A stretch of DNA of 64,000 bases, taken from a virus. Shown here piece by piece: positions 1-64,000 of the stretch. Where the stretch lies: positions 32,001-96,000 of the IMG/VR virus record IMGVR_UViG_3300042922_000982, one strand, 5' to 3'. The translations under genes were made by a program, and so were the position numbers. Numbering within the stretch: the stretch's first letter is position 1; the number at the start of each line of letters is the position of its first letter. Below the pieces are notes generated by a model. It made no database searches, was not told where the DNA came from, and saw nothing but the letters and a program-made list of their open reading frames with translations.

Positions 1-140
1 CAAAAGGTCGCCATTTGCCACCACGTCCCATCTTTTTTTCCAGATCGGACGAACAAATTTCTTCATGCGCCTTTAGCCAACCTTCAGGGTGGCCGCTCCG
101 CGTGCCGGGCATACTGTGATCGAGATGAAAGGAGGCCGTC

Positions 141-278
141 ATGCCGATCCCCGAGACCATTGCCCCGGATCCCGCCCAGCAGGCGGTTGTAGCCATTCAA
201 GCGAGTATTTCAGACGCCCAGCGCGTCGTGAACCAAATCCGCACAGGCGCTCAGCCGAGGCCGCCCCGGCCCGCCTGA
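141..278 (+). CDS. small hypothetical protein (45 aa, not in ORF track)
   Basis: AAGGAGG SD, ATG141, MPIPETIAPDPAQQ..., TGA 276-278. Confidence 0.5.
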   Translation: MPIPETIAPDPAQQAVVAIQASISDAQRVVNQIRTGAQPRPPRPA

Positions 279-293
279 GCCGCAAGACCGCAC

Positions 294-314
294 GCACCCG
301 AAAAAAACCGTTCC
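294..314 (-). repeat. inverted partial copy of the GGAAC cassette motif (lacks GGATA)
   Basis: Reverse complement reads GGAACGGTTTTTTTCGGGTGC, back-to-back with copy 1. Confidence 0.7.
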
Positions 315-335
315 ACCGGCGCCCCAGGGCCCCCA

Positions 336-373
336 GGAACGGTTTTTTTTGCGTCTGGATAGCAGACAGTAGG
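336..373 (+). promoter_or_regulatory. GGAAC-N16-GGATA-N9-AGG cassette promoter motif, copy 1
   Basis: Conserved intergenic motif followed by hairpin, SD and ATG456. Confidence 0.8.
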
Positions 374-394
374 GAGGGGCGCGTGCCCCGCCCA

Positions 395-421
395 GCCTTA
401 CGCCACCCGTGGCGTGGAGGC
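395..421 (+). repeat. GCCTT-ACGCCA-CCCG-TGGCGT-GGAGGC leader hairpin (also 6414-6455, 8263-8289, 30586-30612, 53452-53478)
   Basis: Five related stem-loops, all in leaders upstream of an SD. Confidence 0.7.
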
Positions 422-455
422 CCCCGTCACCCCCACCGTTGAAAGGAGAACCGCC

Positions 456-860
456 ATGGCCCCCAAGAACACCACCCCCACCGGCAAGGTCCGCATCTAT
501 CGCCGCGTCGAGCAGATCGTCGGCCCTGCTTCCTACATCGACACCCTGATCGCCACCTTCGAGGCGATCGGCGACGCGAGCCGCTACGCGCACCACCTGT
601 CGCAAACCGACATGGCCGACACGGTGATCAAGCAGGGCAAGAACGCCTCGCTGGTGCCGAGCCAGCGCCGGGGCGCCTGCCCGGAGTGCGTCCGGCACTA
701 CAACTGGAACGACTACATGGGCTCGCGGCGCACCGCCACGGGCACGGGTGCCGCCCAGGTGCGCTGCGATTGCGGCGCCTTGATCGAGCTGGACCTCGGC
801 TTCCCGATGGGGGGCCACAAGGCCCGGCTGGTGAGCCACGCCCCCGCCCCCGCCCTCTAG
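456..860 (+). CDS. hypothetical protein with Zn-ribbon (CPEC...CDC)
   Basis: GGAGAACCGCC-ATG start; Cys pairs. Confidence 0.8.
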   Translation: MAPKNTTPTGKVRIYRRVEQIVGPASYIDTLIATFEAIGDASRYAHHLSQTDMADTVIKQGKNASLVPSQRRGACPECVRHYNWNDYMGSRRTATGTGAAQVRCDCGALIELDLGFPMGGHKARLVSHAPAPAL

Positions 861-935
861 CCCCGCCCATCCCCCGGCGGCCCCTTGTGGGGCCGCCGGT
901 TGCCCACTACCATGCCCACACAGGAGGATCACCCC

Positions 936-1463
936 ATGAACAATGAACAGACCGCCCAGCCTACCCTCGCCCCCTTCGTGTTCTACATGTCCACCAGCTG
1001 GATCATTGAAGAGATGGGAGGGAGCATCAAGGTCGAGGACGTGACGATCAAGCGTCCCGGCCTGCGCCATCCCACCGACGAGGAAATCGCGGCGGGCTGC
1101 GAGGACGCCATGGTGCCCTGCGACGAGGAGGAGGAATACCAGCGCGTGACGCTCTACAGCGTGCCCGGCGCCCGGCGCATCACCCATATCGCGGTCGGCA
1201 CCGGCCGCGTGCCCACCGAGGAGGGCTGGAGCCTGAGCGGCATCACGGTGCGCGAGGACTCGGACACCGACGGCCTGCCCTTCTGGAGCTACGAGCGCAC
1301 CAGCGACGGCGCCGATTGCGACGGCCGCTTGTCGAGCACATGGGATGGCTACTCGGACGGCACGCCCGACCCCGACGCGCCCGCCTACATGGCCGATCGC
1401 TCCAACCTGATCAAGAAGGGCTCGGGCCAGCGCGACTACGCAGCCGAGGCGGCCGGTTACTAG
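936..1463 (+). CDS. hypothetical acidic protein
   Basis: AGGAGG SD, GC3-rich codons. Confidence 0.8.
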   Translation: MNNEQTAQPTLAPFVFYMSTSWIIEEMGGSIKVEDVTIKRPGLRHPTDEEIAAGCEDAMVPCDEEEEYQRVTLYSVPGARRITHIAVGTGRVPTEEGWSLSGITVREDSDTDGLPFWSYERTSDGADCDGRLSSTWDGYSDGTPDPDAPAYMADRSNLIKKGSGQRDYAAEAAGY

Positions 1464-1486
1464 CCCCCTACCCCAACACCCCACCT

Positions 1487-1508
1487 GCCCCGGCCGCGCG
1501 GCCGGGGC
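1487..1508. repeat. GCCCCGGCCG-type intergenic palindrome (family of about 13 copies)
   Basis: Perfect palindrome GCCCCGGCCGCGCGGCCGGGGC between stop and next SD; relatives listed in findings. Confidence 0.75.
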
Positions 1509-1527
1509 CCTATAAGGAGAACGCCCC

Positions 1528-1776
1528 ATGACCCAGCACGAGCGCGCCACGATCACCATCCCCGACGATCGCCCCTACACCCTCACCAACGACCCCATGG
1601 ACGACCTGATGCTCATCGACGACGAGGGCGTCCGGCACCCGATCGGCACGGAGTACGCCGAGGCCCTCGGCGCCAGCGACGAGGAGATCGCGCTGGCCCG
1701 CAAGGGCTACAAGATGGCCCTGCGCACCTGCGCGCTCGACCTGCTCAGCGAGCTGCTCCACGAAGGCGGGGACTAG
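1528..1776 (+). CDS. hypothetical protein
   Basis: AAGGAG SD, co-oriented ORF. Confidence 0.8.
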   Translation: MTQHERATITIPDDRPYTLTNDPMDDLMLIDDEGVRHPIGTEYAEALGASDEEIALARKGYKMALRTCALDLLSELLHEGGD

Positions 1777-1780
1777 CCCC

Positions 1781-2053
1781 ATGGAGATCAGCCTGAACAC
1801 GACGGGCCGCACGCACCAGGAGGTCTGGCTCGACGGCACCTTGATCGGGTCCGTGCTCACATGGAGCGCGGGCCCCGGCAAACCCCCTCAGTACGAGGCG
1901 CGCACGGCCGACAGCACCCCGATCCGGCTGGGGCCCAACGGCCCCGACCAGGTCATGTACTACGCGACGTCCGCCGAGGCGGCGGGCGCCGTCCTGATGG
2001 CCTACGGCCAGGGCTTCGCCCACGTCACCCCCGGCTGGTTCAAGAAAGGATAA
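1781..2053 (+). CDS. hypothetical protein
   Basis: Tightly packed co-oriented ORF. Confidence 0.75.
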   Translation: MEISLNTTGRTHQEVWLDGTLIGSVLTWSAGPGKPPQYEARTADSTPIRLGPNGPDQVMYYATSAEAAGAVLMAYGQGFAHVTPGWFKKG

Positions 2054-2058
2054 CAACC

Positions 2059-2322
2059 ATGCCCCACAACCACATGCGCGAGGCCACCGAACTTCGCAAC
2101 GAGATCAAGAGCGCCAAGGAGGCGGCCGACGCCACCATGCCGAACAGCGGGGTATCCGCCAACACCGCCGCGATCGTCGCCGCCCAGGAGGCCGTCACGG
2201 CCAACCAGGCGCTGATGCTCGAGGTGCTGCTCGACATCCGCAGCGTCGCGGTGGCCCAGCTTCAAGAGGCGCGCCGGAACGCGCGGGGCTCGGCGCACCG
2301 GGGCGCCTGCCGGGGCAGTTAG
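2059..2322 (+). CDS. hypothetical helical protein
   Basis: AAAGGA SD; TAG abuts cassette copy 2. Confidence 0.7.
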   Translation: MPHNHMREATELRNEIKSAKEAADATMPNSGVSANTAAIVAAQEAVTANQALMLEVLLDIRSVAVAQLQEARRNARGSAHRGACRGS

Positions 2323-2330
2323 GGCCCCCA

Positions 2331-2368
2331 GGAACGGTTTTTTCAGGCCCTGGATAGTAGATAGTAGG
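2331..2368 (+). promoter_or_regulatory. cassette promoter motif, copy 2
   Basis: GGAAC-N16-GGATA-N9-AGG; about 90 bp nearly identical to copy 5. Confidence 0.8.
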
Positions 2369-2438
2369 GGGAGGGCGCGTGCCCGCCCCCACCGCCAACC
2401 ACCCCGCAAGGGTGCGCACCGTTAAAAGGAGAACCGCC

Positions 2439-3503
2439 ATGGCTCACAATCTGGAAATCATCAACGGCAAGGCTTCCATGTTCAGCGGCTCGGGCGTCAC
2501 GCCCTGGCACAAGCTGGGCGTGGTGCTCCCGCACAACCTGACGGCCGCCGAGGCGATCGTCGCGGCCAACATGGACTGGGACGTGGAGCTGCGCCCGCTC
2601 TACATCGAGATCCCCGGCAAGAGCGGCCGGATCAAGCACCAGGGCATCGAGATCGCCAAGGCGACGGTGCGCGCCACCGACGACGTGGTGCTCGGCACGG
2701 TCGGCAACGCCTACACCCCGCTCCAGAACCGCGAGGCGTTCGGCTTCATCGACGCGATCCTGAGCCCGAAGGACGCCTGCATCGAGACGGCGGGCGTGCT
2801 CGACGGCGGCCGGTGCATCTGGATCATGGTCAAGCTGCCGAAAGACGTCACCGTGAAAGTCGGCCGCCACAAGGACCTGATCACCAAGTACCTGCTGCTC
2901 ACCAACCGCCACGACGGCTTCGGCTGCGTGACGATCAAGATGACGCCCGTGCGGGTCGTGTGCGCCAACACGCTCTCTCAGGCGCTCAAGGGCGGCGGCA
3001 TCCAGATCCGGCACACCGCCTCGGTGGTGAGCCGCACCCAGAACGCGGTCACCGAGGAGATGGGGCTCACCACCAAGTTCACCGAGAACCTGATGGCGCG
3101 CACCAGCGAGTTCTACGCCAACTTCAGCGAGGCCGCCAACGCCATGGGCGCCACCAAGCTGAACGACGAGCGCACCCGCGAGTTCCTGCTCCGCTGCCTC
3201 AAGCGCCAGGCCACCGAGAAGGACTTGTCCGACGCGGAGGCCGTGCGCGACGCGGGCGGCGAGATCAAGGTGCCCAAGGCGCTCGACAAGTGCCTGGAGC
3301 TGGTCGAGTACGGCATGGGCGCCGACATGGCGAAGGGCACGCTCTGGGGCGCCTACAACGCCCTCACCGAGTACGCCGATCACCACATGGGCTACCGCAA
3401 CGACAACAACCGCCTGCGCAACATCGGCTTCGAGGGCAACGGCAACGCCCTCAAGGTGCGCGCCTTCGCCGAGGCGTGCAAGATGGCCAAGGTCGGCATC
3501 TAA
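2439..3503 (+). CDS. DUF932 / phage-plasmid LGT (TIGR03299-like) protein
   Basis: MAHNLE...PWHKLG, YTPLQNREAFGF, ETAGVLDGGR, TPVRVVCANTL, GTLWGAYNALTEYADH motifs. Confidence 0.9.
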   Translation: MAHNLEIINGKASMFSGSGVTPWHKLGVVLPHNLTAAEAIVAANMDWDVELRPLYIEIPGKSGRIKHQGIEIAKATVRATDDVVLGTVGNAYTPLQNREAFGFIDAILSPKDACIETAGVLDGGRCIWIMVKLPKDVTVKVGRHKDLITKYLLLTNRHDGFGCVTIKMTPVRVVCANTLSQALKGGGIQIRHTASVVSRTQNAVTEEMGLTTKFTENLMARTSEFYANFSEAANAMGATKLNDERTREFLLRCLKRQATEKDLSDAEAVRDAGGEIKVPKALDKCLELVEYGMGADMAKGTLWGAYNALTEYADHHMGYRNDNNRLRNIGFEGNGNALKVRAFAEACKMAKVGI

Positions 3504-3552
3504 CCCCACCCCCACCCCCGGCTTCGGCCGGGGGCTTCAGGAGACAAACGCC

Positions 3553-3714
3553 ATGAATATTCGAGTCGAGGTCACCTACTACTGCGGCCACAAGAAAACC
3601 CAAAAGGTCGGTCAATACGAAACCTCCAAGGGCAAAATTCAGCGCGCCAGCGAGATCAACTGCCCTGATTGCGTTCGTGATGTCAAGGCCCGTAAGGGAA
3701 CGGTCCTGAGTTAA
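3553..3714 (+). CDS. small Zn-ribbon protein (53 aa, CGH...CPDC), atypical codon usage, not in ORF track
   Basis: AGGAG SD, MNIRVEVTYYCGHKK...NCPDCVR..., TAA 3712-3714. Confidence 0.75.
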   Translation: MNIRVEVTYYCGHKKTQKVGQYETSKGKIQRASEINCPDCVRDVKARKGTVLS

Positions 3715-3761
3715 CCCATGCCCCCGGCCGCGCGCGGCCGGGGCTTTCAAGGAGATCCGCC

Positions 3762-4313
3762 ATGACCACCCCGACCCCCGCCCCCTTCCGCTTCACTGAG
3801 ATGGACCGCGCCGAGATGGGCTACGCCAACGACCTGCTCTCGGAGCACGGCGTCACCATTCGCCCCGTGCCCGACGAGAACAGCGTGATCGCCTACGACG
3901 CCGACGACGAGGAAATTTACCGCACGCCCGACATGTGCTCCATGGTCGACTTCGTCAACGGCTACGCCGTCTGCGCCGGGCGCATGAGCCCGGCCGCCAC
4001 CCCGCAGGCCAGGCATTGCGAGCGCTGCGGCGGCCCCTACTACGCCAAGGCCCGCTGCCAGCCCTGCTACAAGCACCGCTGGGATCGCGGCGTGGAGCGC
4101 CCGCTGCCCGTCACGGACGGCAAGCCCTGGGAGGTCCTCACGATCAAGCGCGCCGCCGACGGGCGCTACCGCTGGCACGTCCACGGGATCAACCACTACA
4201 CCAAGGAGCCGTTCTACTGGAACGTCGCCGACATCGCCGACCCCCAGTACGGCACCGACAACGTCATCGTCGGCGCCGAGCTGATCGCCGAGGCGAGAAA
4301 GGCCCAGCCGTGA
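3762..4313 (+). CDS. hypothetical protein with CxxC...CxxC
   Basis: AAGGAG SD; CERCGG...CQPC. Confidence 0.8.
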   Translation: MTTPTPAPFRFTEMDRAEMGYANDLLSEHGVTIRPVPDENSVIAYDADDEEIYRTPDMCSMVDFVNGYAVCAGRMSPAATPQARHCERCGGPYYAKARCQPCYKHRWDRGVERPLPVTDGKPWEVLTIKRAADGRYRWHVHGINHYTKEPFYWNVADIADPQYGTDNVIVGAELIAEARKAQP

Positions 4314-4687
4314 CGGCGCGCATCCTGCCCCCGCACCCGATCGGCGCGGGCCAGCCGTTCACCTGGGACGACGTGTTCGCGCACGCCAAGGCCGAGGCCG
4401 AGGCCGTGGCGCCCGTGAGCGAGCTGCTCGCCCTGCTTCCCAAGGGCACCGTCCTGCTCGCGCTGGACGGCTCGCGCTGGCTGTTTGTCGACGAGTGGCT
4501 CGCCAAGCACGGCGATCAATGGCTCAAGCCGGACACCTACGGCCTGGCCACCATGAACGCCGTGCACGAGAGGGGCGGCCGGATTCGAATCTTGCGCCGC
4601 GAGCTGCACCAGGCGGCCGAGGCGTACGACCCCACGATGGCCCTTGTCTGGCACGGCCAGGTCATCAAGTTTCATCTGCCCCGCTAA
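4310..4687 (+). CDS. hypothetical protein
   Basis: GTGA overlap with upstream stop. Confidence 0.7.
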   Translation: MTARILPPHPIGAGQPFTWDDVFAHAKAEAEAVAPVSELLALLPKGTVLLALDGSRWLFVDEWLAKHGDQWLKPDTYGLATMNAVHERGGRIRILRRELHQAAEAYDPTMALVWHGQVIKFHLPR

Positions 4688-4777
4688 CGCCCTGGCGGTG
4701 CCTGGTTCTTGCCGGGCGCCGCCCTCGACTGCTAACATAACAACCACCGCCACCCCCACCGACAACGGAGAACCGCC

Positions 4778-5578
4778 TTGCTACACCCACACGAAATTCA
4801 CCTGCCCGGCTGCGCGCCACAGGCACCCGCCACCCCCGCCACCAAGACATGCCCCGCCTGCCGCATCGACCTCCCCGCCGTCGCCTTCAACTTGTGCCGC
4901 TCGCGGCGCGACGGCTTGCAAGTGTACTGCCGCCCCTGCCACGACAACAAGAAGCTGCAAGCCCGCATGCGCGCGATCGCCATCGAGGTGGCCCGCAAGA
5001 CGGCCGAGGCCGAGGCGATCGCCCAGGGCGCCTACGCCCGCGAGGAGGCGGCCCTATCCATTCTGGATCGGGCCGCCGCCACCGAGGCCGAAAACGACCG
5101 GCTGCACGACGCGCTCGCCTTCGACCGCGTGCGCATGCTGGAGCTTCACGCCCGGCTATCCGCCCTCGAGTCCCAGTTGTCCGGCCGCGCGGCCCCCGCC
5201 GCCCCCGCCGACTGGAAGGCCGACGCCGTCGCCTCGGTGCACCGGGCCCTGCGCCACGAGATGGGCTTCGCGCTCGACGAGCTGCGCGAGCGCTTCGGCC
5301 GCGCGGACGGCGTCGACCGCGCGCTCGACGCGGCGGCCTTCGCCGAGAGCAACTTCCCCGGTGACTCCCACGCCATGCGGCTCATCTTCAAGAAGGCGGT
5401 CCGCATCCACCTGCGCCCCATGATCGAGGGCGCGCTCATGACGCGCGAGCACGACAACAACCAATGGGGCCGCAGCATCTGGATCGCCCAGATCGGCCGC
5501 GAGTACCGCATCGCCTACGACCTGAAGGGCGATCGCCCGGCGTTCGTCAAGACCTCGACGCGCGCCTGCTTTTTCTAG
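4778..5578 (+). CDS. hypothetical protein, N-terminal Zn finger of the type found on phage HNH/endonuclease VII proteins, plus coiled coil
   Basis: GGAGAACCGCC-TTG start; KTCPAC...F...RDGLQVYCRPC. Confidence 0.7.
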   Translation: MLHPHEIHLPGCAPQAPATPATKTCPACRIDLPAVAFNLCRSRRDGLQVYCRPCHDNKKLQARMRAIAIEVARKTAEAEAIAQGAYAREEAALSILDRAAATEAENDRLHDALAFDRVRMLELHARLSALESQLSGRAAPAAPADWKADAVASVHRALRHEMGFALDELRERFGRADGVDRALDAAAFAESNFPGDSHAMRLIFKKAVRIHLRPMIEGALMTREHDNNQWGRSIWIAQIGREYRIAYDLKGDRPAFVKTSTRACFF

Positions 5579-5671
5579 CCCCGTCCCCTCACCCCCCATC
5601 GCCCGCCCCGGCAGGGAAGCGCAACCGTGCGCGGCCCGCACCGGGGCGGGCTTTTGACAAGGAGAACCGCC

Positions 5672-6262
5672 ATGGATCCCAACGCCAACATCGCCGAGCA
5701 GCGGCGCATCACCGCCCAAATACTCGACGTCAACGACCCCGGTCGGCTCGACGAGCTGGCCGTTCGGCTTGCCGAGCTGAGCCAGGCCCTCGACGAGTGG
5801 CGCCGAAAGGGCGGCTTCGACCCGTACCTGGGGGCCCCCGAGTACGTCGGCAACAACATGGCGGCCCAGCGCGAGCTGGCGTCGAGCATCGTGGGGGCCT
5901 GGCGCGCGCCCGGCGGCGCCTACGAGCCCGCCGACGGCGCCAAGCTCGCCGAGATGGTGCTGGCGCACGCCGCGCCCGCCAAACCCGACGCCATGCGCGC
6001 GCTGGCCCTTGAGATCACGGCCATGTATGAGGGCGACGGCGAGAGCGGCAACATCGCCGCCAAGGCGTACGCGCTCGCCGACATGGTGATCTGCCAGCCG
6101 CCCACGCTGGCGCTCACCAACGATCAGCGCGCCAAGCTGCGCCAGGCGGCCTCCGAGCGCGGCGAGGAGGTGACGCCCGAGTACCTGCACGAGCAGGCCG
6201 AGCGGGCGCTCGCGATCGGCGTGAACACCATTTACGAGCCGGACTACGACGAGCGCGTGTAG
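5672..6262 (+). CDS. conserved phage hypothetical protein (MDPNA...ALDEW..KGGF.P)
   Basis: Start-associated motif; N-terminal motif recurrent in phage proteins. Confidence 0.75.
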   Translation: MDPNANIAEQRRITAQILDVNDPGRLDELAVRLAELSQALDEWRRKGGFDPYLGAPEYVGNNMAAQRELASSIVGAWRAPGGAYEPADGAKLAEMVLAHAAPAKPDAMRALALEITAMYEGDGESGNIAAKAYALADMVICQPPTLALTNDQRAKLRQAASERGEEVTPEYLHEQAERALAIGVNTIYEPDYDERV

Positions 6263-6274
6263 GCGATCGCGCGG

Positions 6275-6303
6275 AGGCCCGCCCCCACCGGGGCGGGCCT
6301 TTT
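6275..6303 (+). terminator. intrinsic terminator
   Basis: AGGCCCGCCCC-CACC-GGGGCGGGCCT followed by T run. Confidence 0.75.
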
Positions 6304-6354
6304 GTCGTTTGTGGTGTCGGTTTACAAACCTTCTAACAGGCAGGCCCGGCCGCC

Positions 6355-6363
6355 TGGTATCAT
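6355..6363 (+). promoter_or_regulatory. extended -10 (TGgTATCAT) upstream of dnaN
   Basis: TGn-TANNNT in an AT-richer gap after a terminator. Confidence 0.5.
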
Positions 6364-6504
6364 GGCCGCGTGCGACCCTGCGCATGCCCCTCCCTAAAGG
6401 GGCCGTCACCCCCGCCTTCCGCCACCCGGTCATAGCGACCACGGTGCGTGGAGGCCCCAGCCACCCGCGCCCGCCGGGCGCCACCGAAAGGATCCACCAC
6501 CCGC

Positions 6505-7632
6505 ATGAAGTTCACCATCGAACAGGCCGCCCTTCGTGAGTTGCTCTCCAAGGTGCGCCCCTTCATCTCGACCCGCGCGCCCCAGCCGGTGCTGAACAAC
6601 TTTTTGATCGGCGTGAAAGACGGCACGCTGTCGGTCTACGGCACCGACATGGAGTGCACCATGATGACCGGCACCACCCTGCTCGCCGCCACCGACGGCC
6701 GCGTGACGGTGCCTGCCAAGCAGCTGACGGACATCGTCGGCAAGCTGCAAGGCGGCCCGATCGACATCACCTGCGAGGACGGCGTCGAGACCGTCGTCAA
6801 GCAGAAGCGGACCACCTTCAAGCTGCGCGGCATGGTCGCAGCCGAGTACCCGGATCCCAAGGTGCCGCAGGGCGAGCCGGTCCTTGAGCTGGAGGCGAGC
6901 CTCCTGCTCGACATGATCACGCGCACGAGCTACGCCATCATGGGCGGCGAGAACGCGGGCGTTTTGGGCGGCATGTGGCTGCGCCTGCAAGGCGGGCGCC
7001 TGGAGGCGTGCGGCACGGACGGCTTCCGCTTGAGCCACTACGTCAGCGAGTTCGACGCCGACGGCGAGTTCACCGTGATCATCCCGCGCCGCGCCGCCTC
7101 CGAGGTCGCCAAGCTGCTCAAGGGCGCGCAGGGCGCCGTCAAGCTCTTCGAGTCGCGCGGGGAGCTGGGCATCGAGGTCAACGGCGGCGAGGCGTTCATG
7201 ACGACCCGGCACCTCGACGGGCTCTACCCGCCCTTCTGGCAGGTGATCCCCAAGGAGTCCATGCAAACGGTCTACCTGGACCGCCAGAGCCTGATCGACG
7301 CGGTCGACCGCGTGTCGATCATGACCAGCGAGCTGGAGGCGGACCTCATCACGCTCAACTTCGCCGGGGGCGAGCTGACGATCAAGGCCACCCGCGACGC
7401 GACGGGCAGCGGCTCGGACGTGGTCAACTGCGCCGAGGTGTCCGAGCCCTTCGAGGTGCTCATGAAGGCGGGCTACCTGCTCGACTCGCTCAAGAGCAAC
7501 GATTCGGCCAACGTCGGCTTCTTCTTCGCGGGCAAGGGCAAGCCCTGCCTGCTGGTTTCCGACCGCGAGGGTGATCCGCTCACCAGCTTGATCATGCCGT
7601 TCCAGCAGCCGAACGCCCCCGCCCAGGCGTAG
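6505..7632 (+). CDS. dnaN: DNA polymerase III beta sliding clamp
   Basis: 375 aa; MKFTIEQ, GTDME, VPAKQL, EYP, GTDGFRL, IIPRRA, GLYPPFWQVIP, YLLDSL, LIMP motifs. Confidence 0.93.
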   Translation: MKFTIEQAALRELLSKVRPFISTRAPQPVLNNFLIGVKDGTLSVYGTDMECTMMTGTTLLAATDGRVTVPAKQLTDIVGKLQGGPIDITCEDGVETVVKQKRTTFKLRGMVAAEYPDPKVPQGEPVLELEASLLLDMITRTSYAIMGGENAGVLGGMWLRLQGGRLEACGTDGFRLSHYVSEFDADGEFTVIIPRRAASEVAKLLKGAQGAVKLFESRGELGIEVNGGEAFMTTRHLDGLYPPFWQVIPKESMQTVYLDRQSLIDAVDRVSIMTSELEADLITLNFAGGELTIKATRDATGSGSDVVNCAEVSEPFEVLMKAGYLLDSLKSNDSANVGFFFAGKGKPCLLVSDREGDPLTSLIMPFQQPNAPAQA

Positions 7633-7635
7633 GCC

Positions 7636-7914
7636 GTGGCGCGGAATTTCTACCTCGTCCTGCCGGTGCCCGGCACCGCGCCGGACGTGGTCGGGCTGAT
7701 CGTGAGCCGGTTCTACTCGCAAGACGGCGCGCTGCGCCAGCGCAAGATCCTGCGCGGCGCGCTCAGGCGCAAGCACGGCCCCACGGCCGTGCTGGACCTC
7801 AAGATCGAGAAGGGCCGCGTACCCGACGGCGAGCAGTACTTCAGGGAGTGTCACCGTGGCCGCGACGAGCGTGGCCGCGACGAGCGCGCACCCCGGCAGG
7901 GGGGTGGGGCCTAG
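7636..7914 (+). CDS. hypothetical basic protein
   Basis: Directly follows dnaN; contains a 15-bp tandem duplication at 7856-7885. Confidence 0.6.
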   Translation: MARNFYLVLPVPGTAPDVVGLIVSRFYSQDGALRQRKILRGALRRKHGPTAVLDLKIEKGRVPDGEQYFRECHRGRDERGRDERAPRQGGGA

Positions 7915-7943
7915 CCCCGCCCCCCTCTTTGTGGAGGACCCCC

Positions 7944-8183
7944 ATGAAAGATTGGTTATTGGCCCAGGAGCAGGCGCGGCACGCGCGCACAGTGTGGGCG
8001 ATCGAGCACGACGTCTGGCTGTGGGCCATGGTGATCGGGTTCGGGGCCCTGGCCCTGTTCATCGTCTGGAACCTGGTGGCAGACGCCGTCACCCGGCGGC
8101 GGCGCGCGAAGGCCAAGCAGGCCGAGCAGGTGAAGCGGGCCGAGGCGGCCAGGCGCTGGTGGCGGATGCTGGGCAAGCCGTAG
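7944..8183 (+). CDS. small membrane protein
   Basis: GGAGG SD; one hydrophobic helix VWLWAMVIGFGALALFIVWNLV then basic tail. Confidence 0.75.
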   Translation: MKDWLLAQEQARHARTVWAIEHDVWLWAMVIGFGALALFIVWNLVADAVTRRRRAKAKQAEQVKRAEAARRWWRMLGKP

Positions 8184-8204
8184 GAAAATGGGCCAGGGCC
8201 CCCA

Positions 8205-8242
8205 GGAACGGTTTTTTCGGGGTGTGGATAGTAGATAGTAGG
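8205..8242 (+). promoter_or_regulatory. cassette promoter motif, copy 3
   Basis: GGAAC-N16-GGATA-N9-AGG. Confidence 0.8.
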
Positions 8243-8323
8243 GAGGGCACCGCGCCCGCCCAGCCTTACGCCACCCGTGGCGTGGAGGCCCCCGTTACCC
8301 CCACCGACGAAAGGACAACCCCC

Positions 8324-8653
8324 ATGACCAATGAGAACAACAACGCCTCCACCCCCGTCGATCGCCTGGTGGCGACCGGCATGACCGAGCAAGAAGCCCG
8401 CTTCTTGCTGATGACCGGCTGCACCAAGCACGCGCTCGACTCCTTGATCGCCGACCCCGAGCGGGGCCGGAACAACCCGGCCGACGTGCAGATGATTGCC
8501 ATCAGCATGTTGAGCGACACCCAGGAGGAAATGGGGATGTACGCCGGGCACCCGGACGTCATCGAGAACGCGCGCCAGCGCATCAACCGCGTGAAGTACC
8601 TGCTCGACTGGGTCAAAACCACGCTGCGCGAGCGCGAGCGCCTGACGCCCTAG
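8324..8653 (+). CDS. hypothetical protein (single-gene cassette between copies 3 and 4)
   Basis: AAAGGA SD. Confidence 0.8.
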   Translation: MTNENNNASTPVDRLVATGMTEQEARFLLMTGCTKHALDSLIADPERGRNNPADVQMIAISMLSDTQEEMGMYAGHPDVIENARQRINRVKYLLDWVKTTLRERERLTP

Positions 8654-8675
8654 TCGGCGCCTTCCTGGGCCCCCA

Positions 8676-8713
8676 GGAACGGTTTTTTCACGCCCCGGAT
8701 AACAGACACCAGG
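8676..8713 (+). promoter_or_regulatory. cassette promoter motif, copy 4
   Basis: GGAAC-N16-GGATA-N9-AGG. Confidence 0.8.
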
Positions 8714-8783
8714 GGGCGGCGCACCGTAGGCGCTATGCCGTGCCGCCCCCACCGTTACCCCCACCGCCACAAGGAGAACCGCC

Positions 8784-9155
8784 ATGACCACCATCCAGCT
8801 GATCACCCTGCCCCCCGTTGCCATGATCGTCACCACCCGCCCCGACGGCGTGACGATCACGGGGCGCTACCCATGCACCAACACGCTGCGGCTGCCCAAG
8901 GCCCCTCGCTTCACGGCGGGCGCCTGGGAGGCCACGGTGGCCGCCGCCCACGCCGCCGCCAAGCGTGGCCGCAAGGCCGCCAAGGCGCCGCGCGCGATCA
9001 CGACGACCGCGCACCTGCCCTTCTTCGTGGATCCGCGCGTGAACGCCGAGATCGACGCGGAGGCCCGGCGCTCCGAGGCGATCGCCGCGATGGACACCAT
9101 GGCCACCTGGCGCCCCCTCAAGGAGCGCGTCCAGATGTTCCGCATCGCCCGCTAA
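8784..9155 (+). CDS. hypothetical protein
   Basis: Start-associated motif. Confidence 0.75.
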   Translation: MTTIQLITLPPVAMIVTTRPDGVTITGRYPCTNTLRLPKAPRFTAGAWEATVAAAHAAAKRGRKAAKAPRAITTTAHLPFFVDPRVNAEIDAEARRSEAIAAMDTMATWRPLKERVQMFRIAR

Positions 9156-9228
9156 CCCCCCCCGCCACCCCGGCCGCCTCGCGCGGCCGGGGGTTTTCCC
9201 GTTTCACCCACCGCCAAGGAGAACCGCC

Positions 9229-9711
9229 ATGCCCATCACCCCCGCCCCTTGCCCACACGGGCGCGATCGCTACGGCATCTGCCCGGAGTGCAACGCCCTG
9301 TTCGCCGCCCGCCCGGATGTCCGCACCGAGCTGCTGAACCTGAAAGTCCTCGATGAGGCGTCCGCCCCCAACCTGGTCGCGGAGTACGGCTTCTTCCCTG
9401 TCCCGGTCGCCAACGACCCCGACGAGCCGTTTCCGGTCACGCGCGAGATCTGGGCATCGGAGGAGCCGGACGGCTCGTATGACCTCAATTACCAGGAGAA
9501 CGGCGTGGATGCCTGCCCGGCCGACTGGTCGGCCGAGGCGTACCGCGACGGCGACACCTGGGTGGTGCGTCCGCACAGCGCGGGGGCCTTGCGCAACCGC
9601 GAGGAAATTCTTCACGCCGCCACCTACTTCTTCGCCCACGTCACCCGGCACGAGCGCGGCTTGCCGGTCGTCGTGTCGTACCGCAAGCGTCAGGAGGCCC
9701 CCCGTGGATAG
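9229..9711 (+). CDS. hypothetical protein with N-terminal CPH...CPEC
   Basis: Start-associated motif. Confidence 0.8.
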   Translation: MPITPAPCPHGRDRYGICPECNALFAARPDVRTELLNLKVLDEASAPNLVAEYGFFPVPVANDPDEPFPVTREIWASEEPDGSYDLNYQENGVDACPADWSAEAYRDGDTWVVRPHSAGALRNREEILHAATYFFAHVTRHERGLPVVVSYRKRQEAPRG

Positions 9712-10372
9712 CAACTTCTTCTCGCCCGCCCTGGGCGGCACCCCCGATTCCGGCCTGGCGCCTGCTATCGGGGGCGCCAAGGCCGGGGTCACCTGCAAGG
9801 TCTGCCAGCGCCCGCTCACCAGCCCTGAAAGCCGCACGCTCGGCGTGGGGCCCGTGTGCGCGGTGCGCAGCGGCGACACCCGGCTTGAGGTCGGCCCCTA
9901 CAAGGTGCATGGCACGCGCGGCACGACGGCCGACGCGCTCCACGCCTTCACCAGCCGCCTGGACCGCAAGCGCATCCGGCGATTGGTGCTGGTCAGCTTC
10001 AACGAGCCGGACGGCGTGGCGCCGCACGTCTACAGCCACGGCTTCTTGTTCGAGACGGAGGGCGGGCGCTACGAGGTGATCGCCGACGGCTTCGCCTCGG
10101 GCTACGGCGGCACCGGGCCGCACGGGCTGGCCAAGGCGCTTCAGGCGGCCGACACCAGGGGGCTGCCGGACGCGCCGAAGGCCCTGGAGCTTGACGCCGA
10201 GCACGCCAGCGCCCTCTTCAACGGCCACCTCGACCCGCACGAGATCATGCACCTGGCCCGCCCGCTCACCGTGGCGCCGAGCCCGGCGCTCGGCGACTGG
10301 GCCACCTACGTGCCCGGCGCCGCCCCCGCCATCGCCTACCGCCCCGCGCCCGTGCAAGGGCGCCTGCTCTAA
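9704..10372 (+). CDS. DUF6011 Zn-finger domain protein
   Basis: AGGAGG + GTG; CKVCQRPLTSPESRTLGVGPVCA. Confidence 0.8.
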   Translation: MDSNFFSPALGGTPDSGLAPAIGGAKAGVTCKVCQRPLTSPESRTLGVGPVCAVRSGDTRLEVGPYKVHGTRGTTADALHAFTSRLDRKRIRRLVLVSFNEPDGVAPHVYSHGFLFETEGGRYEVIADGFASGYGGTGPHGLAKALQAADTRGLPDAPKALELDAEHASALFNGHLDPHEIMHLARPLTVAPSPALGDWATYVPGAAPAIAYRPAPVQGRLL

Positions 10373-10382
10373 GGAGACCGCT

Positions 10383-11033
10383 ATGACCACCCCCGCCAAG
10401 TCCCGGCCCGCCGCCGACACCACGGCGGCCGACGCCGCCGCGAAAGAGCCGCTGACGCTCGCACCCATGCGCGTCTACCCGGCGCGCCGCATCGACCCCG
10501 GCTTCTGGCTGAAGGGCCGCTACACCGACCAGGACCTGATCGACGCGCTCGACGTCCTGGTCCGCGAGAACGCCAAGCGCATGGGCATCGTGCAGCAGGC
10601 GCTCGACCGCGAGCTGCCGATCGAGGACCCCCACGGGCTCGCCGAGGCCATGAACTGGCTCGATGCGCAGCTGGCGTTCGTCGGCACGCTCAAGAGCCAG
10701 GCCGACGCGCTCTTGGACATCGCCTGCCAGCACTTCCTGCCGGTGCCGGGCCGCTCCGAGATGTGCACCGACGACCAGGGGCGCCCGATCGCCGACTCGA
10801 AGAGCCCGACCAAGGACCCGACCGCCGACAACTTCATCCCCAAGTGGCAGGCGCTCACCGACAACGATCGCCGCACCTACTGCAACGCGCGCAGCGCCCC
10901 CTTCCGATTGCTGCGCGATGAGTACGTGGTGCTTCAGGAGTCCTTGACCGGCCGTTTAATTCGGACGTCGAGCATCATGGGCGAGCTGCGAGCGCGCCAC
11001 CGCGCCGCTGGCGCCTCCGAGCGGCACATGTAA
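10383..11033 (+). CDS. hypothetical helical protein
   Basis: AAGGAG SD. Confidence 0.8.
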   Translation: MTTPAKSRPAADTTAADAAAKEPLTLAPMRVYPARRIDPGFWLKGRYTDQDLIDALDVLVRENAKRMGIVQQALDRELPIEDPHGLAEAMNWLDAQLAFVGTLKSQADALLDIACQHFLPVPGRSEMCTDDQGRPIADSKSPTKDPTADNFIPKWQALTDNDRRTYCNARSAPFRLLRDEYVVLQESLTGRLIRTSSIMGELRARHRAAGASERHM

Positions 11034-11053
11034 AACACACCCGCCGGGGCGTG

Positions 11054-11140
11054 CCCGGTCAAGAATGGTCAAGGGCAAAACCTGACTTTTCTTGACCGGG
11101 GGCAACTTCGGCTCGCCATGCCTTGACCATTCTTGACCGG
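11054..11140. promoter_or_regulatory. perfect 20-bp inverted repeat with a third internal half-site
   Basis: CCGGTCAAGAATGGTCAAGG (11055-11074) / CCTTGACCATTCTTGACCGG (11121-11140); TTCTTGACCGGG at 11089-11100. Confidence 0.8.
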
Positions 11141-11147
11141 AGGCCCT

Positions 11148-11726
11148 ATGGATCCCCTCGCTTTGTACCTTGAAGCCGAGCACAACGAACGGGCGCTCGC
11201 CAACCTGCGGGCCCTGTGCGAGCGATTGCGCCTGGAGCGTGACGCGCTCCGGGCCGAGAACGAGGCCCTGCGGAAAGCCTGGGCGGTGCCGGAAGGCGAC
11301 GACAACGCCCCCGCGCTCGGTGGCCACCGGGCCGTGCCTCCCCCGCCCATGCCGGAGGGTATTGCGGGCGTGAGGGGGGCGGGGCCGATCTACACCGCGC
11401 AGGGCGCCTTGCCGAACGGCGGCGGCGGCTCGGGCGGCGTTGTGACCGTGAACGACCTCAACGCCGCCGAGCGCCGGGTGCGCGCGGCCGTCACCTCGGG
11501 CACCATGACGATGGCCGAGGCGCGGCAAGTCTACACGATCGCCGGGCCGCTGGACGAGGAGGACGAGGCGGCGCGCGCGGCCCAGATGGCGATCGCGCAT
11601 GTGGCCCGTCAGCGCAAGGTCGTCGCGGGCATCGTGCGCGGCGTGATCCACGAGTACGCCGCCGCCGTACTCGATCGCCTTGGCTGGGTGCCCGCCGTCT
11701 ACTGGCGGCACATCGCGGACCTGTAG
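11148..11726 (+). CDS. hypothetical protein with N-terminal coiled coil
   Basis: GGAGG SD overlapping the right arm of the inverted repeat. Confidence 0.75.
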   Translation: MDPLALYLEAEHNERALANLRALCERLRLERDALRAENEALRKAWAVPEGDDNAPALGGHRAVPPPPMPEGIAGVRGAGPIYTAQGALPNGGGGSGGVVTVNDLNAAERRVRAAVTSGTMTMAEARQVYTIAGPLDEEDEAARAAQMAIAHVARQRKVVAGIVRGVIHEYAAAVLDRLGWVPAVYWRHIADL

Positions 11727-11744
11727 GGTGCCGGTGGGCCCCCA

Positions 11745-11782
11745 GGAACGGTTTTTTCAGGCCCTGGATAGTAGAGAGTAGG
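11745..11782 (+). promoter_or_regulatory. cassette promoter motif, copy 5
   Basis: GGAAC-N16-GGATA-N9-AGG. Confidence 0.8.
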
Positions 11783-11853
11783 GGGAGGGCGCGTGCCCGC
11801 CCCCACCGCCAACCACCCCGCAAGGGTGTGTATCGTTGAACAGGAGAACCGCC

Positions 11854-12750
11854 ATGTCCCTCACCGATTTCATCAAGGACGCGCTCACCCAGGACCGCCT
11901 GGAGGACGACGTCGAAACCATCCTCAACGGCATGAACGGCCGCGAGCTGCTCGGCCACAGCGAGAACGTCAAGGAGGTGCTCATCGAGGCGTTCCGCGAC
12001 GACATCGAGGCCGAGTACGTCACGACGACCCTCCAGGTGATCAACCGCGTGGACGATCGGCTCAAGCCCTTCGGCTACCGGCTGATTCAGGAGCACACGG
12101 CCCCTGCGGACGCCAACGACGATCAAGACGCCGAGCTGGCGTACGTGCGCCTGGTCGACCGCACCAACCCGGACGGCCCCTACGAGTTCGTCAAGGCGAT
12201 CGACGCGGACGCGTTCGACAACGACTACGCCGGGCTCTACGGCTTGATCGAGCGCGCCGAGACCTTCTTCAACCAGGCCCAGCGGCTGGAGCGGCTCGAC
12301 ACGCGGCTCGACGCCCTGGGGGTCGAGCTGAAGCGCGACTTCCGCATCGGCGGCGTGACCGTGCCCCTCGCGATCGTCAAGGTGATCACGGCGCTCGATG
12401 CGTACGCCCTGGTCATGGGCTGCGACACCGTCGACTCGCTGGAGAACGGCATCACGCTCCTCGAGGACAGCCGGACCACCCTCACCTACGCCGAGCGGAT
12501 GCGCAAGCTCGACGAGACGGCCGGGGCGCTCGGGGTGGTCGTGCGCACCGACCACACGGCCATCGATCGCGAGTACCCCTTCGCGGTGCTCGCGCGGGTG
12601 TGCGGCACGGAGGCGTTCGTGATCGGATTCGACAACCTGGGCGCCATCGAGGTCTGGCTCGCCGCGCGCCTGCACGAGCGCACTAGCAAGGCGGGCGTCA
12701 CCTTCCCCGGCTCGCCCGGCGAGCCGGTCGCCCAGCGCACCACCCTCTAA
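11854..12750 (+). CDS. hypothetical protein with about 3 internal repeats
   Basis: Start-associated motif; RVDDRLKPFGYRL / RLDTRLDALGVEL / KLDETAGALGVVV. Confidence 0.8.
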   Translation: MSLTDFIKDALTQDRLEDDVETILNGMNGRELLGHSENVKEVLIEAFRDDIEAEYVTTTLQVINRVDDRLKPFGYRLIQEHTAPADANDDQDAELAYVRLVDRTNPDGPYEFVKAIDADAFDNDYAGLYGLIERAETFFNQAQRLERLDTRLDALGVELKRDFRIGGVTVPLAIVKVITALDAYALVMGCDTVDSLENGITLLEDSRTTLTYAERMRKLDETAGALGVVVRTDHTAIDREYPFAVLARVCGTEAFVIGFDNLGAIEVWLAARLHERTSKAGVTFPGSPGEPVAQRTTL

Positions 12751-12812
12751 CCCCCTACCCCCATCATCCCCGGCCGAGGCGATCGGCCGGGGCATCGCCA
12801 AAGGAGCCACCC

Positions 12813-13289
12813 ATGACCACCAGCAACCTGCCCGAACGCATCGACGCGCTCGCCGCCAAGGTGTCCCGCCTGGGCGCCTACGACTTCACTCCCGACTTCG
12901 CGCACGACGACGGCGTGGCCGCCTTCGCCATCACGCGGACCATCTTCGGGGCCCAGGGCCCGGTCAAGACGCCCGTCTGGATGGGCGACACCATCGAGGC
13001 GGCCGAGTACGCGGCCACCCAATTCCAGGCGGGCCTGGTGCGCGCCTACCACGAGTCGCGGATCACCGACCTGAAGCTCGACCTCGCGCGGCTCGGCATG
13101 GTGCTGATCGAGAAGTACCGCTGCCCGAACACCAAGGTCCTGCACCCCTGGGCGGCGATCGCCCACCTGGGCACGCAAGCCTGGCCGGTGGACTACTTCA
13201 CCGACCTCAATCAGGTGGAGGTCGCCGCGCGCGCCTGGGCCGCCGACGCGCCGGTGCCCTACACGCAGGCCCCCGCCGATGCCGGTTAA
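12813..13289 (+). CDS. hypothetical protein, probable paralog of the upstream repeat protein
   Basis: AAGGAG SD; two similar units. Confidence 0.75.
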   Translation: MTTSNLPERIDALAAKVSRLGAYDFTPDFAHDDGVAAFAITRTIFGAQGPVKTPVWMGDTIEAAEYAATQFQAGLVRAYHESRITDLKLDLARLGMVLIEKYRCPNTKVLHPWAAIAHLGTQAWPVDYFTDLNQVEVAARAWAADAPVPYTQAPADAG

Positions 13290-13899
13290 GCCGATGGCCG
13301 CCAAGAAGGCTGCGCGGGGCAAGCCGCGCCTGGTGGCGCTCACCGGGGCGCCCTACTTCCGCAAGCTCGCGGGCGCCAACCACCGCTGGTTCTGGGTGCC
13401 CATCAAGGGCCGCTGGAGCTACATGGATCGCTCGCACTCGATCGACCCGACGCGCGGCACCTGGGGCGGGATTCCGTTCACGGGGATCACGCCGCTCGCC
13501 GATCGGTTCTTGCCCGCGCGGACCCTGCTCGTGACCGACGTGTCGGGGCCGGGCACCGTCTACAAGACGGTCAAGCGGCGGGGGCTGTTCTACGCGGCCA
13601 AGCCCAACCAGGAGATCGTGAGCGTGAGCTGGGGCCTTGACGGCTACTGGTTCAAGGCGCTCATGACCCGGCGCGGCACCTACTGGCACGGGCACATCAT
13701 CCAATGGTTCCGCGAGCACGGCGTCGAGCCCCAGCGCGGCTTTGACGAGACGCGCCCCAGCCGCAACGCCCAGCTGATCTACTCGACGCGGACGGGCAAG
13801 CTGCTCGCGATAGACAGCCAGCCGCGCGTGTTCCGCATGCGGCTCCACACCCTGCCGGGCGTGGAGCTTCCCGGCGCCCGCCCCGTGATGGACGGCTAG
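13279..13899 (+). CDS. hypothetical basic, aromatic-rich protein
   Basis: Overlapping co-oriented ORF; TAG abuts copy 6. Confidence 0.75.
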   Translation: MPVKPMAAKKAARGKPRLVALTGAPYFRKLAGANHRWFWVPIKGRWSYMDRSHSIDPTRGTWGGIPFTGITPLADRFLPARTLLVTDVSGPGTVYKTVKRRGLFYAAKPNQEIVSVSWGLDGYWFKALMTRRGTYWHGHIIQWFREHGVEPQRGFDETRPSRNAQLIYSTRTGKLLAIDSQPRVFRMRLHTLPGVELPGARPVMDG

Positions 13900-13908
13900 G
13901 GCCGGTTC

Positions 13909-13946
13909 GGAACGGTTTTTCACCCACCCGGATAGCGGGGGTCAGG
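13909..13946 (+). promoter_or_regulatory. cassette promoter motif, copy 6 (divergent flanks)
   Basis: GGAAC-N16-GGATA-N9-AGG retained. Confidence 0.7.
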
Positions 13947-14053
13947 CACGCGCCTGGCCCCCGTTGCGCTACCCCCACCGCTAGAAGGAGCCCCCATGAC
14001 GCACCCTTGCATCCCCCGCCCCCACCCCGTCCTCGCCGGAAAGGAGGCCCCCG

Positions 14054-14239
14054 ATGGCCAGCAACAAAAAACGTAGCCCCATCACGGCCGATCGCGTGTT
14101 CGGCGCGCTCGAATCTCACGGCCCCATGTCGGCGGCCGAAATCGCCCTGGCCCTCGGCCACGGCCGCTCCGGAGTACCCGCCGTCACCGCCGCGCTCACC
14201 GCGCTCGACCAGGAGGACCTCATCCAATGGCAAAGTTGA
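14054..14239 (+). CDS. small winged-HTH-like protein
   Basis: AGGAGG SD; VFGALESHGPMSAAEIALALG...VTAALTALDQEDLI. Confidence 0.6.
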   Translation: MASNKKRSPITADRVFGALESHGPMSAAEIALALGHGRSGVPAVTAALTALDQEDLIQWQS

Positions 14240-14295
14240 TCTTTCTGACAACCCTCACGGCTATAATTGAACCGCGCTCGAAAGTGGAGGCGGTC

Positions 14296-14610
14296 ATGTC
14301 TACAATGGATGTCATCAAGGTTCGCACGGACGCGAACCCGGCCAAGGTGGCCGGGGCGATCGCCAAGGCGATCCGCAAACTGGATTACAACCCGGTCGGG
14401 CAGGTGGAGGTGCGCGCCGTCGGCGAGCGCGCCACGTACCTGGCCAGCCGGGCCATCGAGAAGGCGCGCGGCTTCTTGGCGGACGAGGCGCCCGACGGCT
14501 ACGAGCTGTCGACGTCGATCGTCTCCGAGTGCGTCGAGCTTTCCGGCAAGGACAACCTGACGATCGTCTTCCAGCTCGGCTGGCAGCAGAAAAGGAATGA
14601 GGTGGCATAA
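14296..14610 (+). CDS. spoVS: SpoVS-family (Alba-like) protein
   Basis: MDVIKVRTDANPAKVAGAIA...VEVRAVGERATYLASRAIEKARGFLA matches the SpoVS pattern; TATAAT at 14262 and GGAGG SD. Confidence 0.85.
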   Translation: MSTMDVIKVRTDANPAKVAGAIAKAIRKLDYNPVGQVEVRAVGERATYLASRAIEKARGFLADEAPDGYELSTSIVSECVELSGKDNLTIVFQLGWQQKRNEVA

Positions 14611-15032
14611 TGGCCTGGACAATGAACGAACAAGACGGGCACTACGAGCCCGACGGGCACCCCTTCGAGGCGCCCGCCGACTCCTTCGAGCGCGTCTACA
14701 ACCACCGCCTGGCGGTGGACCCCGAGGGCACCAAAGACGCGGTTCATGACCCGCACAACGGCTGGCCCATCTCGATGCGCGCCTTCACCACCAAGCCCGC
14801 CACCAAGCACCTGCGCGCGGTGATGAACCAGTTTTTCGAGGACCGCTACCAGCACGCGGCCCTCGAGGCCGGTAACAGCCCCGAGGAGCTGGACACCCTC
14901 GCCAAGCGCCTGCTCGCCTTCGCGGCCATGGACGGCCTCCCCGTCACCGACCGCGAGCGCACGCTCGCCGAGCGCCTGGGCGTCGACCTCTCGGGCGCCC
15001 CGCGCGAGCAAGAGGCCCCGAAGGGCTACTAG
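14610..15032 (+). CDS. hypothetical protein
   Basis: TAATG coupling to spoVS. Confidence 0.8.
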   Translation: MAWTMNEQDGHYEPDGHPFEAPADSFERVYNHRLAVDPEGTKDAVHDPHNGWPISMRAFTTKPATKHLRAVMNQFFEDRYQHAALEAGNSPEELDTLAKRLLAFAAMDGLPVTDRERTLAERLGVDLSGAPREQEAPKGY

Positions 15033-15044
15033 CGCCAACCAGCC

Positions 15045-15078
15045 GGGCCCCGGCCGCACTTGCGGCCGGGGCCCTTTT
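15045..15078 (+). terminator. intrinsic terminator
   Basis: GGGCCCCGGCCGCA/TGCGGCCGGGGCCC followed by TTTT. Confidence 0.7.
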
Positions 15079-15179
15079 GGTGCTCGGCGCAAACATTCTT
15101 TACCGCCACCCCCTCCCCGCCGGGGCGCATGGTTGCTACCATGCGGGACCGCCTCCCCCATCGCTTCAGGAGTACCGCC

Positions 15180-15596
15180 ATGACCGCCCACATCCCCTTA
15201 CTCGCCGATCACAAGGACGCCGTCGGGCGATTGTGCAACCTCGGATTCCGGCTGCAACGCGCCAACGCGGCGCTGCGCGAGTTCCTCGGCATGGTGACTG
15301 GCACCACCCCCGCCAGGGCCGCCTTCGAGCTGCGCGGCGATCGCCCGCGCCACTTCAGCGACGTGACCATGACCGTCAGCTTCACCTCGCCCGAGGGCGC
15401 CGACCCGGCCGCCTGGTCCCGTTCGGTGGTGTCGCTTCTGCCCTCCGGGCTGCGCGTCGAGGCCGAGCGGCGCCTGGGCCGCACCACGCACCTGGTCCTG
15501 GCGCCCGACGGCGCGAGCGGCGCCTACTTCGTGACGATGGTCTGCGACCTCGCCGACGGGCTCTACATGCGCAAGATCCGCGACAAGAAGGCTTGA
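15180..15596 (+). CDS. hypothetical protein
   Basis: AGGAGTACCGCC-ATG; TGcTACCAT at 15134. Confidence 0.75.
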   Translation: MTAHIPLLADHKDAVGRLCNLGFRLQRANAALREFLGMVTGTTPARAAFELRGDRPRHFSDVTMTVSFTSPEGADPAAWSRSVVSLLPSGLRVEAERRLGRTTHLVLAPDGASGAYFVTMVCDLADGLYMRKIRDKKA

Positions 15597-15674
15597 TAGG
15601 GGCAAGCACCTCGACCATGATGGGCATGACGCCCGTCGACGACGGCCCCCCGTTGCCGGGCCGAGGTGCCCCCC

Positions 15675-15911
15675 ATGAGTCATTCGGCCCCACTCGGCAT
15701 GTCTTGGATCGTGAGCGTGCATGACGCCAAGCGCACGCACCTGGCCCCCACCGGCCGCCAATCCCGCACCGAGTCCCACGCGCGCCAGCCGATCTGCGAG
15801 CAATTCATCGATCGCACGCGGATCGTCCCGGCGCCCAAGCTCCCCAAGTGTCCCGACTGCCTCGCCACGCTGGCCTCCAAGGCCCGCGCGCGCAGGTGGG
15901 TCGGGTCGTAA
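15675..15911 (+). CDS. small H-C-CxxC Zn-finger protein
   Basis: GAGG SD; RTHLAP...PIC...KCPDC. Confidence 0.6.
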   Translation: MSHSAPLGMSWIVSVHDAKRTHLAPTGRQSRTESHARQPICEQFIDRTRIVPAPKLPKCPDCLATLASKARARRWVGS

Positions 15912-15967
15912 CCCGGAATCGCACCGCCAAGGCCCCGCGTGGGCCGCACAGCACGAAAGGAACCGCC

Positions 15968-16678
15968 ATGAGCACCCCCGCCCCCATCCCCGTCGTCACC
16001 GAGCCGCCCGTTGTCACCATGCGCCCCTACCTGGACGGCGGGACGCACTTCCACGTCGACCTGGAGAGCGATCGCCCCGGCGGGACGACCATGCACCTGA
16101 CCTCGTTCTGGACGCTCGCCGAGTGCGAGGCGTTCCTGGCCCGCGCGCGCGCGCTCACCGGCTGGGCGATCGCCTGGAAGCCCGAGGTTCCGGCCGCCGT
16201 GCCGCTCGATGAGCACCAGAAGGGGCCGGTCGACCCGGTGGTGCAGCCGTTCCACGCCGGGCACGACGTGGCGACCCTGGAGCTTCGCGCCTACCCCCGG
16301 CCGGGTAAGGCGTTCGGCCTCCAGCTGATCAACCGCGAGCAGGTGATCGAGTGCACGGGTATCTGGAACCGCGATTTGCTCGACCAGTGGCTGGCAAGTT
16401 TCAACGCCGTCACCGGCCTGCCCGCCTTCTTGTTCGATCAGCCCTTCGAGCCCGCCGCCAAGGTGGGCAACCCCGAGCGCAAGCGCATCTTCGGGGTGGC
16501 CGGGCGCATGGGGGTCGACAAGGAGGTGCTGCGCAAGGCCATCCACGACCGCTTCAGCGTCGAGTCGACCAACGACCTCACGGCCCTGCAAGCCAACCTG
16601 GTCGTCTTCGAGCTCATCCCCGAGCTGGCTGCCTCGAAGCTGCCCGCAGTGGAAGCGCCCGAGGTGACCCATGGCTAG
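15968..16678 (+). CDS. hypothetical protein with C-terminal GemA/DUF1018-like helical domain
   Basis: RIFGVAGRMGVDKEVLRKAIHDRFSVESTNDLTALQANLVV pattern. Confidence 0.55.
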   Translation: MSTPAPIPVVTEPPVVTMRPYLDGGTHFHVDLESDRPGGTTMHLTSFWTLAECEAFLARARALTGWAIAWKPEVPAAVPLDEHQKGPVDPVVQPFHAGHDVATLELRAYPRPGKAFGLQLINREQVIECTGIWNRDLLDQWLASFNAVTGLPAFLFDQPFEPAAKVGNPERKRIFGVAGRMGVDKEVLRKAIHDRFSVESTNDLTALQANLVVFELIPELAASKLPAVEAPEVTHG

Positions 16679-17015
16679 TGTGTTCAGCCAGGCCCTGAGC
16701 CACATGGCGCCCCAGTGCGTGACCATGTACGACGGGAGCGGCAGGCAGTACCATGCCCTGCTCGCGCTCTACGATCGGGCGATCGCGATCGAGGGCATCC
16801 CCGGCCCCGATGCGCCGCCGCATGGCGCGCCGACGGTGGAGCAGGTGGTCCTGCACCTGATCCGCGAGGCCCAAAAGGTCGAAAGCCCGCCATCTTTCGA
16901 CTCCGAGGTGGGGGTCGCGGCGTACCGCAAGGCCGTCCAGGCCGAGCAGAACCTGCGCTACCTGTTCGGTGAGCAGGCCGAGATCCTGGTCACGGCCCAG
17001 GCCATGGTGACGTAG
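16671..17015 (+). CDS. hypothetical protein
   Basis: Overlapping co-oriented ORF, GAGG SD. Confidence 0.75.
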   Translation: MASVFSQALSHMAPQCVTMYDGSGRQYHALLALYDRAIAIEGIPGPDAPPHGAPTVEQVVLHLIREAQKVESPPSFDSEVGVAAYRKAVQAEQNLRYLFGEQAEILVTAQAMVT

Positions 17016-17017
17016 CC

Positions 17018-17287
17018 GTGGCGATCGCCATCACCCACGCGAAGGGGAGCAAGCCCGCCTCGGCGGGCGCGCCGTTCACGGTGACGGTCGCGTTCGAGTG
17101 CGACACCGAGGGCGAGTCCTACCGCCTCGCCGAGCTATTCAAGCTGGGCGAGGGCTTCGAACGAACCCTCGACGCCCTGGTGGCGCTGTCTCGCGACGGC
17201 GCCGCCCTCGATGCCCTGCTTGCCACCTGGCAGGAGGTGCGCGGGCTTGCGGGGCCCCCAGGAACGGTTTTTCACCCGCCTGGATAG
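17018..17287 (+). CDS. hypothetical protein; C-terminus (GPPGTVFHPPG) encoded by cassette copy 7
   Basis: Stop is the TAG of GGATAG. Confidence 0.65.
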   Translation: MAIAITHAKGSKPASAGAPFTVTVAFECDTEGESYRLAELFKLGEGFERTLDALVALSRDGAALDALLATWQEVRGLAGPPGTVFHPPG

Positions 17288-17298
17288 TAGACAGTAGG
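17261..17298 (+). promoter_or_regulatory. cassette promoter motif, copy 7
   Basis: GGAAC-N16-GGATA-N9-AGG followed by GCAA-loop hairpin. Confidence 0.8.
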
Positions 17299-17360
17299 GA
17301 GGGGCTACCGGGCAACCGGCGGCCCCTCCTCCGTCACCCCCATCGCCCAAGGAGAACCCC

Positions 17361-17657
17361 ATGCAGAACCACGCCATCCCCACCCCCAACGACTCGCTCG
17401 CCCCCGTGATCGCGGGCCCGGCGCGCGCCGTGCCGCGCTTGTCGATCGCCGCGCTGCTCGCCGCCCGTGAGGCCAAGAAGGCCAACGGCCCCTGGGTGCC
17501 CGCCTGCGGCGGCACCGAGACGCCCTTCACGAGCCGGTCGGGCAAGGTGCTGCTCTACTGCTACCAGGCCACCACGGGCCGCCACGCCTACCTCGATTGT
17601 GGCACGGACCTCATCCTCACCGATGAGGAGGCCCGCGCCGCCCTGATGCTGTACTAG
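17361..17657 (+). CDS. conserved phage hypothetical protein
   Basis: AAGGAG SD; WVPACGGTETPF...LLYCYQ..TGRHAYLD. Confidence 0.8.
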   Translation: MQNHAIPTPNDSLAPVIAGPARAVPRLSIAALLAAREAKKANGPWVPACGGTETPFTSRSGKVLLYCYQATTGRHAYLDCGTDLILTDEEARAALMLY

Positions 17658-17666
17658 GAGCCCGCC

Positions 17667-18224
17667 ATGAGCACCTACTCAACCCCCACCCTCCCCAACC
17701 AGGGCGAGGCGCGCCGCTTGATCGACGCGGCCATGATCGCGTGCACCAAGGCGACGGCCGCCACGGCCACGGCGCTCGCCAACAGCGCCATGGCCTTCGA
17801 GTGGACCGGCACGATCGAGGGCCACCGGGCCTACGTGTTCGACAAGGACACCGACGGCGCGCGCATCTACCTCTTCGGCGCGGTCGGCGCCTGGCACGCC
17901 TACCTGCCGATGGGCTGGCTCAACCCGACGCCCATGTTCGGCGACGACCCCGAGGCGCTCGTCGCCGCCGCCTTCGCCGGGCGGCCCGACGCGCGCGAGC
18001 TGGCAGGGGCGTTCGGTGAGGCGCGGCGGCTCTCAAGGAGCAAGCCGGACGGCACCTTCGCCGACGCCTACATCGTGCGCGATCCCGCCGGGCGCTGGAC
18101 GGCCTGCGACTTCGGCTACTTGCTGGAGCAGCGCATCACCGCCGAGCGCGTGGCCTACACCTGGCGCCTGGGCGGCATGCGACCCGGCTACATCGCGCCG
18201 AACACAGCCTTCCCCTCGATCTAA
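17667..18224 (+). CDS. hypothetical protein
   Basis: AGGAG SD. Confidence 0.8.
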   Translation: MSTYSTPTLPNQGEARRLIDAAMIACTKATAATATALANSAMAFEWTGTIEGHRAYVFDKDTDGARIYLFGAVGAWHAYLPMGWLNPTPMFGDDPEALVAAAFAGRPDARELAGAFGEARRLSRSKPDGTFADAYIVRDPAGRWTACDFGYLLEQRITAERVAYTWRLGGMRPGYIAPNTAFPSI

Positions 18225-18281
18225 CCCCCCACCCCCGCCGCCCGGTTCGCCGGGCGGCTTCTCACGACAAGGAGAACCGCC

Positions 18282-18575
18282 ATGACTACCGTTCGCCAGA
18301 TGAAACAACTGCTCGCGGCCTACCCCGACGACGCCAAGGTCGTGATCGTCTACCAGCCGAGCTACCCGATGATGTCCGGCATCTCGGGCGTCGCCGACAA
18401 CATCGCCTGCGCGCAGGCCGAGCTGGACGAGTACGGCCCCGACGACGATGACGACGAGGACGCGGAGCCCGCCGCGCCCCCCGCGCTGCCCACGACGGTC
18501 GACACGGTCTACATCGCCGCGTCCGGCGGCAACACGTACGCGCCTGCGGGCGTCTACAACGCGGTCAGGAGCTAG
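18282..18575 (+). CDS. conserved small acidic phage protein (TVRQMKQLLAAYPDDAKV..YQPSYP)
   Basis: Start-associated motif. Confidence 0.8.
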   Translation: MTTVRQMKQLLAAYPDDAKVVIVYQPSYPMMSGISGVADNIACAQAELDEYGPDDDDDEDAEPAAPPALPTTVDTVYIAASGGNTYAPAGVYNAVRS

Positions 18576-18579
18576 AGCG

Positions 18580-19092
18580 ATGGCACACCTGCGCAACCGC
18601 CGGGCCACCTGGATCACCAACGAGGACGCGTTCGATCGCGTGAGCAAGGCCCTCTGGGCCGAGTTGTTCGCGGACCTGTACCGCGAACAGCACCCCGGCG
18701 CCACCGAGGGCGAAATCTGGGCGGACGTCCAGAGGCGGCTCGCCCGGCTCGGCAGCGGCAGCCAGATGGCGCCCAAGCCCCGCACCGAGCGCGTGGCCGC
18801 CGACGTGCTGGCCGCAGCCAGCGAGCCGGTCATCCTGCGCGCGCTCAGCCACAACGGCCACGGCGGGCTCAAGGTGCTGCTCAACGTCGAGCGGGGGCCG
18901 TTCGGGCTCGGCCGCGTGCTGGTCTACGACGAGCGCGTGACGGCCGAGCCCGGCAAGAAGCCGCACGCCCGGCAGCCCGCCGGGCCGGTCAAGGCGCACC
19001 GCAGCCGCAAGGACGCGATCGCCTACCTGGTCGAGCTATGGTACGGCCCCGGCGCCCCGTTCACCATGCAAGACGCCAAGCGCGAGGACTGA
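18580..19092 (+). CDS. hypothetical protein
   Basis: AGGAG SD. Confidence 0.75.
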   Translation: MAHLRNRRATWITNEDAFDRVSKALWAELFADLYREQHPGATEGEIWADVQRRLARLGSGSQMAPKPRTERVAADVLAAASEPVILRALSHNGHGGLKVLLNVERGPFGLGRVLVYDERVTAEPGKKPHARQPAGPVKAHRSRKDAIAYLVELWYGPGAPFTMQDAKRED

Positions 19093-19113
19093 CGCCCGGC
19101 CGTCGGGCCGCCA

Positions 19114-19151
19114 GGAACGGTTTTTCACCCGCCTGGATAGTAGGCAGTAGG
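19114..19151 (+). promoter_or_regulatory. cassette promoter motif, copy 8
   Basis: GGAAC-N16-GGATA-N9-AGG. Confidence 0.8.
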
Positions 19152-19204
19152 GAGGGCTGGGCGGCACGCGCCGCGCGCCCCTCCCCCGTCAACGGAGCAA
19201 CGCC

Positions 19205-19555
19205 ATGACCACCACCGACAGACACCCGGCGATCGCCTACCCCATGTTCGACACCCACGGCTACTTCCATGGCATCGTCACGCCGGAGGGGGTCGCCGAT
19301 GGCTACACCTACACCCTGACCCACATGATCGCACCCGCCGAGTACGGCCCCCTGATCGGCCCCTACCAGCGCGCCTGGACGAAGCCGCCGATCGTGGCCG
19401 CCGCCACGGCGGTGTCGCACCGGGGCCTGCTGTGGCCGATCGTTACCGAGGGCGTGAACGCGGGCACCGCCTCCCTGCCCTGGGTGCCGAGCGCCGAGTG
19501 GTGCTACACCCCCAACATCCGCCTCTGGCCCTCGGGCTTCCACTCCATCGACTAG
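19205..19555 (+). CDS. hypothetical protein
   Basis: GGAG SD. Confidence 0.75.
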   Translation: MTTTDRHPAIAYPMFDTHGYFHGIVTPEGVADGYTYTLTHMIAPAEYGPLIGPYQRAWTKPPIVAAATAVSHRGLLWPIVTEGVNAGTASLPWVPSAEWCYTPNIRLWPSGFHSID

Positions 19556-19633
19556 CCTATGACCCGCACTCGAACAAGGTTTCGAGTGCGAACCCCTGCC
19601 CGCCCGGTATACAATCCCACAAGGAGAACCGCC

Positions 19634-20035
19634 ATGACCTTCGAGACCCTCATCCACGCCGAGGCCACGCCCCAGGCCCGCGAGCTGGCCCTGCACCAGC
19701 TGGTGGCCATCGGGCTGGTGCCCACCCCCCTTGCCGCCTGGCACACCGACGAGCTGCTGGTTGTGCACGAGGCCGACGTGCTCCGCCTGATCGCCGACGG
19801 CGTGCGCGGCCAGCTGGCCAGGGTCGAGCGCGGCTTGCGCTTCTTGGTCGACGGCTTCGAGGTGGCCACCGACTTCACCGACTCGGCCGACGCGATCTAC
19901 CCGATCGCCTTCTTGGTGCACGGCATCGTCGTCGGCAAGTTCACCACGCTCGCCGAGATGAACGCCGCCGTGCACACGCTCGCGCTCGCCTCGGTCGGCG
20001 ATCGCCTCACCGCCCTGCGGGGCCGCAAAACGTAA
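19634..20035 (+). CDS. hypothetical protein
   Basis: Start-associated motif; TACAAT at 19610. Confidence 0.8.
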   Translation: MTFETLIHAEATPQARELALHQLVAIGLVPTPLAAWHTDELLVVHEADVLRLIADGVRGQLARVERGLRFLVDGFEVATDFTDSADAIYPIAFLVHGIVVGKFTTLAEMNAAVHTLALASVGDRLTALRGRKT

Positions 20036-20065
20036 AGCTCACCCCCACACGAAAGGAGGCGCCCC

Positions 20066-20509
20066 ATGCGCGCTTGGCTACTTGCATTGACCCTCACGCT
20101 CCTGGCGGCCCTCCCGGCCGCCGCATCCCCCCTCTCGGTAGACGAGCTGACCTTCGCGGTCGGCCCCGCCTCCGGGCTCGAGGACGCCGAGCGGGACACC
20201 TTGTACCGCGCCAAGTACGCGCACCGGGCGCTCGCCGTCACCGGCGGCCTGCTCTACGTCGACATCAACAAGGACGGCTCGCTCACGGCCACCCTGGCGA
20301 TCGCATCGGAGACCATGACCGGCAAGACGGCCTTCGTGCACCTGGCGGCCGGGCAGCGTGACAAGCTGCGCCGGGTGCCGCACGGCGGCCGGGTGACCGC
20401 CACCGGCAAGCTCTACGTCTACCAGGGGCTGCCGAGCGTGATCACCAGCATGCGCAGCCCCTACTTCACGGGCGCCGACGTGGTGATCTACGACGCCCAC
20501 ATCCGCTAA
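20066..20509 (+). CDS. exported OB-fold protein (tRNA_anti-like)
   Basis: Signal peptide MRAWLLALTLTLLAALPAAA; AKY...LAVTG...VTATGKL pattern. Confidence 0.6.
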   Translation: MRAWLLALTLTLLAALPAAASPLSVDELTFAVGPASGLEDAERDTLYRAKYAHRALAVTGGLLYVDINKDGSLTATLAIASETMTGKTAFVHLAAGQRDKLRRVPHGGRVTATGKLYVYQGLPSVITSMRSPYFTGADVVIYDAHIR

Positions 20510-20540
20510 CCCTAACATCACCCCATCAAGGAGAACCGCC

Positions 20541-20819
20541 ATGCTCAAGATCGACCGCCTTCAAGCCCAATGCCGCGCCGGGGGGGCGCCCACCGCCCAG
20601 GACGGGCTGTGGCTGGTGGAGAAGGTCAACCAGCTGCGTCACGCCCTGGCCATGCAAAGCACCCAGGTGGCCATTCCGCACCCGCTTGTCATGCAAATGG
20701 CCTCCAAGGACGCCGAACGCGCCCTGCTGGATGCCTGCCTGGAGGACGGCGCCGAGGAGCCGCCGCGCGGCAACGAGTCCTGGGCCGAGTGGGGCCTCGA
20801 CAAGCCCGCCAAGCAGTAG
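20541..20819 (+). CDS. hypothetical protein
   Basis: Start-associated motif. Confidence 0.75.
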   Translation: MLKIDRLQAQCRAGGAPTAQDGLWLVEKVNQLRHALAMQSTQVAIPHPLVMQMASKDAERALLDACLEDGAEEPPRGNESWAEWGLDKPAKQ

Positions 20820-20871
20820 CGTGAGATCAGAGCTTATCAACCGCCCCGCGCGGGCAGAAAGAGAGGACACC

Positions 20872-21072
20872 ATGACCACCAAGCGCATGTGGGAGGAAAA
20901 CCCTTTTCACGAGCTGCATTTCGCCAATGAGAATCTTTGGCTGATTGCTCAGGCCCTCAACGGCAAGCCTTGGGATGCCGAGGCGGCCCACCGAGTTGCA
21001 GACATCCTGAAGAACATCGGCTACAAGATCGAGGCGAAGGCAAACGACATGAACAACTTCTATGCCGGTTGA
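20872..21072 (+). CDS. small hypothetical protein, lower GC
   Basis: GAGGA SD; MTTKRMWEENPF... Confidence 0.7.
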   Translation: MTTKRMWEENPFHELHFANENLWLIAQALNGKPWDAEAAHRVADILKNIGYKIEAKANDMNNFYAG

Positions 21073-21088
21073 GTTGTAGAGGTATCAG

Positions 21089-21217
21089 ATGGACGCCAAC
21101 GGCTTTGAACAGTGGATGTGCGCCGTCGTGCAAGACGCTGAGCGGCATTGGGCCAAGCAGGCGAGCCGACGACGAGCCCGCCTCAAGCGTAAGCGCCGAC
21201 AACGGCGACAGAGTTGA
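21089..21217 (+). CDS. Arg-rich peptide (42 aa, not in ORF track)
   Basis: GAGGT SD; MDANGFEQWMCAVVQDAERHWAKQASRRRARLKRKRRQRRQS. Confidence 0.5.
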   Translation: MDANGFEQWMCAVVQDAERHWAKQASRRRARLKRKRRQRRQS

Positions 21218-21291
21218 AGTAGAACATCAAGTCTGGATCACCGGGGCACCCGCGAGGGTGCCCCTTCTTGCGACAACGAAAGGAGGCCCCC

Positions 21292-21708
21292 GTGGCCATC
21301 AAACCCTTCACCTGGCCGAGCCCGGCGGTCACGCCGGACGCCCGGCGCATTAACTGGGAGCTGGCATGCATGTTCCACATCAGCGAGCCACCCTTTAAGC
21401 GGCGCCTGGCCCCGGCCGGGGAGTGGGCCAGCTCGAATGCCATTGTGGGCGGCCTGCGGTGGGCCGTGAGCGCCAGCGGCATGGTCATCGTGAAGGCTGC
21501 CTATTCGCGCGAGGATCGCCCCGACGGTATGATCGGGACCGACGCCGCGCGCCTGACCATCACCCCGGATCACCGTGCCACCTTCGAGGTGAGCTACCCC
21601 AGCCGTGTCTCGGACGAGCAGCGCGAGTCGCTCACCCGAGTCGCCAAGTGGCTGATCGGCGACGCCGTCGTCCTCGGCCAGGTGCTGCAAGCGATCGAGG
21701 CTACCTGA
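21292..21708 (+). CDS. hypothetical protein
   Basis: AAGGAGG + GTG. Confidence 0.75.
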   Translation: MAIKPFTWPSPAVTPDARRINWELACMFHISEPPFKRRLAPAGEWASSNAIVGGLRWAVSASGMVIVKAAYSREDRPDGMIGTDAARLTITPDHRATFEVSYPSRVSDEQRESLTRVAKWLIGDAVVLGQVLQAIEAT

Positions 21709-21773
21709 CCCCGACGCCTGCCGCCCACCCGTTACCCCCACCCCCGTTACCCCCATCGATAAGGAGAACCGCC

Positions 21774-22589
21774 ATGACCATCGAGACCCCCAACACCGAG
21801 CCCCGCCGCGCCCTCGCGTTCGGCTACCACCACCCCGCGATTCAAGACTCCAAGGCCGCCTGGGGCGCCCGCGCCATCATCAAGAACGGCGTGCTGGACA
21901 TCGTCTGGGACCGCTGCGATCGCATCGGCACCGACGCCGACTTCGCCCCCATGCGCGCCATCCTCGAGGGCGGCGCGCTGGCCCGCGTGCATCGGGTCGT
22001 GAAGGCGTACTACAACCAGGGCGTGGTGCGCAACGACAAGGCCGCCGAGGTCACGCTCTACCTCGACGACACGATCATGATCGTCGGCAACACGAACGGC
22101 TCGTACGGCTACATGTACCTGGCCGCCTTCTACACCGACGAGGCGGCGGGCCAGGTGCGCCGCACCCTGTACCGCACCACCACCGAGCTGGCCGCCGAGA
22201 CCTGGCTCGCCCAGCTCTACACGCCCGACGGGGTGCGCGTGGGCACCTTCGACGGCTACACCCGCGAGGACCTGATCATGGCCTCGGACGCCGCGATGAT
22301 CGCCGACATGGCGGTGGACATCGTCCCGGCGCCCGACGGCTTCAAGCCGCAGCCGCTGCCGAAGCGGGCCTTCGGCTACGAGATGGTCAAGGCGACCCTC
22401 TTCAAGACCGAGCGGTGCCCGGTGAAGGACGTCCCGCTCTACGGCTCCTGGATCCTGAAGGTGAAGGATACCGCGACCGGCGAGTGGGCGGCGCCGTGGA
22501 GCAGCCACTTCGGCAAGAACGAGGCCAAGGCTCAGCTCAAGCTGCTCAAGGCGATCCACAAGGGCTCGACCTTCACGGAGGTCAAGTAG
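21774..22589 (+). CDS. CbeA/YeeU (YagB/YafW/YfjZ) type IV antitoxin-like N-terminal domain with C-terminal extension
   Basis: WGARAII...DR..RIG and EVTLY...GNTNGSYGYMYLAAF resemble YeeU-family FGARLVQ...DRAGIRG and TVTLY...ADTL.SC.YVYLAVY (recalled). Confidence 0.7.
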   Translation: MTIETPNTEPRRALAFGYHHPAIQDSKAAWGARAIIKNGVLDIVWDRCDRIGTDADFAPMRAILEGGALARVHRVVKAYYNQGVVRNDKAAEVTLYLDDTIMIVGNTNGSYGYMYLAAFYTDEAAGQVRRTLYRTTTELAAETWLAQLYTPDGVRVGTFDGYTREDLIMASDAAMIADMAVDIVPAPDGFKPQPLPKRAFGYEMVKATLFKTERCPVKDVPLYGSWILKVKDTATGEWAAPWSSHFGKNEAKAQLKLLKAIHKGSTFTEVK

Positions 22590-22591
22590 CC

Positions 22592-23119
22592 ATGGGCATG
22601 AACCTCAACGGCATCCTGGCCAAGATCGTGGCGGACTCCGAAAGGAGCCCGCTGAGCGCGCCCCAGCAGGGGCCGCTCACGCTCGCTGAGCACCTGTACC
22701 TCTACCCGCAGCCGTGCCCCTACCCCCTGCCGCTGCCGACGGCCACGGTGCGCGAGCTGTACAAGGAGACGCACATCCGCCAGGGCAGCTGGCGCGGGCG
22801 CGAGGACGGCTACAACCACCTCATGCAGGCGGCGAACGCCTACCGCGACGCGGGCGAGGCGCTGCGGCTGGCGCTGCCGTTCGCGACCGGGGTGGCCTAC
22901 GCCTACAGCCCGCGCGAGAACGTCGGCTCGCGCGGGGGCGATCACATCGTCTGCCGCGAGGCCATCGAGATCGACCGGCTCAAGCGGCCGAAGGGCAACA
23001 CGCTCTGCCAGCCGCCATCCAAGCGGTTCTGGGGGCTCGATGAGCGATCCGGCTACCCGAGCTGCCTGGACTGCTTGACGATCGCCGAGCGGATCGTCAG
23101 AAAGGGGTTGCAGCGATGA
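22592..23119 (+). CDS. hypothetical protein with C-terminal H-C-CxxC Zn finger
   Basis: GGAGG SD; DHIVC...NTLC...SCLDC. Confidence 0.75.
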   Translation: MGMNLNGILAKIVADSERSPLSAPQQGPLTLAEHLYLYPQPCPYPLPLPTATVRELYKETHIRQGSWRGREDGYNHLMQAANAYRDAGEALRLALPFATGVAYAYSPRENVGSRGGDHIVCREAIEIDRLKRPKGNTLCQPPSKRFWGLDERSGYPSCLDCLTIAERIVRKGLQR

Positions 23120-23415
23120 GCACCGTGATCCATTGGCGTCCGGCCGGGGTGCTGGCGGGCGCCTACCCCGGCGCCAAGCGGGGGCACACCTTCGCCCTCG
23201 ATCGGGGCGTCACCCATGCCGAGGTGCTGCGCGCGTTTCGGCTCGGCCGGTTCTCACGCGAGCCGAACGAGGCGCTGTGCCGGGGCGTGCAGCGCGAGAA
23301 CCTCGGCGATCGCTTCGGTACGGACCCCGACGATCAGGTGACGTGCCCCCGCTGCCAGGACTTGCTGTCCCGGCACGCCAACGAACGGCACGATCCACTC
23401 GAGGATTTCTTCTAG
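23116..23415 (+). CDS. H-C-CxxC Zn-finger protein, similar to the upstream C-terminus
   Basis: ATGA overlap; THAEV...EALC...TCPRC. Confidence 0.75.
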   Translation: MSTVIHWRPAGVLAGAYPGAKRGHTFALDRGVTHAEVLRAFRLGRFSREPNEALCRGVQRENLGDRFGTDPDDQVTCPRCQDLLSRHANERHDPLEDFF

Positions 23416-23423
23416 GGCCCCCA

Positions 23424-23461
23424 GGAACGGTTTTTTCGGGGCCTGGATAGTAGATAGTAGG
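23424..23461 (+). promoter_or_regulatory. cassette promoter motif, copy 9
   Basis: GGAAC-N16-GGATA-N9-AGG. Confidence 0.8.
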
Positions 23462-23522
23462 GAGGGGGCCGGGCAACCGGCGCCCCTCCTCCGCTACCCC
23501 CACCGACGAAAGGACACCCGCC

Positions 23523-23957
23523 ATGAACACCAAGAACCCGCACCTCCCCACCCACAAGGGCGCCCACACCAAGGGCCCGAACCACTGGATCATCACCCGC
23601 GATCACTTCGCCGACGCGAACGAGCGCATGGGCACCAACGCCAACGCGCCCGGCGTGCGCTCGCGCAAATGCCCGATCGACCCCGACCTGACCGGCCTCA
23701 CCGCCGATCAGGCCGCCGAGAAGATCGCAAAGCTCGCCAAGGCGGCGGGCATGACCCTGCGCTTCCGCCTGCTCGCCGACGGCGATTCGGACGGCGAGCT
23801 GGAGCTTGTCTACGAGGGCTACATGATGCCCTTCGACCGCCACAACGAGAACGCCGACGGCTTCGAGCCGCAGGACAACTTCGGCGAGGGCAACTTCGGC
23901 ACCACCACGCTCCAGTACTGGAAGCCCGGCAAGGGCGGCGGCTGGGCGATCCTGTAA
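23523..23957 (+). CDS. hypothetical phage protein
   Basis: AAAGGA SD. Confidence 0.8.
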   Translation: MNTKNPHLPTHKGAHTKGPNHWIITRDHFADANERMGTNANAPGVRSRKCPIDPDLTGLTADQAAEKIAKLAKAAGMTLRFRLLADGDSDGELELVYEGYMMPFDRHNENADGFEPQDNFGEGNFGTTTLQYWKPGKGGGWAIL

Positions 23958-24022
23958 CCGCACCCCCAAGACCCCCACGCCCCGGCGCCGCAAGCGCCGG
24001 GGCCTTCAAGGAGAATCGCCCC

Positions 24023-24646
24023 ATGTCCCACGAACACCAGATGGCCTACCAGACCTCCCAATCTCGCGGCGTGCCGGTCGGCGACGCCCTCTTGATCAAG
24101 CGGGTCCGCGAGGACGGCCTCTTCGCGGTTGTTGAGCACGCCCCGAACTACTGCCGCCACACCGACGCCCTCTTGCCCGGCGTGACGCGCTACCTGCGCG
24201 GGGCCTACACCACGCGCCAGGAGGCCGCCGAGCGCTGCGCGCTCGCCGCCGACACGCCCGGCAACGAGTCGGCCTACAGCGTGGAGGAGCCCACCTTCAA
24301 GCCGGGCTTCGACCCGCGCCTGGGCGCGCCCTACGAGCGCTTCGCGCGCGGCTACGAACAGGCCCTCACCGATCGCCGCGAGAAGGGGCACGACCCCAAG
24401 GTGCTGCTGGCCCCCACCAAGGACGGCGGCTTCGTCATGCAAGACCGCGACGCTTTCCACTTCGACGGCTACGAGCGCGGCCTGGTGGCCACCGCCGCGC
24501 CCGAGATCACCGGCCCGGTGCCGGGTGTCGAGGAGGCGTGGCACCTGTACCAGCGCGATTGGGCCAGCGAGTACGCCCTGCTGGCCATCGACTCGCACGA
24601 CGCCTGGGCGGCGGCCGTGTGGATCGCCCCCTTCATGCACGAATAG
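24023..24646 (+). CDS. hypothetical protein
   Basis: AAGGAG SD. Confidence 0.8.
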   Translation: MSHEHQMAYQTSQSRGVPVGDALLIKRVREDGLFAVVEHAPNYCRHTDALLPGVTRYLRGAYTTRQEAAERCALAADTPGNESAYSVEEPTFKPGFDPRLGAPYERFARGYEQALTDRREKGHDPKVLLAPTKDGGFVMQDRDAFHFDGYERGLVATAAPEITGPVPGVEEAWHLYQRDWASEYALLAIDSHDAWAAAVWIAPFMHE

Positions 24647-24724
24647 CCCCACCGGCGCCCGGCCCCACCGGGCGCCCCGTTGTCCCCACCGCCAACCGGC
24701 CCAAACGGGCCAAGGAGAACCGCC

Positions 24725-25225
24725 ATGCACCCTCAGTCCTTCCCCATGGGCCCGTACGGGGCCGCCTACTTGACGCCGGATCCGTCCGGCACGAACGTCG
24801 AGCTTCACCTCTTCACGCCGGGCGAACCGCTCGGGTATGCCTTCATTGACGGCCGCCGCGCCATCCTGCACCTGCACCGGCTGCTCTACCGGGCCACGAC
24901 GGCCAAGGCGGACGCCCGGACGGGAGATGTGCCCGTGTTCCTCGAGATCCTCGAGGGCACCGAGATCACGGCGCGCGTCTCGGGGGTCGCCCCGAACCGC
25001 GACGCCGGGCGGGGCAGCGTGCGCTTGTTCGAGCCGATCGGGCATCGCTACACCGATGGCGAGATCTACGCGGATCGCACGCACGACAAGCCCGCGCGCT
25101 TCTTCATGGTGGAGGGCTACGGCCACCTGAGCGATCTCCGCGAGGCGATCGCCGTTTACCTGGGCGTCGACGAGGGTGCCATTGCGGAAGAGCTGGGTAT
25201 CACCGATGCGGAATTGGGAGGGTAA
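24725..25225 (+). CDS. hypothetical protein
   Basis: Start-associated motif. Confidence 0.8.
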   Translation: MHPQSFPMGPYGAAYLTPDPSGTNVELHLFTPGEPLGYAFIDGRRAILHLHRLLYRATTAKADARTGDVPVFLEILEGTEITARVSGVAPNRDAGRGSVRLFEPIGHRYTDGEIYADRTHDKPARFFMVEGYGHLSDLREAIAVYLGVDEGAIAEELGITDAELGG

Positions 25226-25229
25226 GATC

Positions 25230-25607
25230 ATGACCATGCAAATCGGATCGTACATCGTCACGCAGCCCACCACGTTCGACGGGGTGGGCGGGGGCCAGGT
25301 TGTCGTCGCCCCCGGCACCTACCCGGTCACGGGCTCGCTCAACATCGACGGGTCGGTGGTCGACTTGTGGGTGATCGCCAAGATGCCCGCCACCGAGGTG
25401 GGCTCGGAGCGCGCTGTGCCGCACGCGATCGCCATGCGCGGCGCGGACCTGGCCCGGCAACTGCTCGACGGCACCTCGCCGGTCACCCTCGCGGGCGGCT
25501 TCGAGGCCATCGGGGTCGGCCCCATCGTCACGCACAACCAGGGCACGCCGCAAGAGGCCACCTTCCAGCGCGCCCGCATCGTTCGAAAGGCTCACACCCT
25601 TGTCTAA
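25230..25607 (+). CDS. hypothetical beta-rich protein
   Basis: GGAGG SD. Confidence 0.75.
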   Translation: MTMQIGSYIVTQPTTFDGVGGGQVVVAPGTYPVTGSLNIDGSVVDLWVIAKMPATEVGSERAVPHAIAMRGADLARQLLDGTSPVTLAGGFEAIGVGPIVTHNQGTPQEATFQRARIVRKAHTLV

Positions 25608-26010
25608 TCACTACTGGCTCGGCGAGACGATCGCCGTCACGCAGCGCGACGGGCGCGGCGTGTTCATCTGGAACGGCCGCGAGTTCGACTCGCCCAAGTC
25701 GGCGCAAGAGGCCATCGGCGCGGAGCTTGAGGCCAACATGGCCGCGCTCAAGGCGCAGGGGCTCACCGCCTACGGCTTCACGGGCTACATGACGGGCAGC
25801 AGCACGCAGATGCGCGTGGTGGTGGCCGCCAAGAGCAAGGCGGCGATCGCCCGCGCCATCGGGGCGCGGACGCCGCCCGTGTGCACGCCGACCGGCAACC
25901 CGGCGGATCTTCGGGCGGCTGCAAGCAAGCCTGGCGCCTTCTTCGCCAAGCCGCTCGCCGGGTACGGGCAAGCACTCAGCGAGGTCGACCCTACCAAGAT
26001 CCGGGCCTGA
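25600..26010 (+). CDS. hypothetical protein
   Basis: Overlapping co-oriented ORF, TTG start. Confidence 0.7.
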   Translation: MSNHYWLGETIAVTQRDGRGVFIWNGREFDSPKSAQEAIGAELEANMAALKAQGLTAYGFTGYMTGSSTQMRVVVAAKSKAAIARAIGARTPPVCTPTGNPADLRAAASKPGAFFAKPLAGYGQALSEVDPTKIRA

Positions 26011-26045
26011 TGCGGTATCATGGCGGTCCTTGAGGGAGGACCGCC

Positions 26046-26369
26046 ATGACCTCGTTTGACCCGCTCGCCCCCGACTACGGCTGCGACCTCGCACGCCACT
26101 TCCCCGCGCCCAAGTCGGCCGAGGAGCTGATCACCCTGCTGGCCGAGGGGGGCGGCAAGCCCCCCGGCGAGCTGGCGCTCGAATTGGCTCGCGACGCCTG
26201 GCCGCAGCACGACATCGCGAGCGCGCGCATCGTCGGCAACACCCTGGAAGCCCAGCTGGCCGTGCCGATCAACGTCATCACCATCACGGCCAGCTGGACC
26301 CCCAGCACGACCCCCGCCATGCCCGCCACGGAGACCCCCGCCGATGCCGACCGCCCCGACGCCCCCTGA
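26046..26369 (+). CDS. hypothetical protein
   Basis: GGAGGACCGCC-ATG. Confidence 0.75.
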   Translation: MTSFDPLAPDYGCDLARHFPAPKSAEELITLLAEGGGKPPGELALELARDAWPQHDIASARIVGNTLEAQLAVPINVITITASWTPSTTPAMPATETPADADRPDAP

Positions 26370-26559
26370 GCCCTTTCAAGAGCCCTCCGTGGCCGAGCAG
26401 CTGGCCACCGCGCACACCATCATCGGGCGCCAGCGCGTGAGCCTCGAGACCCTGCAAGCCGAGCTGGCCAAGGTGCAGGCCAACATGGCCACGCTGCGCG
26501 CCGAGCGCAACCACCTGCGCGATCGCCTCGCGGCCCTGGAACACCCGCATGACTTCTAG
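26344..26559 (+). CDS. small coiled-coil protein
   Basis: Heptad pattern LETLQAELAKVQANMATLRAERNHLRDRLAALE. Confidence 0.7.
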   Translation: MPTAPTPPEPFQEPSVAEQLATAHTIIGRQRVSLETLQAELAKVQANMATLRAERNHLRDRLAALEHPHDF

Positions 26560-27052
26560 CCACCGCCGCCCCGCGCGCGACAACGTGGCCGCATGGGGCG
26601 GGGACCTCATTCACGCCCGACTGGGCGCCTACCCGACCGGCTTCGGGGCGGCGTACGCCTACGACACCGGCCGGTGGCGCGTCCGGTTCGTGTGGGGCGG
26701 CACCGAGACGGTGGTGTCGGGCGGCGGCTTCATCGAGACGTTCACCGACGGGCTCAAAGGCGTGTTCACCTCGGCGCGCGCGGCCGGGGCGAGCGCGCGC
26801 AAGGGCGCCTGGGTCGAGCCGCCGCGCATGGCCGACCCCGGCCGCATCCCCGAGTGGATCGACGGCCTGCTCTCGCCGGTGATCGGCGGCGGGGCCAACG
26901 GGCTCGGGCTCTCCGACTTCGGGCTCGCGTACAATTTCACCGACCACACCTGGCGCTGCGTCTTGCGCCAGGGCCCGGCGCGCTGGGAGGCGCGCCACAA
27001 ATACATCGAGGACGCGGTGGCGCAGGCCGCCTACCGTGCAATGGGGCGATAG
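26549..27052 (+). CDS. hypothetical protein with two similar halves
   Basis: GFGAAYAYDTGRWRVRF / DFGLAYNFTDHTWRCVL. Confidence 0.75.
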   Translation: MTSSHRRPARDNVAAWGGDLIHARLGAYPTGFGAAYAYDTGRWRVRFVWGGTETVVSGGGFIETFTDGLKGVFTSARAAGASARKGAWVEPPRMADPGRIPEWIDGLLSPVIGGGANGLGLSDFGLAYNFTDHTWRCVLRQGPARWEARHKYIEDAVAQAAYRAMGR

Positions 27053-27071
27053 CCCCGAAAGGAGAACCGCC

Positions 27072-27638
27072 ATGTTCAATCCCATCGGCACGCCCAAGGG
27101 CAAGCCCACCGCGCTCGATGATCGCACCGAGCTGGTCGTCTATGCTCGATCCGGGCGCAACCCGCTTTACGTGATCGTTCAGGACGGCGTCAACGTTGTC
27201 GCGCTCGAAAGCGAGGGCACCAGCGGCTGGCGCATCGAAATGCACACCGCCCCCGTCGGCAAGGGGCCCTTCGGCTACTTGCGCCTGCGCCCGTACGGCC
27301 AGCACGACAAGAACTTCTTCGGCAAGGATGAGGCCCTGGCTGCGGCGCGCGCGGCGCTCGCCTACTCGCTCGGCGACTGGATGCGCTACCAGGCCGCATC
27401 CGAGCGCAGCAAGCTGATCGAGCGCACCCACCGCGTCGCGAAAGACCTCGTCTTCACGCACAAGCAACTTCAGGAGCGATACAACGACTTCAAGGAGGTC
27501 TCGACCAACACCAACGGGCTCATGGATCTCGCCAGGGGCCTCGACCTCATGAAAGAGGCGCAGCAGCGCATCGAGTCGGCGGCCAAGGCGCTAAAAGACG
27601 ACGCGTTCCTCGACCTCGGGCTTCCCGTCACCCCGTAA
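27072..27638 (+). CDS. hypothetical protein
   Basis: Start-associated motif. Confidence 0.8.
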   Translation: MFNPIGTPKGKPTALDDRTELVVYARSGRNPLYVIVQDGVNVVALESEGTSGWRIEMHTAPVGKGPFGYLRLRPYGQHDKNFFGKDEALAAARAALAYSLGDWMRYQAASERSKLIERTHRVAKDLVFTHKQLQERYNDFKEVSTNTNGLMDLARGLDLMKEAQQRIESAAKALKDDAFLDLGLPVTP

Positions 27639-27664
27639 TCCCCACCACGACAAGGAGAACCGCC

Positions 27665-28249
27665 ATGACTCAAGCACACACCTGGCCGAACCCGGAGTTC
27701 GTCCACCTGCGCGGCAAGGAGGCCGTCGAGCACGTCCGGCGCCACGGCGGCACCCTGCTCAGCGTGCCGCGCGGCGTCAAGGGCGCGCCGTTCAAGATCA
27801 CGCTCGACGACGCGGACGCCCGGATGCAAGACCCCGGCTTCGACGCCTACAACGGCCTGATGGCCAAGGTGCCGCTGCGCGACTACCTCGATCGCGTCGT
27901 TGAAGATCAGTTGGGCGCCGACGTGGAGGACCCCGAGATCCTCGCCACCACCCCCTTCGGGCGCGGCTTCGAAGGGCTGATCGAGCCGACGGGGATCGAG
28001 TGCAATTCGATCATCCTGGTGCTACTCGACGCGCCCGCCTACGGCACCAACCGGCACCGGGCCGCGCAGGGCACCTGGGCCCTCAGCTTCCTCTACGGCT
28101 CGGGCGACGGCGAGTGCCAGAGCAACTGGGCGATCGCCAAGGGCTTTCACGGGATCGCCGAGGCCATGTGGCAAGAGCACGAGGCGCGCGCAGCCGAGGA
28201 GGCCGCGCTCAATGACCGCCTGCTGGCGGCGGAAGGGGAGGGCTTCTAG
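27665..28249 (+). CDS. hypothetical protein
   Basis: Start-associated motif. Confidence 0.8.
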   Translation: MTQAHTWPNPEFVHLRGKEAVEHVRRHGGTLLSVPRGVKGAPFKITLDDADARMQDPGFDAYNGLMAKVPLRDYLDRVVEDQLGADVEDPEILATTPFGRGFEGLIEPTGIECNSIILVLLDAPAYGTNRHRAAQGTWALSFLYGSGDGECQSNWAIAKGFHGIAEAMWQEHEARAAEEAALNDRLLAAEGEGF

Positions 28250-28250
28250 C

Positions 28251-28535
28251 ATGACGGACGCTCTCGCCATCGAGGTCCAGCGGGCCTACGTCCTGACCGC
28301 GCACGCCCGCGCGGAGAAATTCGCCGGGGTGGCCGCCTCGGTGCGCCAGCAGGCGATCGTACTGAAGGGCATCCTCGACGAGTTACCCGCAGGCACCGGC
28401 ACGCAGGGGCTCGCCGCCTTCGACAAGCTCATGGCCGCCGTGCACGCGCTCGACGCCGCCGACACCCACGCCCACGAGATCGCGGGCAACGCGCTCTCCT
28501 TGCTCAACGACATGGAGGTCCCCCGTGGGAACTGA
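28251..28535 (+). CDS. hypothetical helical protein
   Basis: GGAGG SD. Confidence 0.7.
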   Translation: MTDALAIEVQRAYVLTAHARAEKFAGVAASVRQQAIVLKGILDELPAGTGTQGLAAFDKLMAAVHALDAADTHAHEIAGNALSLLNDMEVPRGN

Positions 28536-29337
28536 AAACCGCGAAGGCAAGCTTGCCTGTAAGGCTTGCGGGGCCTACATACCCGTCACCTTCACCGATG
28601 AACGTCAGAACGTGCGCTGCCCGCAGGCCGCGTGTCGCGAGGTCTCGACCGTGCCGACCTTCGCCGAGGCGCGGGCCGTGTGCATCTATCCGGCGGCGAC
28701 CCCGCAGGCCCCGGCGCCGAGCGTGGCCCCGATGGGCTACACGATCGCCGTCGAGGAGGTGGTGCCCTTCTTTCTCACCATCACGAGCGACAACGGGCAG
28801 ACGACCGAGTGGGAGATCGACGAGCAAAACGACAAGGTGCGCGCCGACCTGGAGCGCCTCGGCTTCCGCTTGACGGACGCGAAGCGCGGGCTCTGGCTGC
28901 CGCCCGTGCCGCCCATGTACCTGATCGCCACCTCGCACGATAGCCCCGACGACTTCGCGCACCACCTGATCGGCCCCTTCGCGGGCCGCGACGAGGCGTT
29001 CGCCACCGCGCTCGACGACCCGAGCTACTCCAGCACGTCGGGGGCGTGGGAGCCGACCACCTGGGTGGCGGATCCGAGCGATCACTACGGCTTCCGGCCG
29101 GACAAGCGCCACCCGGCGCTCGGCGGGCTTCCTGCCCCGGAGGTCCTGGCGCCGGGCGAGGTGCTGCGCGCGCGCATCGCGTACCGCACGCGCATGGCCG
29201 ACGTGCTGCGCGCGCGGCTCACGGCGCGCCCCGACGCGACGTACCTGCTCGCCCAGGCCGAGGCCATGGAGGCGGCGATCGCCGTGGCGCACGCCTGGCT
29301 CGACGCCCAGGGCGAGCTGGAGGCCCCCCGTGGCTGA
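28525..29337 (+). CDS. hypothetical protein with N-terminal Zn ribbon
   Basis: GGAGG + GTG; CKAC...CPQAAC. Confidence 0.75.
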   Translation: MGTENREGKLACKACGAYIPVTFTDERQNVRCPQAACREVSTVPTFAEARAVCIYPAATPQAPAPSVAPMGYTIAVEEVVPFFLTITSDNGQTTEWEIDEQNDKVRADLERLGFRLTDAKRGLWLPPVPPMYLIATSHDSPDDFAHHLIGPFAGRDEAFATALDDPSYSSTSGAWEPTTWVADPSDHYGFRPDKRHPALGGLPAPEVLAPGEVLRARIAYRTRMADVLRARLTARPDATYLLAQAEAMEAAIAVAHAWLDAQGELEAPRG

Positions 29338-29809
29338 GGGCGCGATCAGCTACTTCGTGCTGGGCTACAAGGGCGGCACGAACACCGTCAAGCTGCTCGA
29401 GTGGGCGCCCGAGCGGGTCAGCATCCGGGGCGCGCGCGGCGAGGTGACCGAGCAAGTCGGCGGCTGGGCCTCCGACATGGAGGAGTCGCTCTACAACCTG
29501 CGCTCACAGCTGCCGGACGGCCTGTTCGCGGCCTACGTGACCCTGTGGTGCAGCCAGGGGATGGAGGACTGGGATCAAGGCGAGCACCTGCTCGCGGTGA
29601 TGCCCGTCGAGACGATCGCCTGGCGGCACACCTGGGGCCCCTTGCGCACCACGCACGAGGAGCGGCGCTACGCGGCCGACAAGGAGCTGGTCGCGCACAT
29701 GCGCGCCATGGAGGCCCAGTGGGACGCCGAGGCCGCCGAAATCAACGCGGCGATGGGCCTTGACGCGCCCGGCGGGCCCCCAGGAACGCTTTTTCACCCG
29801 CCTGGATAG
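29330..29809 (+). CDS. hypothetical protein; C-terminus (GPPGTLFHPPG) encoded by cassette copy 10
   Basis: GGAGG + GTG; stop is the TAG of GGATAG. Confidence 0.75.
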   Translation: MAEGAISYFVLGYKGGTNTVKLLEWAPERVSIRGARGEVTEQVGGWASDMEESLYNLRSQLPDGLFAAYVTLWCSQGMEDWDQGEHLLAVMPVETIAWRHTWGPLRTTHEERRYAADKELVAHMRAMEAQWDAEAAEINAAMGLDAPGGPPGTLFHPPG

Positions 29810-29820
29810 TGGAGGGTAGG
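29783..29820 (+). promoter_or_regulatory. cassette promoter motif, copy 10
   Basis: GGAAC-N16-GGATA-N9-AGG. Confidence 0.75.
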
Positions 29821-29851
29821 AGCCCCCACCACCCGCCAAGGAGAACCCGCC

Positions 29852-30067
29852 ATGACTACCCCCGAGCCCTCGCCTCGCCGCCTCGTCTGGAGCGGCGGGG
29901 CGCTCGTCGCCCTCGATAACGACGGCGAGATGACCACCCCCACCGACGCCGAGCTTCAGGACTACCAGGCCGCCTTCTACGGCGGCGCGGTGGGCTGCGG
30001 CTGCGGCGACCCCGGCAACACCCCCGATTGTGACGGGTGCGGGCCCAACAGCCCGCGCCCCTTGTAA
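29852..30067 (+). CDS. small Cys-rich protein
   Basis: AAGGAG SD; CGC...CDGC. Confidence 0.7.
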   Translation: MTTPEPSPRRLVWSGGALVALDNDGEMTTPTDAELQDYQAAFYGGAVGCGCGDPGNTPDCDGCGPNSPRPL

Positions 30068-30077
30068 GGAGCGCCCC

Positions 30078-30581
30078 ATGGCCATACTACCCAAGCACCT
30101 CTGGGCCAACAGCCCGGAGCGGCCCGCGCCCAACCCGGACAAGGTGCCCACCGCCGCCGACGCGGCGGAGATTGCCCTGTACATGGTGAACCCCACGGGC
30201 ACCGGCCACGGCCGGTTGCGCTACTGGCGCTTCACGCTCGACGGCGCCACCTGCCAGCTGGACTGGGGCAGCCTCAAGATCACCTGCGACGGCGCCAACT
30301 TCGGCGTCGGCTACCCGGAGCCTCCGGCCGCCAACACCGAGAAGAGCCCCGAGGCGCTCGCCGCGCACCTGGCGCTCCACCTCGATGGCATGGTGGCCGC
30401 CGCCCGCGCCAAGATCGCCGATCGCAAGCAGACGCTCGCCAGCAGGCCGCGCGGCGTGCTGGTGTCTGCGGGCACCTACGCCCTGCTCGAAGCCGCCGCC
30501 GCCAAGTCGGGCGCCGCCGACCTCGACACCTGGGCCGACGACCTGCTCCGCGAGCAGGCCACGGCCATCCTCACCCGTTAA
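30078..30581 (+). CDS. hypothetical protein
   Basis: AAGGAG SD. Confidence 0.8.
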   Translation: MAILPKHLWANSPERPAPNPDKVPTAADAAEIALYMVNPTGTGHGRLRYWRFTLDGATCQLDWGSLKITCDGANFGVGYPEPPAANTEKSPEALAAHLALHLDGMVAAARAKIADRKQTLASRPRGVLVSAGTYALLEAAAAKSGAADLDTWADDLLREQATAILTR

Positions 30582-30647
30582 CCCAGCCTGACGCCATCCG
30601 TGGCGTAGAGGCCCTCACCCCCACCCCCAACGACAAGGAGAACCGCC

Positions 30648-30995
30648 ATGACCTCACTCAACCCCCTCAAGCGCGAGGCCCCCCCGGCCTGGCTCAACCC
30701 CATCTGGAGCTACGTCGGCATCTTGCGCAGCGTGAACCGGGTCGCCGACCCCACGCGCCGCGAGGCCATGCTCGCCGAGGCGGTGGCCACCGGCTACTTG
30801 GATCAGGGCGCGGCCGACACCTACGCGGTCACGCTCGCCACCGCCGGGCGCATCAACGACGAGCGGCTGCGCCAGCTGGAGCAGAGCCGCGTCAACCTGG
30901 CGACCGCCCGGCAGGCGATCGAGCAGGAGGAGTGGGCGCTCAAGGTGGACGCCGAGATCATGCGCATCGCCATGGGCAAGGACGGCGGGGAGTGA
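30648..30995 (+). CDS. hypothetical protein
   Basis: Start-associated motif. Confidence 0.8.
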   Translation: MTSLNPLKREAPPAWLNPIWSYVGILRSVNRVADPTRREAMLAEAVATGYLDQGAADTYAVTLATAGRINDERLRQLEQSRVNLATARQAIEQEEWALKVDAEIMRIAMGKDGGE

Positions 30996-31330
30996 CAGGC
31001 CCCGCGTGCTGCGGGCCCATGCGCCGGGTCGGCATCGGCTGGAAGTGTCCGGGGTGCCGCGCCTACGTCCCGTCCCGATGGCAGCTCAAGGACATCGCCC
31101 TGGTGGCGGTGCTGCGGCTCGCCTCGGTGCGCGACATGGACGGCCCGGACACCTACACGGGCCTGGTGGCGCTCTACCCCGAGGCGCCGCCCAAGGTGCT
31201 CTGGCGCAAGATGGAGCAAGCCGACGACAAGCGGCTCACCGAGGGCAGCCTGCGCTGGGCCCGGCTCACCCCGGCGGGGACGGCCATGCTCGAACGCCTG
31301 GAGGCCGAGGAACTGGCCGGTGGGCGCTAG
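30992..31330 (+). CDS. hypothetical protein, Zn ribbon plus possible winged helix
   Basis: GTGA overlap; CCGP...CPGC, ARLTPAG. Confidence 0.7.
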   Translation: MTGPACCGPMRRVGIGWKCPGCRAYVPSRWQLKDIALVAVLRLASVRDMDGPDTYTGLVALYPEAPPKVLWRKMEQADDKRLTEGSLRWARLTPAGTAMLERLEAEELAGGR

Positions 31331-31529
31331 GGGGCTTCCGGGGCGCGGCAAGTGCCCCTGCTGCCGCCAGTGGTGCCTGCCGTACCACCGCAACGATCAC
31401 GACTGCATCGGAGCGATCGCCGAGAACCTGGGCCTGGCCTGGGACGACGCGCTCGCCGTCTACCACGAGGTCCGCGAGGATCAAGTCAACGAGCGCCGCG
31501 CCAAGCGGCAGAGAAAGGCGACGCCATGA
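31320..31529 (+). CDS. small Cys/His protein
   Basis: CPCC...HDC. Confidence 0.65.
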   Translation: MGARGLPGRGKCPCCRQWCLPYHRNDHDCIGAIAENLGLAWDDALAVYHEVREDQVNERRAKRQRKATP

Positions 31530-31798
31530 GACACCAAGCACCAACGACAAGAAAGCCCGCGCGGGCCTCCGGGCACGCGCTCAAAATGGAGTGGTCGGGC
31601 GAGCGCGGCGCCGAGTCGTCGAGTACCGGCTTCTGCAAGTGCGGCTGGAGCGAGTCGGCGGGCGGCCAGCGCGAGGTGCGCAACGAGTACCGGCACCACC
31701 TGGCTCAGGTGCAGAGGCGGCGCGACGAGGGCAAGCCGGATCCCGCCTTCGAGGTGACCATGGACTCGCCGTGGCACCCCGATAACGGAGGCGCGTAA
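31526..31798 (+). CDS. small Zn-binding protein (H...CKCGW...H)
   Basis: ATGA overlap. Confidence 0.7.
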   Translation: MRHQAPTTRKPARASGHALKMEWSGERGAESSSTGFCKCGWSESAGGQREVRNEYRHHLAQVQRRRDEGKPDPAFEVTMDSPWHPDNGGA

Positions 31799-32022
31799 TG
31801 CCGTACATTCGCATCGATAGCCACCGCTCGCGCGGGTACGTGCTGGGGGCCTGCCAGGACCCCACATCCGCCCATTGGTCGATGGAGCGGCACGCCACCG
31901 GCGGCTTCTACCTGGTGAGCGACGCCGACCTGGACCGGCTGGCCCGCAGCCGCAAAATTGACAAGCGCATCCGTTTCACGCAGGTCGTCAAGGTGGACGA
32001 TCTGCGCCCCTGCACCCCCTGA
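31798..32022 (+). CDS. hypothetical protein
   Basis: TAATG coupling, GGAGG SD. Confidence 0.7.
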   Translation: MPYIRIDSHRSRGYVLGACQDPTSAHWSMERHATGGFYLVSDADLDRLARSRKIDKRIRFTQVVKVDDLRPCTP

Positions 32023-32037
32023 CCGAAAGGATCCCCC

Positions 32038-32379
32038 ATGCCCAGCGAGCACAAGAAACAACGGCAGCATAACTACGTGTCGAGCATCCAGCGGCGGCTG
32101 CACGCGAGCGCCACGCACAACACCGCCATCGAGTCAGAGAACGCCCGGATGCGCGAAGAGTTGGAGCATGCGAAGCGCATTTTCGAGGCCCTGCCGGGCC
32201 CCGGCGCCATGTTGACCGCCAAGCGGATCGACACCTTCCTCGGCACCCTCGAGCCCGACTGGACGGCGCGCTTCCGCGCGACGCTCAAGGAGCTGAAGGA
32301 CCTCCCCGAGCCCGAGTTCCAGGCCCGCGTGCAAGCGGCCAAGGAAGCGGCGAAAGCCGCCCAGACCCCCACTTCGTAG
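32038..32379 (+). CDS. hypothetical protein
   Basis: AAAGGA SD. Confidence 0.75.
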   Translation: MPSEHKKQRQHNYVSSIQRRLHASATHNTAIESENARMREELEHAKRIFEALPGPGAMLTAKRIDTFLGTLEPDWTARFRATLKELKDLPEPEFQARVQAAKEAAKAAQTPTS

Positions 32380-32405
32380 ATCCCCCACCATCAAGGAGAA
32401 CCGCC

Positions 32406-33293
32406 ATGAGCAATTCCACACCCCCAACGCCCCGGCCGCCCCGCCGGGTGCACCCCGAGTTCCTCGCGGGCTACACCCAGGCCCTTCAAGACGTCGGCGA
32501 GACGATCGCCGCCATGGAGAACCTGAGCGACGAGGACAAGGGGCGCATCGGCTGGGGCCTGTTCCTCAAGGTCACCCTGGGCGTAAACGGCAAGTACGAG
32601 GCGCACGACACGGAGCGCCCGAACGTGACGGCCGCGATCGCCGAAACGGTCGACGGCATCATCGACTGCCTCAACCACCTGGGCGGGGTGCGCAAGCACC
32701 CGCGCGTCGGCCAGACGGTCGAAATTCAGGCGGCCAAGCCGCGCGGCGCCAAGGTCGGCTGGGGCTACGAGGGCGCAAGCACGGTCTACTGCCTCGCGTG
32801 CAAGCCGGAGGAGCGCATCAACCTGCTGCCCTTCTACGAGACCGATTTGGCCGACCTCAAGACCGCCAAGCACAGCGGCCGGTGCGACAGCTGCGCCGCC
32901 GACCTGGGGCCCGCCAAGCACTGGCACGTCCGGGTCTACGAGGGCGCAAGCAGCGCGCCCTACCAGGACGATGCGCACGCCACGGACGCGCTGGCGCGCC
33001 AGGGTGTGAGCTACTGGAAGGCGCACGCCCGGCCGGGATCCAACATCACCAAGGATTCCTGCACCCGCGCCGAGTGCCAGCCGACGGGGCCGAACGGGCA
33101 CCGCGCGATCGTGCCCGCGCCGAGCGGCTTCCCCATCCTCACCGAGGGCGAGGCGGCCCGCGAGGCGCTGCGCCCGCCCCAGCGCGCAGCCACGCCCGAG
33201 GCCGTGTGCGGCGAGTGCGGCGCGAGCTACCCGTACACGGGCGATCGCCAAGAGCGGCCCCTGCGCTGCCCCCGGTGCCGGGGGAAGGCATGA
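32406..33293 (+). CDS. multi-Zn-finger hypothetical protein
   Basis: Start-associated motif; several CxxC pairs. Confidence 0.8.
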   Translation: MSNSTPPTPRPPRRVHPEFLAGYTQALQDVGETIAAMENLSDEDKGRIGWGLFLKVTLGVNGKYEAHDTERPNVTAAIAETVDGIIDCLNHLGGVRKHPRVGQTVEIQAAKPRGAKVGWGYEGASTVYCLACKPEERINLLPFYETDLADLKTAKHSGRCDSCAADLGPAKHWHVRVYEGASSAPYQDDAHATDALARQGVSYWKAHARPGSNITKDSCTRAECQPTGPNGHRAIVPAPSGFPILTEGEAAREALRPPQRAATPEAVCGECGASYPYTGDRQERPLRCPRCRGKA

Positions 33294-33619
33294 GCGCGCC
33301 CGTTACATTCGAGCGCTCGGTCGAGGTCGTCTATGACGGCCTCGACTACCCGCGCTCCGACCTGGTGTTCAAGGTCGCGGGCCCCGGCGGCCAGCTCTGG
33401 TACACGATCGACGTCGTCCTCAACTGCGGCCCGATCAGCGGCAGCCTGGGCTACACCAACAAGGCCGGGGAGTACGAGGACCACCTGCACTACCCCATCC
33501 AGATGGCTTGCGAGAAAGCCTTCAACGAGGGCGGCCCGGAGGCCCTGTATGCCGTGATGGAGGCGTACTACATCGATCACATCTACCTGTTCACCGACGA
33601 CGAGGACGACACCCCATGA
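33290..33619 (+). CDS. hypothetical acidic protein
   Basis: ATGA overlap. Confidence 0.75.
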   Translation: MSAPVTFERSVEVVYDGLDYPRSDLVFKVAGPGGQLWYTIDVVLNCGPISGSLGYTNKAGEYEDHLHYPIQMACEKAFNEGGPEALYAVMEAYYIDHIYLFTDDEDDTP

Positions 33620-33969
33620 CCCCACGCAAACCCAAGCCGGGCTCGGACGGCGAGTGGCTGATCGACATCAACCTGGCTTATACGCGCGGCGAGCTGCGCG
33701 AGATCCTGCGGCGCTACGGCTACGAGGGCACCGAGGCGCAAGTCCAAGTCCTGGCCCGCGAGTTCGACCATGCGTACTCGGGCGCGCTCAACTTCGCGGC
33801 GGGCGAGTCCTACCAGGGCATCGAGGGCATGGCCCTGCGGGGGGCGATCGCCGAGGGGCACCTGCCGCTCACCGCGTCGGGCCGAACCCTGCTGTACGCG
33901 GCGAGCGATGAGCCTCGCAACGAGGCGGGGCTGGCGCTCGCCCCCATGCCCGACTGGAGGGCCACATGA
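33616..33969 (+). CDS. hypothetical protein
   Basis: ATGA overlap. Confidence 0.75.
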   Translation: MTPRKPKPGSDGEWLIDINLAYTRGELREILRRYGYEGTEAQVQVLAREFDHAYSGALNFAAGESYQGIEGMALRGAIAEGHLPLTASGRTLLYAASDEPRNEAGLALAPMPDWRAT

Positions 33970-34220
33970 CCAAGGATACCCCCCCTATGTTAACCAGACG
34001 ACCGCGCAAATCCAAACCCTACGCCCCGAAGGAGATCATGACCGTGACGTGGGGGGTGTCGGCCTCGTGCGTCCGCCTGCCGGACGGGCGCTACGAGGTC
34101 ACGTTCCACATCGGCGCCACCCCGCACACGGCCGTCGGCATGACGGCCCGCGACGCCTGGCACCGCGCCTGCCTGCGCTACCAGGACACGCAAAACGGCA
34201 ACGGGGGGCGCGCGTCATGA
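33966..34220 (+). CDS. hypothetical protein
   Basis: ATGA overlap, GGAGG SD. Confidence 0.7.
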   Translation: MTKDTPPMLTRRPRKSKPYAPKEIMTVTWGVSASCVRLPDGRYEVTFHIGATPHTAVGMTARDAWHRACLRYQDTQNGNGGRAS

Positions 34221-34825
34221 GCGCGCCCGCCTTCCGCCTGCTCGCCATCTGTCCGGCGTGCGACGGCGAGATTCGGGCAGGCGCCTTGAGTGACGCCCAG
34301 GGCCTTCAAGAGGGCGAGACGCGCGTCATCTTCAACGACACGCACAAGGGGCAGCATTGTGAGACGTGCGGCAAGGCGTACCGCATCACCTTCACCGGCA
34401 CCGGCGGCGGCGGCTTCACGGTCGCCGTCGAGCCGAACCCCGAAGGCGATCGCGGGCGCTACGCCGTCCTGCTCAAGCTAGACGCGCCGGGGCTCGAAAG
34501 CCCCCTCTTCGTCCTGCTCGATCGCCCCGGCCTGCCGAGCCAGTACTACATCGAGGAGGGCTCGTGCCCGACCAACTTCACCGACGAGATCGTCAAGGTC
34601 TACGAGGTGGCCGACGGCCGGGTGGAGGGCCGGGCCGTTGACGACGACCCCCACGGCCTGTTCACCATGGTCGGCTGGCTGCCGCACCCCGGCGATCGCA
34701 CCAACGAGGAGAGCCAGGCGTTCGAGGCCCAATGGCTCACCGTCATGGAGGCGATCGCCGCATCCCTCAAGGAGACCCCCAACGCCGCGTGGTATCCCGA
34801 ATGGGGTATCGAGCTGCCCGAGTGA
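34217..34825 (+). CDS. Zn-ribbon hypothetical protein
   Basis: ATGA overlap; CPAC...CETC; YYIEEGSCPTNF...DPHGLF. Confidence 0.75.
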   Translation: MSAPAFRLLAICPACDGEIRAGALSDAQGLQEGETRVIFNDTHKGQHCETCGKAYRITFTGTGGGGFTVAVEPNPEGDRGRYAVLLKLDAPGLESPLFVLLDRPGLPSQYYIEEGSCPTNFTDEIVKVYEVADGRVEGRAVDDDPHGLFTMVGWLPHPGDRTNEESQAFEAQWLTVMEAIAASLKETPNAAWYPEWGIELPE

Positions 34826-34839
34826 AAGGAGGCCCCGCC

Positions 34840-35094
34840 ATGGAGGCCATCGAGGACTGGCGGTGCCCCAAGTGCCGCCACACGTTCAAGACCCTGCGCG
34901 GCTTCGACCGGCACAAGTGCAAGCCGGATCCGCAAGCGGCCGGGCGCGCGGGCCAGCTGTTCGACGCGGGGGTTCGGCAAGCCGCCGCCTACCAGGCCGC
35001 CCACAAGCGGGCCCAACCCCCGGAGCGCCGGGGGCGCAAGCCCAAGCCCCGCACAACCAGCCAAGAAGGAGAAACCCGTGACACCCCAAGATGA
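34840..35094 (+). CDS. small Zn-finger protein (CPKC...FDRH)
   Basis: AAGGAGG SD. Confidence 0.7.
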   Translation: MEAIEDWRCPKCRHTFKTLRGFDRHKCKPDPQAAGRAGQLFDAGVRQAAAYQAAHKRAQPPERRGRKPKPRTTSQEGETRDTPR

Positions 35095-35299
35095 CGACGT
35101 GTCGATTCCCGGCTTCGCCGGGCCTCGCCGCATGAGCGCCCGGCAAGCCCGCGCCGAGGGCTTCGAGGTGGCGGCGCACGTCCCCGACGACGCCCAGATG
35201 GACGTGTGGGGCACCCCGGACAAGCCCGAGCCCGAGCCCGAGGGCTACAGCCTCGAAACCCTGATCCTGGCCTCGGCCTGGCGCATCCGCCTGCCGTAA
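35078..35299 (+). CDS. hypothetical protein
   Basis: AAGGAG + GTG. Confidence 0.7.
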   Translation: MTPQDDDVSIPGFAGPRRMSARQARAEGFEVAAHVPDDAQMDVWGTPDKPEPEPEGYSLETLILASAWRIRLP

Positions 35300-35330
35300 C
35301 CCCCTACCCCCAACCCGAAAGGAAAACCCC

Positions 35331-35516
35331 ATGCCCAAGGAGAAAAAGCCCAACTTCATCAGCGCCGCGTTCACGCGGTTCATGGTGGGGCTCTGCTACA
35401 AGATGGCGGCGGTGCTGCAACAGCGCCACCCCGCCTACCAGCACATGACCGTCGATCAGGTGTACGAGGCGGTTTACGACCGCACCGCCAAGAAGCTGGG
35501 CCGCCAGAATGGATAG
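35331..35516 (+). CDS. small hypothetical protein
   Basis: AAAGGA SD. Confidence 0.7.
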   Translation: MPKEKKPNFISAAFTRFMVGLCYKMAAVLQQRHPAYQHMTVDQVYEAVYDRTAKKLGRQNG

Positions 35517-35766
35517 CCGCCAACTGGCCAACCTGCTGCTCGGCGACTTGCGCCAGGCCGGAATCGTCGTCACCAAGGACGGCGAGCCCGCCATCGAAGA
35601 GGCGCATGCCGCGATCGTGGAGCGGCTGAGCCACTTCACCAACGACGCAACCGTGCGAACCCTCGATCGGGCCCTCGGGGCGATCGGCTCTGCCTCGCAA
35701 GCCCTCGACGACATTCGGGAGCAAGTCCGCGAGGCCAAGGAGCTGCAAATTCGCGATGTCAGATAA
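35509..35766 (+). CDS. hypothetical protein
   Basis: Overlapping co-oriented ORF. Confidence 0.7.
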   Translation: MDSRQLANLLLGDLRQAGIVVTKDGEPAIEEAHAAIVERLSHFTNDATVRTLDRALGAIGSASQALDDIREQVREAKELQIRDVR

Positions 35767-35920
35767 TATCAATTATCTGGCAAACGCCCGAAAGCCGCGC
35801 CAACACTAGCTCGTTTTTCGGGCTCGTGTTACCCTGGAAAACCCCGCGATCTGGCCTTGATCTGGCGTGATCGCGGGCATAAACTATTGACAACACGCAC
35901 CCTTAACTTGGAGGACCGCC

Positions 35921-36181
35921 ATGTCACTTGATACCCACCGCGCCATGCGCACCGACAAGCCCATGCCCATCTTGATGGCCCTCGAAGGCACCGCGCCGCG
36001 CGTGATCGACACGACCACGGACATCGAGGCCGCCCGGCACATCGCCCAGCACTACGTGGCGAGCTACCTGCGCACCTGGAACGCCAACGGGGCCCCCGCG
36101 CCCGCTCCCCGGTTCAACGCCAGCTGGAACGGGATCGCGGTGCTCGCGGGCGGGGCCGTGATTATCGAGGTAGACGAGTGA
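35921..36181 (+). CDS. hypothetical protein
   Basis: GGAGGACCGCC-ATG after an AT-rich gap. Confidence 0.75.
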   Translation: MSLDTHRAMRTDKPMPILMALEGTAPRVIDTTTDIEAARHIAQHYVASYLRTWNANGAPAPAPRFNASWNGIAVLAGGAVIIEVDE

Positions 36182-36522
36182 GCGCGCCCCTGACCCGCCA
36201 CGTGGTGATCAACGGCCGGACCGAGGTCCGCACGGTGCACCACCTCCCCGGCTTGGGCTACCAGGATCACAAGACCGGCCACATGTACTACGAGGCCGAC
36301 GTCTTCACCAGCTACGGCGAGGCGTACGCCGTGCGCCGGGGGCACGGGCGCGAAGCCTGCTCGCCGTCGGGCAAGACGATCGCCTATCCGCTCTACGAGC
36401 ACGACCTCTTCAACATCGAGGGGTACGATTGCGACGGCCCCACCACCCTTCCCCTGGGCGACCTCGACTGGTTGATCGCCCGCTTGCAGGCCATCAAGGC
36501 CGCCACCCCGCCCCCCCACTAG
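36178..36522 (+). CDS. hypothetical protein
   Basis: GTGA overlap. Confidence 0.75.
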   Translation: MSAPLTRHVVINGRTEVRTVHHLPGLGYQDHKTGHMYYEADVFTSYGEAYAVRRGHGREACSPSGKTIAYPLYEHDLFNIEGYDCDGPTTLPLGDLDWLIARLQAIKAATPPPH

Positions 36523-36557
36523 GCCCGCGCCAACGGGCAAGGAGAACCGCCATGACC
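36523..36557 (+). repeat. 35-bp exact direct repeat, copy A (copy B at 37197-37231)
   Basis: GCCCGCGCCAACGGGCAAGGAGAACCGCCATGACC. Confidence 0.9.
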
Positions 36558-37115
36558 CACGAAAGCAAGCTCATCACCGTAACCCCCGCCCTCAAGGTGA
36601 AGCAGTTTGACTCGCGCTACTATGGAGGCCCGTACGGCGGCGTCCCTCACTCCGGATCCAGGAACTACCGCATCGCCCCCGAGAACGCCTCCGACAAGGT
36701 CGAGGATTCGATCGGTCAGGTCTGCTTCGAACGCGGGCACGGCTGGGCCGCTTTCCTGTACCGCGATCGTGCGCAGGCGATCCAGCTGATCCACGATCCC
36801 GTCTCGGGCACCCGGTACTGGGACACCAAGGACCTGGCCATCGCCGCCCTGGTTAAGCACCGAGCCGACCCCGCCAAGGTCGAGCGGCTCGAACGGACGC
36901 ACCGCCTGCACACCGAGGCCAGAGACCTCCGCGAGCTGGCGGGCAAGCTCCAGGGCGCGCTCAACGCCGCCCGTCGCCTGGAGAACGGCATCGACAACGG
37001 CCGGGTGGTCGCGATCGCCCGTGAGCTGGACGAGATGATGCTGCACGCGATCAAGCTGACGGACGAGGCCAAGGCGATTAACCTGGCGGCCCGTCAAGGC
37101 GTACCGATCGATTAA
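36552..37115 (+). CDS. hypothetical protein
   Basis: Start-associated motif; somewhat atypical codons. Confidence 0.8.
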   Translation: MTHESKLITVTPALKVKQFDSRYYGGPYGGVPHSGSRNYRIAPENASDKVEDSIGQVCFERGHGWAAFLYRDRAQAIQLIHDPVSGTRYWDTKDLAIAALVKHRADPAKVERLERTHRLHTEARDLRELAGKLQGALNAARRLENGIDNGRVVAIARELDEMMLHAIKLTDEAKAINLAARQGVPID

Positions 37116-37132
37116 CACCCGCCGGGCCCCCA

Positions 37133-37170
37133 GGAACGGTTTTCCGGGGGCCCGGATAACGAAACACAGG
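37133..37170 (+). promoter_or_regulatory. cassette promoter motif, copy 11
   Basis: GGAAC-N16-GGATA-N9-AGG. Confidence 0.75.
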
Positions 37171-37225
37171 TGCCCCACCGTGGGGCGCCGATAGCCGCCC
37201 GCGCCAACGGGCAAGGAGAACCGCC

Positions 37226-37867
37226 ATGACCACTGGAGTCGTTCATCGCTACATCGCCGATCTCGTCAAGGTGCGCCACGCCCCCGTGCGCTATGATCAC
37301 GCGGCGAGCCGATACCTGGACCTCGACAACGACGTCTTTTACCCCAAGGACCGCGTCTGGGACTACAAGAAGAACGCCCAGGAGGCCAACGATCCGGCCA
37401 CCGCCGAGGAGGTCCTGCTCGCCATGGCCGTGGAGGTGGTGGCCGCCGCGCCGGGCGAGTTTAGCTTCGACGGGCTCGTCGATCACCTGCTCGCGCCGCG
37501 CCGCGCGCCGCTGATCTCGACCCCGGCGCGCGACGCGCGCCTACGCGCGCTGCCGCACCACCACGCCCTGCGCACGGCCGACATGACCATGGTGCACGTC
37601 CGGCCCCGGCTGGAGCGGGTGATCCGCGAGGCGGTCGCCAAGGAGGGCTTTATCGAGGTGGGCATCTGGCGCAGCCTCTACCCGGCCGGGCACCACTACC
37701 CCTGTGACGTGTGGGACGTGCGAAAGCGCGAGTTCGCGGCCAGGGGGCTCACCCGCCGGGCGGCCGAGCTTGAAATGGTGCGGCTCGCCAAGGCGAACGG
37801 CTCGCGCTACCAGGTGGTGGCCGATCACCAGACGCTCGACTCCTATTACCCGTACGGGCAGGACTAG
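37226..37867 (+). CDS. hypothetical protein
   Basis: Start-associated motif. Confidence 0.8.
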   Translation: MTTGVVHRYIADLVKVRHAPVRYDHAASRYLDLDNDVFYPKDRVWDYKKNAQEANDPATAEEVLLAMAVEVVAAAPGEFSFDGLVDHLLAPRRAPLISTPARDARLRALPHHHALRTADMTMVHVRPRLERVIREAVAKEGFIEVGIWRSLYPAGHHYPCDVWDVRKREFAARGLTRRAAELEMVRLAKANGSRYQVVADHQTLDSYYPYGQD

Positions 37868-37871
37868 CGCC

Positions 37872-38192
37872 ATGGGCACCTGGATGATCTACCGCACCCC
37901 TCACGCGCGCAGCACGCACTTCTGCCGGGACGTGCTGGAGGCGCTTGACCGGGCGATCGCCCGCGCCAAGCTCATGGCCGAGGACGGCATCCCCATCACG
38001 CGGCACGGCGCCCGGCACTGGTCGGACGGCGTGGAGCAAGGCGGTCACGAGATTCGCGTCGTGACCGGCCCCGCCTGGAAGGCGCGCGCCGTCGAGCGCG
38101 CCATGGAAACCCTGCTCACCCCTGCCCCCTACCCGGCCGCCCTGCACAACGGGGCGGCCATCACCGAGGAGAATCCCCATGCCCATCACTGA
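37872..38192 (+). CDS. hypothetical protein
   Basis: Co-oriented ORF, AGGA SD. Confidence 0.7.
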   Translation: MGTWMIYRTPHARSTHFCRDVLEALDRAIARAKLMAEDGIPITRHGARHWSDGVEQGGHEIRVVTGPAWKARAVERAMETLLTPAPYPAALHNGAAITEENPHAHH

Positions 38193-38634
38193 GACCCCCT
38201 ACGGGGTGATCGACACCTGCGACGGCTGCGGCAAGCGCATCCGCGACAACACGACGCGCACCGTCATCCTCGAGCCCGGCGAGGGCCCCCGCCCGGCCAA
38301 GGAGGTCTGGCACGTCACCTGCCACGCCGTGCACATGAAGGCGCTCGGCTACGTCATGACCCAGCGCGACGGCGAGTGGGGCTGGGACTTGGCCCCCGAG
38401 CCCGACGTGACGATCACCTGGGGCTCAACGGTGTTCAAGCCCGCGCGCGGCGCCTGCGCCATGGCGGGCTGCGATCACCCGCCGGTCGTGATCCTCACGA
38501 CGATCACGGGCACGAAGCACCACATGGAGGCGTGCTCGGAGCACGGCGCGACGGTGCTCGACTTCGTGCGCGAGCGCGATCGCTACCGCCGCATCGGCCA
38601 GGAGATCGTGCCCATCACGGAGGTGGTTCAATGA
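38179..38634 (+). CDS. Zn-finger hypothetical protein
   Basis: AGGAG SD; CDGC...HVTC; CAMAGC...CSEH. Confidence 0.75.
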   Translation: MPITETPYGVIDTCDGCGKRIRDNTTRTVILEPGEGPRPAKEVWHVTCHAVHMKALGYVMTQRDGEWGWDLAPEPDVTITWGSTVFKPARGACAMAGCDHPPVVILTTITGTKHHMEACSEHGATVLDFVRERDRYRRIGQEIVPITEVVQ

Positions 38635-39095
38635 CCATGGACCCCACCCACCCCAGCTTCGGGGCGCCCCGGCCCCTCGATCGCATCCCCATGCGCTTCA
38701 CGCTCGACCTGATCGTGAGCCCGCAGTCCGACAAGGGCCCCATGCCCGAGCCGGGGGACATCGCGGCGGGCATCACCGCGATCCTGAAGGACTCGTTCTC
38801 GATGTCGGTCGGCGTGGGCGGCGGGTTCGTGCAGAGCCTGCGCCTCTTGCCCGCCATCGCGTCGGAGGCACCGCGTCGGCACGCGCCGTCTGAGCGGGCG
38901 ATCGTGGTGAGCGCCCCCGTGGGGGCCAAGGCGATCCACGTCGACATGCCCCACCGGCAAAGCGACGCGGTCGAGATCGCCCTGGTGAACGACGACATGA
39001 TCGACACCGGCATCCTGATGGATCCGGACACGGCCGAGGCGCTCGCGCACGCCATCCTGTTCCAGGTGGCGCGTCGGCGCGCCAACCCCTTGTAA
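38631..39095 (+). CDS. hypothetical protein
   Basis: ATGA overlap, GGAGG SD. Confidence 0.75.
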   Translation: MTMDPTHPSFGAPRPLDRIPMRFTLDLIVSPQSDKGPMPEPGDIAAGITAILKDSFSMSVGVGGGFVQSLRLLPAIASEAPRRHAPSERAIVVSAPVGAKAIHVDMPHRQSDAVEIALVNDDMIDTGILMDPDTAEALAHAILFQVARRRANPL

Positions 39096-39171
39096 GAACA
39101 CCCCAGGGGCCTCCCCGGAGGCCCCGCTTGCCCCGCTGCCGGTTATCCGGAAACACCGAAAGGACTCCGCC

Positions 39172-39789
39172 ATGCTCCGCCTCTACGCCCAAATCACCCG
39201 CACCGCCCCCGCTCGCCGGGGCGGGAAGACCTATTACAGCGCCGTCGTGCGCCTGGGGCCCCCGGCGCTCTCGAGCGGCCACACCGAAGACGACCTGCTG
39301 GCCGTCCAGGCGATCAACACCACGCTGGTCACCGCGACGACCGTCAAGCCCCGGCCCCACTGGGGGTCGGTAGTCGGCGAGGTGATCGCCTCGGCGCGCG
39401 CCTTCTTCACCGTGCCCGACCGCGAGGTCAAGCTGGAGGTCTACGTGCCCGCGTTCACGGACGACGTCGCGACGCCCAAGCCGCTCGTCTACACGTTCAT
39501 CTTCGTCGAGTCCGAGCCCACCATGGAGTGGAACACGCCCCTGCCGCCCGGCGTGATGGCCACCCGCGACTTCACCATCGGCGATCGCGCGTTCATGGCG
39601 CGCGGGGTCTACGCCCTCACCGGCAGCCACCCGCACGACGGCCTGGTCGACATGCGCGATCACGCCTGCGGCGCGACGCACTTCGCCATCCCCATGATCG
39701 ACTTCGTGATCGCCGTGCGCGACGGCCGGTTCATCGCGGCCACGCGCCAGGTGGTGAAGCACCCCGAGTCCTTCGCGGTGGAGGCGTAG
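39172..39789 (+). CDS. hypothetical protein
   Basis: AAAGGA SD. Confidence 0.75.
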   Translation: MLRLYAQITRTAPARRGGKTYYSAVVRLGPPALSSGHTEDDLLAVQAINTTLVTATTVKPRPHWGSVVGEVIASARAFFTVPDREVKLEVYVPAFTDDVATPKPLVYTFIFVESEPTMEWNTPLPPGVMATRDFTIGDRAFMARGVYALTGSHPHDGLVDMRDHACGATHFAIPMIDFVIAVRDGRFIAATRQVVKHPESFAVEA

Positions 39790-39792
39790 CCG

Positions 39793-40074
39793 ATGAAGCG
39801 TTCCAAGTTCAGCGACGAGCAGCTCGCCGAGTGGCGCAAGGGGCTCAAGAAGGGCGACAGCGTGCGATTGCTGCGCGGTTTTACCTTCAAGCAGGAACCG
39901 TACTCGGTGTCGCACGAGACCGTCCAGTCGATCAGCCCCACCGGCCGCATCACCGTGTATGGCTACACCTTCAACCCGGACGGCACCCAGCGCGGCGGCT
40001 CGCGCGAGTCCGACGTCCGCATCGAGCCGTTCGCCCTGACACCCAAGAAGGAGGCCCCCAATGGCCAGCAGTAA
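39793..40074 (+). CDS. small beta-barrel (SH3/KOW-like) phage protein
   Basis: LKKGDSV...VQSISPTGRITV...FNPDG..RGG. Confidence 0.65.
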   Translation: MKRSKFSDEQLAEWRKGLKKGDSVRLLRGFTFKQEPYSVSHETVQSISPTGRITVYGYTFNPDGTQRGGSRESDVRIEPFALTPKKEAPNGQQ

Positions 40075-40747
40075 CCCAGCGATCGCCCTCTATCGCTACA
40101 GCGTGCCCCCCGAGGACACCGTCCAGGGCTGGGGCATCTTCTTGATCGACAGCGTGGGCACGTTCACCTGCGTCACGGACTACGGAAACTATGCCTTCGC
40201 CTGGCGCCACACGGGCTACCACGACTTCCGGCGCTGGATCGTGGACATGGGCGAGCGGATCGCCAGCACGGGCTACTGCGACTACCTCTGCTCCAAGCTC
40301 GGCCGCGAGACCGCCTTCGATCCCGATCACTCCTTCGAGAAGATCGCGCGCTGCATCCTCGAGTCGCGGCGCGAGGGGCGCATCCCCGCCGATGCGACCG
40401 AAGCCGACGAATGGGCCCGGCGGGGGCGCAAGCATCCCTGGTATTACCACTTCGGCCCGTACGGCGGGCCCTACGACGGCGCGCGCGAGCAGTACGACCT
40501 GGCCGTGCAATTGCGCGACGGCGAGATCAGCCCCGACCTGTACGTCAACGACTCGCGGCTGTGCGACGCCTACGAATACCTGAGCTATGACTACCCGGCC
40601 GACCTGAAAATGTTCGCCACGCGACTGATGCCGCGCCTGGCCGCGATGGTGCGCCAGGAGCTTGAGGCCGAAGGGCTCTTGGGCGCCTGCTACACCTGCG
40701 GCGCCGACGTCCCCGCCTGCGGGCATCAGCAACCCCAGGCCAGCTAG
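40061..40747 (+). CDS. conserved phage hypothetical protein
   Basis: AAGGAGG SD; TDYGNYAFAW...DYLCSKL. Confidence 0.8.
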   Translation: MASSNPAIALYRYSVPPEDTVQGWGIFLIDSVGTFTCVTDYGNYAFAWRHTGYHDFRRWIVDMGERIASTGYCDYLCSKLGRETAFDPDHSFEKIARCILESRREGRIPADATEADEWARRGRKHPWYYHFGPYGGPYDGAREQYDLAVQLRDGEISPDLYVNDSRLCDAYEYLSYDYPADLKMFATRLMPRLAAMVRQELEAEGLLGACYTCGADVPACGHQQPQAS

Positions 40748-40776
40748 TCCACCCCACCTGCCGAAAGGATCCACCC

Positions 40777-41616
40777 ATGAGCACACCCCCGATTCGCGTA
40801 TTCTACCACGCCAACTGCACCGACGGCTTCGCCGCCGCCTTCTCAGCCTGGTTCAAGTTCAAGGACGACGCCACCTACCACGCGATCAACTATGGCCAGG
40901 CCATGCCCGCGATCGCCGACGGTGAGCGCGTCTACTTCCTCGACATCTGCCCGCCGCGCGCCGCGCTCGAAGCCCTGGCCGCGCGCTGCGAGGTGGTCGT
41001 GCTCGATCACCACGTCACCTCCGAGCAGGATATGGCCGGGCTTTCCTATGCCTACTTCGACAGCAAGCGTTCGGGCGCCATGCTCGCGTGGCGCTTCTTC
41101 CACCCGCAGACCCCGGCCCCGAGCGTGATCGACTACGTGCAGGATCGCGACCTGTGGCGCTGGGCGCTGCCGCACAGCCGCGAGGTATCGGCGGCCATCC
41201 GGACGCACCCCAAGGACTTCGAGGTCTGGCTGGCCCTGACCGGCCCCGGCGTGATCGGCGATCTTGTCACGCAAGGGTCGGCCGTCCTGGCCGCCCAGGC
41301 GATCGAGGTGGGCATCTTGGTCGCGCACGCGCGCCTGGGCACCGTGGCGGGCCACCAGGTGCCCGTGGTCAACACGGCAATCCACATCTCTGAAACCGGG
41401 GAGGCGCTGTGCGCGGCCTACCCCGACGCGCCCTTCGCCGCGACCTTCTACGTGGGCGCGGACGGCCGCGAGCGCTGGAGCCTGCGCGCCCACAACGGCT
41501 TCGACGTGTCGGTGGTGGCGCGCCTGCTCGGCGGCGGCGGCCACCGGGCGGCGGCCGGATTCAACCGCGAGGCGGCCCCCGCCGTCGTGATGACCCCGGA
41601 GGTGACCCCGTGCTGA
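40777..41616 (+). CDS. DHH/DHHA1-family phosphoesterase
   Basis: YHANCTDGF, FLD, LDHH, SGAMLAW, YVQDRDLW, GGGGHRAAAGF. Confidence 0.92.
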   Translation: MSTPPIRVFYHANCTDGFAAAFSAWFKFKDDATYHAINYGQAMPAIADGERVYFLDICPPRAALEALAARCEVVVLDHHVTSEQDMAGLSYAYFDSKRSGAMLAWRFFHPQTPAPSVIDYVQDRDLWRWALPHSREVSAAIRTHPKDFEVWLALTGPGVIGDLVTQGSAVLAAQAIEVGILVAHARLGTVAGHQVPVVNTAIHISETGEALCAAYPDAPFAATFYVGADGRERWSLRAHNGFDVSVVARLLGGGGHRAAAGFNREAAPAVVMTPEVTPC

Positions 41617-42470
41617 GCCCGAGCAAGATCACCCCGCCTGCGCGCTACACTTTCCTCGCGCGCAGGCTGAATCGGCACCGCTACCACCTGACGGCCCTCG
41701 CGGGCGGCGGCGATCCGCTGTGCGGCAACGACGACGAGGTCAGCGAGCAGACCATGGAGTACCTGCGCGGCGAGTTCACGCCCGCCGAGAAGGTCTGCCG
41801 GGAGTGCTACGCCCTAGCGGGCGCGCCCTTCCCCTACCCCGATCCGGGCCCGGCGCCTGAAATCGTGCCGGGGGAGGTCGAGCTGCGCTGGCACCTGCCT
41901 GACGGCGCCGCCGAGCCGGAACAGGTGCTCATGCGCAGGCGCGCCACGCGCGGATGGGAGAGCGCTGTGCCGGTGGAGACGGCCCGCAGCCGCGTGTTCA
42001 CCTGCTACCTGTTCAGCTACCCCACGCGCGAGGAGGCGATCGCCGCGCAGCTGGCCATCGAGGAGAAGCGGCTGGCGCCCGAGATCGCCTACGTGCAGCG
42101 GCTGCGGGACGCCCTGCGCGGCGGCCGGGCCGCCGGTGGCCAGCCGCGACTGGACGCCATCGCGGCGCGGCTGGAGGTGGCCACGCCCGCGCCGTGGGGC
42201 TACGGCAGCAACTTCGTCTCGACGCCGGGGCCGAACGGCCGCTTTGTGGCCATGTCGCCCAAGCCCGACGATCCGTACGCGGCGCCGCAGCAGGCGGGCA
42301 ACCTGGCCTTCATCTGCCACGCGCGCGCCGACGTGCCCGACCTGTTGAAGGTGGCGCGCGCGGCGCGGGAGGTACTCGACGCGGCCCCGGCCGCGCAGGC
42401 CGACACCCCGGTGGCGTGGATGGCGGCGTTGCAGAACCTGGCCGCCGTGCTCGACTCCCTCGACGGGTAA
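41610..42470 (+). CDS. mosaic phage protein: H-C-CxxC Zn finger plus C-terminal ATPxPW...AFICHAR.DVP.LL domain
   Basis: GGAGG + GTG; motifs seen in translation. Confidence 0.7.
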   Translation: MLSPSKITPPARYTFLARRLNRHRYHLTALAGGGDPLCGNDDEVSEQTMEYLRGEFTPAEKVCRECYALAGAPFPYPDPGPAPEIVPGEVELRWHLPDGAAEPEQVLMRRRATRGWESAVPVETARSRVFTCYLFSYPTREEAIAAQLAIEEKRLAPEIAYVQRLRDALRGGRAAGGQPRLDAIAARLEVATPAPWGYGSNFVSTPGPNGRFVAMSPKPDDPYAAPQQAGNLAFICHARADVPDLLKVARAAREVLDAAPAAQADTPVAWMAALQNLAAVLDSLDG

Positions 42471-42501
42471 AGGGGCGCGGTCAAGAAACGTGACCCAGGT
42501 G

Positions 42502-42533
42502 GGCGGAAGGGCAAGGATCCTTCCGCCTTTTTT
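42502..42533 (+). terminator. intrinsic terminator
   Basis: GGCGGAAGG/CCTTCCGCC followed by TTTTTT. Confidence 0.8.
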
Positions 42534-42569
42534 GTCGTTTGGGGTAAAAAGGGGGCCTCGGGGCCTTGA

Positions 42570-42607
42570 GGAACGGTTTTTCTTGGGGCAGGATAGAAGG
42601 TAGTAGG
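42570..42607 (+). promoter_or_regulatory. cassette promoter motif, copy 12
   Basis: GGAAC-N16-GGATA-N9-AGG directly after a terminator. Confidence 0.8.
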
Positions 42608-42653
42608 GGCGGGCGCGTGTCCGCCGCCACACCGGCCGAAAGGAGGCCCCACC

Positions 42654-42827
42654 ATGCAGACCTCGACACCCACGGCGCGCTACCGCGTCGAGCGGCTCGC
42701 ACGGGGGCGGAAACGCCCCTTGTGGCTGGCCGTGGACGGCGCGACCGGCGCCACTCTGCACCCCTTCCCCACCCAGCGCATGGCCGTCCAGTACGTCGGC
42801 CTGCGCAACACCGAGCCGGGCCTGTAG
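42654..42827 (+). CDS. small hypothetical protein (57 aa, not in ORF track)
   Basis: AAGGAGG SD; MQTSTPTARYRVERL... Confidence 0.7.
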   Translation: MQTSTPTARYRVERLARGRKRPLWLAVDGATGATLHPFPTQRMAVQYVGLRNTEPGL

Positions 42828-42846
42828 GGCCCAGAGGAGAACCGCC

Positions 42847-43365
42847 ATGACCACCGCCAAAGCCAAGAAGAGTCAACCCCAGCCGATCGCCAGCGAGTTT
42901 AACGGCCGCGTCGCCCAGGTGCGGCCCGACCTCACCATGAACCCGTACGCGGGCGCCATTGGTCGGCTCGCGCTGCACCCCAAGCGCGGCACCATGGAGC
43001 TTCACGTCTTGCAGGGCGTGGGCTACCTGGCCATCGAGGGGCTCACCGCCGACGAGATCACCCTGCTCGAAGGCCCGACCGCCGAGGCGCTGGTGCGGGG
43101 CGAGGTGTTCAAGCGCACGCTCGCCACCGCTCGCGTGCCCGCCATCACGGCGCACCAGCCGACGGTGGCCTACTTGATGCGCGCGGCCTACATGGTGCCG
43201 CTCGACGGCGCCGACACCTTCATGATCCAGCTGGGCACCTGGTCGGATGAGCAGGCGGCCATCAAACGGGACATGGACGACGCGGGCGTGCACCCGGCGC
43301 TCTACGAGCTGATGCGCACGGCGCGCGAGATGAAGAGCCCGTACCTCTGGCTCGTGATCGCCTAG
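42847..43365 (+). CDS. hypothetical protein
   Basis: Start-associated motif. Confidence 0.8.
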   Translation: MTTAKAKKSQPQPIASEFNGRVAQVRPDLTMNPYAGAIGRLALHPKRGTMELHVLQGVGYLAIEGLTADEITLLEGPTAEALVRGEVFKRTLATARVPAITAHQPTVAYLMRAAYMVPLDGADTFMIQLGTWSDEQAAIKRDMDDAGVHPALYELMRTAREMKSPYLWLVIA

Positions 43366-43387
43366 CGATCGAGGCCCAGGGCCCCCA

Positions 43388-43425
43388 GGAACGGTTTTTT
43401 CGGGGCCTGGATAGTAGAGAGTAGG
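43388..43425 (+). promoter_or_regulatory. cassette promoter motif, copy 13
   Basis: GGAAC-N16-GGATA-N9-AGG. Confidence 0.8.
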
Positions 43426-43485
43426 GAGGGGGCCGGTTGCCCGGCGCCCTCCCCCGTCACCCCCACCGTCAAAAGGAGAACCGCC

Positions 43486-43902
43486 ATGACCACCAAGACC
43501 AGCACCCGCACCTCCCGCGCGCCCAAGGCGAAAGCCATGGCCGTGGACCCCCGGCCCAAGACCAAGCTGCCGCGCAAGCGTCGCTCGGACGCGGGCGTGC
43601 CGCGCACCCTCGACAAGCCGCGCATGGGCTTCCTCGCCGACCTGTTCGCCGAGGCGCCCGTGCACACCCCGGCCCCGGAGGAGCGCACCTTCTGGATCAC
43701 CGAGTCGCCCAGCGGCTTGTACCTGGTGCGCCCCACCGAGTTCGAGGCGCGCGTGGCCGTGAACAAGTGCGGCAACCGCGCGATCGGCACGGTGAAAGCG
43801 AAGGACTACCACGCCGCCACGCTCCTGGCCATGGCCATGGAGCAGCGCGACTACCCCGGCGACGCCCGCTTCGTCCGCGCTACCCGCGCGGCGCGCGCTT
43901 AA
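43486..43902 (+). CDS. hypothetical basic protein (RKRRSDAG motif)
   Basis: Start-associated motif. Confidence 0.8.
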   Translation: MTTKTSTRTSRAPKAKAMAVDPRPKTKLPRKRRSDAGVPRTLDKPRMGFLADLFAEAPVHTPAPEERTFWITESPSGLYLVRPTEFEARVAVNKCGNRAIGTVKAKDYHAATLLAMAMEQRDYPGDARFVRATRAARA

Positions 43903-43916
43903 GGGAGGATCCTGCC

Positions 43917-44510
43917 ATGACGAACGTGATCCAGAGCAAGCAGAACCTGTGCAGCGCCCTCTCCTACGGCGTCGCCGTCGACCTGACCCGCTTGACCGGC
44001 GCCAAGTGGGCGGGCTCGGTGGACCCCAAGCTGGAGGCCACCGTACACCTGCGCCGCGAGGACGGCCTGGCGCTCACCATGGTCCTGACGGGCAACCGCT
44101 GGACGATCGGCTGGAGCGCGGGCTACGGCGTGGACAGCCTGGCCAACTGGGTGCCGACCGGCGCCTGGCCGCAGAGCATCGGGCTCGCCTTCGATCGCCC
44201 CAGCTCGCGCTTCGCGGGCGAGATCGTCCGGCGGCTCTTGCCGGGCGCGGAAGCGGCCCAGACGGCGGCCATCGCGCGCCGGGACGCGGCCGAGCGGTTT
44301 GATCAGGAAACCGGGGAGGCGATCGCCGAGGTGGCCGCCGCTCTGGGCACCACGGCGCACGGCGCGCGCGGCGACAAGGCCATGACCACGTTCGGGCGCA
44401 CCGCGATCGAGGCGGAGGCGTCCGGCTCGAATGTGACGCTGTCCATCACCAACCTGGACCCCGGCCTGGCGGCCCGCATCATCAAGCTGATCGCCAAGGC
44501 GGACCGCTAG
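43917..44510 (+). CDS. hypothetical protein
   Basis: GGAGG SD. Confidence 0.8.
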   Translation: MTNVIQSKQNLCSALSYGVAVDLTRLTGAKWAGSVDPKLEATVHLRREDGLALTMVLTGNRWTIGWSAGYGVDSLANWVPTGAWPQSIGLAFDRPSSRFAGEIVRRLLPGAEAAQTAAIARRDAAERFDQETGEAIAEVAAALGTTAHGARGDKAMTTFGRTAIEAEASGSNVTLSITNLDPGLAARIIKLIAKADR

Positions 44511-44547
44511 TCCCGCCCCCCTACCGCCCCGGCCGCCCGGCCGGGGC
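44508..44547 (+). repeat. about 40-bp near-identical direct repeat (second copy 45189-45227)
   Basis: TAGTCCCGCCCCC(C)TACCGC(C/A)CCGGCC(G/A)CCCGGCCGGGGC. Confidence 0.85.
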
Positions 44548-44563
44548 ATCGAGGAGAGCCGCC

Positions 44564-44749
44564 ATGCCCGACCACGATCACGACCTGCGCGCGCGCATCA
44601 TCTACCCGCCGCTCACCCAGGAAAATATCCACGCCACGATCAACGAGCTGGAGCGTTGCCGGGCCACTGGCCCCAAGACGCAAAAGCACGTCGCCGTCGC
44701 CATCAAGCACCTGCGCAAAGCGCTGCTGTCCGCCTACAAAGGCGAGTAA
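44564..44749 (+). CDS. small hypothetical protein
   Basis: GAGGAG SD. Confidence 0.7.
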   Translation: MPDHDHDLRARIIYPPLTQENIHATINELERCRATGPKTQKHVAVAIKHLRKALLSAYKGE

Positions 44750-44762
44750 GAGGACCCCCGCC

Positions 44763-45191
44763 ATGACCCAGAAGCACCTGATCACCCCCACGATCGCCGC
44801 CGCCCTGCCGACCGCCGAGAGCGAGGAGCGCGGCTACGCCGGGTGGTCGCCCGGCGGCGACTACCTGGGCTGGCCCAAGGAGGGCTGGACCAGCAACCAG
44901 GAGTATGCCACCTCGGCCGAGTTTATCGAAGCGTACGCGGGCGCCGACCCCGAGCTGAATTTGGTGGCCGACTTCTACTTCACGCCGCACACCGACGCCG
45001 ACGACCAGCCCGACGGCACCTTCGGCCTGCTCCTCTGGATGCTGCACCCGCGCAAGGGCGCCGGGCGCGGCATCACGGTCAAGCTGGTCGACGAGGGCGA
45101 CCTCGACGCCATCAAGGCGATCCTGCGCGAGAGCTTCGTCCAGCACCAGAAGCACTTCGCCTGGGCGATCGCCGACACCCCCTCCCCATAG
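44763..45191 (+). CDS. hypothetical acidic protein
   Basis: GAGGA SD. Confidence 0.8.
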   Translation: MTQKHLITPTIAAALPTAESEERGYAGWSPGGDYLGWPKEGWTSNQEYATSAEFIEAYAGADPELNLVADFYFTPHTDADDQPDGTFGLLLWMLHPRKGAGRGITVKLVDEGDLDAIKAILRESFVQHQKHFAWAIADTPSP

Positions 45192-45246
45192 TCCCGCCCC
45201 CTACCGCACCGGCCACCCGGCCGGGGCCCGCCCAAGGAGTACCGTC

Positions 45247-45489
45247 ATGCCCCACCGTCAACCGCGCCCCAAAGCGGGCGATATCGCCGTCATCAAGCAC
45301 CCCACCGGCACCTTCCGGGGGCCGATCCAGTCGGTGTCCAACATGGGCACCGTCGAGGAGCCCAACTGGTACATCGAGTTCACCCATGACGCCCTGAGCC
45401 ACGCGCGCACGGGCGACCCCGGCTACTGGAAGCAGCGGATCGACGGCGGCACCGTCAGCTTCATTCCGCAGGAGGTGGCCGATGCGTAG
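45247..45489 (+). CDS. small hypothetical protein
   Basis: AAGGAG SD. Confidence 0.75.
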   Translation: MPHRQPRPKAGDIAVIKHPTGTFRGPIQSVSNMGTVEEPNWYIEFTHDALSHARTGDPGYWKQRIDGGTVSFIPQEVADA

Positions 45490-46234
45490 CGCCCGCTTCA
45501 CCGTTCGGCCCATGGGGGGCCGCGTCCGCACCCCCGAGGACTCCCTGCGCGCCAAGGCCGCCATCAGCCTGAAGCATGCGCATGGCGATCTGCTCAAGCT
45601 GCTGGTCTCGGACGGCCCGGACTACGTCGACGACCCGGAGGCGGCCGGGGCGATCAACCTGGCCGACGGCCTGGTGTCGTTCGGGCGCGTGTGGCCCATG
45701 GACACGCCCAACATGGCCATGAGCTACGCCAAGCTGCATCCGCTCTACCCCGGCGAGTGGGGCACCTTCACCGTGCGTCCCCTCACCGCGCGCGAGTGGG
45801 AGGCCATCCCGTACAAGAAGCGGCTGGAGTGCACCTTCTTGACGATCATCTACGAGTGGCCCGAGGGTCCGGACTACAACCCGCCCCCCGAGCGTCCGCC
45901 CCTGCACATCGCCGACGTCGTGCCGGTGAAGCAGCTGCAAGCGGCGATCGACACGGCCTTTCAGGCGATCGAAAGCGAGCGCGCCCTGCGCTTCGAGCGC
46001 GATCCGTGGGTGCTGACCCCGCAGACGCTGCCCGACGCGCTGGCGCGCTCGCTCGCCGAGCTGATCCCGATGGCCGAGGCTGCCAACCTCAACGACGGCC
46101 ACCCCCTGGGCATCGTGGAGGGCGCCAAGCGCGCGCTCCGCGAGTGGAGCGCCCTGGTCAACCCGACACCCCCGCCCCCGGCTTCTAGCCGGGGTATCGG
46201 GCCCCCAGGAACGGTTTTTTCGGGGCGTGGATAG
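45482..46234 (+). CDS. hypothetical protein; C-terminus reads through a hairpin and cassette copy 14
   Basis: GGAGG SD; ends GPPGTVFSGRG at the TAG of GGATAG. Confidence 0.75.
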   Translation: MRSARFTVRPMGGRVRTPEDSLRAKAAISLKHAHGDLLKLLVSDGPDYVDDPEAAGAINLADGLVSFGRVWPMDTPNMAMSYAKLHPLYPGEWGTFTVRPLTAREWEAIPYKKRLECTFLTIIYEWPEGPDYNPPPERPPLHIADVVPVKQLQAAIDTAFQAIESERALRFERDPWVLTPQTLPDALARSLAELIPMAEAANLNDGHPLGIVEGAKRALREWSALVNPTPPPPASSRGIGPPGTVFSGRG

Positions 46235-46245
46235 CAGTTAGTAGG
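46208..46245 (+). promoter_or_regulatory. cassette promoter motif, copy 14
   Basis: GGAAC-N16-GGATA-N9-AGG. Confidence 0.8.
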
Positions 46246-46308
46246 GAGGGGGGCCGGGCAACCGGCGCCCCGCCCCCGTTACCCCCACCGATGAAAGGAC
46301 ACCCCACC

Positions 46309-46596
46309 ATGCCCAAGACCACCACGCACCTGACGGACAACGAGATCAAGGTGATCAAGGCGATCGTCGAGAGCCCGTACGGCGAGGACCTCACCGACGA
46401 GACCTGGACGATGTACGTCGCCGAGGACGCCAAGCTCACCCCGCGCACCTTCCCCGGCGTCATGTCGAGCCTGGTGCAAAAGGGCCTGGCCGAGACGCGC
46501 GGCGATGGCAAGGAGGCCACCTGCAACCTCACGGACGCGGGCGCCGCGCTCTACAAGACCCACGCGGCCTTCCGTTCCGCGCAGGCCGAGGGCTAG
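46309..46596 (+). CDS. winged-helix DNA-binding-like protein
   Basis: LTDNEIKVIKAI...GVMSSLVQKGL...LTDAG. Confidence 0.7.
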   Translation: MPKTTTHLTDNEIKVIKAIVESPYGEDLTDETWTMYVAEDAKLTPRTFPGVMSSLVQKGLAETRGDGKEATCNLTDAGAALYKTHAAFRSAQAEG

Positions 46597-46600
46597 GGGG

Positions 46601-46837
46601 ATGCCGTGGACCGCGCCCATCGTCGCCTACGTCGACAACCTTGGTTACACCCGCTGCACCCGCTGCGCGCCTGCCGACAAGCGGCACCACCCCCAGTACG
46701 GAGACAACGCCGCGATGGAGGATCAGGCGTGCGACGTGTGCCACGTCGCCATCAAGACGACCCGGTCGTCGGAGTATGTGCAAATCGCCTGGGACGCCCG
46801 CGAGGCGCCCGAGTACGAATACCCGGTTATCGAGTAG
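46601..46837 (+). CDS. small CxxC...CxxC protein
   Basis: CTRC...CDVC. Confidence 0.7.
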   Translation: MPWTAPIVAYVDNLGYTRCTRCAPADKRHHPQYGDNAAMEDQACDVCHVAIKTTRSSEYVQIAWDAREAPEYEYPVIE

Positions 46838-46895
46838 GCCCCACCCTGCCCCGGCGCGCGCCGGGGCGCCACCCCCACCGTTAAGGAGTACCGCC

Positions 46896-47642
46896 ATGAC
46901 CACCCAGACCCCCGCCGCCATCGAGCGCACCCCCGCCGTCACCGCCCTGGCCCTGTGCCTGCGCCCCCTGTTCGACTACCACGTCGCCAACGCCGACCTG
47001 GTCGATGATCACTCGGTCGGCCTGTGCGTGTGCGCCGAGGTGAGCGACATCGCCTTCGCCGAGGGCCTGTTCGCCATCGTCAACGCGCCGCGCACCTTCT
47101 ACGAGGCGGGCCTGCGCATGCGCGGCACGTCGCGGAGCGATCGCATGGCCATCCTCGAGGCCGTGCGCGAGTACGTGATCGCCCACCCGCTCGGCGCCAT
47201 CCTCGAGAGCCGGGGCGGCTCGCTGCGGGCCGAGCGCCTGGGCATGTCGGGCGCCACCTACGATCGGCTCGACCTGGGCGGCCCGATCAACGAGAAGCTC
47301 GACCCCGTGATGGTGCAGCTGAGCTTCAACCGCCCCGAGGGCATGGAGCAGCCCGACGACGGCGAGACCGTCGCCATGCGGCTCGACGAGGAGGTGCTGA
47401 GCCACTACAAGCTCGCAGAGACGATTGACCGCTGGCTGATGGACGAATGGGCGCGCATCGGCTTCGGCTGGCGCTCGAAGGGGCGCACCTTCGACCTGCA
47501 CCGCGAGCTGACCGAGGTGGGCGCGCGCCTGGTGAAGGAGTGGACGCCCGCGCCGGGCGGCGAGCTGGACCCCGGCGTGGAGCTGCTTGTCGGCATGGCC
47601 GCGCAGGCGATCGCCGCCTACGGCCACGCGGAGGTGGCGTGA
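46896..47642 (+). CDS. hypothetical protein
   Basis: AAGGAGTACCGCC-ATG. Confidence 0.8.
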   Translation: MTTQTPAAIERTPAVTALALCLRPLFDYHVANADLVDDHSVGLCVCAEVSDIAFAEGLFAIVNAPRTFYEAGLRMRGTSRSDRMAILEAVREYVIAHPLGAILESRGGSLRAERLGMSGATYDRLDLGGPINEKLDPVMVQLSFNRPEGMEQPDDGETVAMRLDEEVLSHYKLAETIDRWLMDEWARIGFGWRSKGRTFDLHRELTEVGARLVKEWTPAPGGELDPGVELLVGMAAQAIAAYGHAEVA

Positions 47643-47977
47643 TGTTCGAGGTCATGAGCAAGCGGTGTAACCAGTGCCTGTTCGGCCCGAACCGGATCGT
47701 GGACGCGGACCGCAAGGCCGAGATCCTCGCCGAGTGCACGGCCACGGGGAAGCACTTCACCTGCCACAAGGCGACCATGCACTCGCGCAGCATGGACGTG
47801 TGCTGCCGGGGCTTCTGGGACGCCTTCCGGGTGTCGCACGCCACGCAGGGCATGCGATTGGCGCAGTACCTGCGGCCGGACGCGCCGTGGACCTTCATCG
47901 ATCCCGGCACGCTCAAGGTGGTGGGGCACGGGCTCACCCCACCCGAGGCGGCCCCGGCGGCAACGCCTACCGAGTGA
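47642..47977 (+). CDS. Cys-rich phage protein (CNQCLF...FTCHK...CRGF)
   Basis: TGATG coupling, GGAGG SD. Confidence 0.75.
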   Translation: MFEVMSKRCNQCLFGPNRIVDADRKAEILAECTATGKHFTCHKATMHSRSMDVCCRGFWDAFRVSHATQGMRLAQYLRPDAPWTFIDPGTLKVVGHGLTPPEAAPAATPTE

Positions 47978-48065
47978 GCCACGGCGGCGTGGTAGACTGG
48001 CGGTCAGCAGGCAAGCAACCTGCTGGCCGCCTTTTCTCGTCTTCGCCTGCCGAAAGGATCCACCT

Positions 48066-48965
48066 GTGTCCCAATTCGACCCCGAGTTCCTCGACTTCAT
48101 CACCGACCACATGTCGGACGTCTTCAAGGCGTCCGCGTGCGGGCACTACGACGCGCTCAATTACAAGGATTGCGCCAACCACCTGGCCGTGCTGGCGTCT
48201 GAGACGGGCCTGCTCGGCTCCGAGACCCCCGAGGGCTTCTTGAACGCCGACGTGATCGACACGCTCTACAGCATGGCCACGGCCGCCTTCGCCTGCTTGA
48301 TGTGGAGCTACGGCGAAACCTTCGACCAGATGCGCGCACGCCTGAGCGATCGCCTGCTCGACACCCACCACGCCGCCTTCCACGCGGCCGACGGCTGGAT
48401 GGGGCTCGATCACTACCGGGGGCCGTCGTTCCAGCTGCTGACCGAAATCTTCAAGCTCGGCGGCGAAGTGAGCGCGGCAGCGGTCGAAATTGCCGATCCG
48501 GTGCCGCCCGGCAACGCCGCCTGCGAGAAGCAGCTCTGGGAGGTGCTCACAGCCATCCTGGCCGTGACGGCCACGGTCACGTTCATGCACGACGAGGTCC
48601 TCGAACGCGCGCAGGCGGCCCAGGAGGCGGCGAAAGAGTACCGCAAGCACGGCATGGGTGCGATGACCCTGATCGTCTGCGCGATCGCCGACCCCGACGT
48701 GTTCGCCTTCCCGCTCGGCGAGCACAACATCATGGCGCAGGTGGAGCGCAGGCTCGCGGGCAACATGCTGATCGCCTCGGTGGACCTCGACGAGGTCACG
48801 GCCTACCTGAGCGCCTGCGAGGCCAAGGACAACCTGCCCATGGCCATGATGCCCGTGCTCGGCGTGTGCGTGCCGCAGCCGGACGGCACCATCGACACGG
48901 TCACGATCCTCGAGACGTTGCGCGAGGCGGCCATGCGCGAAGAGGGGCTCAACCCGGACGATTAA
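48066..48965 (+). CDS. hypothetical acidic helical protein
   Basis: AAAGGA + GTG; TGgTAGACT at 47990. Confidence 0.8.
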   Translation: MSQFDPEFLDFITDHMSDVFKASACGHYDALNYKDCANHLAVLASETGLLGSETPEGFLNADVIDTLYSMATAAFACLMWSYGETFDQMRARLSDRLLDTHHAAFHAADGWMGLDHYRGPSFQLLTEIFKLGGEVSAAAVEIADPVPPGNAACEKQLWEVLTAILAVTATVTFMHDEVLERAQAAQEAAKEYRKHGMGAMTLIVCAIADPDVFAFPLGEHNIMAQVERRLAGNMLIASVDLDEVTAYLSACEAKDNLPMAMMPVLGVCVPQPDGTIDTVTILETLREAAMREEGLNPDD

Positions 48966-48993
48966 GCGCCCGATCGGGCCGCCAGGGCCCCCA

Positions 48994-49031
48994 GGAACGC
49001 TTTTTTCGGGGCGTGGATAGTAGATAGTAGG
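48994..49031 (+). promoter_or_regulatory. cassette promoter motif, copy 15
   Basis: GGAAC-N16-GGATA-N9-AGG. Confidence 0.8.
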
Positions 49032-49096
49032 GAGGGGCTACCGGGCAACCGGCGGCCCCTCCTCCGTCACCCCCATCACCGAAAGGAGCGCTCACC

Positions 49097-49498
49097 ATGC
49101 GCATCACCATCCACACCACCGCCACCGAGTCCACCAACGAGCAGAGCCGCACCTACACGGAGCTGCCGATCGCCACCTCCTCCATGTTCACGCACGGCCC
49201 CTGCGACCCCTTCACGATCGTCGCGCACAACGGCGAGGTCGAGTCGGCCTGCACCGTGATCCTGCACGGGCCGAACGGGCACCTGTTCATCATCCTACTC
49301 ACCGGCACGGCCAACGACATCCGGACGATCTTCTGGAACCTGTATTGCAACGCCTACGGCGTGCGCCAGAAGACCTGGGTCGGCGAGATCTACAACACGA
49401 TCGCCGACCACCTGCCCAAGTGCCTGGAGTGCGAGGGCCAGGTGGACGCCACCGGCTGGTGCGCGGCCCGCTGCTGCCCGACGGCCCTCACCTGCTAA
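49097..49498 (+). CDS. hypothetical protein with Cys-rich C-terminus
   Basis: AAAGGAG SD. Confidence 0.75.
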   Translation: MRITIHTTATESTNEQSRTYTELPIATSSMFTHGPCDPFTIVAHNGEVESACTVILHGPNGHLFIILLTGTANDIRTIFWNLYCNAYGVRQKTWVGEIYNTIADHLPKCLECEGQVDATGWCAARCCPTALTC

Positions 49499-49550
49499 GC
49501 CCCCACCGCCCCCGGCCGCACGGCCGGGGGCTTCCCCGGAGGATACCGCC

Positions 49551-49859
49551 ATGGGAAACTTGAACCGCTACCCGGACGACCTGAAGGAATGGAAGGACGA
49601 ATGGCTCACCACCGAGGCCGGGCACCACGCCTTCATGGCGCGAGTCGGCCGTGACCCCGAGGAGCGCGCCGCGTCGGCTGCGCGCGTGAAAGAGCTCAAC
49701 GCCGAGATCGCCCGCCGCTACCCCGACCGCGACGCGCTGATCGAGGAGATCATCCGGCGCCACCTGGAGCGCACCAGCGAAACGGACGCCAGCATCGCCA
49801 ACCTCCGCCGCTGGTGGCAGGATCAGCCCACCGCCGATCTGCAAGCCGCCCTCGAGTAA
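49551..49859 (+). CDS. hypothetical protein
   Basis: GGAGG SD. Confidence 0.8.
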   Translation: MGNLNRYPDDLKEWKDEWLTTEAGHHAFMARVGRDPEERAASAARVKELNAEIARRYPDRDALIEEIIRRHLERTSETDASIANLRRWWQDQPTADLQAALE

Positions 49860-49887
49860 CGCCACCCCCCAACCAAGGAGAACCGCC

Positions 49888-50121
49888 ATGACCACCGCCA
49901 ACGCCCCCACCCACCTGGTCGGCACCAAGATCACCTTCTCGATCCCCGTGACGGCCGATACCGACGACGCGGCGATCGACGCCGCGCTCAAGCGCCTCAC
50001 CGACGCCCTGCGCCAAGCCTTCCCCGAGGCCGCGCCGCCGCGCCTCTCGGACGCCGCCGCGTCGCGCATCTACCCCGTGAGCCGGGTGTCCGACCCGCTC
50101 GCTGCCCGCCCGGTTGCTTAA
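49888..50121 (+). CDS. small hypothetical protein
   Basis: Start-associated motif. Confidence 0.75.
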   Translation: MTTANAPTHLVGTKITFSIPVTADTDDAAIDAALKRLTDALRQAFPEAAPPRLSDAAASRIYPVSRVSDPLAARPVA

Positions 50122-50134
50122 GGAGACCCCCGCC

Positions 50135-50515
50135 ATGCGCCAAGTGCACACCCACCCCGACGGCCGCCGCTTCACGCTCTGCCAGGGCGACGATTTCAAG
50201 GACGGCGATCGCGTGATCCTGATCAGCAATCCGCTCTACCCCCTGCACGCCCCGGTGATCGGCACCTTCTCGAAGCCGCACGCCACGGGCGGAACGGTCA
50301 CCTACTACGCCGACCGCGACGGCGACGAGCCCGGCGAGCTTGAAACCGACGCCATCACCCTCGAATGGGTGTCCTACAAGGCCATGCTGCCCGCCACGGC
50401 CGCCGCGCTCGACTGGGTGGCCTCCGACCTGGAGGCCCAGGCGGGGCGGTTCCGGCGGCTTCGCGAGCAGCTGTACGGCACGGCCACCGGCGACGTCGAT
50501 CGCCCGCTGCCGTGA
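50135..50515 (+). CDS. hypothetical protein
   Basis: AAGGAG SD. Confidence 0.75.
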   Translation: MRQVHTHPDGRRFTLCQGDDFKDGDRVILISNPLYPLHAPVIGTFSKPHATGGTVTYYADRDGDEPGELETDAITLEWVSYKAMLPATAAALDWVASDLEAQAGRFRRLREQLYGTATGDVDRPLP

Positions 50516-50655
50516 AGCGCCCCGCCCCCCTGCCCTGCCAATTCTGCGGGCGTGCCGACGGTGACGTCGGCACGCGCCAGATCGGGCACGACATCCTGTC
50601 CCGCGTGTGCGACCCCTGCACGGCCCTGCGCCGCGCCGCGCGTCGCCGCCCCTAG
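50512..50655 (+). CDS. tiny CxxC...CxxC protein
   Basis: GTGA overlap; CQFC...CDPC. Confidence 0.55.
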   Translation: MKRPAPLPCQFCGRADGDVGTRQIGHDILSRVCDPCTALRRAARRRP

Positions 50656-50670
50656 CCCATGGAGACCCCC

Positions 50671-51204
50671 ATGACCGAGCACATCAACACCCCGCTGCCC
50701 CTGCCGACGGCCCCGCAGCCCTACGACAACCTGAACCGCGCCTTCCGGGCCCTGTGCAAGCGCGAGGGCACCGCGCTGGATTGCTACCACGACCCTCGAG
50801 ACGTCGACGAGGTGTTCGGCCACGCCAGCCTGGTCGACGCGTTCCTGGTCGACGTGATCAAGAGCAAGCACTGGCGCGCGCGCGCCAACCCGGATGGCCT
50901 CCTCGACCTGGTCGTGCCCGGCGAGGTCGAGATCGTGGCGTACCGGGTCATCCAGCCCGCCGATCGCGCCTGGGGGCCGCGCGTGGTGCAGGAGGTGCCC
51001 CTGCTGCCGCCCCTGAGCAACGCGGATGAGGAGGGCATCAACATGACCCTCGACACGTTCGTCTCGCAGATCATGGGCTGCCTGGCCATGTCGGGCGAGC
51101 TGGCGCTTGCTCGCCAAAGCGGCCCCAACGGCGAGGACCCCGACGAGGAACCCTGCGGCCAGTGCGGCCGGGTGGATTGCGTCTGCGACGAGGAGGAGGA
51201 ATAG
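50671..51204 (+). CDS. hypothetical acidic protein
   Basis: GGAG SD. Confidence 0.75.
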   Translation: MTEHINTPLPLPTAPQPYDNLNRAFRALCKREGTALDCYHDPRDVDEVFGHASLVDAFLVDVIKSKHWRARANPDGLLDLVVPGEVEIVAYRVIQPADRAWGPRVVQEVPLLPPLSNADEEGINMTLDTFVSQIMGCLAMSGELALARQSGPNGEDPDEEPCGQCGRVDCVCDEEEE

Positions 51205-51206
51205 CC

Positions 51207-51386
51207 ATGGCCGTGAATGGCAAGCACAAGAAAACCTGCGGCTCGACGCGCTGCGAGCGGTGCTACGGCGAGATGGTCAACACGCGCCGGAAGCGCGAGC
51301 CCCAGCCCGGCGATCGCAAGAAGATCGCCAGCATGGCGAGTCAGGTGGCCGAGGCGATCGCCCCGGAGCCCCCGCGCGCCCAGTAA
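51207..51386 (+). CDS. small Cys-containing basic protein
   Basis: GGAGG SD; H...CGSTRCERC. Confidence 0.65.
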   Translation: MAVNGKHKKTCGSTRCERCYGEMVNTRRKREPQPGDRKKIASMASQVAEAIAPEPPRAQ

Positions 51387-51394
51387 CCCCCTGC

Positions 51395-51428
51395 ACGCCA
51401 GGCCCCCGTCGCGGGGCCTGGCGTTTTT
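51395..51428 (+). terminator. intrinsic terminator
   Basis: ACGCCAGGCCCC/GGGGCCTGGCGT followed by TTTT. Confidence 0.8.
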
Positions 51429-51493
51429 GCGTCGGTGGGCCCCTGATCGGAGGTAGGATGGGCCTGCTTAACCATCACTTGAGGAGGATTGAC

Positions 51494-52177
51494 ATGCCCA
51501 TTCCCGTGAACACGGCCCCCGCCGACTTGCAGCCCGCGCTGATCGTCGCCTGCAACGAGCTGTCGGATCGCGTCGATGTGCCCCGTGAGGGCACCCGCGC
51601 GCCCGAGTCCTGGGTGCGCTACTTCGCCGCCCGCCCCGGCAGCATCGACCTGGCCAAGCTCGGCGCCATCTGGGCGGCCGTCGTCTACACCGACGCGACC
51701 AAGCAGACGGTGGCCGCCGCCAACGCCGTCCCGGTGATCGATTGCGACGTGGCGACCACGGCCGCGCTCGCCGCCAACACCCTCACCGCTGGCGAGCTGG
51801 TGGCCTCCGCCAACGGCGCGCTCGCCAACATCGACGGCCAGGCCCCCGCGCTCAAGAAGATCGTCCTGGTGAAAAACGAGGCAGACGCCACCAAGCTCGG
51901 CTTCTACGTGATCACCGACCTGGGCTCGGCGGGCACCCCCTGGAAGATGAAGCGCGTTCCGGGCGCCACCTTGCAGAACAAGGCCGCCACGCTGGTCAAG
52001 ACCGGCACGGCCAACGCGAACAAGGTCTTCCGCATCACCACGGCCAACCCGATCGTGGCGGGCACCACGGCGATCGCCTTCGCCGAGCTGGCCTCCGCCA
52101 GCGCGGTCGAGGCCCTCTTCGAGGTGGCCACCGCCTTGCAGCCGACCGTCGGCCTGGTGCTCTCGCCCAAGCTGTAA
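51494..52177 (+). CDS. virion-associated / tail-fibre-like domain protein
   Basis: GAGGAGG SD; VATTAAL...GAL.IDG...IVLVKNE...GFYVITDLGS..TPW pattern seen in phage structural proteins. Confidence 0.6.
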   Translation: MPIPVNTAPADLQPALIVACNELSDRVDVPREGTRAPESWVRYFAARPGSIDLAKLGAIWAAVVYTDATKQTVAAANAVPVIDCDVATTAALAANTLTAGELVASANGALANIDGQAPALKKIVLVKNEADATKLGFYVITDLGSAGTPWKMKRVPGATLQNKAATLVKTGTANANKVFRITTANPIVAGTTAIAFAELASASAVEALFEVATALQPTVGLVLSPKL

Positions 52178-52191
52178 GCACACAACCCCAA

Positions 52192-52236
52192 GGGGCGGTC
52201 CGCATGGTACGATCCATGCGGACCGCCCCCTTTTTT
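52192..52236 (+). terminator. intrinsic terminator
   Basis: 16-bp stem GGGGCGGTCCGCATGG/CCATGCGGACCGCCCC followed by TTTTTT. Confidence 0.85.
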
Positions 52237-52249
52237 ACGGAGAACCGCC

Positions 52250-53128
52250 ATGTCCAAACCGCCTCGCCCCAGATTCATCGTCACGTCCTCGCCCCATATG
52301 GCCGACGATTTCTTCCGCTCCCGGCACGAGATCGCCAAGAGCGTCACTGTGCGGCGCGTCCCGGCCGCCGAGTTCCCGCCTTTGCCCAGGGCGGCCTCGT
52401 GGGGCACGGCGGCCACGGTGCCCCTCGTGGGGGCCCCGACGGCGGCGCCGTTCAGCGTGCCCGAGCGCACGCCCGATCACGCGGCGATCGCCGGGCACAT
52501 CACGCGCCTGATCGCCCACCTGCACACGCCGCCCCCCATGCCCGAGCCCACCAACGTCATGCGCGGCCTGCTCGCACCCGATCTGCGCGAGGCGATCGCG
52601 CGGCAGCGGCAGGGTGCCGACCTGTTCAGGCAGGCGGCCCAACGCGACGCGGAGGGCATCGCCACCGGCCGCATCGAGCTGCGCGCGGACAACCGCGTCC
52701 CGCCGGATCAGGTGCACCTGTTCGATCGCGCCGGGCGCCGCACAGGTGCGATCACCAACCTCGACAACGACACCCTCTCGGCCCCATGGCCCACCGGCGT
52801 ATGGGCGGGCGACCCCCGCGAGGAGGCCCCGTGGCCGTACCGGCCGCGCCGGGGTGGCGGCTTCATGCAGATGGACGAGCAAGCCTTCAAGCCGAAGGAG
52901 CCCCCGATGCGGACGATCGCCTTCAAGTGCCGGGGCTGCGGCGCCACGGGCGTGGTCGACGTGCCCGAGCCCATCTTCAACGACGTGGGGGTGAAGGTGG
53001 TCGTGGACATGACGCAACAGGCCACGGCCGACGGCTGCCTCAAGTGCATGGACGCGGTGCATGGGCTCGGCTACTCGATCGGTGTGACCTACCCCTACCC
53101 GGCCGACTGGCTCGAGCCCCGGCGGTAG
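52250..53128 (+). CDS. hypothetical protein with C-terminal CxxC...CxxC
   Basis: Start-associated motif; TAG abuts copy 16. Confidence 0.7.
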   Translation: MSKPPRPRFIVTSSPHMADDFFRSRHEIAKSVTVRRVPAAEFPPLPRAASWGTAATVPLVGAPTAAPFSVPERTPDHAAIAGHITRLIAHLHTPPPMPEPTNVMRGLLAPDLREAIARQRQGADLFRQAAQRDAEGIATGRIELRADNRVPPDQVHLFDRAGRRTGAITNLDNDTLSAPWPTGVWAGDPREEAPWPYRPRRGGGFMQMDEQAFKPKEPPMRTIAFKCRGCGATGVVDVPEPIFNDVGVKVVVDMTQQATADGCLKCMDAVHGLGYSIGVTYPYPADWLEPRR

Positions 53129-53136
53129 GGCCCCCA

Positions 53137-53174
53137 GGAACGGTTTTTTCGGGGCCTGGATAGCAGGTAGTAGG
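53137..53174 (+). promoter_or_regulatory. cassette promoter motif, copy 16
   Basis: GGAAC-N16-GGATA-N9-AGG. Confidence 0.8.
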
Positions 53175-53225
53175 GAGGGCTGGGCGGCACGCGCCGCGCA
53201 CCCCTCCCCGCTACGGAGAACCGCC

Positions 53226-53432
53226 ATGGACACCCCACCCACCGTCACCATCCCCGATCGCCTGTACCGCGCCGCCGTGCGGCTCGTCAATAGCACCTTC
53301 CCCGGCGCCGCGCCCACGCACGGCCTGATGGGTGCCTGCTTCGTGGAGACGCCCGCCGGGCGCATCCTCGGCGCGGGCCCCAGCTTCCGCGAGGCGTACG
53401 TCGTCGCGGCCGAGCGCCTGGCCGCCCGCTAA
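53226..53432 (+). CDS. small hypothetical protein
   Basis: Start-associated motif. Confidence 0.75.
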   Translation: MDTPPTVTIPDRLYRAAVRLVNSTFPGAAPTHGLMGACFVETPAGRILGAGPSFREAYVVAAERLAAR

Positions 53433-53502
53433 CCCCACCCCCGTCACCCCAGCCTTCCGCCACCCGTGGCGTGGAGGCCCCACCGTTACAAGGAGAACCG
53501 CC

Positions 53503-53931
53503 ATGGGACACTACCTCACGCACACCACCCTCGATCACGCCATCACCTACGCCACCAACGAGCCCGAGACGGCCGTCATTCACGTCCTGACCGACCCCAA
53601 GCTGGGGCCGATCACCACCACGAGTACCGACGCGGCCATGTACGCCCTGCGCCAGGGGGCCACGCACCACCTGACGCTCAACGGCCCCAAGCTGGTCGAG
53701 CCCGAGAACTACAAGCCCGCGCCGCTGCCGCCCAAGGCCGAGGGCTACGCAAACGTGGCCGTGTTCGAGCCGTACGGCCTGGGCAAGCGCGACCTGGTCG
53801 ACGTGTACGTGCGCCTGGTGGGCGCCCGCGTCGAGATCCAGCTCGACGACAAGCAGGCGAAAACGATGCACGCGAACGCCACCTCCTTGATCAACCTGCC
53901 CCACACCACTTGCGCCATCTTCTGGCGGTGA
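53503..53931 (+). CDS. hypothetical protein
   Basis: Start-associated motif. Confidence 0.8.
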   Translation: MGHYLTHTTLDHAITYATNEPETAVIHVLTDPKLGPITTTSTDAAMYALRQGATHHLTLNGPKLVEPENYKPAPLPPKAEGYANVAVFEPYGLGKRDLVDVYVRLVGARVEIQLDDKQAKTMHANATSLINLPHTTCAIFWR

Positions 53932-53945
53932 AAGGACCCTACGCC

Positions 53946-54254
53946 ATGACGAACCTCAACACCCCCGCCCCCCTGGCCCCCGAGGCCGCCCTCACGGCCA
54001 CCGTCGCCGCCTTGCAGGGCGTCTTGCAAAGCATCGAGCGCGGTGACACCGGCACCACGCCGTCGGTGCGCCGGATGATCGCCCAGGCGATCGCGATCGG
54101 CTGCACGACGCTCGGCGACCCCGAGGGCGCATCCGACGCGGAATCCAAGCAGGATCCGCCCGAGCCGAAGGGCCTGAGCCCGGAGGACTACTTCGCCGGG
54201 CCGCGCCCGTACCGCGCGCTGGGCGGGCACCCCCGCTCGACCCTGCTGCGCTAG
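53946..54254 (+). CDS. hypothetical protein
   Basis: AAAGGA SD. Confidence 0.7.
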   Translation: MTNLNTPAPLAPEAALTATVAALQGVLQSIERGDTGTTPSVRRMIAQAIAIGCTTLGDPEGASDAESKQDPPEPKGLSPEDYFAGPRPYRALGGHPRSTLLR

Positions 54255-54264
54255 GGGGCCGCCG

Positions 54265-54582
54265 ATGACGACCCCGAAGATCACCAGGAAGGCCAAGGGC
54301 CTGCTCGACAAGCCCCTGGTCCTCGACGCCATGATGAACGGCCGGTACGTCGTGGAGACGAAGGCGGGCCGTTTCGTCGGCGCCTTCGACACCATGGGGG
54401 AGGCGCAAGAGGCCGCATTCAACGACGAGCGGGCGGCGCACCACGAGCTGCACTACCCGCTCGACGAGCAGGCCCTGCGCAAGCTCAGGATCCGCATGCT
54501 CGAAATCCCGAGCGACGAGCGGGTGGTGCGGGCGATCGCCGCGCTTGACGACGCCATGAAAAAGCGCGGGGTCACCGCGTAG
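54265..54582 (+). CDS. hypothetical protein
   Basis: Co-oriented ORF; TAG abuts copy 17. Confidence 0.75.
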   Translation: MTTPKITRKAKGLLDKPLVLDAMMNGRYVVETKAGRFVGAFDTMGEAQEAAFNDERAAHHELHYPLDEQALRKLRIRMLEIPSDERVVRAIAALDDAMKKRGVTA

Positions 54583-54590
54583 GGCCGCCA

Positions 54591-54628
54591 GGAACGGTTT
54601 TTCACCCGCCTGGATAACAGGTGGCAGG
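54591..54628 (+). promoter_or_regulatory. cassette promoter motif, copy 17
   Basis: GGAAC-N16-GGATA-N9-AGG. Confidence 0.8.
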
Positions 54629-54696
54629 GAGGGCTGGGCGGCACGCGCCGCGCACCCCCCCCCCGCGCCACCCCCATCGTCGCGAGGAGAATCGCC

Positions 54697-54966
54697 ATGC
54701 AAGTCAAGATCAAGCAGAACTGGGCCAACGGCTTCTGGTGGGTGCAGCCCGCCTGCGATCGCTCGCGGCTCGTGCTGCGCGCCGACGAGCGCGATAACGG
54801 CATGATGAACAACGAGGCCGTCGCCGAGCTGGCCGGGCGTGAATGGCTGCAAGCCTTCCTGCATGGCGCCCACCCCGCCGACGCCTGGCACCTGATCGAG
54901 GTGCCCGTCCAGCACCGGCTCAACCAGCGCGCCTCGGCGATCATGACCGCCGACAGCGCGCGCTAG
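54697..54966 (+). CDS. hypothetical protein
   Basis: GAGGAG SD. Confidence 0.75.
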   Translation: MQVKIKQNWANGFWWVQPACDRSRLVLRADERDNGMMNNEAVAELAGREWLQAFLHGAHPADAWHLIEVPVQHRLNQRASAIMTADSAR

Positions 54967-55007
54967 TCCCCACCCCCGTTACCCCCACCGCTACAAGGAG
55001 AACCGCC

Positions 55008-55541
55008 ATGACCCACACCGCCCCCGCCACGCGCATCATCACGGCGCACCGCGCCCTCAACGAGCCCGCCCCCGGCACCGACGCCGTGGGCAGCTACCTC
55101 TACATGATCGGCCCCGACGGCGAGCGCCGCCGCGTGACCCCGGTGGTCGACGCCAAGGAGCTGCTCTACAACTGGATCGACCGCCAGGGCTGGGAGCGCG
55201 TGCTGCCGATCGTGCCCGGCACCCCGGCCGCCTTCACGCGCGAGGTCCGCGTGGACTACGACGAGTGGGAGCCGAACGCCCCGGCCCCGGAGCGCCCGGA
55301 CACCACGCGCGTCGAGCGCGCGGGCGAGGGCACCGAGCACGATCGCCACATGGTCTACGACGGCGACACCTACCTGGGCTATGTGCGCTACGGCTCCTTC
55401 AACAACTGGGAGGTCGCGCGCTGGGAGCCCTGGCAGGACGGCCCGCACACGATCGCCTTCATGCACACGCTCGACATGGCGATCGACAAGCTGGCCCAGG
55501 CCGCGCGCGCGAACCGTGGCGCGCTCGGCCCGCGCTACTAG
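55008..55541 (+). CDS. hypothetical protein
   Basis: Start-associated motif. Confidence 0.8.
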   Translation: MTHTAPATRIITAHRALNEPAPGTDAVGSYLYMIGPDGERRRVTPVVDAKELLYNWIDRQGWERVLPIVPGTPAAFTREVRVDYDEWEPNAPAPERPDTTRVERAGEGTEHDRHMVYDGDTYLGYVRYGSFNNWEVARWEPWQDGPHTIAFMHTLDMAIDKLAQAARANRGALGPRY

Positions 55542-55551
55542 GGGCGCGCCC

Positions 55552-55812
55552 ATGCCCCGCCGCAAGTACGACCCGCTCGACACGGCCCGCGCCCCCTTTT
55601 ACACCTGCATCATCTGCGGGGGGCTGGGGGCCTGGCTGGCCGAGCCCACCGTGACGGGAGGGCCCAAGGGCTGGCCCTCTTTTCGCCTCTACACCTGCGA
55701 CGCGCACTTGGCGGAAGGCATCCGCAAGCTGCCGCGCCGCGTCTATGGCTACCCCGGCCGGGTGCGCGTGACGCACATTCCCGGCGTGACCGAGGAGAAC
55801 CGCAATGGCTAA
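55552..55812 (+). CDS. small Zn-finger protein (CIIC...CDAH)
   Basis: Co-oriented ORF. Confidence 0.7.
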   Translation: MPRRKYDPLDTARAPFYTCIICGGLGAWLAEPTVTGGPKGWPSFRLYTCDAHLAEGIRKLPRRVYGYPGRVRVTHIPGVTEENRNG

Positions 55813-56137
55813 CACGATCCCCCCCGCCCTGCCCGAGCCCATCCGCGCGGCGATCGCCGAGTTCGACGACTACCGCGCGAGCAAGCGAGACTTCGGCACC
55901 TGCGACACCGAGCCGGACGGCGTGTTTCACTACGTCATCCGGCAGGCGTACGAGCGCAAGCCCTTCCCCATCAACTTGAACGCCGACCGCTGGGAAATCT
56001 TCGATGGGCCCGGCGCCGACGCGGTGGCCGACGGGCTCAACGATCGCGCCCGCAAGGTCTACGACGCCATCCTCAAGCATGCCACCTCGGACGACAAGCC
56101 CGCCCTGGCGGGCTACGCCTGGCGCGTGCGCTTCTAA
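55805..56137 (+). CDS. hypothetical phage protein (FGTCDTEP)
   Basis: GAGGAG SD. Confidence 0.8.
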   Translation: MANTIPPALPEPIRAAIAEFDDYRASKRDFGTCDTEPDGVFHYVIRQAYERKPFPINLNADRWEIFDGPGADAVADGLNDRARKVYDAILKHATSDDKPALAGYAWRVRF

Positions 56138-56211
56138 GTCCTCCCGCCCCGGTGCCGGTGCACCGGGGCCCTTCCCCGTCACCCCCTCGATTCCCGACAA
56201 GGAGAACCGCC

Positions 56212-57408
56212 ATGAGCACCCTCACCTCCGACGCCTACGGCTGGCCGCAGCCCCCGGCAACCTCCATCTGCGGCCAGTGCGGCCACGTGGCCTGCCTGGC
56301 GCCCGACGCCCCCGCGCGCTACACCTGCGCCACCTGCCAATTCGTCATGCCCTACGACCCCGGCCCCGTGATGGGCTACGCCTGGAACCGGGATCCGGCC
56401 GCGCCCTACTGCCTGGCGCACCGGCCCGGCACCGACGAGACGTCCGCGCGCCAGGACACGCCCGACCTGTACCTGCGCGAGGTGACGGTGACCGACTTGC
56501 CCGCCGTCGTGGCGGCGGGCAACGCCGGGATCCGCTGCTGCGTGTGCGGCGCCCCCCTGCGCTCGGCGGAGGACCTCGCGGCCGATCGCGAGCACGAGGC
56601 CGCCATGAACGCGCACAACGCCGAGATGGCCGCGTACCTCGAAGCGAACCCGCCCGAGGACGACAGCCTGGCCGCCCACCTGAAGGACACGCTCGCGCGC
56701 ATCCCCGATGGCCCCGCCTTCGTGCTGGCGCGCAACTTCATCCTGAACCGGATCGACGGGCAAGACGGCTGCGATTGCTACGACGGCGCGCCCGATTGCC
56801 CGCCGCCCGGCCGCGTGCGCTGCGAGTTCTGCGAGGGCATCGCCGCGCTCGAGGCCATGGGCGATCGCGGCAAGGAGGCGCTCGCCAGGCTGCAAGACTT
56901 CGCCTCCGAAGCGTACGCCATGCGCCGCGCGGTGCGCATGGTCGAGGCGATGAACAAGAGCACGAGCCCCGAGGGCATGGCCATCCTGCGCGCGGCCATG
57001 CAAGCCTACCCCAAGCACGGCTTCGGCCCGGTGCCCACCGAGGACACCCCCCACGGCCTCCGCTACCACTGGCTGGTGCCCTACCCCACGCCGCACCACC
57101 TCGACCTGGCCGGGTACGAGAACCGGCAAGTCGAGGTGACGGAGACCTGGGTCGTGAACGGTGCGATTCCGAATGTGCCCGAGTGCAAGCTGCCGCTCAG
57201 CGGGGCGATCGGCGCGATCGGCCTCGCGGTGGAGTGGCACATGAATCCACCCAGCAGCACGCACCTGAGCGTCTCCGTCCCCGTGATCGACCCCGCCAAG
57301 GTGCGCGCGGCGGCGGCCACCCTTCACGGCCACGGGGCGATTGACGTGTTCGTCGAGCGCATCACCACCGAGCGCGAGGACATCGCCCCGCCCTCCCTCA
57401 CCGTCTAA
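56212..57408 (+). CDS. multi-Zn-finger hypothetical protein
   Basis: Start-associated motif; multiple CxxC. Confidence 0.8.
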   Translation: MSTLTSDAYGWPQPPATSICGQCGHVACLAPDAPARYTCATCQFVMPYDPGPVMGYAWNRDPAAPYCLAHRPGTDETSARQDTPDLYLREVTVTDLPAVVAAGNAGIRCCVCGAPLRSAEDLAADREHEAAMNAHNAEMAAYLEANPPEDDSLAAHLKDTLARIPDGPAFVLARNFILNRIDGQDGCDCYDGAPDCPPPGRVRCEFCEGIAALEAMGDRGKEALARLQDFASEAYAMRRAVRMVEAMNKSTSPEGMAILRAAMQAYPKHGFGPVPTEDTPHGLRYHWLVPYPTPHHLDLAGYENRQVEVTETWVVNGAIPNVPECKLPLSGAIGAIGLAVEWHMNPPSSTHLSVSVPVIDPAKVRAAAATLHGHGAIDVFVERITTEREDIAPPSLTV

Positions 57409-57459
57409 CCCCACCCCCTGGGCTGCCCGCGCGGGCGGCCCCAACAAGAGGAGAGTCCC

Positions 57460-57891
57460 ATGAGCACCATCGAGAACCCGGCCCACTCGGTCGTCTTGTC
57501 CGCCCCCATTCCCGAGCAGATGCACATCGTCCATGCGATCCTGAGCCAATGGTGGCTGCAAGCCAACGGCGGCGGCAGCACCCCCGAGGGCGACGAGCAC
57601 GCGAGCGGCCAGGCCCGATTGGCCCTGGCCGCCCTGCACCAATCGGCCTGGCCCATGACCGACGGCCAGCTGATCCCCATCCAGGGCGCCATCGAGGCCC
57701 TGGGGCGTCACCGTGCCAGCCTGTCGGTGCGCGCGCCCGGCACCGTCGACCTGTATGACCACCTGCGCGCGGTGTTGTCGGTGATCGCCCTCAAGAACGC
57801 CTTTGTCGAGGGCGCGCTCGCGATCGCCATGAAAGACGTGGCGCCCGGCAGCCTGCCGACCGGCTTCGAGCCCGGCGCGGAGGTGAGCTGA
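57460..57891 (+). CDS. hypothetical protein
   Basis: GAGGAG SD. Confidence 0.75.
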   Translation: MSTIENPAHSVVLSAPIPEQMHIVHAILSQWWLQANGGGSTPEGDEHASGQARLALAALHQSAWPMTDGQLIPIQGAIEALGRHRASLSVRAPGTVDLYDHLRAVLSVIALKNAFVEGALAIAMKDVAPGSLPTGFEPGAEVS

Positions 57892-58475
57892 TGCGCCCGC
57901 CGATCACCCTCCCCGACGTAACGATCGCCATGGGCAACGACGGCCGCTGGCACGTCAGCACCTGGGCGCACACCAAGCTCGGCACCGTGCTGCCCCTGTC
58001 GGCCTCGACCGCCACGGTTACGCTCTCCTGGCACGCCGACAAGCAGCCCGCGTGGGAGAACGAGTGGACCCATGGCTCCTACTCGGTCATCGGCGTCGAC
58101 CTGATGCGCGGGGCCGTGCAGAGCCTGCTCGATCGAGTCAATGCCCTGCGCCTCCCGAGCGAGGACCTCGCCCCGGCCGACAACGCGGCCGAATTGCATG
58201 GGGCGGCACAAGTGCCCGCCGGGGATGCTTCAGGCACCCTGTCGGGGCAGCAGGAGGGCAAGGCGGAGCCGTTGGGCTACGCCTTCGCGCACGGCCTCTG
58301 CCAGAAGCTCGACGCGCACCTCGGAAGCCTGAGCGCCCAGCTGGCTGGTGGCACCGCCACCCCCGAGCTTGTCGCCCGGCACGTCCGCAAGTCGATCAAG
58401 GGCATGCGCACCTTGATCGATCGCATCGAGTTCCACACCGGCTGCAACGCGCAAGAGGCCCCCACCGATGCCTGA
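57891..58475 (+). CDS. hypothetical protein
   Basis: TGATG coupling. Confidence 0.75.
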   Translation: MRPPITLPDVTIAMGNDGRWHVSTWAHTKLGTVLPLSASTATVTLSWHADKQPAWENEWTHGSYSVIGVDLMRGAVQSLLDRVNALRLPSEDLAPADNAAELHGAAQVPAGDASGTLSGQQEGKAEPLGYAFAHGLCQKLDAHLGSLSAQLAGGTATPELVARHVRKSIKGMRTLIDRIEFHTGCNAQEAPTDA

Positions 58476-58704
58476 GCCGCCCGTACCCCCCGCGCGGCGC
58501 ACACCCACCGCGCACGCCGCGCACACGAAGCCCTGTGGGTGCGCCTCCCCGGAGGCAGCCTTCACCACCTGCCCGTGCGGCGCCTGCTACGACGCCACCG
58601 TGCTGAGCTTCCACGCCTTCCGCTGCTACGATTGCGGGCGCGTGCGCAGCAGCAATCCCCACCCCCGACCGAAAGGAGCCCCCGATGGCTTGCCAAAAAT
58701 GTGA
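58468..58704 (+). CDS. small Cys-rich protein
   Basis: GAGG SD; CPCGAC...CYDC. Confidence 0.6.
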   Translation: MPEPPVPPARRTPTAHAAHTKPCGCASPEAAFTTCPCGACYDATVLSFHAFRCYDCGRVRSSNPHPRPKGAPDGLPKM

Positions 58705-59314
58705 CGCCGAAGCCCTGGCCAGCGAGCTTCGCGCCATGCCCCCCGACGCCTTCCACGCCCTGCACCGGCACCACGCCGAGGCGCGCACGAAGGCGGGCGA
58801 GGAGTACTCGCGGCTCAACGACATCGTTCACGCCTACGACCGCGAGCTGGACCTTCGCCAGCGCGAGGTCAACCAGGGCCTGCGCGAGTCGAACAAGCAC
58901 CCGCTCAACAGCGAGCGGCCGTCGGTGCACCCGAACGTCCCGCTCATGACGCCCCAGGTGATCGCCTTGATCACGTCGGCGGCGAGCGCCCTGCACTACG
59001 CGGGCAGGCACGGGCGCCTGCCGTCGGGCGGCGAGGAGCGCGGCAACGCGATCGATTGCCTCGACATGAGCAAGCAGCTGAGCGCGGCGATCGCCAAGGG
59101 CCCGAGGTACAAATGGGGCACCGCCCGCGAGACCGGCGAGGGCGCCATGACCGGCCGCCACCTGGTGCTCGCCAACGCGGAGGTGGGCGAGGGCACCCTG
59201 AGCGCCTGCGGCATGGCGGTCCACCTGACCGGCGCGCCGGGAGCGCAGACCGGCTGCTCGGCCTGCGAGCAACTCGCCGACGATCACCCCGAGGTCATCG
59301 AGCGCAAGTCCTGA
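58685..59314 (+). CDS. hypothetical protein with C-terminal H-C-CxxC
   Basis: AAAGGAG SD; RHLV...SACG...CSAC. Confidence 0.75.
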   Translation: MACQKCDAEALASELRAMPPDAFHALHRHHAEARTKAGEEYSRLNDIVHAYDRELDLRQREVNQGLRESNKHPLNSERPSVHPNVPLMTPQVIALITSAASALHYAGRHGRLPSGGEERGNAIDCLDMSKQLSAAIAKGPRYKWGTARETGEGAMTGRHLVLANAEVGEGTLSACGMAVHLTGAPGAQTGCSACEQLADDHPEVIERKS

Positions 59315-59330
59315 CCCCCACGCACCTGCA

Positions 59331-59362
59331 AGGCCCGGCCGCACCACGCGGCCGGGCCTTTT
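59331..59362 (+). terminator. intrinsic terminator
   Basis: AGGCCCGGCCGC/GCGGCCGGGCCT followed by T run. Confidence 0.75.
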
Positions 59363-59395
59363 GTCGTTTGGCCCATTGGATCCGGCCGGGCGCGG

Positions 59396-59404
59396 TGCTA
59401 TAAT
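59396..59404 (+). promoter_or_regulatory. extended -10 promoter TGcTATAAT
   Basis: Consensus TGn-TATAAT between a terminator and the next SD. Confidence 0.65.
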
Positions 59405-59441
59405 GTGTTATGTTTCACCTGCCTGCCGAAAGGAGCCCGCC

Positions 59442-59759
59442 ATGGCCGTCCGCGATCCCGAGAGCCACCTGCGCCAGGCCATCGAGGAGGCCGTGCACCA
59501 CCTCAAGCACGCCCGCCGCCCGATCGCGATCGTCGGCTACTCCCCGGTCGATGCCGCCCTCGAGACCCTGGAGCGCGCCCTGCGCGGCGTGACGCCCGCG
59601 CCCGATTGCCTGGAGGGCGCGCACCCCGCCGACTTCCGCCTCACCACCGGGCAGCCCGAGGTCGACCCGGTGCACGCCTGCGCCGCGCACCTGCCGCTCG
59701 CCCTGAGCCGCTACAAGAACGCCCAGGTGGTTGCGCTTGAGCAAGCAGGCGTGGTATAG
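59442..59759 (+). CDS. hypothetical protein
   Basis: AAAGGAG SD. Confidence 0.75.
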   Translation: MAVRDPESHLRQAIEEAVHHLKHARRPIAIVGYSPVDAALETLERALRGVTPAPDCLEGAHPADFRLTTGQPEVDPVHACAAHLPLALSRYKNAQVVALEQAGVV

Positions 59760-59796
59760 TCGCGGCTGCTTGTCTGGCTTCAACGGTTCTCATCCG

Positions 59797-59827
59797 AAAG
59801 GCCCGGTCCCTGTGGACCGGGCCTTTT
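59797..59827. terminator. bidirectional terminator at the strand switch
   Basis: AAAGGCCCGGTCC-CTGT-GGACCGGGCCTTTT between convergent genes. Confidence 0.8.
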
Positions 59828-59834
59828 GGTGTCT

Positions 59835-60470
59835 TTAGCCCCACACGCCGTAGGTGTTCGGCTTCGGCGGCACCGGGCCGTCGGCGGCCGGGCCCGGCCG
59901 CCGGGGCTGCGTCGCCTTCGGCGCGGGCGGGGTGTAGGGCGTCACCTCGGCGTCGGAGCGAACGTAGAGCGGGTGGCGCGGGTGACCATCCTTCGTGGTG
60001 CCGAGCGCGTGGAGCTGCTTGTCCGGCACCTCGCGGGCGAGCAAGTCGAGCACCTCGCGATCGCGGCCCCGGTAGGTGCCGTCGGTGCCCCACGCGGCCA
60101 CGGGGATGTCGGCGCGGCGGACCGCCTCGACGATCGCGCGGTCGTTGGCGGCACTCGACGGCTCGTCGACGGTGCGCAGGCCCTTCGGGTCGGTCGAGCG
60201 CAGATCGAATAGGTTGACGACCTCCAGCCGCCCGGCGCCCAGGCGCTTGGCGTGCTTGACGCAGCGCGTCACGGTCGGGTCGAGCTTGAAGGCGTCCGCG
60301 ACCGAGGGATTCAGCATCAAGAACGTGGCCGTCTTGGGGTTGTCGGGATCCCACTCGCGGGTCAGGTGCTGGCGGTGCGTGCGCGCCTGGTTGAACACGG
60401 CCGAGGCGCGGCCGTGGGGGCCGTCGTCCTGGTGGTCGATCACCAATTCGGGGGCGAGGTAGTCGGGCAT
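59835..60470 (-). CDS. DUF1643 domain protein
   Basis: AAAGGAGGACCGCC-ATG; FLMLNPSVAD...DPTVTRC, VVNLFDLRSTDP, VAAWG, TKDGHPRHPLY. Confidence 0.88.
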   Translation of the reverse strand: MPDYLAPELVIDHQDDGPHGRASAVFNQARTHRQHLTREWDPDNPKTATFLMLNPSVADAFKLDPTVTRCVKHAKRLGAGRLEVVNLFDLRSTDPKGLRTVDEPSSAANDRAIVEAVRRADIPVAAWGTDGTYRGRDREVLDLLAREVPDKQLHALGTTKDGHPRHPLYVRSDAEVTPYTPPAPKATQPRRPGPAADGPVPPKPNTYGVWG

Positions 60471-60550
60471 GGCGGTCCTCCTTTCAAGGGAGCCCCATGA
60501 TAGCGCAAGACCCCCGGCTTGCCGAGGGTCTTGCTGGCCTTGACGGCCCA

Positions 60551-60640
60551 TGGCGCTGGGGCGGGACTCGAACCCGCATGCCCCGCTCGGGGGCAAGGTT
60601 GCGCACACACCCTCCGTCTACCGTCTTCCGGCACCCAGCG
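60551..60640 (-). tRNA. tRNA-like RNA, Leu/Ser-type long variable arm, non-canonical anticodon arm
   Basis: CGCTGGG/CCCAGCG acceptor, GGTAGAC D-loop, GCGGG-TTCGAGT-CCCGC T-arm, ends CCA; anticodon loop TGTGCGC lacks U33. Confidence 0.7.
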
Positions 60641-60665
60641 GTTCCAGTGTAGCACGCAAACGGCA

Positions 60666-60693
60666 ACACACCCCGGCGATCGCCGGGGTGTGT
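60666..60693. repeat. 28-bp perfect palindrome between the tRNA-like genes
   Basis: ACACACCCCGGCGATCGCCGGGGTGTGT. Confidence 0.9.
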
Positions 60694-60695
60694 CG

Positions 60696-60836
60696 TGACC
60701 GGAGCAGGACTCGAACCTGCAAGGGCTTGTCCCACGGGTTTCCCCGCACCCGCCGTTCACGGCGAGCAGCCTATCTCCCACGTCTGAGGTGGGTAGTCGT
60801 CCTTTCAGGCAGCGTATGCCATTCCGCCACCCGGCC
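60696..60836 (-). tRNA. 141-nt expanded tRNA-Leu(CAG)-like RNA
   Basis: GGCCGGG/TCCGGTC-A acceptor, GCGGAATGGCATACGC D-arm, CCCAC-CTCAGAC-GTGGG anticodon hairpin, GCAGG-TTCGAGT-CCTGC T-arm. Confidence 0.75.
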
Positions 60837-60959
60837 GGTGGCCAGTGTAGCATGCGATCGCCACATACACCCAGGCCCCGGACCGTGGGGTCCGGGGCCT
60901 GGGTGCGTCTACCCCCTCTGAGAGGAAGGTTGAAAGGGTGGGGTTTTGGCAAGGTGATC

Positions 60960-61290
60960 CCCGAACTTCGGAGCAAGCTCCGGGCGCCACGCAGGGCGAC
61001 GCCACCTGCACCGTGTAAATTTCCAACTCAATCCCAACTCTTGCAAGCGGGGCGGGGTCGGCCACGGTGCGCCTCGAATCTGGTGGGGCTGCGCGGCGGG
61101 ATTGAGGCCCGCCGTCAAGCCGCTCTGATGCAAGGGAGCGACCACCATTCACGCGATTTCAGGTCGCGCTAACCGAGGGATTGTTCGCCGCTGGGCGCCC
61201 CCACTCCTTGCCGAGCCTGGGAAAGCTTGCCGGGGCTGCCTGCCGGGGCCGAAACCCCCGCCGCCGCCGCCGTGCGCTGCGAACAAGCTA
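60960..61290. ncRNA. candidate structured non-coding RNA
   Basis: No credible ORF; many nested stems; followed by a terminator-like hairpin. Confidence 0.35.
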
Positions 61291-61297
61291 ATATTAA

Positions 61298-61338
61298 CCC
61301 GCCCCTAACCTGGCTGGCAAGGGGCGGGCCTGTTTTTT
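61298..61338. terminator. terminator-like hairpin, possibly bidirectional
   Basis: CCCGCCCCT/AGGGGCGGG with TTTTTT on + and TTAATATT on -. Confidence 0.6.
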
Positions 61339-61565
61339 CACGAATTGATCGCCGATTCGTCGCGGGCCACCACCTGCTCGTAGACGATGTCCTCGGCTAC
61401 GAGCCAATCGTGGACCGCCTGTTCGGCGTCGTCGAGGCTTGATCTGGCGATGGTGATCTGCAAGGTGCGGGGCCTGGGAAGATCCTTCAAGTGCAGGGTG
61501 GTGGTGCGCTCCGCTGATACGAAGCGCACCCCCGACACCGTCACCTGGAAGGTCGTCTGTTCCAT
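61338..61565 (-). CDS. small hypothetical protein
   Basis: Co-oriented with and just downstream of the helicase gene. Confidence 0.65.
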   Translation of the reverse strand: MEQTTFQVTVSGVRFVSAERTTTLHLKDLPRPRTLQITIARSSLDDAEQAVHDWLVAEDIVYEQVVARDESAINS

Positions 61566-61586
61566 GGCCCCGGCCCTGCCGATCGC

Positions 61587-64000
61587 CTACTCCAGATCCG
61601 GCTCGGCGTGCCCGGCGGTACGGCCGGGCGCGCGATCGCTGCGTTTCTTGCCCATGAACTGGGCCTTCACGCGAGCGGGAGCCGCCTCGGCACCTTCCAC
61701 CCGGCCGAAGCGCGCCGCCTGGCGCACCTCGCCTGCCAGCTTCTGCTTGCGGGCAACCGCGATCCCCTTCTTCTCGTCCAGGGTCGAGACCCCGGCCGTG
61801 TGCGAGCGGGTGATGACGCGGTGCACGATCGCCTTCGGCACCGAGCCGGTGAGGCGGGCGTGACGCCCGTAGAGCTGCTCCAGGTTGGCCTGGTTGTAGT
61901 CGCCGTCCAGGTCGATCAGGTGCGTGCCGCGACCCAGGTTGACACCCGAGGCCGCGATGTTCGAGCTGACGACCAGGATCTTGTGCGCCTCGTTCTCGTT
62001 GAAGCTCTTGACCGTATCGTTGCGCGAGGCGCTGATGCGGGTGTCGTGCTTCTCGACAGGCGACGTCTCCTCGTCCTCCGCGCCCGGCTCGGGCGTGAAG
62101 TCCTCGTCGGTGCCGCCCGCCTCCTCGTGCGCCGCCTTCAGCTCGTCTTGCGACGCGCGGATGACGCCGTACTTGTAGCCCAGGCGATCGGCATCGGCGC
62201 CGCCCGCCATCTTCTGCACGTCGGCATGGGCCCGCTTGAGGCGTTCGTACGTGTTGGACGTCTCGGGGAAGGTGCTGAGGCGATCGCGGGTGTCCGCGTG
62301 CGCCCGCGCCACCGCCTTGAGGTTGCGGTGCTCGACCTCCTCCTCGTGCGTCAGACCGCCCGCCGCCGCCTTGGCGGACAGGTGGTTGTGGCGCTCGTAG
62401 GCGTGCTTCGTGTTGTCGTGGGTGTCTTGCAGGCTGGCCTTGAGGGCCTGGTGCTTGGTCGCCTCTTCGTGCATCTGGCGCTCGATCGGCTCCAGGCTGC
62501 TCTCGAGGTGGCGCTTGGCGTTGGCGCCCGAGTACTCGCCCATCACGCGCTTGGCCACCCCTTCGAGGTGGTTCTGGCCGTTGACGCGCTTGGAGGCGAG
62601 GATGATCTTGGCGTGGGGGTCGTTGCGCATGATCTCGCGCACCTTGTCCTCCACGGCCTTGATCTTGTGAGCGTGAAGCTCCTCCTCCGAGTGGGCGATC
62701 GCCGCCAGGGCGCCCTTGCCGATCTTGCCGTCCTTGCCGCCGCCCTCGATCGCGCTCATGGCGCCAGAGCTGTGAAGCTCCTCGTGGTGGCGTTGGATCA
62801 TGGCGTCGTGCTCGGGGCCGAGATCGACGTGCATGTCCTGCAACTGGGCCGACGGGGGACGCATCTCGGCGTCGAGGTCCTCGTTGGTGGAGGTCACCAT
62901 GTAGCGGCTGAGCTTGTTACCCAGCTCGGCCTTCTTCTCCTCGTTGATGCCGATCAGGTGGCCGGTCGACTCGTCCTTGATGCCGTAGTTCTTGATGAAC
63001 TGCTTCTCGGTGCCGAGATCGTGCTGGCCACGGTGCGTCATGTTGACGAGGTTGAGCTGCTCGCCCAGGTGGTTCTGGATCGGCGTGCCCGTGAGCGCCA
63101 TGACGCCCTTGGCCCGGCCGTGCTGCGACGCCTTCAAGCCCGCGTCCTCGTGGTCGAGGCCGTGGATGTAGGCGTCCACCACCCGGCGCTGGCCGCCCTG
63201 CGTGCCCGCGCGGTTGAGCGTGTGCGCCTCGTCGACGATCACGCCGTCGAAGCCCTGCTCTTTCAGGTGCTGGGCGATCGGCTTGCCGCCCACCTTCTTG
63301 TTGCCGTGCACCGGGGCGCCGTCCTCGCCGAACAGCTCGTGCGCCTTGATGTTGTGCTCCGCCTCCAGGGCCGCCTGGACCTCGGGCCGGTGCAGATCAT
63401 CGTGCGTGAGCCCCTTGTCGCGCATCACGTCCGCGAGCTTGACCGCCCCGATGCGGGTGGCCTTGTTCGCGAGCATGGAGCGCGTGACGACGTGGTACTT
63501 CGCGTTCGGGCTGATGTCCTTGCCGAACGAGATCTCGCCGCCCTCGTGGTGATCACCGGCGCCGGGCAGGTGCGGCTTCATGCCGAAGAAGGCCGCCGCG
63601 TCGTCTTTCCAGGCTTTCGCCTGGGTGGTGGAGGGCACCACGACCAGGTGCTTCTGCGCCGCGTCCGGGTTCTTCACCTTGGCAAGCTCGGCCGCCGCGA
63701 GCGCGGAGCTGGTCTTGCCGTTGCCGACGCCGAGCGCGCTGATGGTGCGCTGCCCGCCGTTGACGTAGTGGTGAATCATCTTCTGCTGGTGCTTGGTGAA
63801 CCCGATCTGACGGCCGTTGGTGTCGCCGTTGATGTGGCTCAACAGGCCAGGGATCGCCGTGGTCGCCTTGCCCTCGGGGCCGTAGACGTGAGAGCCCAGC
63901 TCGTCGAAGCCGTTGATCTGGTCGGCTGCGAGGGCCGCTTTTTGGCGGACCTGCTGCAAGCGCGGCAGGATGTCGCCGCGCAGCTTGACGCCGCCGAGCA
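61587..64000 (-). CDS. SNF2-family (SF2) helicase/ATPase domain protein, 5'-truncated by the window edge
   Basis: ALGVGNGKT (I), VIVDEAH (II), ALTGTPIQN (III), SGVNL...QLYGRHAR (V/VI); frame open to 64000. Confidence 0.88.
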   Translation of the reverse strand, partial: LGGVKLRGDILPRLQQVRQKAALAADQINGFDELGSHVYGPEGKATTAIPGLLSHINGDTNGRQIGFTKHQQKMIHHYVNGGQRTISALGVGNGKTSSALAAAELAKVKNPDAAQKHLVVVPSTTQAKAWKDDAAAFFGMKPHLPGAGDHHEGGEISFGKDISPNAKYHVVTRSMLANKATRIGAVKLADVMRDKGLTHDDLHRPEVQAALEAEHNIKAHELFGEDGAPVHGNKKVGGKPIAQHLKEQGFDGVIVDEAHTLNRAGTQGGQRRVVDAYIHGLDHEDAGLKASQHGRAKGVMALTGTPIQNHLGEQLNLVNMTHRGQHDLGTEKQFIKNYGIKDESTGHLIGINEEKKAELGNKLSRYMVTSTNEDLDAEMRPPSAQLQDMHVDLGPEHDAMIQRHHEELHSSGAMSAIEGGGKDGKIGKGALAAIAHSEEELHAHKIKAVEDKVREIMRNDPHAKIILASKRVNGQNHLEGVAKRVMGEYSGANAKRHLESSLEPIERQMHEEATKHQALKASLQDTHDNTKHAYERHNHLSAKAAAGGLTHEEEVEHRNLKAVARAHADTRDRLSTFPETSNTYERLKRAHADVQKMAGGADADRLGYKYGVIRASQDELKAAHEEAGGTDEDFTPEPGAEDEETSPVEKHDTRISASRNDTVKSFNENEAHKILVVSSNIAASGVNLGRGTHLIDLDGDYNQANLEQLYGRHARLTGSVPKAIVHRVITRSHTAGVSTLDEKKGIAVARKQKLAGEVRQAARFGRVEGAEAAPARVKAQFMGKKRSDRAPGRTAGHAEPDLE

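Follow-up and report, generated by a model that had tools for sequence, protein, structure and literature searches.

A repeated promoter-like cassette with fixed box spacing heads units of small genes in an uncultured phage

Introduction

At promoters of ECF sigma factors, GGAAC, a T-run and a 16-nt gap form the classic -35 arrangement, as in GGAAC-N16/17-CGTT (EcfG) and GGAACTT-N16-TCTGA (RpoE), while sigma-28 (FliA/WhiG) promoters read TAAAGTTT-N11-GCCGATAA. Phage sigma promoter classes are known for SPO1 gp28 and gp33/34, T4 gp55 and phiEco32 gp36. Redirection of a host sigma has parallels in T4 MotA/AsiA sigma appropriation and in class II activators, and N4 and phiKZ-type phages inject RNA polymerases. 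At the RNA level, 5'-terminal stabilising hairpins are known in bacterial and phage mRNAs (ompA-type leaders), and an AU-rich single strand adjoining a hairpin is the RNase E type of site. The PeSL cassettes of T4-like phages consist of a terminator stem-loop and a sigma-70-like promoter of the TTGACA-N17-TATAAT types (Arbiol et al. 2010, PMC2839356; Comeau et al. 2014, PMC4122927).

Here we describe a cassette family found in a window, the whole 64-kb stretch of DNA that was analysed, which spans positions 32001-96000 of a 157,406-bp phage genome. Like PeSLs, these are repeated compact regulatory cassettes before small ORFan genes in a hyperplastic region, the copies bear signs of recombination, and the consensus is particular to each phage pair. 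They differ in the putative promoter, which does not resemble sigma-70 promoters, and in the hairpin, which follows it as part of the leader and has no T-run. With ECF promoters they share the GGAAC -35, the T-rich stretch and the 16-nt gap, whereas the -10 is GGATA(G/A) and not CGT-/TCT-type; no protein with sigma2 and sigma4 only was found in the phage, and the candidate sigma has region 3. The GATA core and the block-N11-block geometry recall sigma-28 promoters, and domain 2 of the candidate superposes on sigma-28; however, G and not C precedes GATA in this phage, and the upstream box is not TAAA-like. As in the phage-sigma promoter classes, a non-host consensus is repeated many times in one gene block of a phage with a sigma-like protein and no polymerase, except that the candidate is a module of a 2,128-aa SNF2 fusion and not a small free protein. 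Like ompA-type leaders, the cassettes have a stable hairpin at a fixed and very small distance from the 5' end, with an open ribosome site behind it, although here the 5' end is only predicted.

Results

An earlier note had claimed 17 + strand copies of GGAAC-N16-GGATA-N9-AGG at gene boundaries, and all coordinates were reproduced. The exact motif matches 17 times in the window, always on +, with GGAAC starting at 336, 2331, 8205, 8676, 11745, 13909, 17261, 19114, 23424, 29783, 37133, 42570, 43388, 46208, 48994, 53137 and 54591, compared with no match in 100 dinucleotide shuffles. The claimed spacing is exact in 17/17 copies, and conservation is block-wise, both boxes being invariant and the spacer between them occurring in 10 variants. 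Tolerating one mismatch gained no further site, and the whole genome holds the same 17 sites and none beyond. A 52-column weight matrix run on both strands scored the true copies at 35-87 bits and no other site above 8 bits. All 17 cassettes lie in intergenic gaps, none within genes or on the other arms, and a genome-wide check of genes and both strands returned these intergenic + sites only. The next ATG follows the GGAAC start by 69-120 nt. The cassettes, the gene block and the gene of the candidate reader are as follows.

327..458, + strand: cassette 1, upstream box to ATG; divergent junction; extra second leader hairpin, common to cassette 3
2322..2441, + strand: cassette 2, heads a DUF932 gene; leader identical to that of cassette 5 over 52 nt
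8196..8326, + strand: cassette 3, heads a 109-aa ORF (8324-8653)
8667..8786, + strand: cassette 4, GGATAA variant
11736..11856, + strand: cassette 5, leader in common with cassette 2 (52 nt)
13900..13998, + strand: cassette 6, most divergent copy (35 bits); without CCCCCA box; followed by a 26-codon mini-ORF
17252..17363, + strand: cassette 7, mosaic; left half as in cassette 8 (33 nt), right half as in cassette 15 (52 nt)
19105..19207, + strand: cassette 8, shares 33 nt with the left half of cassette 7
23415..23525, + strand: cassette 9, heads g75; the closest relative's g75 homolog lies directly 3' of a cassette remnant
29774..29854, + strand: cassette 10, sole copy without a hairpin
37124..37228, + strand: cassette 11, GGATAA variant with its own hairpin type
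42561..42656, + strand: cassette 12, alone in having a canonical terminator immediately 5' of it (hairpin end 42527, then T-run)
43379..43488, + strand: cassette 13, motif and hairpin
46199..46311, + strand: cassette 14, motif and hairpin
48985..49099, + strand: cassette 15, shares 52 nt with the right half of cassette 7
53128..53228, + strand: cassette 16, mosaic; left half as in cassette 9 (38 nt), right half as in cassette 17 (33 nt)
54582..54699, + strand: cassette 17, GGATAA variant
456..59756, + strand: small-gene block served by the cassettes, about 115 genes
61587..64000, - strand: 3' part of the sigma-SNF2 gene (2,128-aa protein), which runs to genome position 99973; candidate cassette reader

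A literature search for the cassette consensus found nothing relevant, 20 kb searched by megablast had no counterpart among GenBank phages, and Rfam matched nowhere in the whole window at gathering thresholds. Scans of public viral and metagenome contigs and genomes with the exact motif returned single matches only, in unrelated and mostly low-GC DNA or in coding sequence; the extended motif likewise gave only single matches in 185,579 species genomes, for example within rpoC coding sequence. A beta-clamp search of species genomes, made as a clue to the host, yielded no close homolog.

Each cassette runs from an upstream box (CCCCCAGGAACGG) and T-run through a variable spacer of 9-11 nt, GGATAG, an AT-rich stretch, a hairpin, a leader and an SD to the ATG. 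The upstream box is 13-18 nt long, more than a -35 element usually spans, and GGGCCCCCA stands 5' of GGAAC exactly in 13 copies and with one change in 2 more. The downstream box begins 21 nt after the GGAAC start and is GGATA(G/A) in every copy. The AT fraction, 0.31 in the window as a whole, rises to 0.53-0.58 between +20 and +34 and falls to 0.08-0.18 in the hairpin. Most copies had been credited with a hairpin at the AGG, a C-rich box and an SD. A stable GC-rich hairpin begins at the GG of AGG in 15/17 copies (in copy 13909 its start is 4 nt further upstream, and copy 29783 lacks a hairpin) and the SD is present in 17/17, while the C-rich box, ACCCCCA(C/T)C, is limited to about 11. The hairpin stems are of at least six different types at one fixed position. 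Their z-scores are modest (-0.2 to -2.9) because GC-rich shuffled sequence folds too, so the case for the hairpin is made by its constant position and its differing stem sequences. Downstream of the hairpin, the G-poor ACCCCCACC leader reaches the ribosome site AAGGAGAACCGCC and then ATG.

The T-tract described earlier does follow the upstream box in this phage, but the closest relative has none. We rejected the T-run as a terminator tail, since a convincing hairpin precedes it only in copies 336 and 8676 and the relative is without it. Also discarded were pairing of GGGCCCC with the spacer as a general feature, which is possible in about half of the copies and absent from the CACCCGCC class, and three-frame stop codons across the cassette, where TAGs cover two frames at most. 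Terminal inverted repeats or target duplications were not seen at the cassettes.

The cassettes are recombinant mosaics. Chimeric copies have exact runs of 33-52 nt in common, and shared exact runs of up to 52 nt suggest that the copies recombine with each other. The cassettes head units of small genes, as had been claimed. Of 113 block genes, only about 8 could be placed in a Pfam family, among them beta clamp, DUF932, SpoVS, DUF6011 and, weakly, DHHA1; further assignments from PHROGs are HNH and endonuclease VII types and a restriction alleviation protein resembling Lar. Nine canonical terminators lie in the block, just one of them adjoining a cassette. With PeSLs the locus shares the hyperplastic region with small ORFan genes. 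A sigma-70-like early promoter was not detected in two consensus scans, nor was a terminator stem-loop within the cassette, the hairpin following the putative promoter and lacking a T-run. The proposal of a PeSL-like shuffling scaffold stands in part: mosaic copies and a hyperplastic block whose gene order differs between relatives fit such a role, yet the cassettes do not themselves belong to the PeSLs. Gene replacements between relatives are not restricted to cassette boundaries. We see an even balance for and against a part of the cassettes in shuffling gene modules.

Relatives were obtained solely via capsid and sigma homologs in Logan assemblies; motif scans yielded none. In the closest relative, whose capsid is 73% identical, CCCCCA-GGAAC-N16-GGATAG stands both at the homologous divergent junction and within the small-gene block, with spacers unrelated to those of this phage. 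The contigs of this relative end inside cassettes, as repeats would cause them to do. Only 6 genes of the block studied here have homologs in its 18.7-kb block, and their order is scrambled, in contrast to the syntenic structural genes. The linkage of cassette and g75 is kept, and the gene after g75 differs without a cassette between them. A more distant relative carries TTCTAC(A/T)TAG-N11-CGATA in 4 copies, against 0.11 expected, and another TTCTACA-N13-CGATAG in 5 copies, against 0.01 expected. Both motifs occur on the small-gene strand only, with hairpin and SD downstream. The distance between the boxes is kept in relatives while the upstream box changes completely. Recurrence in relatives is therefore seen as the same boxes and spacing in the closest and as the architecture in two more, the T-run not being kept. 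Two others (L057 and L095) have other intergenic repeats. The relatives with other boxes range from 57 to 70% GC, suggesting different hosts. The retention of this design with another upstream box probably points to a phage-encoded sigma-like reader.

Neither of two scans with the primary-sigma (sigma-70/SigA) consensus detected a cassette, in line with the claim of a non-sigma70 promoter-like element; such promoters have a TTGACA-like -35 and a TAnnnT -10 at a distance of 16-18 nt, or TGnTAnnnT. The sequence GATAG(T/C/A) lacks the invariant last T in 7/17 copies and in both copies of the closest relative, and elsewhere the genome uses clear TGnTAnnnT promoters. An ECF-type reading had also been put forward, and GGAAC-N16 is present in 17/17 copies and in 2/2 of the closest relative; beyond this -35 and the spacing the fit fails, a CGT/GTC-type -10 being absent and GGATA(G/A) present in all copies. 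With a -10 of another type than CGT, and with the search for an ECF sigma negative, the element is not a clean ECF promoter. Of the sigma-28 promoter elements it has the GATA core only, its upstream box bearing no relation to TAAA; in relative L062 the downstream box reads CGATAA or GCCGATAA.

Matching of the phage proteins to Sigma70_r2, r4 and r4_2 at E<=1 gave nothing save two weak HTH matches, and neither an RNA polymerase nor a stand-alone sigma was found in the phage genome. The search for an encoded reader thus returned a sigma-like module, but no ECF sigma and no RNA polymerase, and the suggested phage polymerase falls away. This module, the only one of its kind in the genome, comprises residues ~285-530 of the 2,128-aa sigma-SNF2 protein and matches Pfam Sigma70_r3 and NCBIfam sigma families. 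The N-terminal motif of the protein recurs in two neighbours. Its AlphaFold2 model has a pLDDT of 85, and the best 50 Foldseek matches are all sigma factors. The sigma-2 domain of the model aligns to SigE-N with Z 12.2 (1.5 A over 78 residues) and to sigma-28 with Z 11.1; alignment to the sigma-28 holoenzyme takes in model residues 9-236, and VIA alignments cover model residues 1-247. In the model, sigma domains 2, 3 and 4 follow in order. In the module sequence, however, a region 4.2 helix-turn-helix could not be clearly made out, and conservation does not extend to the aromatic cluster that bacterial sigma factors have in region 2.3. The relative with the GGAAC box has the closer module homolog (46% identity), and the relative with the TTCTAC box a diverged one (34.5% identity) at the same genomic position; the correspondence of box and sigma covers only three lineages. 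The sigma-SNF2 gene itself has a host-type extended -10 promoter.

Discussion

We propose, with a probability of roughly 50%, that the cassette is the transcription-plus-translation start unit of this phage lineage. That it has promoter activity is, to judge from its sequence, highly probable. The two boxes at a fixed distance (CCCCCAGGAACGG and GGATAG) would form a promoter of non-primary-sigma type, and the AT-rich 13 nt from GGATAG to AGTAGG would be the likely melting and start region. Transcripts would begin 0-4 nt before the GC-rich hairpin, which may protect the 5' end, and the G-poor leader would keep the strong ribosome site AAGGAGAACCGCC open. In this way a 60-kb accessory-gene block would be expressed from 17 copies as 17 units of 0.5-7.4 kb and 1-17 genes. 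As the phage has no RNA polymerase of its own, transcription would have to rely on the core enzyme of the host, and the specificity factor would be the sigma module at residues ~285-530 of the sigma-SNF2 protein. This module is the best candidate reader of the cassettes; it would bind the core polymerase and direct initiation at these boxes, and the assignment has about equal chances of being right or wrong.

The same promoter and leader unit might instead be read by a host alternative sigma of ECF or sigma-28/SigF type, which we think unlikely. The classic ECF -35 geometry (GGAAC, T-run, 16-nt gap) speaks for such a reader, as do the GATA core, which resembles the sigma-28 -10 GCCGATAA that L062 has itself, and the differing GC of relatives with other boxes, which suggests other hosts. 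However, GGATA is not a CGT-type ECF -10, the species genomes gave only single matches to the extended motif, and placing 60 kb of genes under a normally sequestered stress sigma would be unusual, all in a phage that carries its own sigma-like module. A slightly smaller chance is given to the host primary sigma, redirected by a DNA-binding activator, of phage or of host origin, on the upstream box with the GGATAG region as a weak -10. The box has the size of an activator site (13-18 nt) and the phage encodes HTH proteins (HTH_17 three times, LexA-type, MarR/TrmB-type), but TAnnnT cannot be placed, the last T being missing in 7/17 copies and both copies of the relative. The clear TGnTAnnnT promoters elsewhere in the genome also count against it and make the contrast with the cassettes look deliberate.

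A role of the conserved part in RNA, as an RNase E-like processing site or as an antitermination signal in read-through transcripts, is improbable. The stretch between upstream gene and cassette is free of terminators in 16/17 copies, so the cassette would be part of read-through RNA, and AUAGUAGAUAGUA beside the hairpin resembles an RNase E site. Two boxes at a strict distance around a free spacer, in three motif versions, nevertheless argue for a signal read in double-stranded DNA; between relatives the upstream box is replaced wholly with the distance kept, and Rfam gave no match. Least credible of all is a repeat that is selfish or serves recombination only, for example a miniature mobile element or the site of a recombinase, and plays no part in expression. 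Mosaic copies and the breaks in the relative's contigs would suit it, but the cassettes always stand on the coding strand just before SD and ATG, never in genes or on other arms, and show no terminal inverted repeats or target duplications.

Returning to the phage-encoded sigma module as reader, a more speculative and rather doubtful extension is that sigma-SNF2 is made with the virion genes, packaged and injected. It would then draw the host core at once to 17 private early promoters beyond the reach of any host sigma, and lineages would differ by co-evolved sigma and box pairs (GGAAC versus TTCTACA).

The cassettes provide a precise candidate promoter consensus for an uncultured phage clade whose kinship to SPO1-type myoviruses is seen only at the level of the portal, where identity is about 35%. 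One promoter architecture in three versions, beside diverged sigma-like modules, constitutes a natural experiment on promoter-reader co-evolution, and the idea of recombining regulatory cassettes in hyperplastic regions is extended past host-type promoters. Should sigma-SNF2 prove to be the reader, above all as a component of the virion, it would represent a new phage route to host transcription takeover; a virion-borne sigma would be a sigma-based counterpart to the RNA polymerases that N4 and phiKZ-type phages inject.

A sharply bounded cassette family in a block of small genes

Scanning the window for GGAAC-N16-GGATA-N9-AGG returned 17 sites, all on the plus strand and at the coordinates that the earlier note had claimed; none was found in 100 dinucleotide shuffles, and allowing one mismatch in the window scan added no site. 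The window covers bases 32001-96000 of the full source record (157,406 bp, rated complete), which has the same 17 sites and no others. A weight matrix of 52 columns derived from the copies, which themselves score 35-87 bits, detected no further site above 8 bits on either strand, hence the family is sharply bounded. Every cassette (17 of 17) is intergenic, as had been proposed, and lies within the plus-strand block. Genes were called by third-position GC (GC3), and the genome is arranged as follows:

Genome 0-32 kb, minus strand: structural genes (baseplate J, SU10-type capsid protein, sheath, tube)
Genome 32.4-91.8 kb, plus strand: ~115 small genes (the block)
Genome 91.8-157 kb, minus strand: portal, NUDIX, methylases, thymidylate enzymes, SSB, helicase loader

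We consider the cassette to be a real promoter-plus-leader unit specific to this phage lineage, its promoter function being predicted (probability about 0.85).

Pfam families could be assigned to only about 8 of 113 block genes, among them beta clamp, DUF932, SpoVS, DUF6011 and a weak DHHA1; PHROGs added HNH and endonuclease VII types and a Lar-like restriction alleviation protein. Megablast of 20 kb of phage DNA gave no nucleotide match among GenBank phages, and SPO1-type portals are ~35% identical to the phage portal. The GC3-based caller left gaps of 400-730 nt in the otherwise dense block (window 52177-52907, 26559-27072, 20819-21292 and 35516-35921), which may be missed small genes or non-coding RNAs. 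The sole tRNA call in the genome (ARAGORN) is an 89-nt tRNA-Ala(TGC)-like gene at window 60552-60640, minus strand.

The genome contains 190 occurrences of GCGATCGC in 157 kb, against ~6.5 expected from base composition (e.g. window 5570-5600), ~94% of them extended to GGCGATCGCC; relatives are enriched too (23-28 sites per 20-26 kb in contigs L064 and L067). GCGATCGC corresponds to the HIP1 palindrome, which is typical for cyanobacteria (PMC4390886). Two adenine methylases of the D12 class are encoded by the phage. The host may be a cyanobacterium, although a GC content of 70% would be atypical of that group.

Anatomy of the cassette

The stop codon of the upstream gene often abuts GGGCCCCCA at the cassette. 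The 5' part consists of (G)GGCCCCCA, GGAACG(G/C) and a run of 4-8 T, followed by 7-10 variable bases (10 different spacers across copies), GGATA(G/A), and 8 purine-/AT-rich bases, mostly ending in AGT, before AGG. The AT fraction is 0.53-0.58 at +20 to +34, compared with 0.31 for the window, and drops to 0.08-0.18 beyond. The proposed hairpin from the AGG was recovered in 15 of 17 copies, starting at its GG and built from at least six unrelated stem sequences; of the other two, copy 13909 has its hairpin starting 4 nt earlier and copy 29783 has none. The leader that follows is G-poor, often with (C)GTYACCCCCACCG, and leads to AAAGGAGAACCGCC and then the ATG, which lies 69-120 nt from GGAAC. 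The GGAGAACC ribosome site is characteristic of the block (28/113 block genes versus 6/115 arm genes).

At the first cassette (window 289-350), AAAAAAACCGTTCC lies ~21 nt upstream and mirrors the -35 box and T-run. The resulting hairpin is symmetric and carries a T-run on either strand. Just before it (window ~142-280) is an ORF of 45 codons, which has an SD of its own.

Other promoter and terminator identities

Two scans found no TTGACA/TAnnnT pair at any of the 17 cassettes, and a primary-sigma promoter was rejected. Host-type TGnTAnnnT promoters are evident elsewhere in the genome: there are 11 intergenic copies of (T)GCTACNNT, of which 9 lie on the minus arms. Host-type TGCTACNNT promoters also occur within or just after the block (window 15135 and 58625, plus; 60653 and 60851, minus), so the block mixes two promoter classes; two of these four precede tRNA-like RNAs. 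Nine strong canonical intrinsic terminators indicate that the block is not one long read-through unit:

Window 6273-6305, 9170-9198, 15045-15078, 42505-42533, 48007-48036, 51400-51429, 52192-52237, 59335-59363 and 59800-59828, plus strand: block terminators

Only one of the nine directly precedes a cassette (42570, named by its GGAAC start), and a terminator-promoter composite was rejected. The cassette hairpin has no T-run and was rejected as a terminator; just two copies have a real hairpin ahead of the T-run that follows GGAACGG. An Rfam search gave no match.

Conservation and replacement in relatives

Three public collections were scanned for the exact motif, with single matches only, all in unrelated sequence. 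Relatives were reached through capsid homologs and fall into four lineages. Lineage B has a capsid 73% identical to that of the phage. Three of its Logan contigs break off within a cassette, CCCCCA GGAAC-N16-GGATAG CAGATCGT GGG, at 180 nt upstream of the homolog of gene 29; boxes and spacing are identical to the phage, whereas the spacer sequence differs and has no T-run. A second copy, CCCCCA GGAAC-N16-GGATAG-N8-AGG (L067:16053), sits in the sole sizeable gap of an 18.7-kb small-gene stretch. The same contig begins at a cassette leader before the homolog of g75, the block gene that in the phage likewise directly follows cassette 23424.

Lineage C (L058/L062, capsid 52% identical) has four copies of TTCTAC(A/T)TAG-N11-CGATA on the small-gene strand (0.11 expected), each with the hairpin GGGGCGAGCGCCCC and an SD downstream. 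Lineage D (L096, capsid 48% identical, GC 57%) has five exact copies of TTCTACA-N13-CGATAG (0.01 expected), each followed in order by ~9 purine-rich bases, a hairpin, TTGAAAGGAGC and ATG. The downstream GATA box, the 21-22 nt box-to-box distance, the hairpin and the ribosome site are kept across lineages, whereas the upstream box is replaced. Strict distance, free spacer and box replacement are predicted for a DNA reader with two domains, for example a sigma factor; an RNA signal does not predict them and is disfavoured.

Cassettes and gene shuffling

Stretches of up to 52 nt are identical between cassette copies, and the copies are chimeric: copy 17261 joins the left half of 19114 to the right half of 48994, and 53137 the left half of 23424 to the right half of 54591. 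Structural genes are syntenic between the phage and lineage B (35-73% identity), whereas only six block genes have homologs in lineage B's 18.7 kb, in scrambled order. These patterns fit the suggestion of a gene-shuffling scaffold, and the cassettes probably also act as a recombination substrate. Replacements also occur at cassette-free places, so if the cassettes are joints at all, they are one kind among several. They resemble the promoter-early stem-loop cassettes (PeSLs) of T4-like phages in role, yet are not PeSLs as defined (PMC2839356, PMC4122927).

A candidate reader

Pfam, PHROGs and six-frame searches of the phage detected neither an RNA polymerase nor a stand-alone sigma. Of the phage-encoded sigma or polymerase proposed earlier, what emerged is one sigma-like module within a large protein:

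Window 61587-64000, on to genome 99973, minus strand: sigma-SNF2, 2,128 aa, sigma-like module plus SNF2 helicase

The module spans residues ~285-530 and the SNF2/ResIII/Helicase_C motor ~1390-2040. Residues 285-620 were modelled with AlphaFold2 using 16 homologs (pLDDT 85), and the best 50 Foldseek matches are all sigma factors. Modelled domain 2 matches SigE-N (Z 12.2, 1.5 A over 78 residues) and sigma-28 (Z 11.1), and alignments to holoenzyme sigmas extend to model residue 247. At the sequence level, region 4.2 and the region 2.3 aromatic cluster are not evident in the module. Ten homologs were found at E<1e-10, and five of these are giants, 2.1-2.25 thousand residues long; at least five further metagenomic phages encode giant homologs of sigma-SNF2. 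Lineage B carries the module at 46% identity, and lineage C a 649-aa version (34.5% identity) at the same end of the small-gene block. We put at even odds that this sigma-like module of the phage is what reads the cassettes; which reader goes with which box is inferred from three lineages.

The sigma-SNF2 gene has a host-type extended -10 promoter and a GTG(G/T)CAAATGG box common to two structural operons, and its N-terminal motif V(R/K)AHxxHxKxGxVxQV...VNK recurs in the two large proteins encoded next to it (636 and 519 aa):

Genome 4313, 32020 (window 20) and 100052, minus strand: GTG(G/T)CAAATGG ~30 nt upstream of the (T)GCTACNNT extended -10
Genome 99973, 102569 and 104157 (L003), minus strand: N-termini with the shared motif

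The box is probably a conserved late-gene control site, and the N-terminal motif may serve all three proteins as a signal for targeting or processing. Sharing of the motif is compatible with late synthesis and possible packaging of sigma-SNF2 but proves neither. In the relatives L059 and L095, the same GTGGCAAAT box was observed at the divergent junction.

Two other relatives, L057 and L095, use unrelated repeats: tandem CCTGTGTAAC units at L057:2100-8100 and GATAA-N-ATTATC inverted repeats before CGACC at L095:85-2441, both intergenic, on the minus strand and in the same block. Judged from these sequence comparisons, control systems in this phage clade appear to diversify quickly.

Follow-up and report, generated by a model that had tools for sequence, protein, structure and literature searches.

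Among the genes of an uncultured soil myophage, whose 157,406-bp genome has 69% GC and is rated complete by CheckV, 17 similar cassettes stand at the heads of orphan-gene blocks in a 54-kb array of genes on one strand. The question raised by this locus is whether these cassettes exchange sequence with each other, and whether in doing so they also shuffle the genes behind them. All 17 lie within the plus-strand block of the window, the 64,000-nucleotide stretch of the genome that was analysed and to which all coordinates refer. Only two of the 33 proteins scanned from this block, a DUF932 protein and a beta clamp, match a family in Pfam or PHROGs.

The cassettes are co-oriented units of about 100-135 nt in which two boxes, a hairpin, a C-rich tract, a strong SD sequence and the ATG follow each other in this order. 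The boxes (CCCnCA-GGAACGG-T run and GGATA(G/A)) are bipartite and promoter-like, with a gap fixed at 16 nt. The genome has exactly 17 matches to the pattern GGAAC-N16-GGATA, always on the plus strand, between positions 336 and 54591 of the window and nowhere else, and the 11-mer core was observed 9 times versus 0.63 expected. Likeness among the cassettes is limited to the stretch from -13 to the ATG, and the window contains no Rfam family. The copies, with spacer types S1-S3, hairpin types A-D and SD variants, are:

326-458, plus strand: cassette 1, GGAAC at 336; own spacer, hairpin type C, SD GGAG
2321-2441, plus strand: cassette 2, GGAAC at 2331; spacer S3, hairpin D; precedes DUF932
8195-8326, plus strand: cassette 3, GGAAC at 8205; S2, hairpin C, SD variant GGAC
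8666-8786, plus strand: cassette 4, GGAAC at 8676; unique spacer, unique hairpin, double C-box
11735-11856, plus strand: cassette 5, GGAAC at 11745; S3, hairpin D; precedes an orphan gene without homologue
13899-13998, plus strand: cassette 6, GGAAC at 13909; S1-like spacer, unique hairpin directly after GGATAG
17251-17363, plus strand: cassette 7, GGAAC at 17261; S1, hairpin A1
19104-19207, plus strand: cassette 8, GGAAC at 19114; S1, hairpin B
23414-23525, plus strand: cassette 9, GGAAC at 23424; S2, hairpin A2, SD variant GGAC; left half shared exactly with 13 and 16
29773-29854, plus strand: cassette 10, GGAAC at 29783; S1, GGAACGC, short leader without hairpin
37123-37228, plus strand: cassette 11, GGAAC at 37133; unique spacer, forming an 8-bp stem with upstream GGGCCCCC; unique hairpin
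42560-42656, plus strand: cassette 12, GGAAC at 42570; left half the most diverged; hairpin with GCGT loop
43378-43488, plus strand: cassette 13, GGAAC at 43388; S2, hairpin A with the reverse complement of GCAA as loop
46198-46311, plus strand: cassette 14, GGAAC at 46208; S2, hairpin A2, SD variant GGAC
48984-49099, plus strand: cassette 15 (mosaic), GGAAC at 48994; left like 14 and 3, right (+22 to +83) like 7, exchange interval about 49014-49038
53127-53228, plus strand: cassette 16 (mosaic), GGAAC at 53137; left identical to 9 and 13, right like 8 and 17, exchange interval about 53157-53181
54581-54699, plus strand: cassette 17, GGAAC at 54591; S1, hairpin B, GGATAA

A hairpin is predicted in 16 of the 17 copies, and in 15 it starts 9 nt past the second box whatever its sequence; the exceptions are copy 6, where it begins immediately after GGATAG, and copy 10, which has none. 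Its base, GGGAGGG/CCCTCCC, is shared between copies and its tip variable. Stems followed by a T run, as in terminators, are confined to copies 1 and 4, and the stem that S2-type copies could form around the first box has no T tail. Cassette 1 is also the point at which the minus- and plus-strand gene blocks diverge, and its GGAACGG with T8 doubles as the descending arm of a bidirectional terminator; in cassette 4, the terminator-like stem ends in GGAA and a T-run. Judging from this layout, the cassettes are likely phage expression units, each combining a putative promoter, a leader hairpin, a C-rich tract and an SD/ATG; the hairpin would be placed right at, or close to, the transcript's 5' end and may have a stabilising or regulatory role. 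Right-hand modules without the promoter stand at four or five other gene starts, and the SD/ATG 16-mer is present at 36 plus-strand gene starts:

30580-30653, plus strand: second stem of hairpin type C, C-box and SD/ATG
53432-53508, plus strand: a further copy of this module of hairpin C stem, C-box and SD/ATG
21720-21779, plus strand: doubled C-box and SD/ATG
54965-55013, plus strand: C-box and SD/ATG

A sigma-70 promoter scan of the first 20 kb, which hold copies 1-8, gave no site at the cassettes. The GGAAC box, which is -35-like, and the gap agree with an ECF-sigma promoter, whereas the second box is GGATA instead of CGT. Such a promoter also needs an ECF sigma factor, which has regions 2 and 4 only, whereas the only sigma-like signal here is a Sigma70_r3 match inside a 2146-aa protein, with no above-threshold match to region 2 or region 4 (Sigma70_r2, r4_2).

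The earlier note had described the copies as recombinant mosaics, and the pattern that it reported is borne out. Spacer S1 (T5 followed by CACCCGCC) is found in copies 7, 8, 10 and 17, and S2 (T6 followed by CGGGG) in copies 3, 9 and 13-16; hairpin A, with its CCGG-GCAA-CCGG tip, is found in copies 7, 9, 14 and 15 and, with inverted loop, in 13, and hairpin B in copies 8, 16 and 17. All four combinations of left and right halves occur, namely S1 with A (copy 7), S2 with A (copy 15), S1 with B (copies 8 and 17) and S2 with B (copy 16). In line with the note, a single base separates copies 7 and 15 between +22 and +83 while their spacers differ at 7 of 14 positions, and copies 2 and 5 differ once across about 93 nt. 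The identical patch of copies 7 and 15 stops 17 nt upstream of the ATG, and in copy 3 hairpin C is set inside flanks of the S2...GGAC kind, so both patches have both ends within the cassette. In the table of modules, spacer and hairpin are incompatible with a single tree, and so are hairpin and SD variant, again with four combinations. Parallel mutation is not a credible source of this pattern, because the spacer states differ at 5 or more positions and the hairpin tips cannot be aligned. Inversion of a loop, as seen for the GCAA loop of copy 13, is a classic footprint of template switching (quasipalindrome mutagenesis).

Separate trees for the two halves and a PHI test, both proposed in advance, found the halves in conflict and not congruent. 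The PHI test, which like the AU test counts paired hairpin columns as independent, gave p = 0.0025 for 8 copies, <0.0005 for 12 copies and 0.03 for 17 copies. The right-half tree groups copies 7 and 15 (support 99/97) and copies 8, 16 and 17 (support 92/86). These groups are rejected by the left half marginally (AU 0.036 and 0.044), and with clades chosen post hoc, values around 0.04 carry little weight; conversely, the right half rejects the left groups {7,8,17} and {9,13,16}, the latter with identical left halves (AU 6e-6 and 1e-4). Distances between left halves do not correlate with those between right halves (Mantel r = 0.15-0.25, not significant), and genomic distance between copies does not predict likeness for either half. 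The proposed placement of crossovers in the core stands for the exchange between spacer and hairpin, whose interval is the invariant core (+20 to +44), but not as the only location, since a second interval lies between hairpin and SD.

Our assessment is that these are probably cassettes of promoter plus leader whose concerted evolution proceeds by short patches being copied from one cassette to another. The copying would be repeated, short and non-reciprocal, through gene conversion or template switching in replication, with homology supplied by the invariant core of 23 nt and by the stretch of C-box and SD. Copying of this kind would let the three modules (spacer, hairpin tip, SD variant) combine with near independence, hence the four-combination pattern. 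Because the patches are bounded on both sides, short-patch conversion is likelier than single crossovers; we infer conversion as opposed to crossover on this ground, although conversion and a double crossover look the same in a single genome. It counts against this reading that no RecA, RecT, Erf, AAA_24, YqaJ, tyrosine recombinase or serine recombinase was found in the genome, and that the sigma-like signal is confined to region 3.

Searches for similar cassettes elsewhere returned little. Pattern scans of IMG/VR gave nothing or one chance match within a coding region, the scan of JGI metagenomes was empty, and in GTDB genomes there were eight single matches in unrelated bacteria, about the chance expectation. 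Protein-based locus searches of IMG/VR, run with the clamp and with DUF932, returned no relatives, and blastn against GenBank phages produced only a single short, weak match. The next-best match of the clamp, P0003, was rejected as a phage relative, being a bacterial dnaA-dnaN locus. Comparison is with two distant relatives, R (L015) and R2 (L024), which have the same boxes at the same spacing before DUF932, followed by a leader of their own; what is conserved is the boxes, not the hairpin, and the two leader hairpins of R resemble each other.

Ectopic gene conversion makes the paralogues of a dispersed repeat far more alike than its orthologues, with patchy identity and tracts that end inside the repeat; rRNA operons, tuf genes and gene families are the usual examples of concerted evolution. 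The cassettes display the same excess of paralogue over orthologue identity and the same patchy tracts, whereas the repeats here are only about 110 nt long, with homology blocks of 23-50 nt. A cassette precedes DUF932 in three distant phages, and here it is about 95% identical to its paralogue before an orphan gene (cassette 5). Copy 2 shares 22 of 23 non-box positions with paralogue 5 versus 13 of 23 with R and R2, and the argument for concerted evolution rests on these two relatives, known from short contigs only.

A different use of the same homology is described by the model for PeSLs (promoter-early stem-loops) of the T4-type phages phi1/RB49, T4/PST and KVP40/nt-1 (Arbiol et al. 2010, PMC2839356; Comeau et al. 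2014, PMC4122927). Applied here, reciprocal crossovers (by deletion that releases a mini-circle, by re-insertion, or by unequal exchange when two genomes co-infect a cell) would make the cassettes junctions for the gain, loss and movement of orphan blocks, which we regard as possible but doubtful. Anatomy and setting fit the published model (PMC2839356). In both systems the repeated unit of about 100 nt comprises promoter, stem-loop, SD and start codon, and most units cluster in a plastic region, ahead of orphan genes; the chimeric unit predicted to remain after excision (PMC2839356) has its counterpart in copies 15 and 16. Because the likeness spans the whole unit, PeSLs and cassettes are both natural sites of homologous exchange, and the cassettes are a similar kind of unit to the PeSLs of T4-like phages, for which exchange among copies is already known. 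They differ in their boxes (GGAAC/GGATA here, the host's sigma-70 consensus with AT-rich upstream region there), in the constant stem-loop, which here lies past the second box in the leader and is terminator-like in two copies only, and in phage lineage and host, a 69% GC soil phage being unrelated to the T4 group. Two features by which the PeSL model is defined, gene indels bounded by units and mini-circles, did not turn up in the comparison with two distant relatives or in the contigs of the only run containing the phage.

The scarcity of families in the plus-strand block favours such shuffling, as do two genes without any homologue, those behind cassettes 5 and 11, which gave only self-matches in homologue searches and so allow no synteny test. 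Each of the three phages has different genes next to its DUF932 cassette, and in R2 the surroundings differ on either side of the cassette-DUF932 unit. Against it, the shared patches end on both sides within the cassette. Moreover, in the one block that can be compared with a relative, the DUF932-clamp block, cassettes stand at both ends here and in R; the indels relative to R, among them the extra genes of the present phage, fall inside this block at other hairpin/SD junctions, and the cassettes at its ends are kept. The genome also has no recognisable recombinase. Among the Logan contigs, an independent assembly of the source run, none joins non-adjacent blocks, rare variants being invisible in contigs. 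Three variant joints checked at cassettes were rejected, the letters between their sides identifying them as other copies (1, 3 and 6), and joints with short sides (20-21 nt) are weak evidence in this comparison. The earlier claim that the elements act as recombination junctions therefore holds insofar as the mosaic needs sequence exchange between copies, but rearrangement of flanking genes is unsupported, with no paralogous neighbours among the genes flanking cassettes and no variant joins in the contigs. The homology used for short-patch copying would equally permit deletion or insertion of blocks between copies, as with PeSLs, and a role of the cassettes as gene-shuffling junctions is plausible; no block deletion or insertion event was seen.

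It is very improbable that there was no exchange and that selection arrived separately, in different copies, at spacer and hairpin variants with alternative functions, such as two classes of promoter and two leaders that bind factors. The S2, S3 and copy 11 spacers can pair with the upstream GGGCCCC and S1 cannot, a hint of two functional classes, and the boxes and the position of the hairpin are clearly under selection. Yet this explanation needs identical 14-nt spacers in four copies, and leaders of 50-60 nt identical even at unselected-looking positions beside different left halves; nor does structure force hairpin identity, because copies 4, 6, 11 and 12 have unique hairpins. We give still less weight to an assembly artefact, in which the assembler, bridging the shared core, fused a left half and a right half that belong to different copies. 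The genome does come from a soil metagenome, and most cassettes are break points of the Logan contigs from the same run, but the S2-A1 join of copy 15 and the S2-B join of copy 16 each lie within single Logan contigs (records 3 and 6) at an even depth of about 30, and the shared exact stretches of 31-52 nt are below ordinary read length. Integron attC-like sites, hairpins to which a dedicated recombinase would bind in order to move gene cassettes, are the least credible reading, for although a co-oriented orphan-gene array is split by hairpin units of conserved base and variable tip, the units bear promoter-like boxes and an SD 5' of genes, the relatives conserve the boxes and not the hairpin, and the complete genome has no match to a tyrosine recombinase, the integron type, or to a serine recombinase (PF00589, PF00239).

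Start-associated sequences of another high-GC group, the SAS and extended SAS of Cluster K mycobacteriophages (Pope et al. 2011, PMC3203893), are likewise dispersed co-oriented repeats directly upstream of start codons. About half of the SAS have an inverted repeat with variable spacer, and sites keep the same gene family across related phages, like the cassette before DUF932 here. In contrast, the SAS is described there as a 13-nt ribosome-binding-site motif without promoter boxes and has no sequence similarity to the cassettes, and the parts of PMC3203893 consulted describe neither mosaicism nor exchange.

The cassettes might be a self-contained scaffold for expression and exchange in a high-GC soil phage lineage, a broader proposal that we think rather unlikely: a promoter class served by a sigma-like factor that the phage encodes and perhaps brings along in its virion, a 5' leader hairpin with its tip swapped by template switching, and copies serving as crossover points for the capture, loss and movement of orphan genes, PeSL-like but with an origin separate from both sigma-70 promoters and the T4 group. 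If the cassettes are points of both expression and exchange, they would help explain how large soil phages retain and turn over tens of kb of orphan genes with regulation unbroken, and the PeSL idea would apply outside the T4-like phages and to promoters other than sigma-70. The conserved boxes define a putative promoter class, testable with the phage's sigma-like protein, and the contrast between paralogues and orthologues illustrates cleanly how regulatory repeats of 110 nt evolve in concert.

The virus is represented by a single record of 157,406 bp (69% GC), of which the window covers bases 32001-96000; the record is complete according to CheckV and encodes a tail sheath distantly similar to SPO1-type myophage sheaths. 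Gene calling by third-position GC divided it into three blocks, at 0-32 kb (minus strand), 32.3-91.8 kb (plus strand) and 91.8-157 kb (minus strand). Across the whole genome GGAAC-N16-GGATA occurs exactly 17 times, always on the plus strand and between window positions 336 and 54591, and the 11-nt core named in the earlier note was observed 9 times against 0.63 expected. All 17 copies are intergenic, with an ATG 69-120 nt downstream of each. A scan of 33 plus-block proteins against Pfam or PHROGs assigned families to two only, DUF932 and the beta clamp. Counted from the G of GGAAC, the cassettes are built as follows.

-9 to -1, plus strand: GGGCCCCCA, nearly invariant
from the G of GGAAC: first box, GGAACG(G/C)
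next: spacer of 14 nt, with T4-T8 at its start
next: second box, GGATA(G/A)
next: gap of nine variable bases, the last of which is A
next: leader hairpin, directly after the gap in 15 of 17 copies (earlier start in copy 6, no hairpin in copy 10)
after the hairpin: C-rich tract, with ACCCCCACCG in many copies
3' end: SD, then ATG

The hairpin base, GGGAGGG with CCCTCCC, is common to the copies, while the tips differ:

type A: copies 7, 9, 13, 14 and 15
type B: copies 8, 16 and 17
type C, with a second stem: copies 1 and 3
type D, with a second stem: copies 2 and 5
unique hairpins: copies 4, 6, 11 and 12

Because differing tips share one offset, the constant feature is a structure at a fixed position and not a sequence. 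A terminator-like stem running into a T run is found in copies 1 and 4 only. The spacers fall into types S1 (copies 7, 8, 10, 17), S2 (copies 3, 9, 13-16) and S3 (copies 2, 5), and an upstream GGGCCCC can pair around the first box with the S2, S3 and copy 11 spacers, whereas it cannot with S1. The minus and plus blocks diverge (window 295-350) at a bidirectional terminator, an A7/T8-flanked stem of CCGTTCC ... GGAACGG, and the first box of cassette 1 doubles as the right arm of this stem. The ORFs 5' of copies 7 and 10 (both S1; window 17018-17287 and 29330-29809) run in the same frame through the left half of the cassette and stop at the TAG within GGATAG. In copies 2, 6, 9, 16 and 17, TAG-GGCC fuses an upstream stop codon TAG to the first conserved bases.

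The earlier note described the copies as recombinant mosaics, and its spacer and hairpin assignments all proved correct when every copy was re-checked. Copy 15 has one mismatch to copy 7 from +22 to +83 with 7 of 14 spacer nucleotides different, and one mismatch to copy 14 from -9 to +26. The left half of copy 16 equals those of copies 9 and 13 (30/30), and its right half has three mismatches to copy 8 from +21 to +72; copies 2 and 5 show one difference in about 93 nt. Separate trees for the two halves and a PHI test, both proposed in that note, show them in conflict, on values to be read with the tested groups having been picked after the data were seen, hairpin columns being paired and so non-independent, and tips of different types not being truly alignable: PHI (own implementation, site permutation) gave p = 0.0025 with the eight A/B copies, <0.0005 with twelve and 0.03 with the full set of seventeen; the right-half maximum-likelihood tree groups {7,15} (99/97) and {8,16,17} (92/86), which the left half rejects (AU 0.036 and 0.044), and the right half rejects both the left group {7,8,17} (support 90/91) and the identical-left {9,13,16} (AU 6e-6 and 1e-4). 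Left and right pairwise distances are uncorrelated (Mantel r = 0.15-0.25, p = 0.08-0.14), and neither half tracks the genomic distance between copies. As the states differ at at least five adjacent positions or entirely, their recurrence by mutation is not credible, an argument made at the level of blocks and independent of the PHI and tree tests. Sequence exchange among the copies is well supported.

Pattern scans of IMG/VR, JGI metagenomes and GTDB genomes returned no cassette beyond chance, and protein searches of Logan contigs found two distant phage relatives, R (contigs L015-L017; clamp 42% and DUF932 49% identical) and R2 (contig L024; DUF932 50% identical, 60% GC). L015 extends from within one cassette leader, across DUF932 and the clamp, into the following cassette, and in R2 a cassette stands immediately 5' of DUF932. 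Both relatives keep the two boxes, the gaps of 16 nt and of nine bases, and a hairpin with a GG start, whereas their spacer and hairpin sequences differ, which supports a bipartite signal that would be read by a protein and would most simply be a promoter. Of the two boxes, the first is similar to the -35 element of ECF-type promoters; assignment to the ECF class was rejected on a mismatched second box and a genome with no ECF sigma. The sole sigma match is Sigma70_r3 (E = 8e-9) beside SNF2/helicase domains in a 2146-aa protein, whose possible link to the cassette boxes is a lead. At window 6273-6400 a terminator belonging to the clamp gene itself precedes a sigma-70-like extended -10, TGGTATCAT, and the R clamp gene is likewise preceded by a terminator and a TAAAAT box. 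The string TATCATGG occurs again upstream of genes near 26010 (+) and 60500 (-), and from this recurrence a second, host-type promoter class is predicted alongside the cassettes. R2 also has another repeat in two copies, near L024 5405-5450 and 5915-5960 (CTTTACCTTC, about 22 nt, then TGTGGATAAC). Its TGTGGATAAC part is a perfect DnaA-box complement and also overlaps the cassettes' GGATAA box; the repeat may mark an origin or a second class of promoter.

A cassette before DUF932 in all three phages indicates that this position is old. Our copy 2 nevertheless agrees with its paralogue, copy 5, at 22/23 non-box positions and over the whole leader, against only 13/23 non-box positions with R and R2. 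The old position and recent paralogue identity together argue that cassette sequence is copied between loci without the genes, i.e., concerted evolution. The gene after copy 5 had no homologue anywhere in a homologue search, and the two leader hairpins of R are alike.

Short-patch conversion or template switching between cassettes is the most likely mechanism and one that we regard as reasonably probable; patches would be copied from one cassette to another with the conserved core as main exchange interval. The tip of copy 13 (window 43432-43443) has the loop TTGC in place of the GCAA of other A copies (e.g., copy 9, 23468-23479), an exact inversion (reverse complement) between identical palindromic arms. 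Intrastrand template switching is known to leave such loop inversions in hairpins, and this one hints at a contribution from replication errors. No integrase, resolvase, RecA, RecT, Erf, AAA_24 or YqaJ is recognisable in the genome, so there is no dedicated exchange machinery to name.

Crossover with gene shuffling at the cassettes, as at the promoter-early stem-loops (PeSLs) of T4-type phages, we consider plausible but less likely. The orphan-gene setting agrees with the published PeSL model (PMC2839356, PMC4122927), and each of the three phages has its own gene content 3' of DUF932: ours continues with three extra genes before the clamp, R has the clamp at once, and R2 has a 91-aa ORF. However, in the one block comparable end to end (ours versus R), the cassette on either side is conserved, and our phage has its extra genes at other hairpin/SD junctions. 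The proposal that the elements act as recombination junctions is supported in part, for exchange between copies. Unlike PeSLs, the cassettes have non-sigma-70 boxes and a fixed leader hairpin, in a high-GC soil lineage. In R2 an AAA ATPase (L024 2931-3929, minus strand) is divergent from and adjoins the cassette-DUF932 unit, and its homologue here lies about 105 kb away (genome 139714-140709, minus strand; tblastx, about 39% over 109 aa), an apparent large-scale rearrangement next to a cassette.

An assembly artefact is probably not the origin of the mosaic copies. The probable source is the only public run with the phage; it is available as Logan contigs, and these end at most cassettes, but single contigs join the copy 15 spacer to the A1-specific tip (A1 being a subtype of hairpin A; record 3) and the copy 16 spacer to the B tip (record 6, 65-nt), and depth is even at about 30. 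Three 'joints' at cassette positions, considered as variant joins, are really copies 1, 3 and 6, judged by the letters between their sides; the remaining joints have sides of 20-39 nt, and rare recombinants lie beyond what such contigs can show. Gene duplication was rejected, as similarity is limited to about -13 through ATG and flanking proteins are never paralogues.

Conversion or template switching would act on more than two modules. The SD variant AAAGGAC occurs in copies 3, 9 and 14 and GGAG in the others; copy 3 combines an S2 left with this GGAC variant at the right, as in copies 9 and 14, around hairpin C, and the patch shared by copies 7 and 15 ends 17 nt short of ATG. The core named in the earlier note stands as the main exchange interval, but hairpin type and SD variant also occur in all four combinations, a further interval, as do spacer type and C-box variant. 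Right-hand modules are also found apart, without the cassette promoter box:

30580-30653: type C second stem, C-box and SD
53432-53508: type C second stem, C-box and SD
before the clamp gene, downstream of the sigma-70-like extended -10: expanded form of the same module
21720-21779: C-box/SD module
54965-55013: C-box/SD module

The 16-nt SD/ATG string AAGGAGAACCGCC followed by ATG, allowing at most two mismatches, heads 36 plus-strand gene starts versus 6 on the minus strand (in the window, e.g., 5659, 18269, 27059, 32393 and 56199), mostly of genes without a cassette promoter, and constitutes a ribosome-binding module in extended and homogenised form. Intergenic GC hairpins of a second family, of the type CCCCGGCC-loop-GGCCGGGG, lie immediately 5' of the SD in promoter-less genes (window 3515-3545, 3725-3750, 9170-9200, 18240-18262, 44525-44548, 45205-45230, 46845-46870 and 49510-49535); their role may be in attenuation, RNA processing or RNA stability. 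Occurrence of the modules apart, together with their all-four combinations, suggests that the intergenic regions of the plus block are a kit of short, semi-independently assorting parts.
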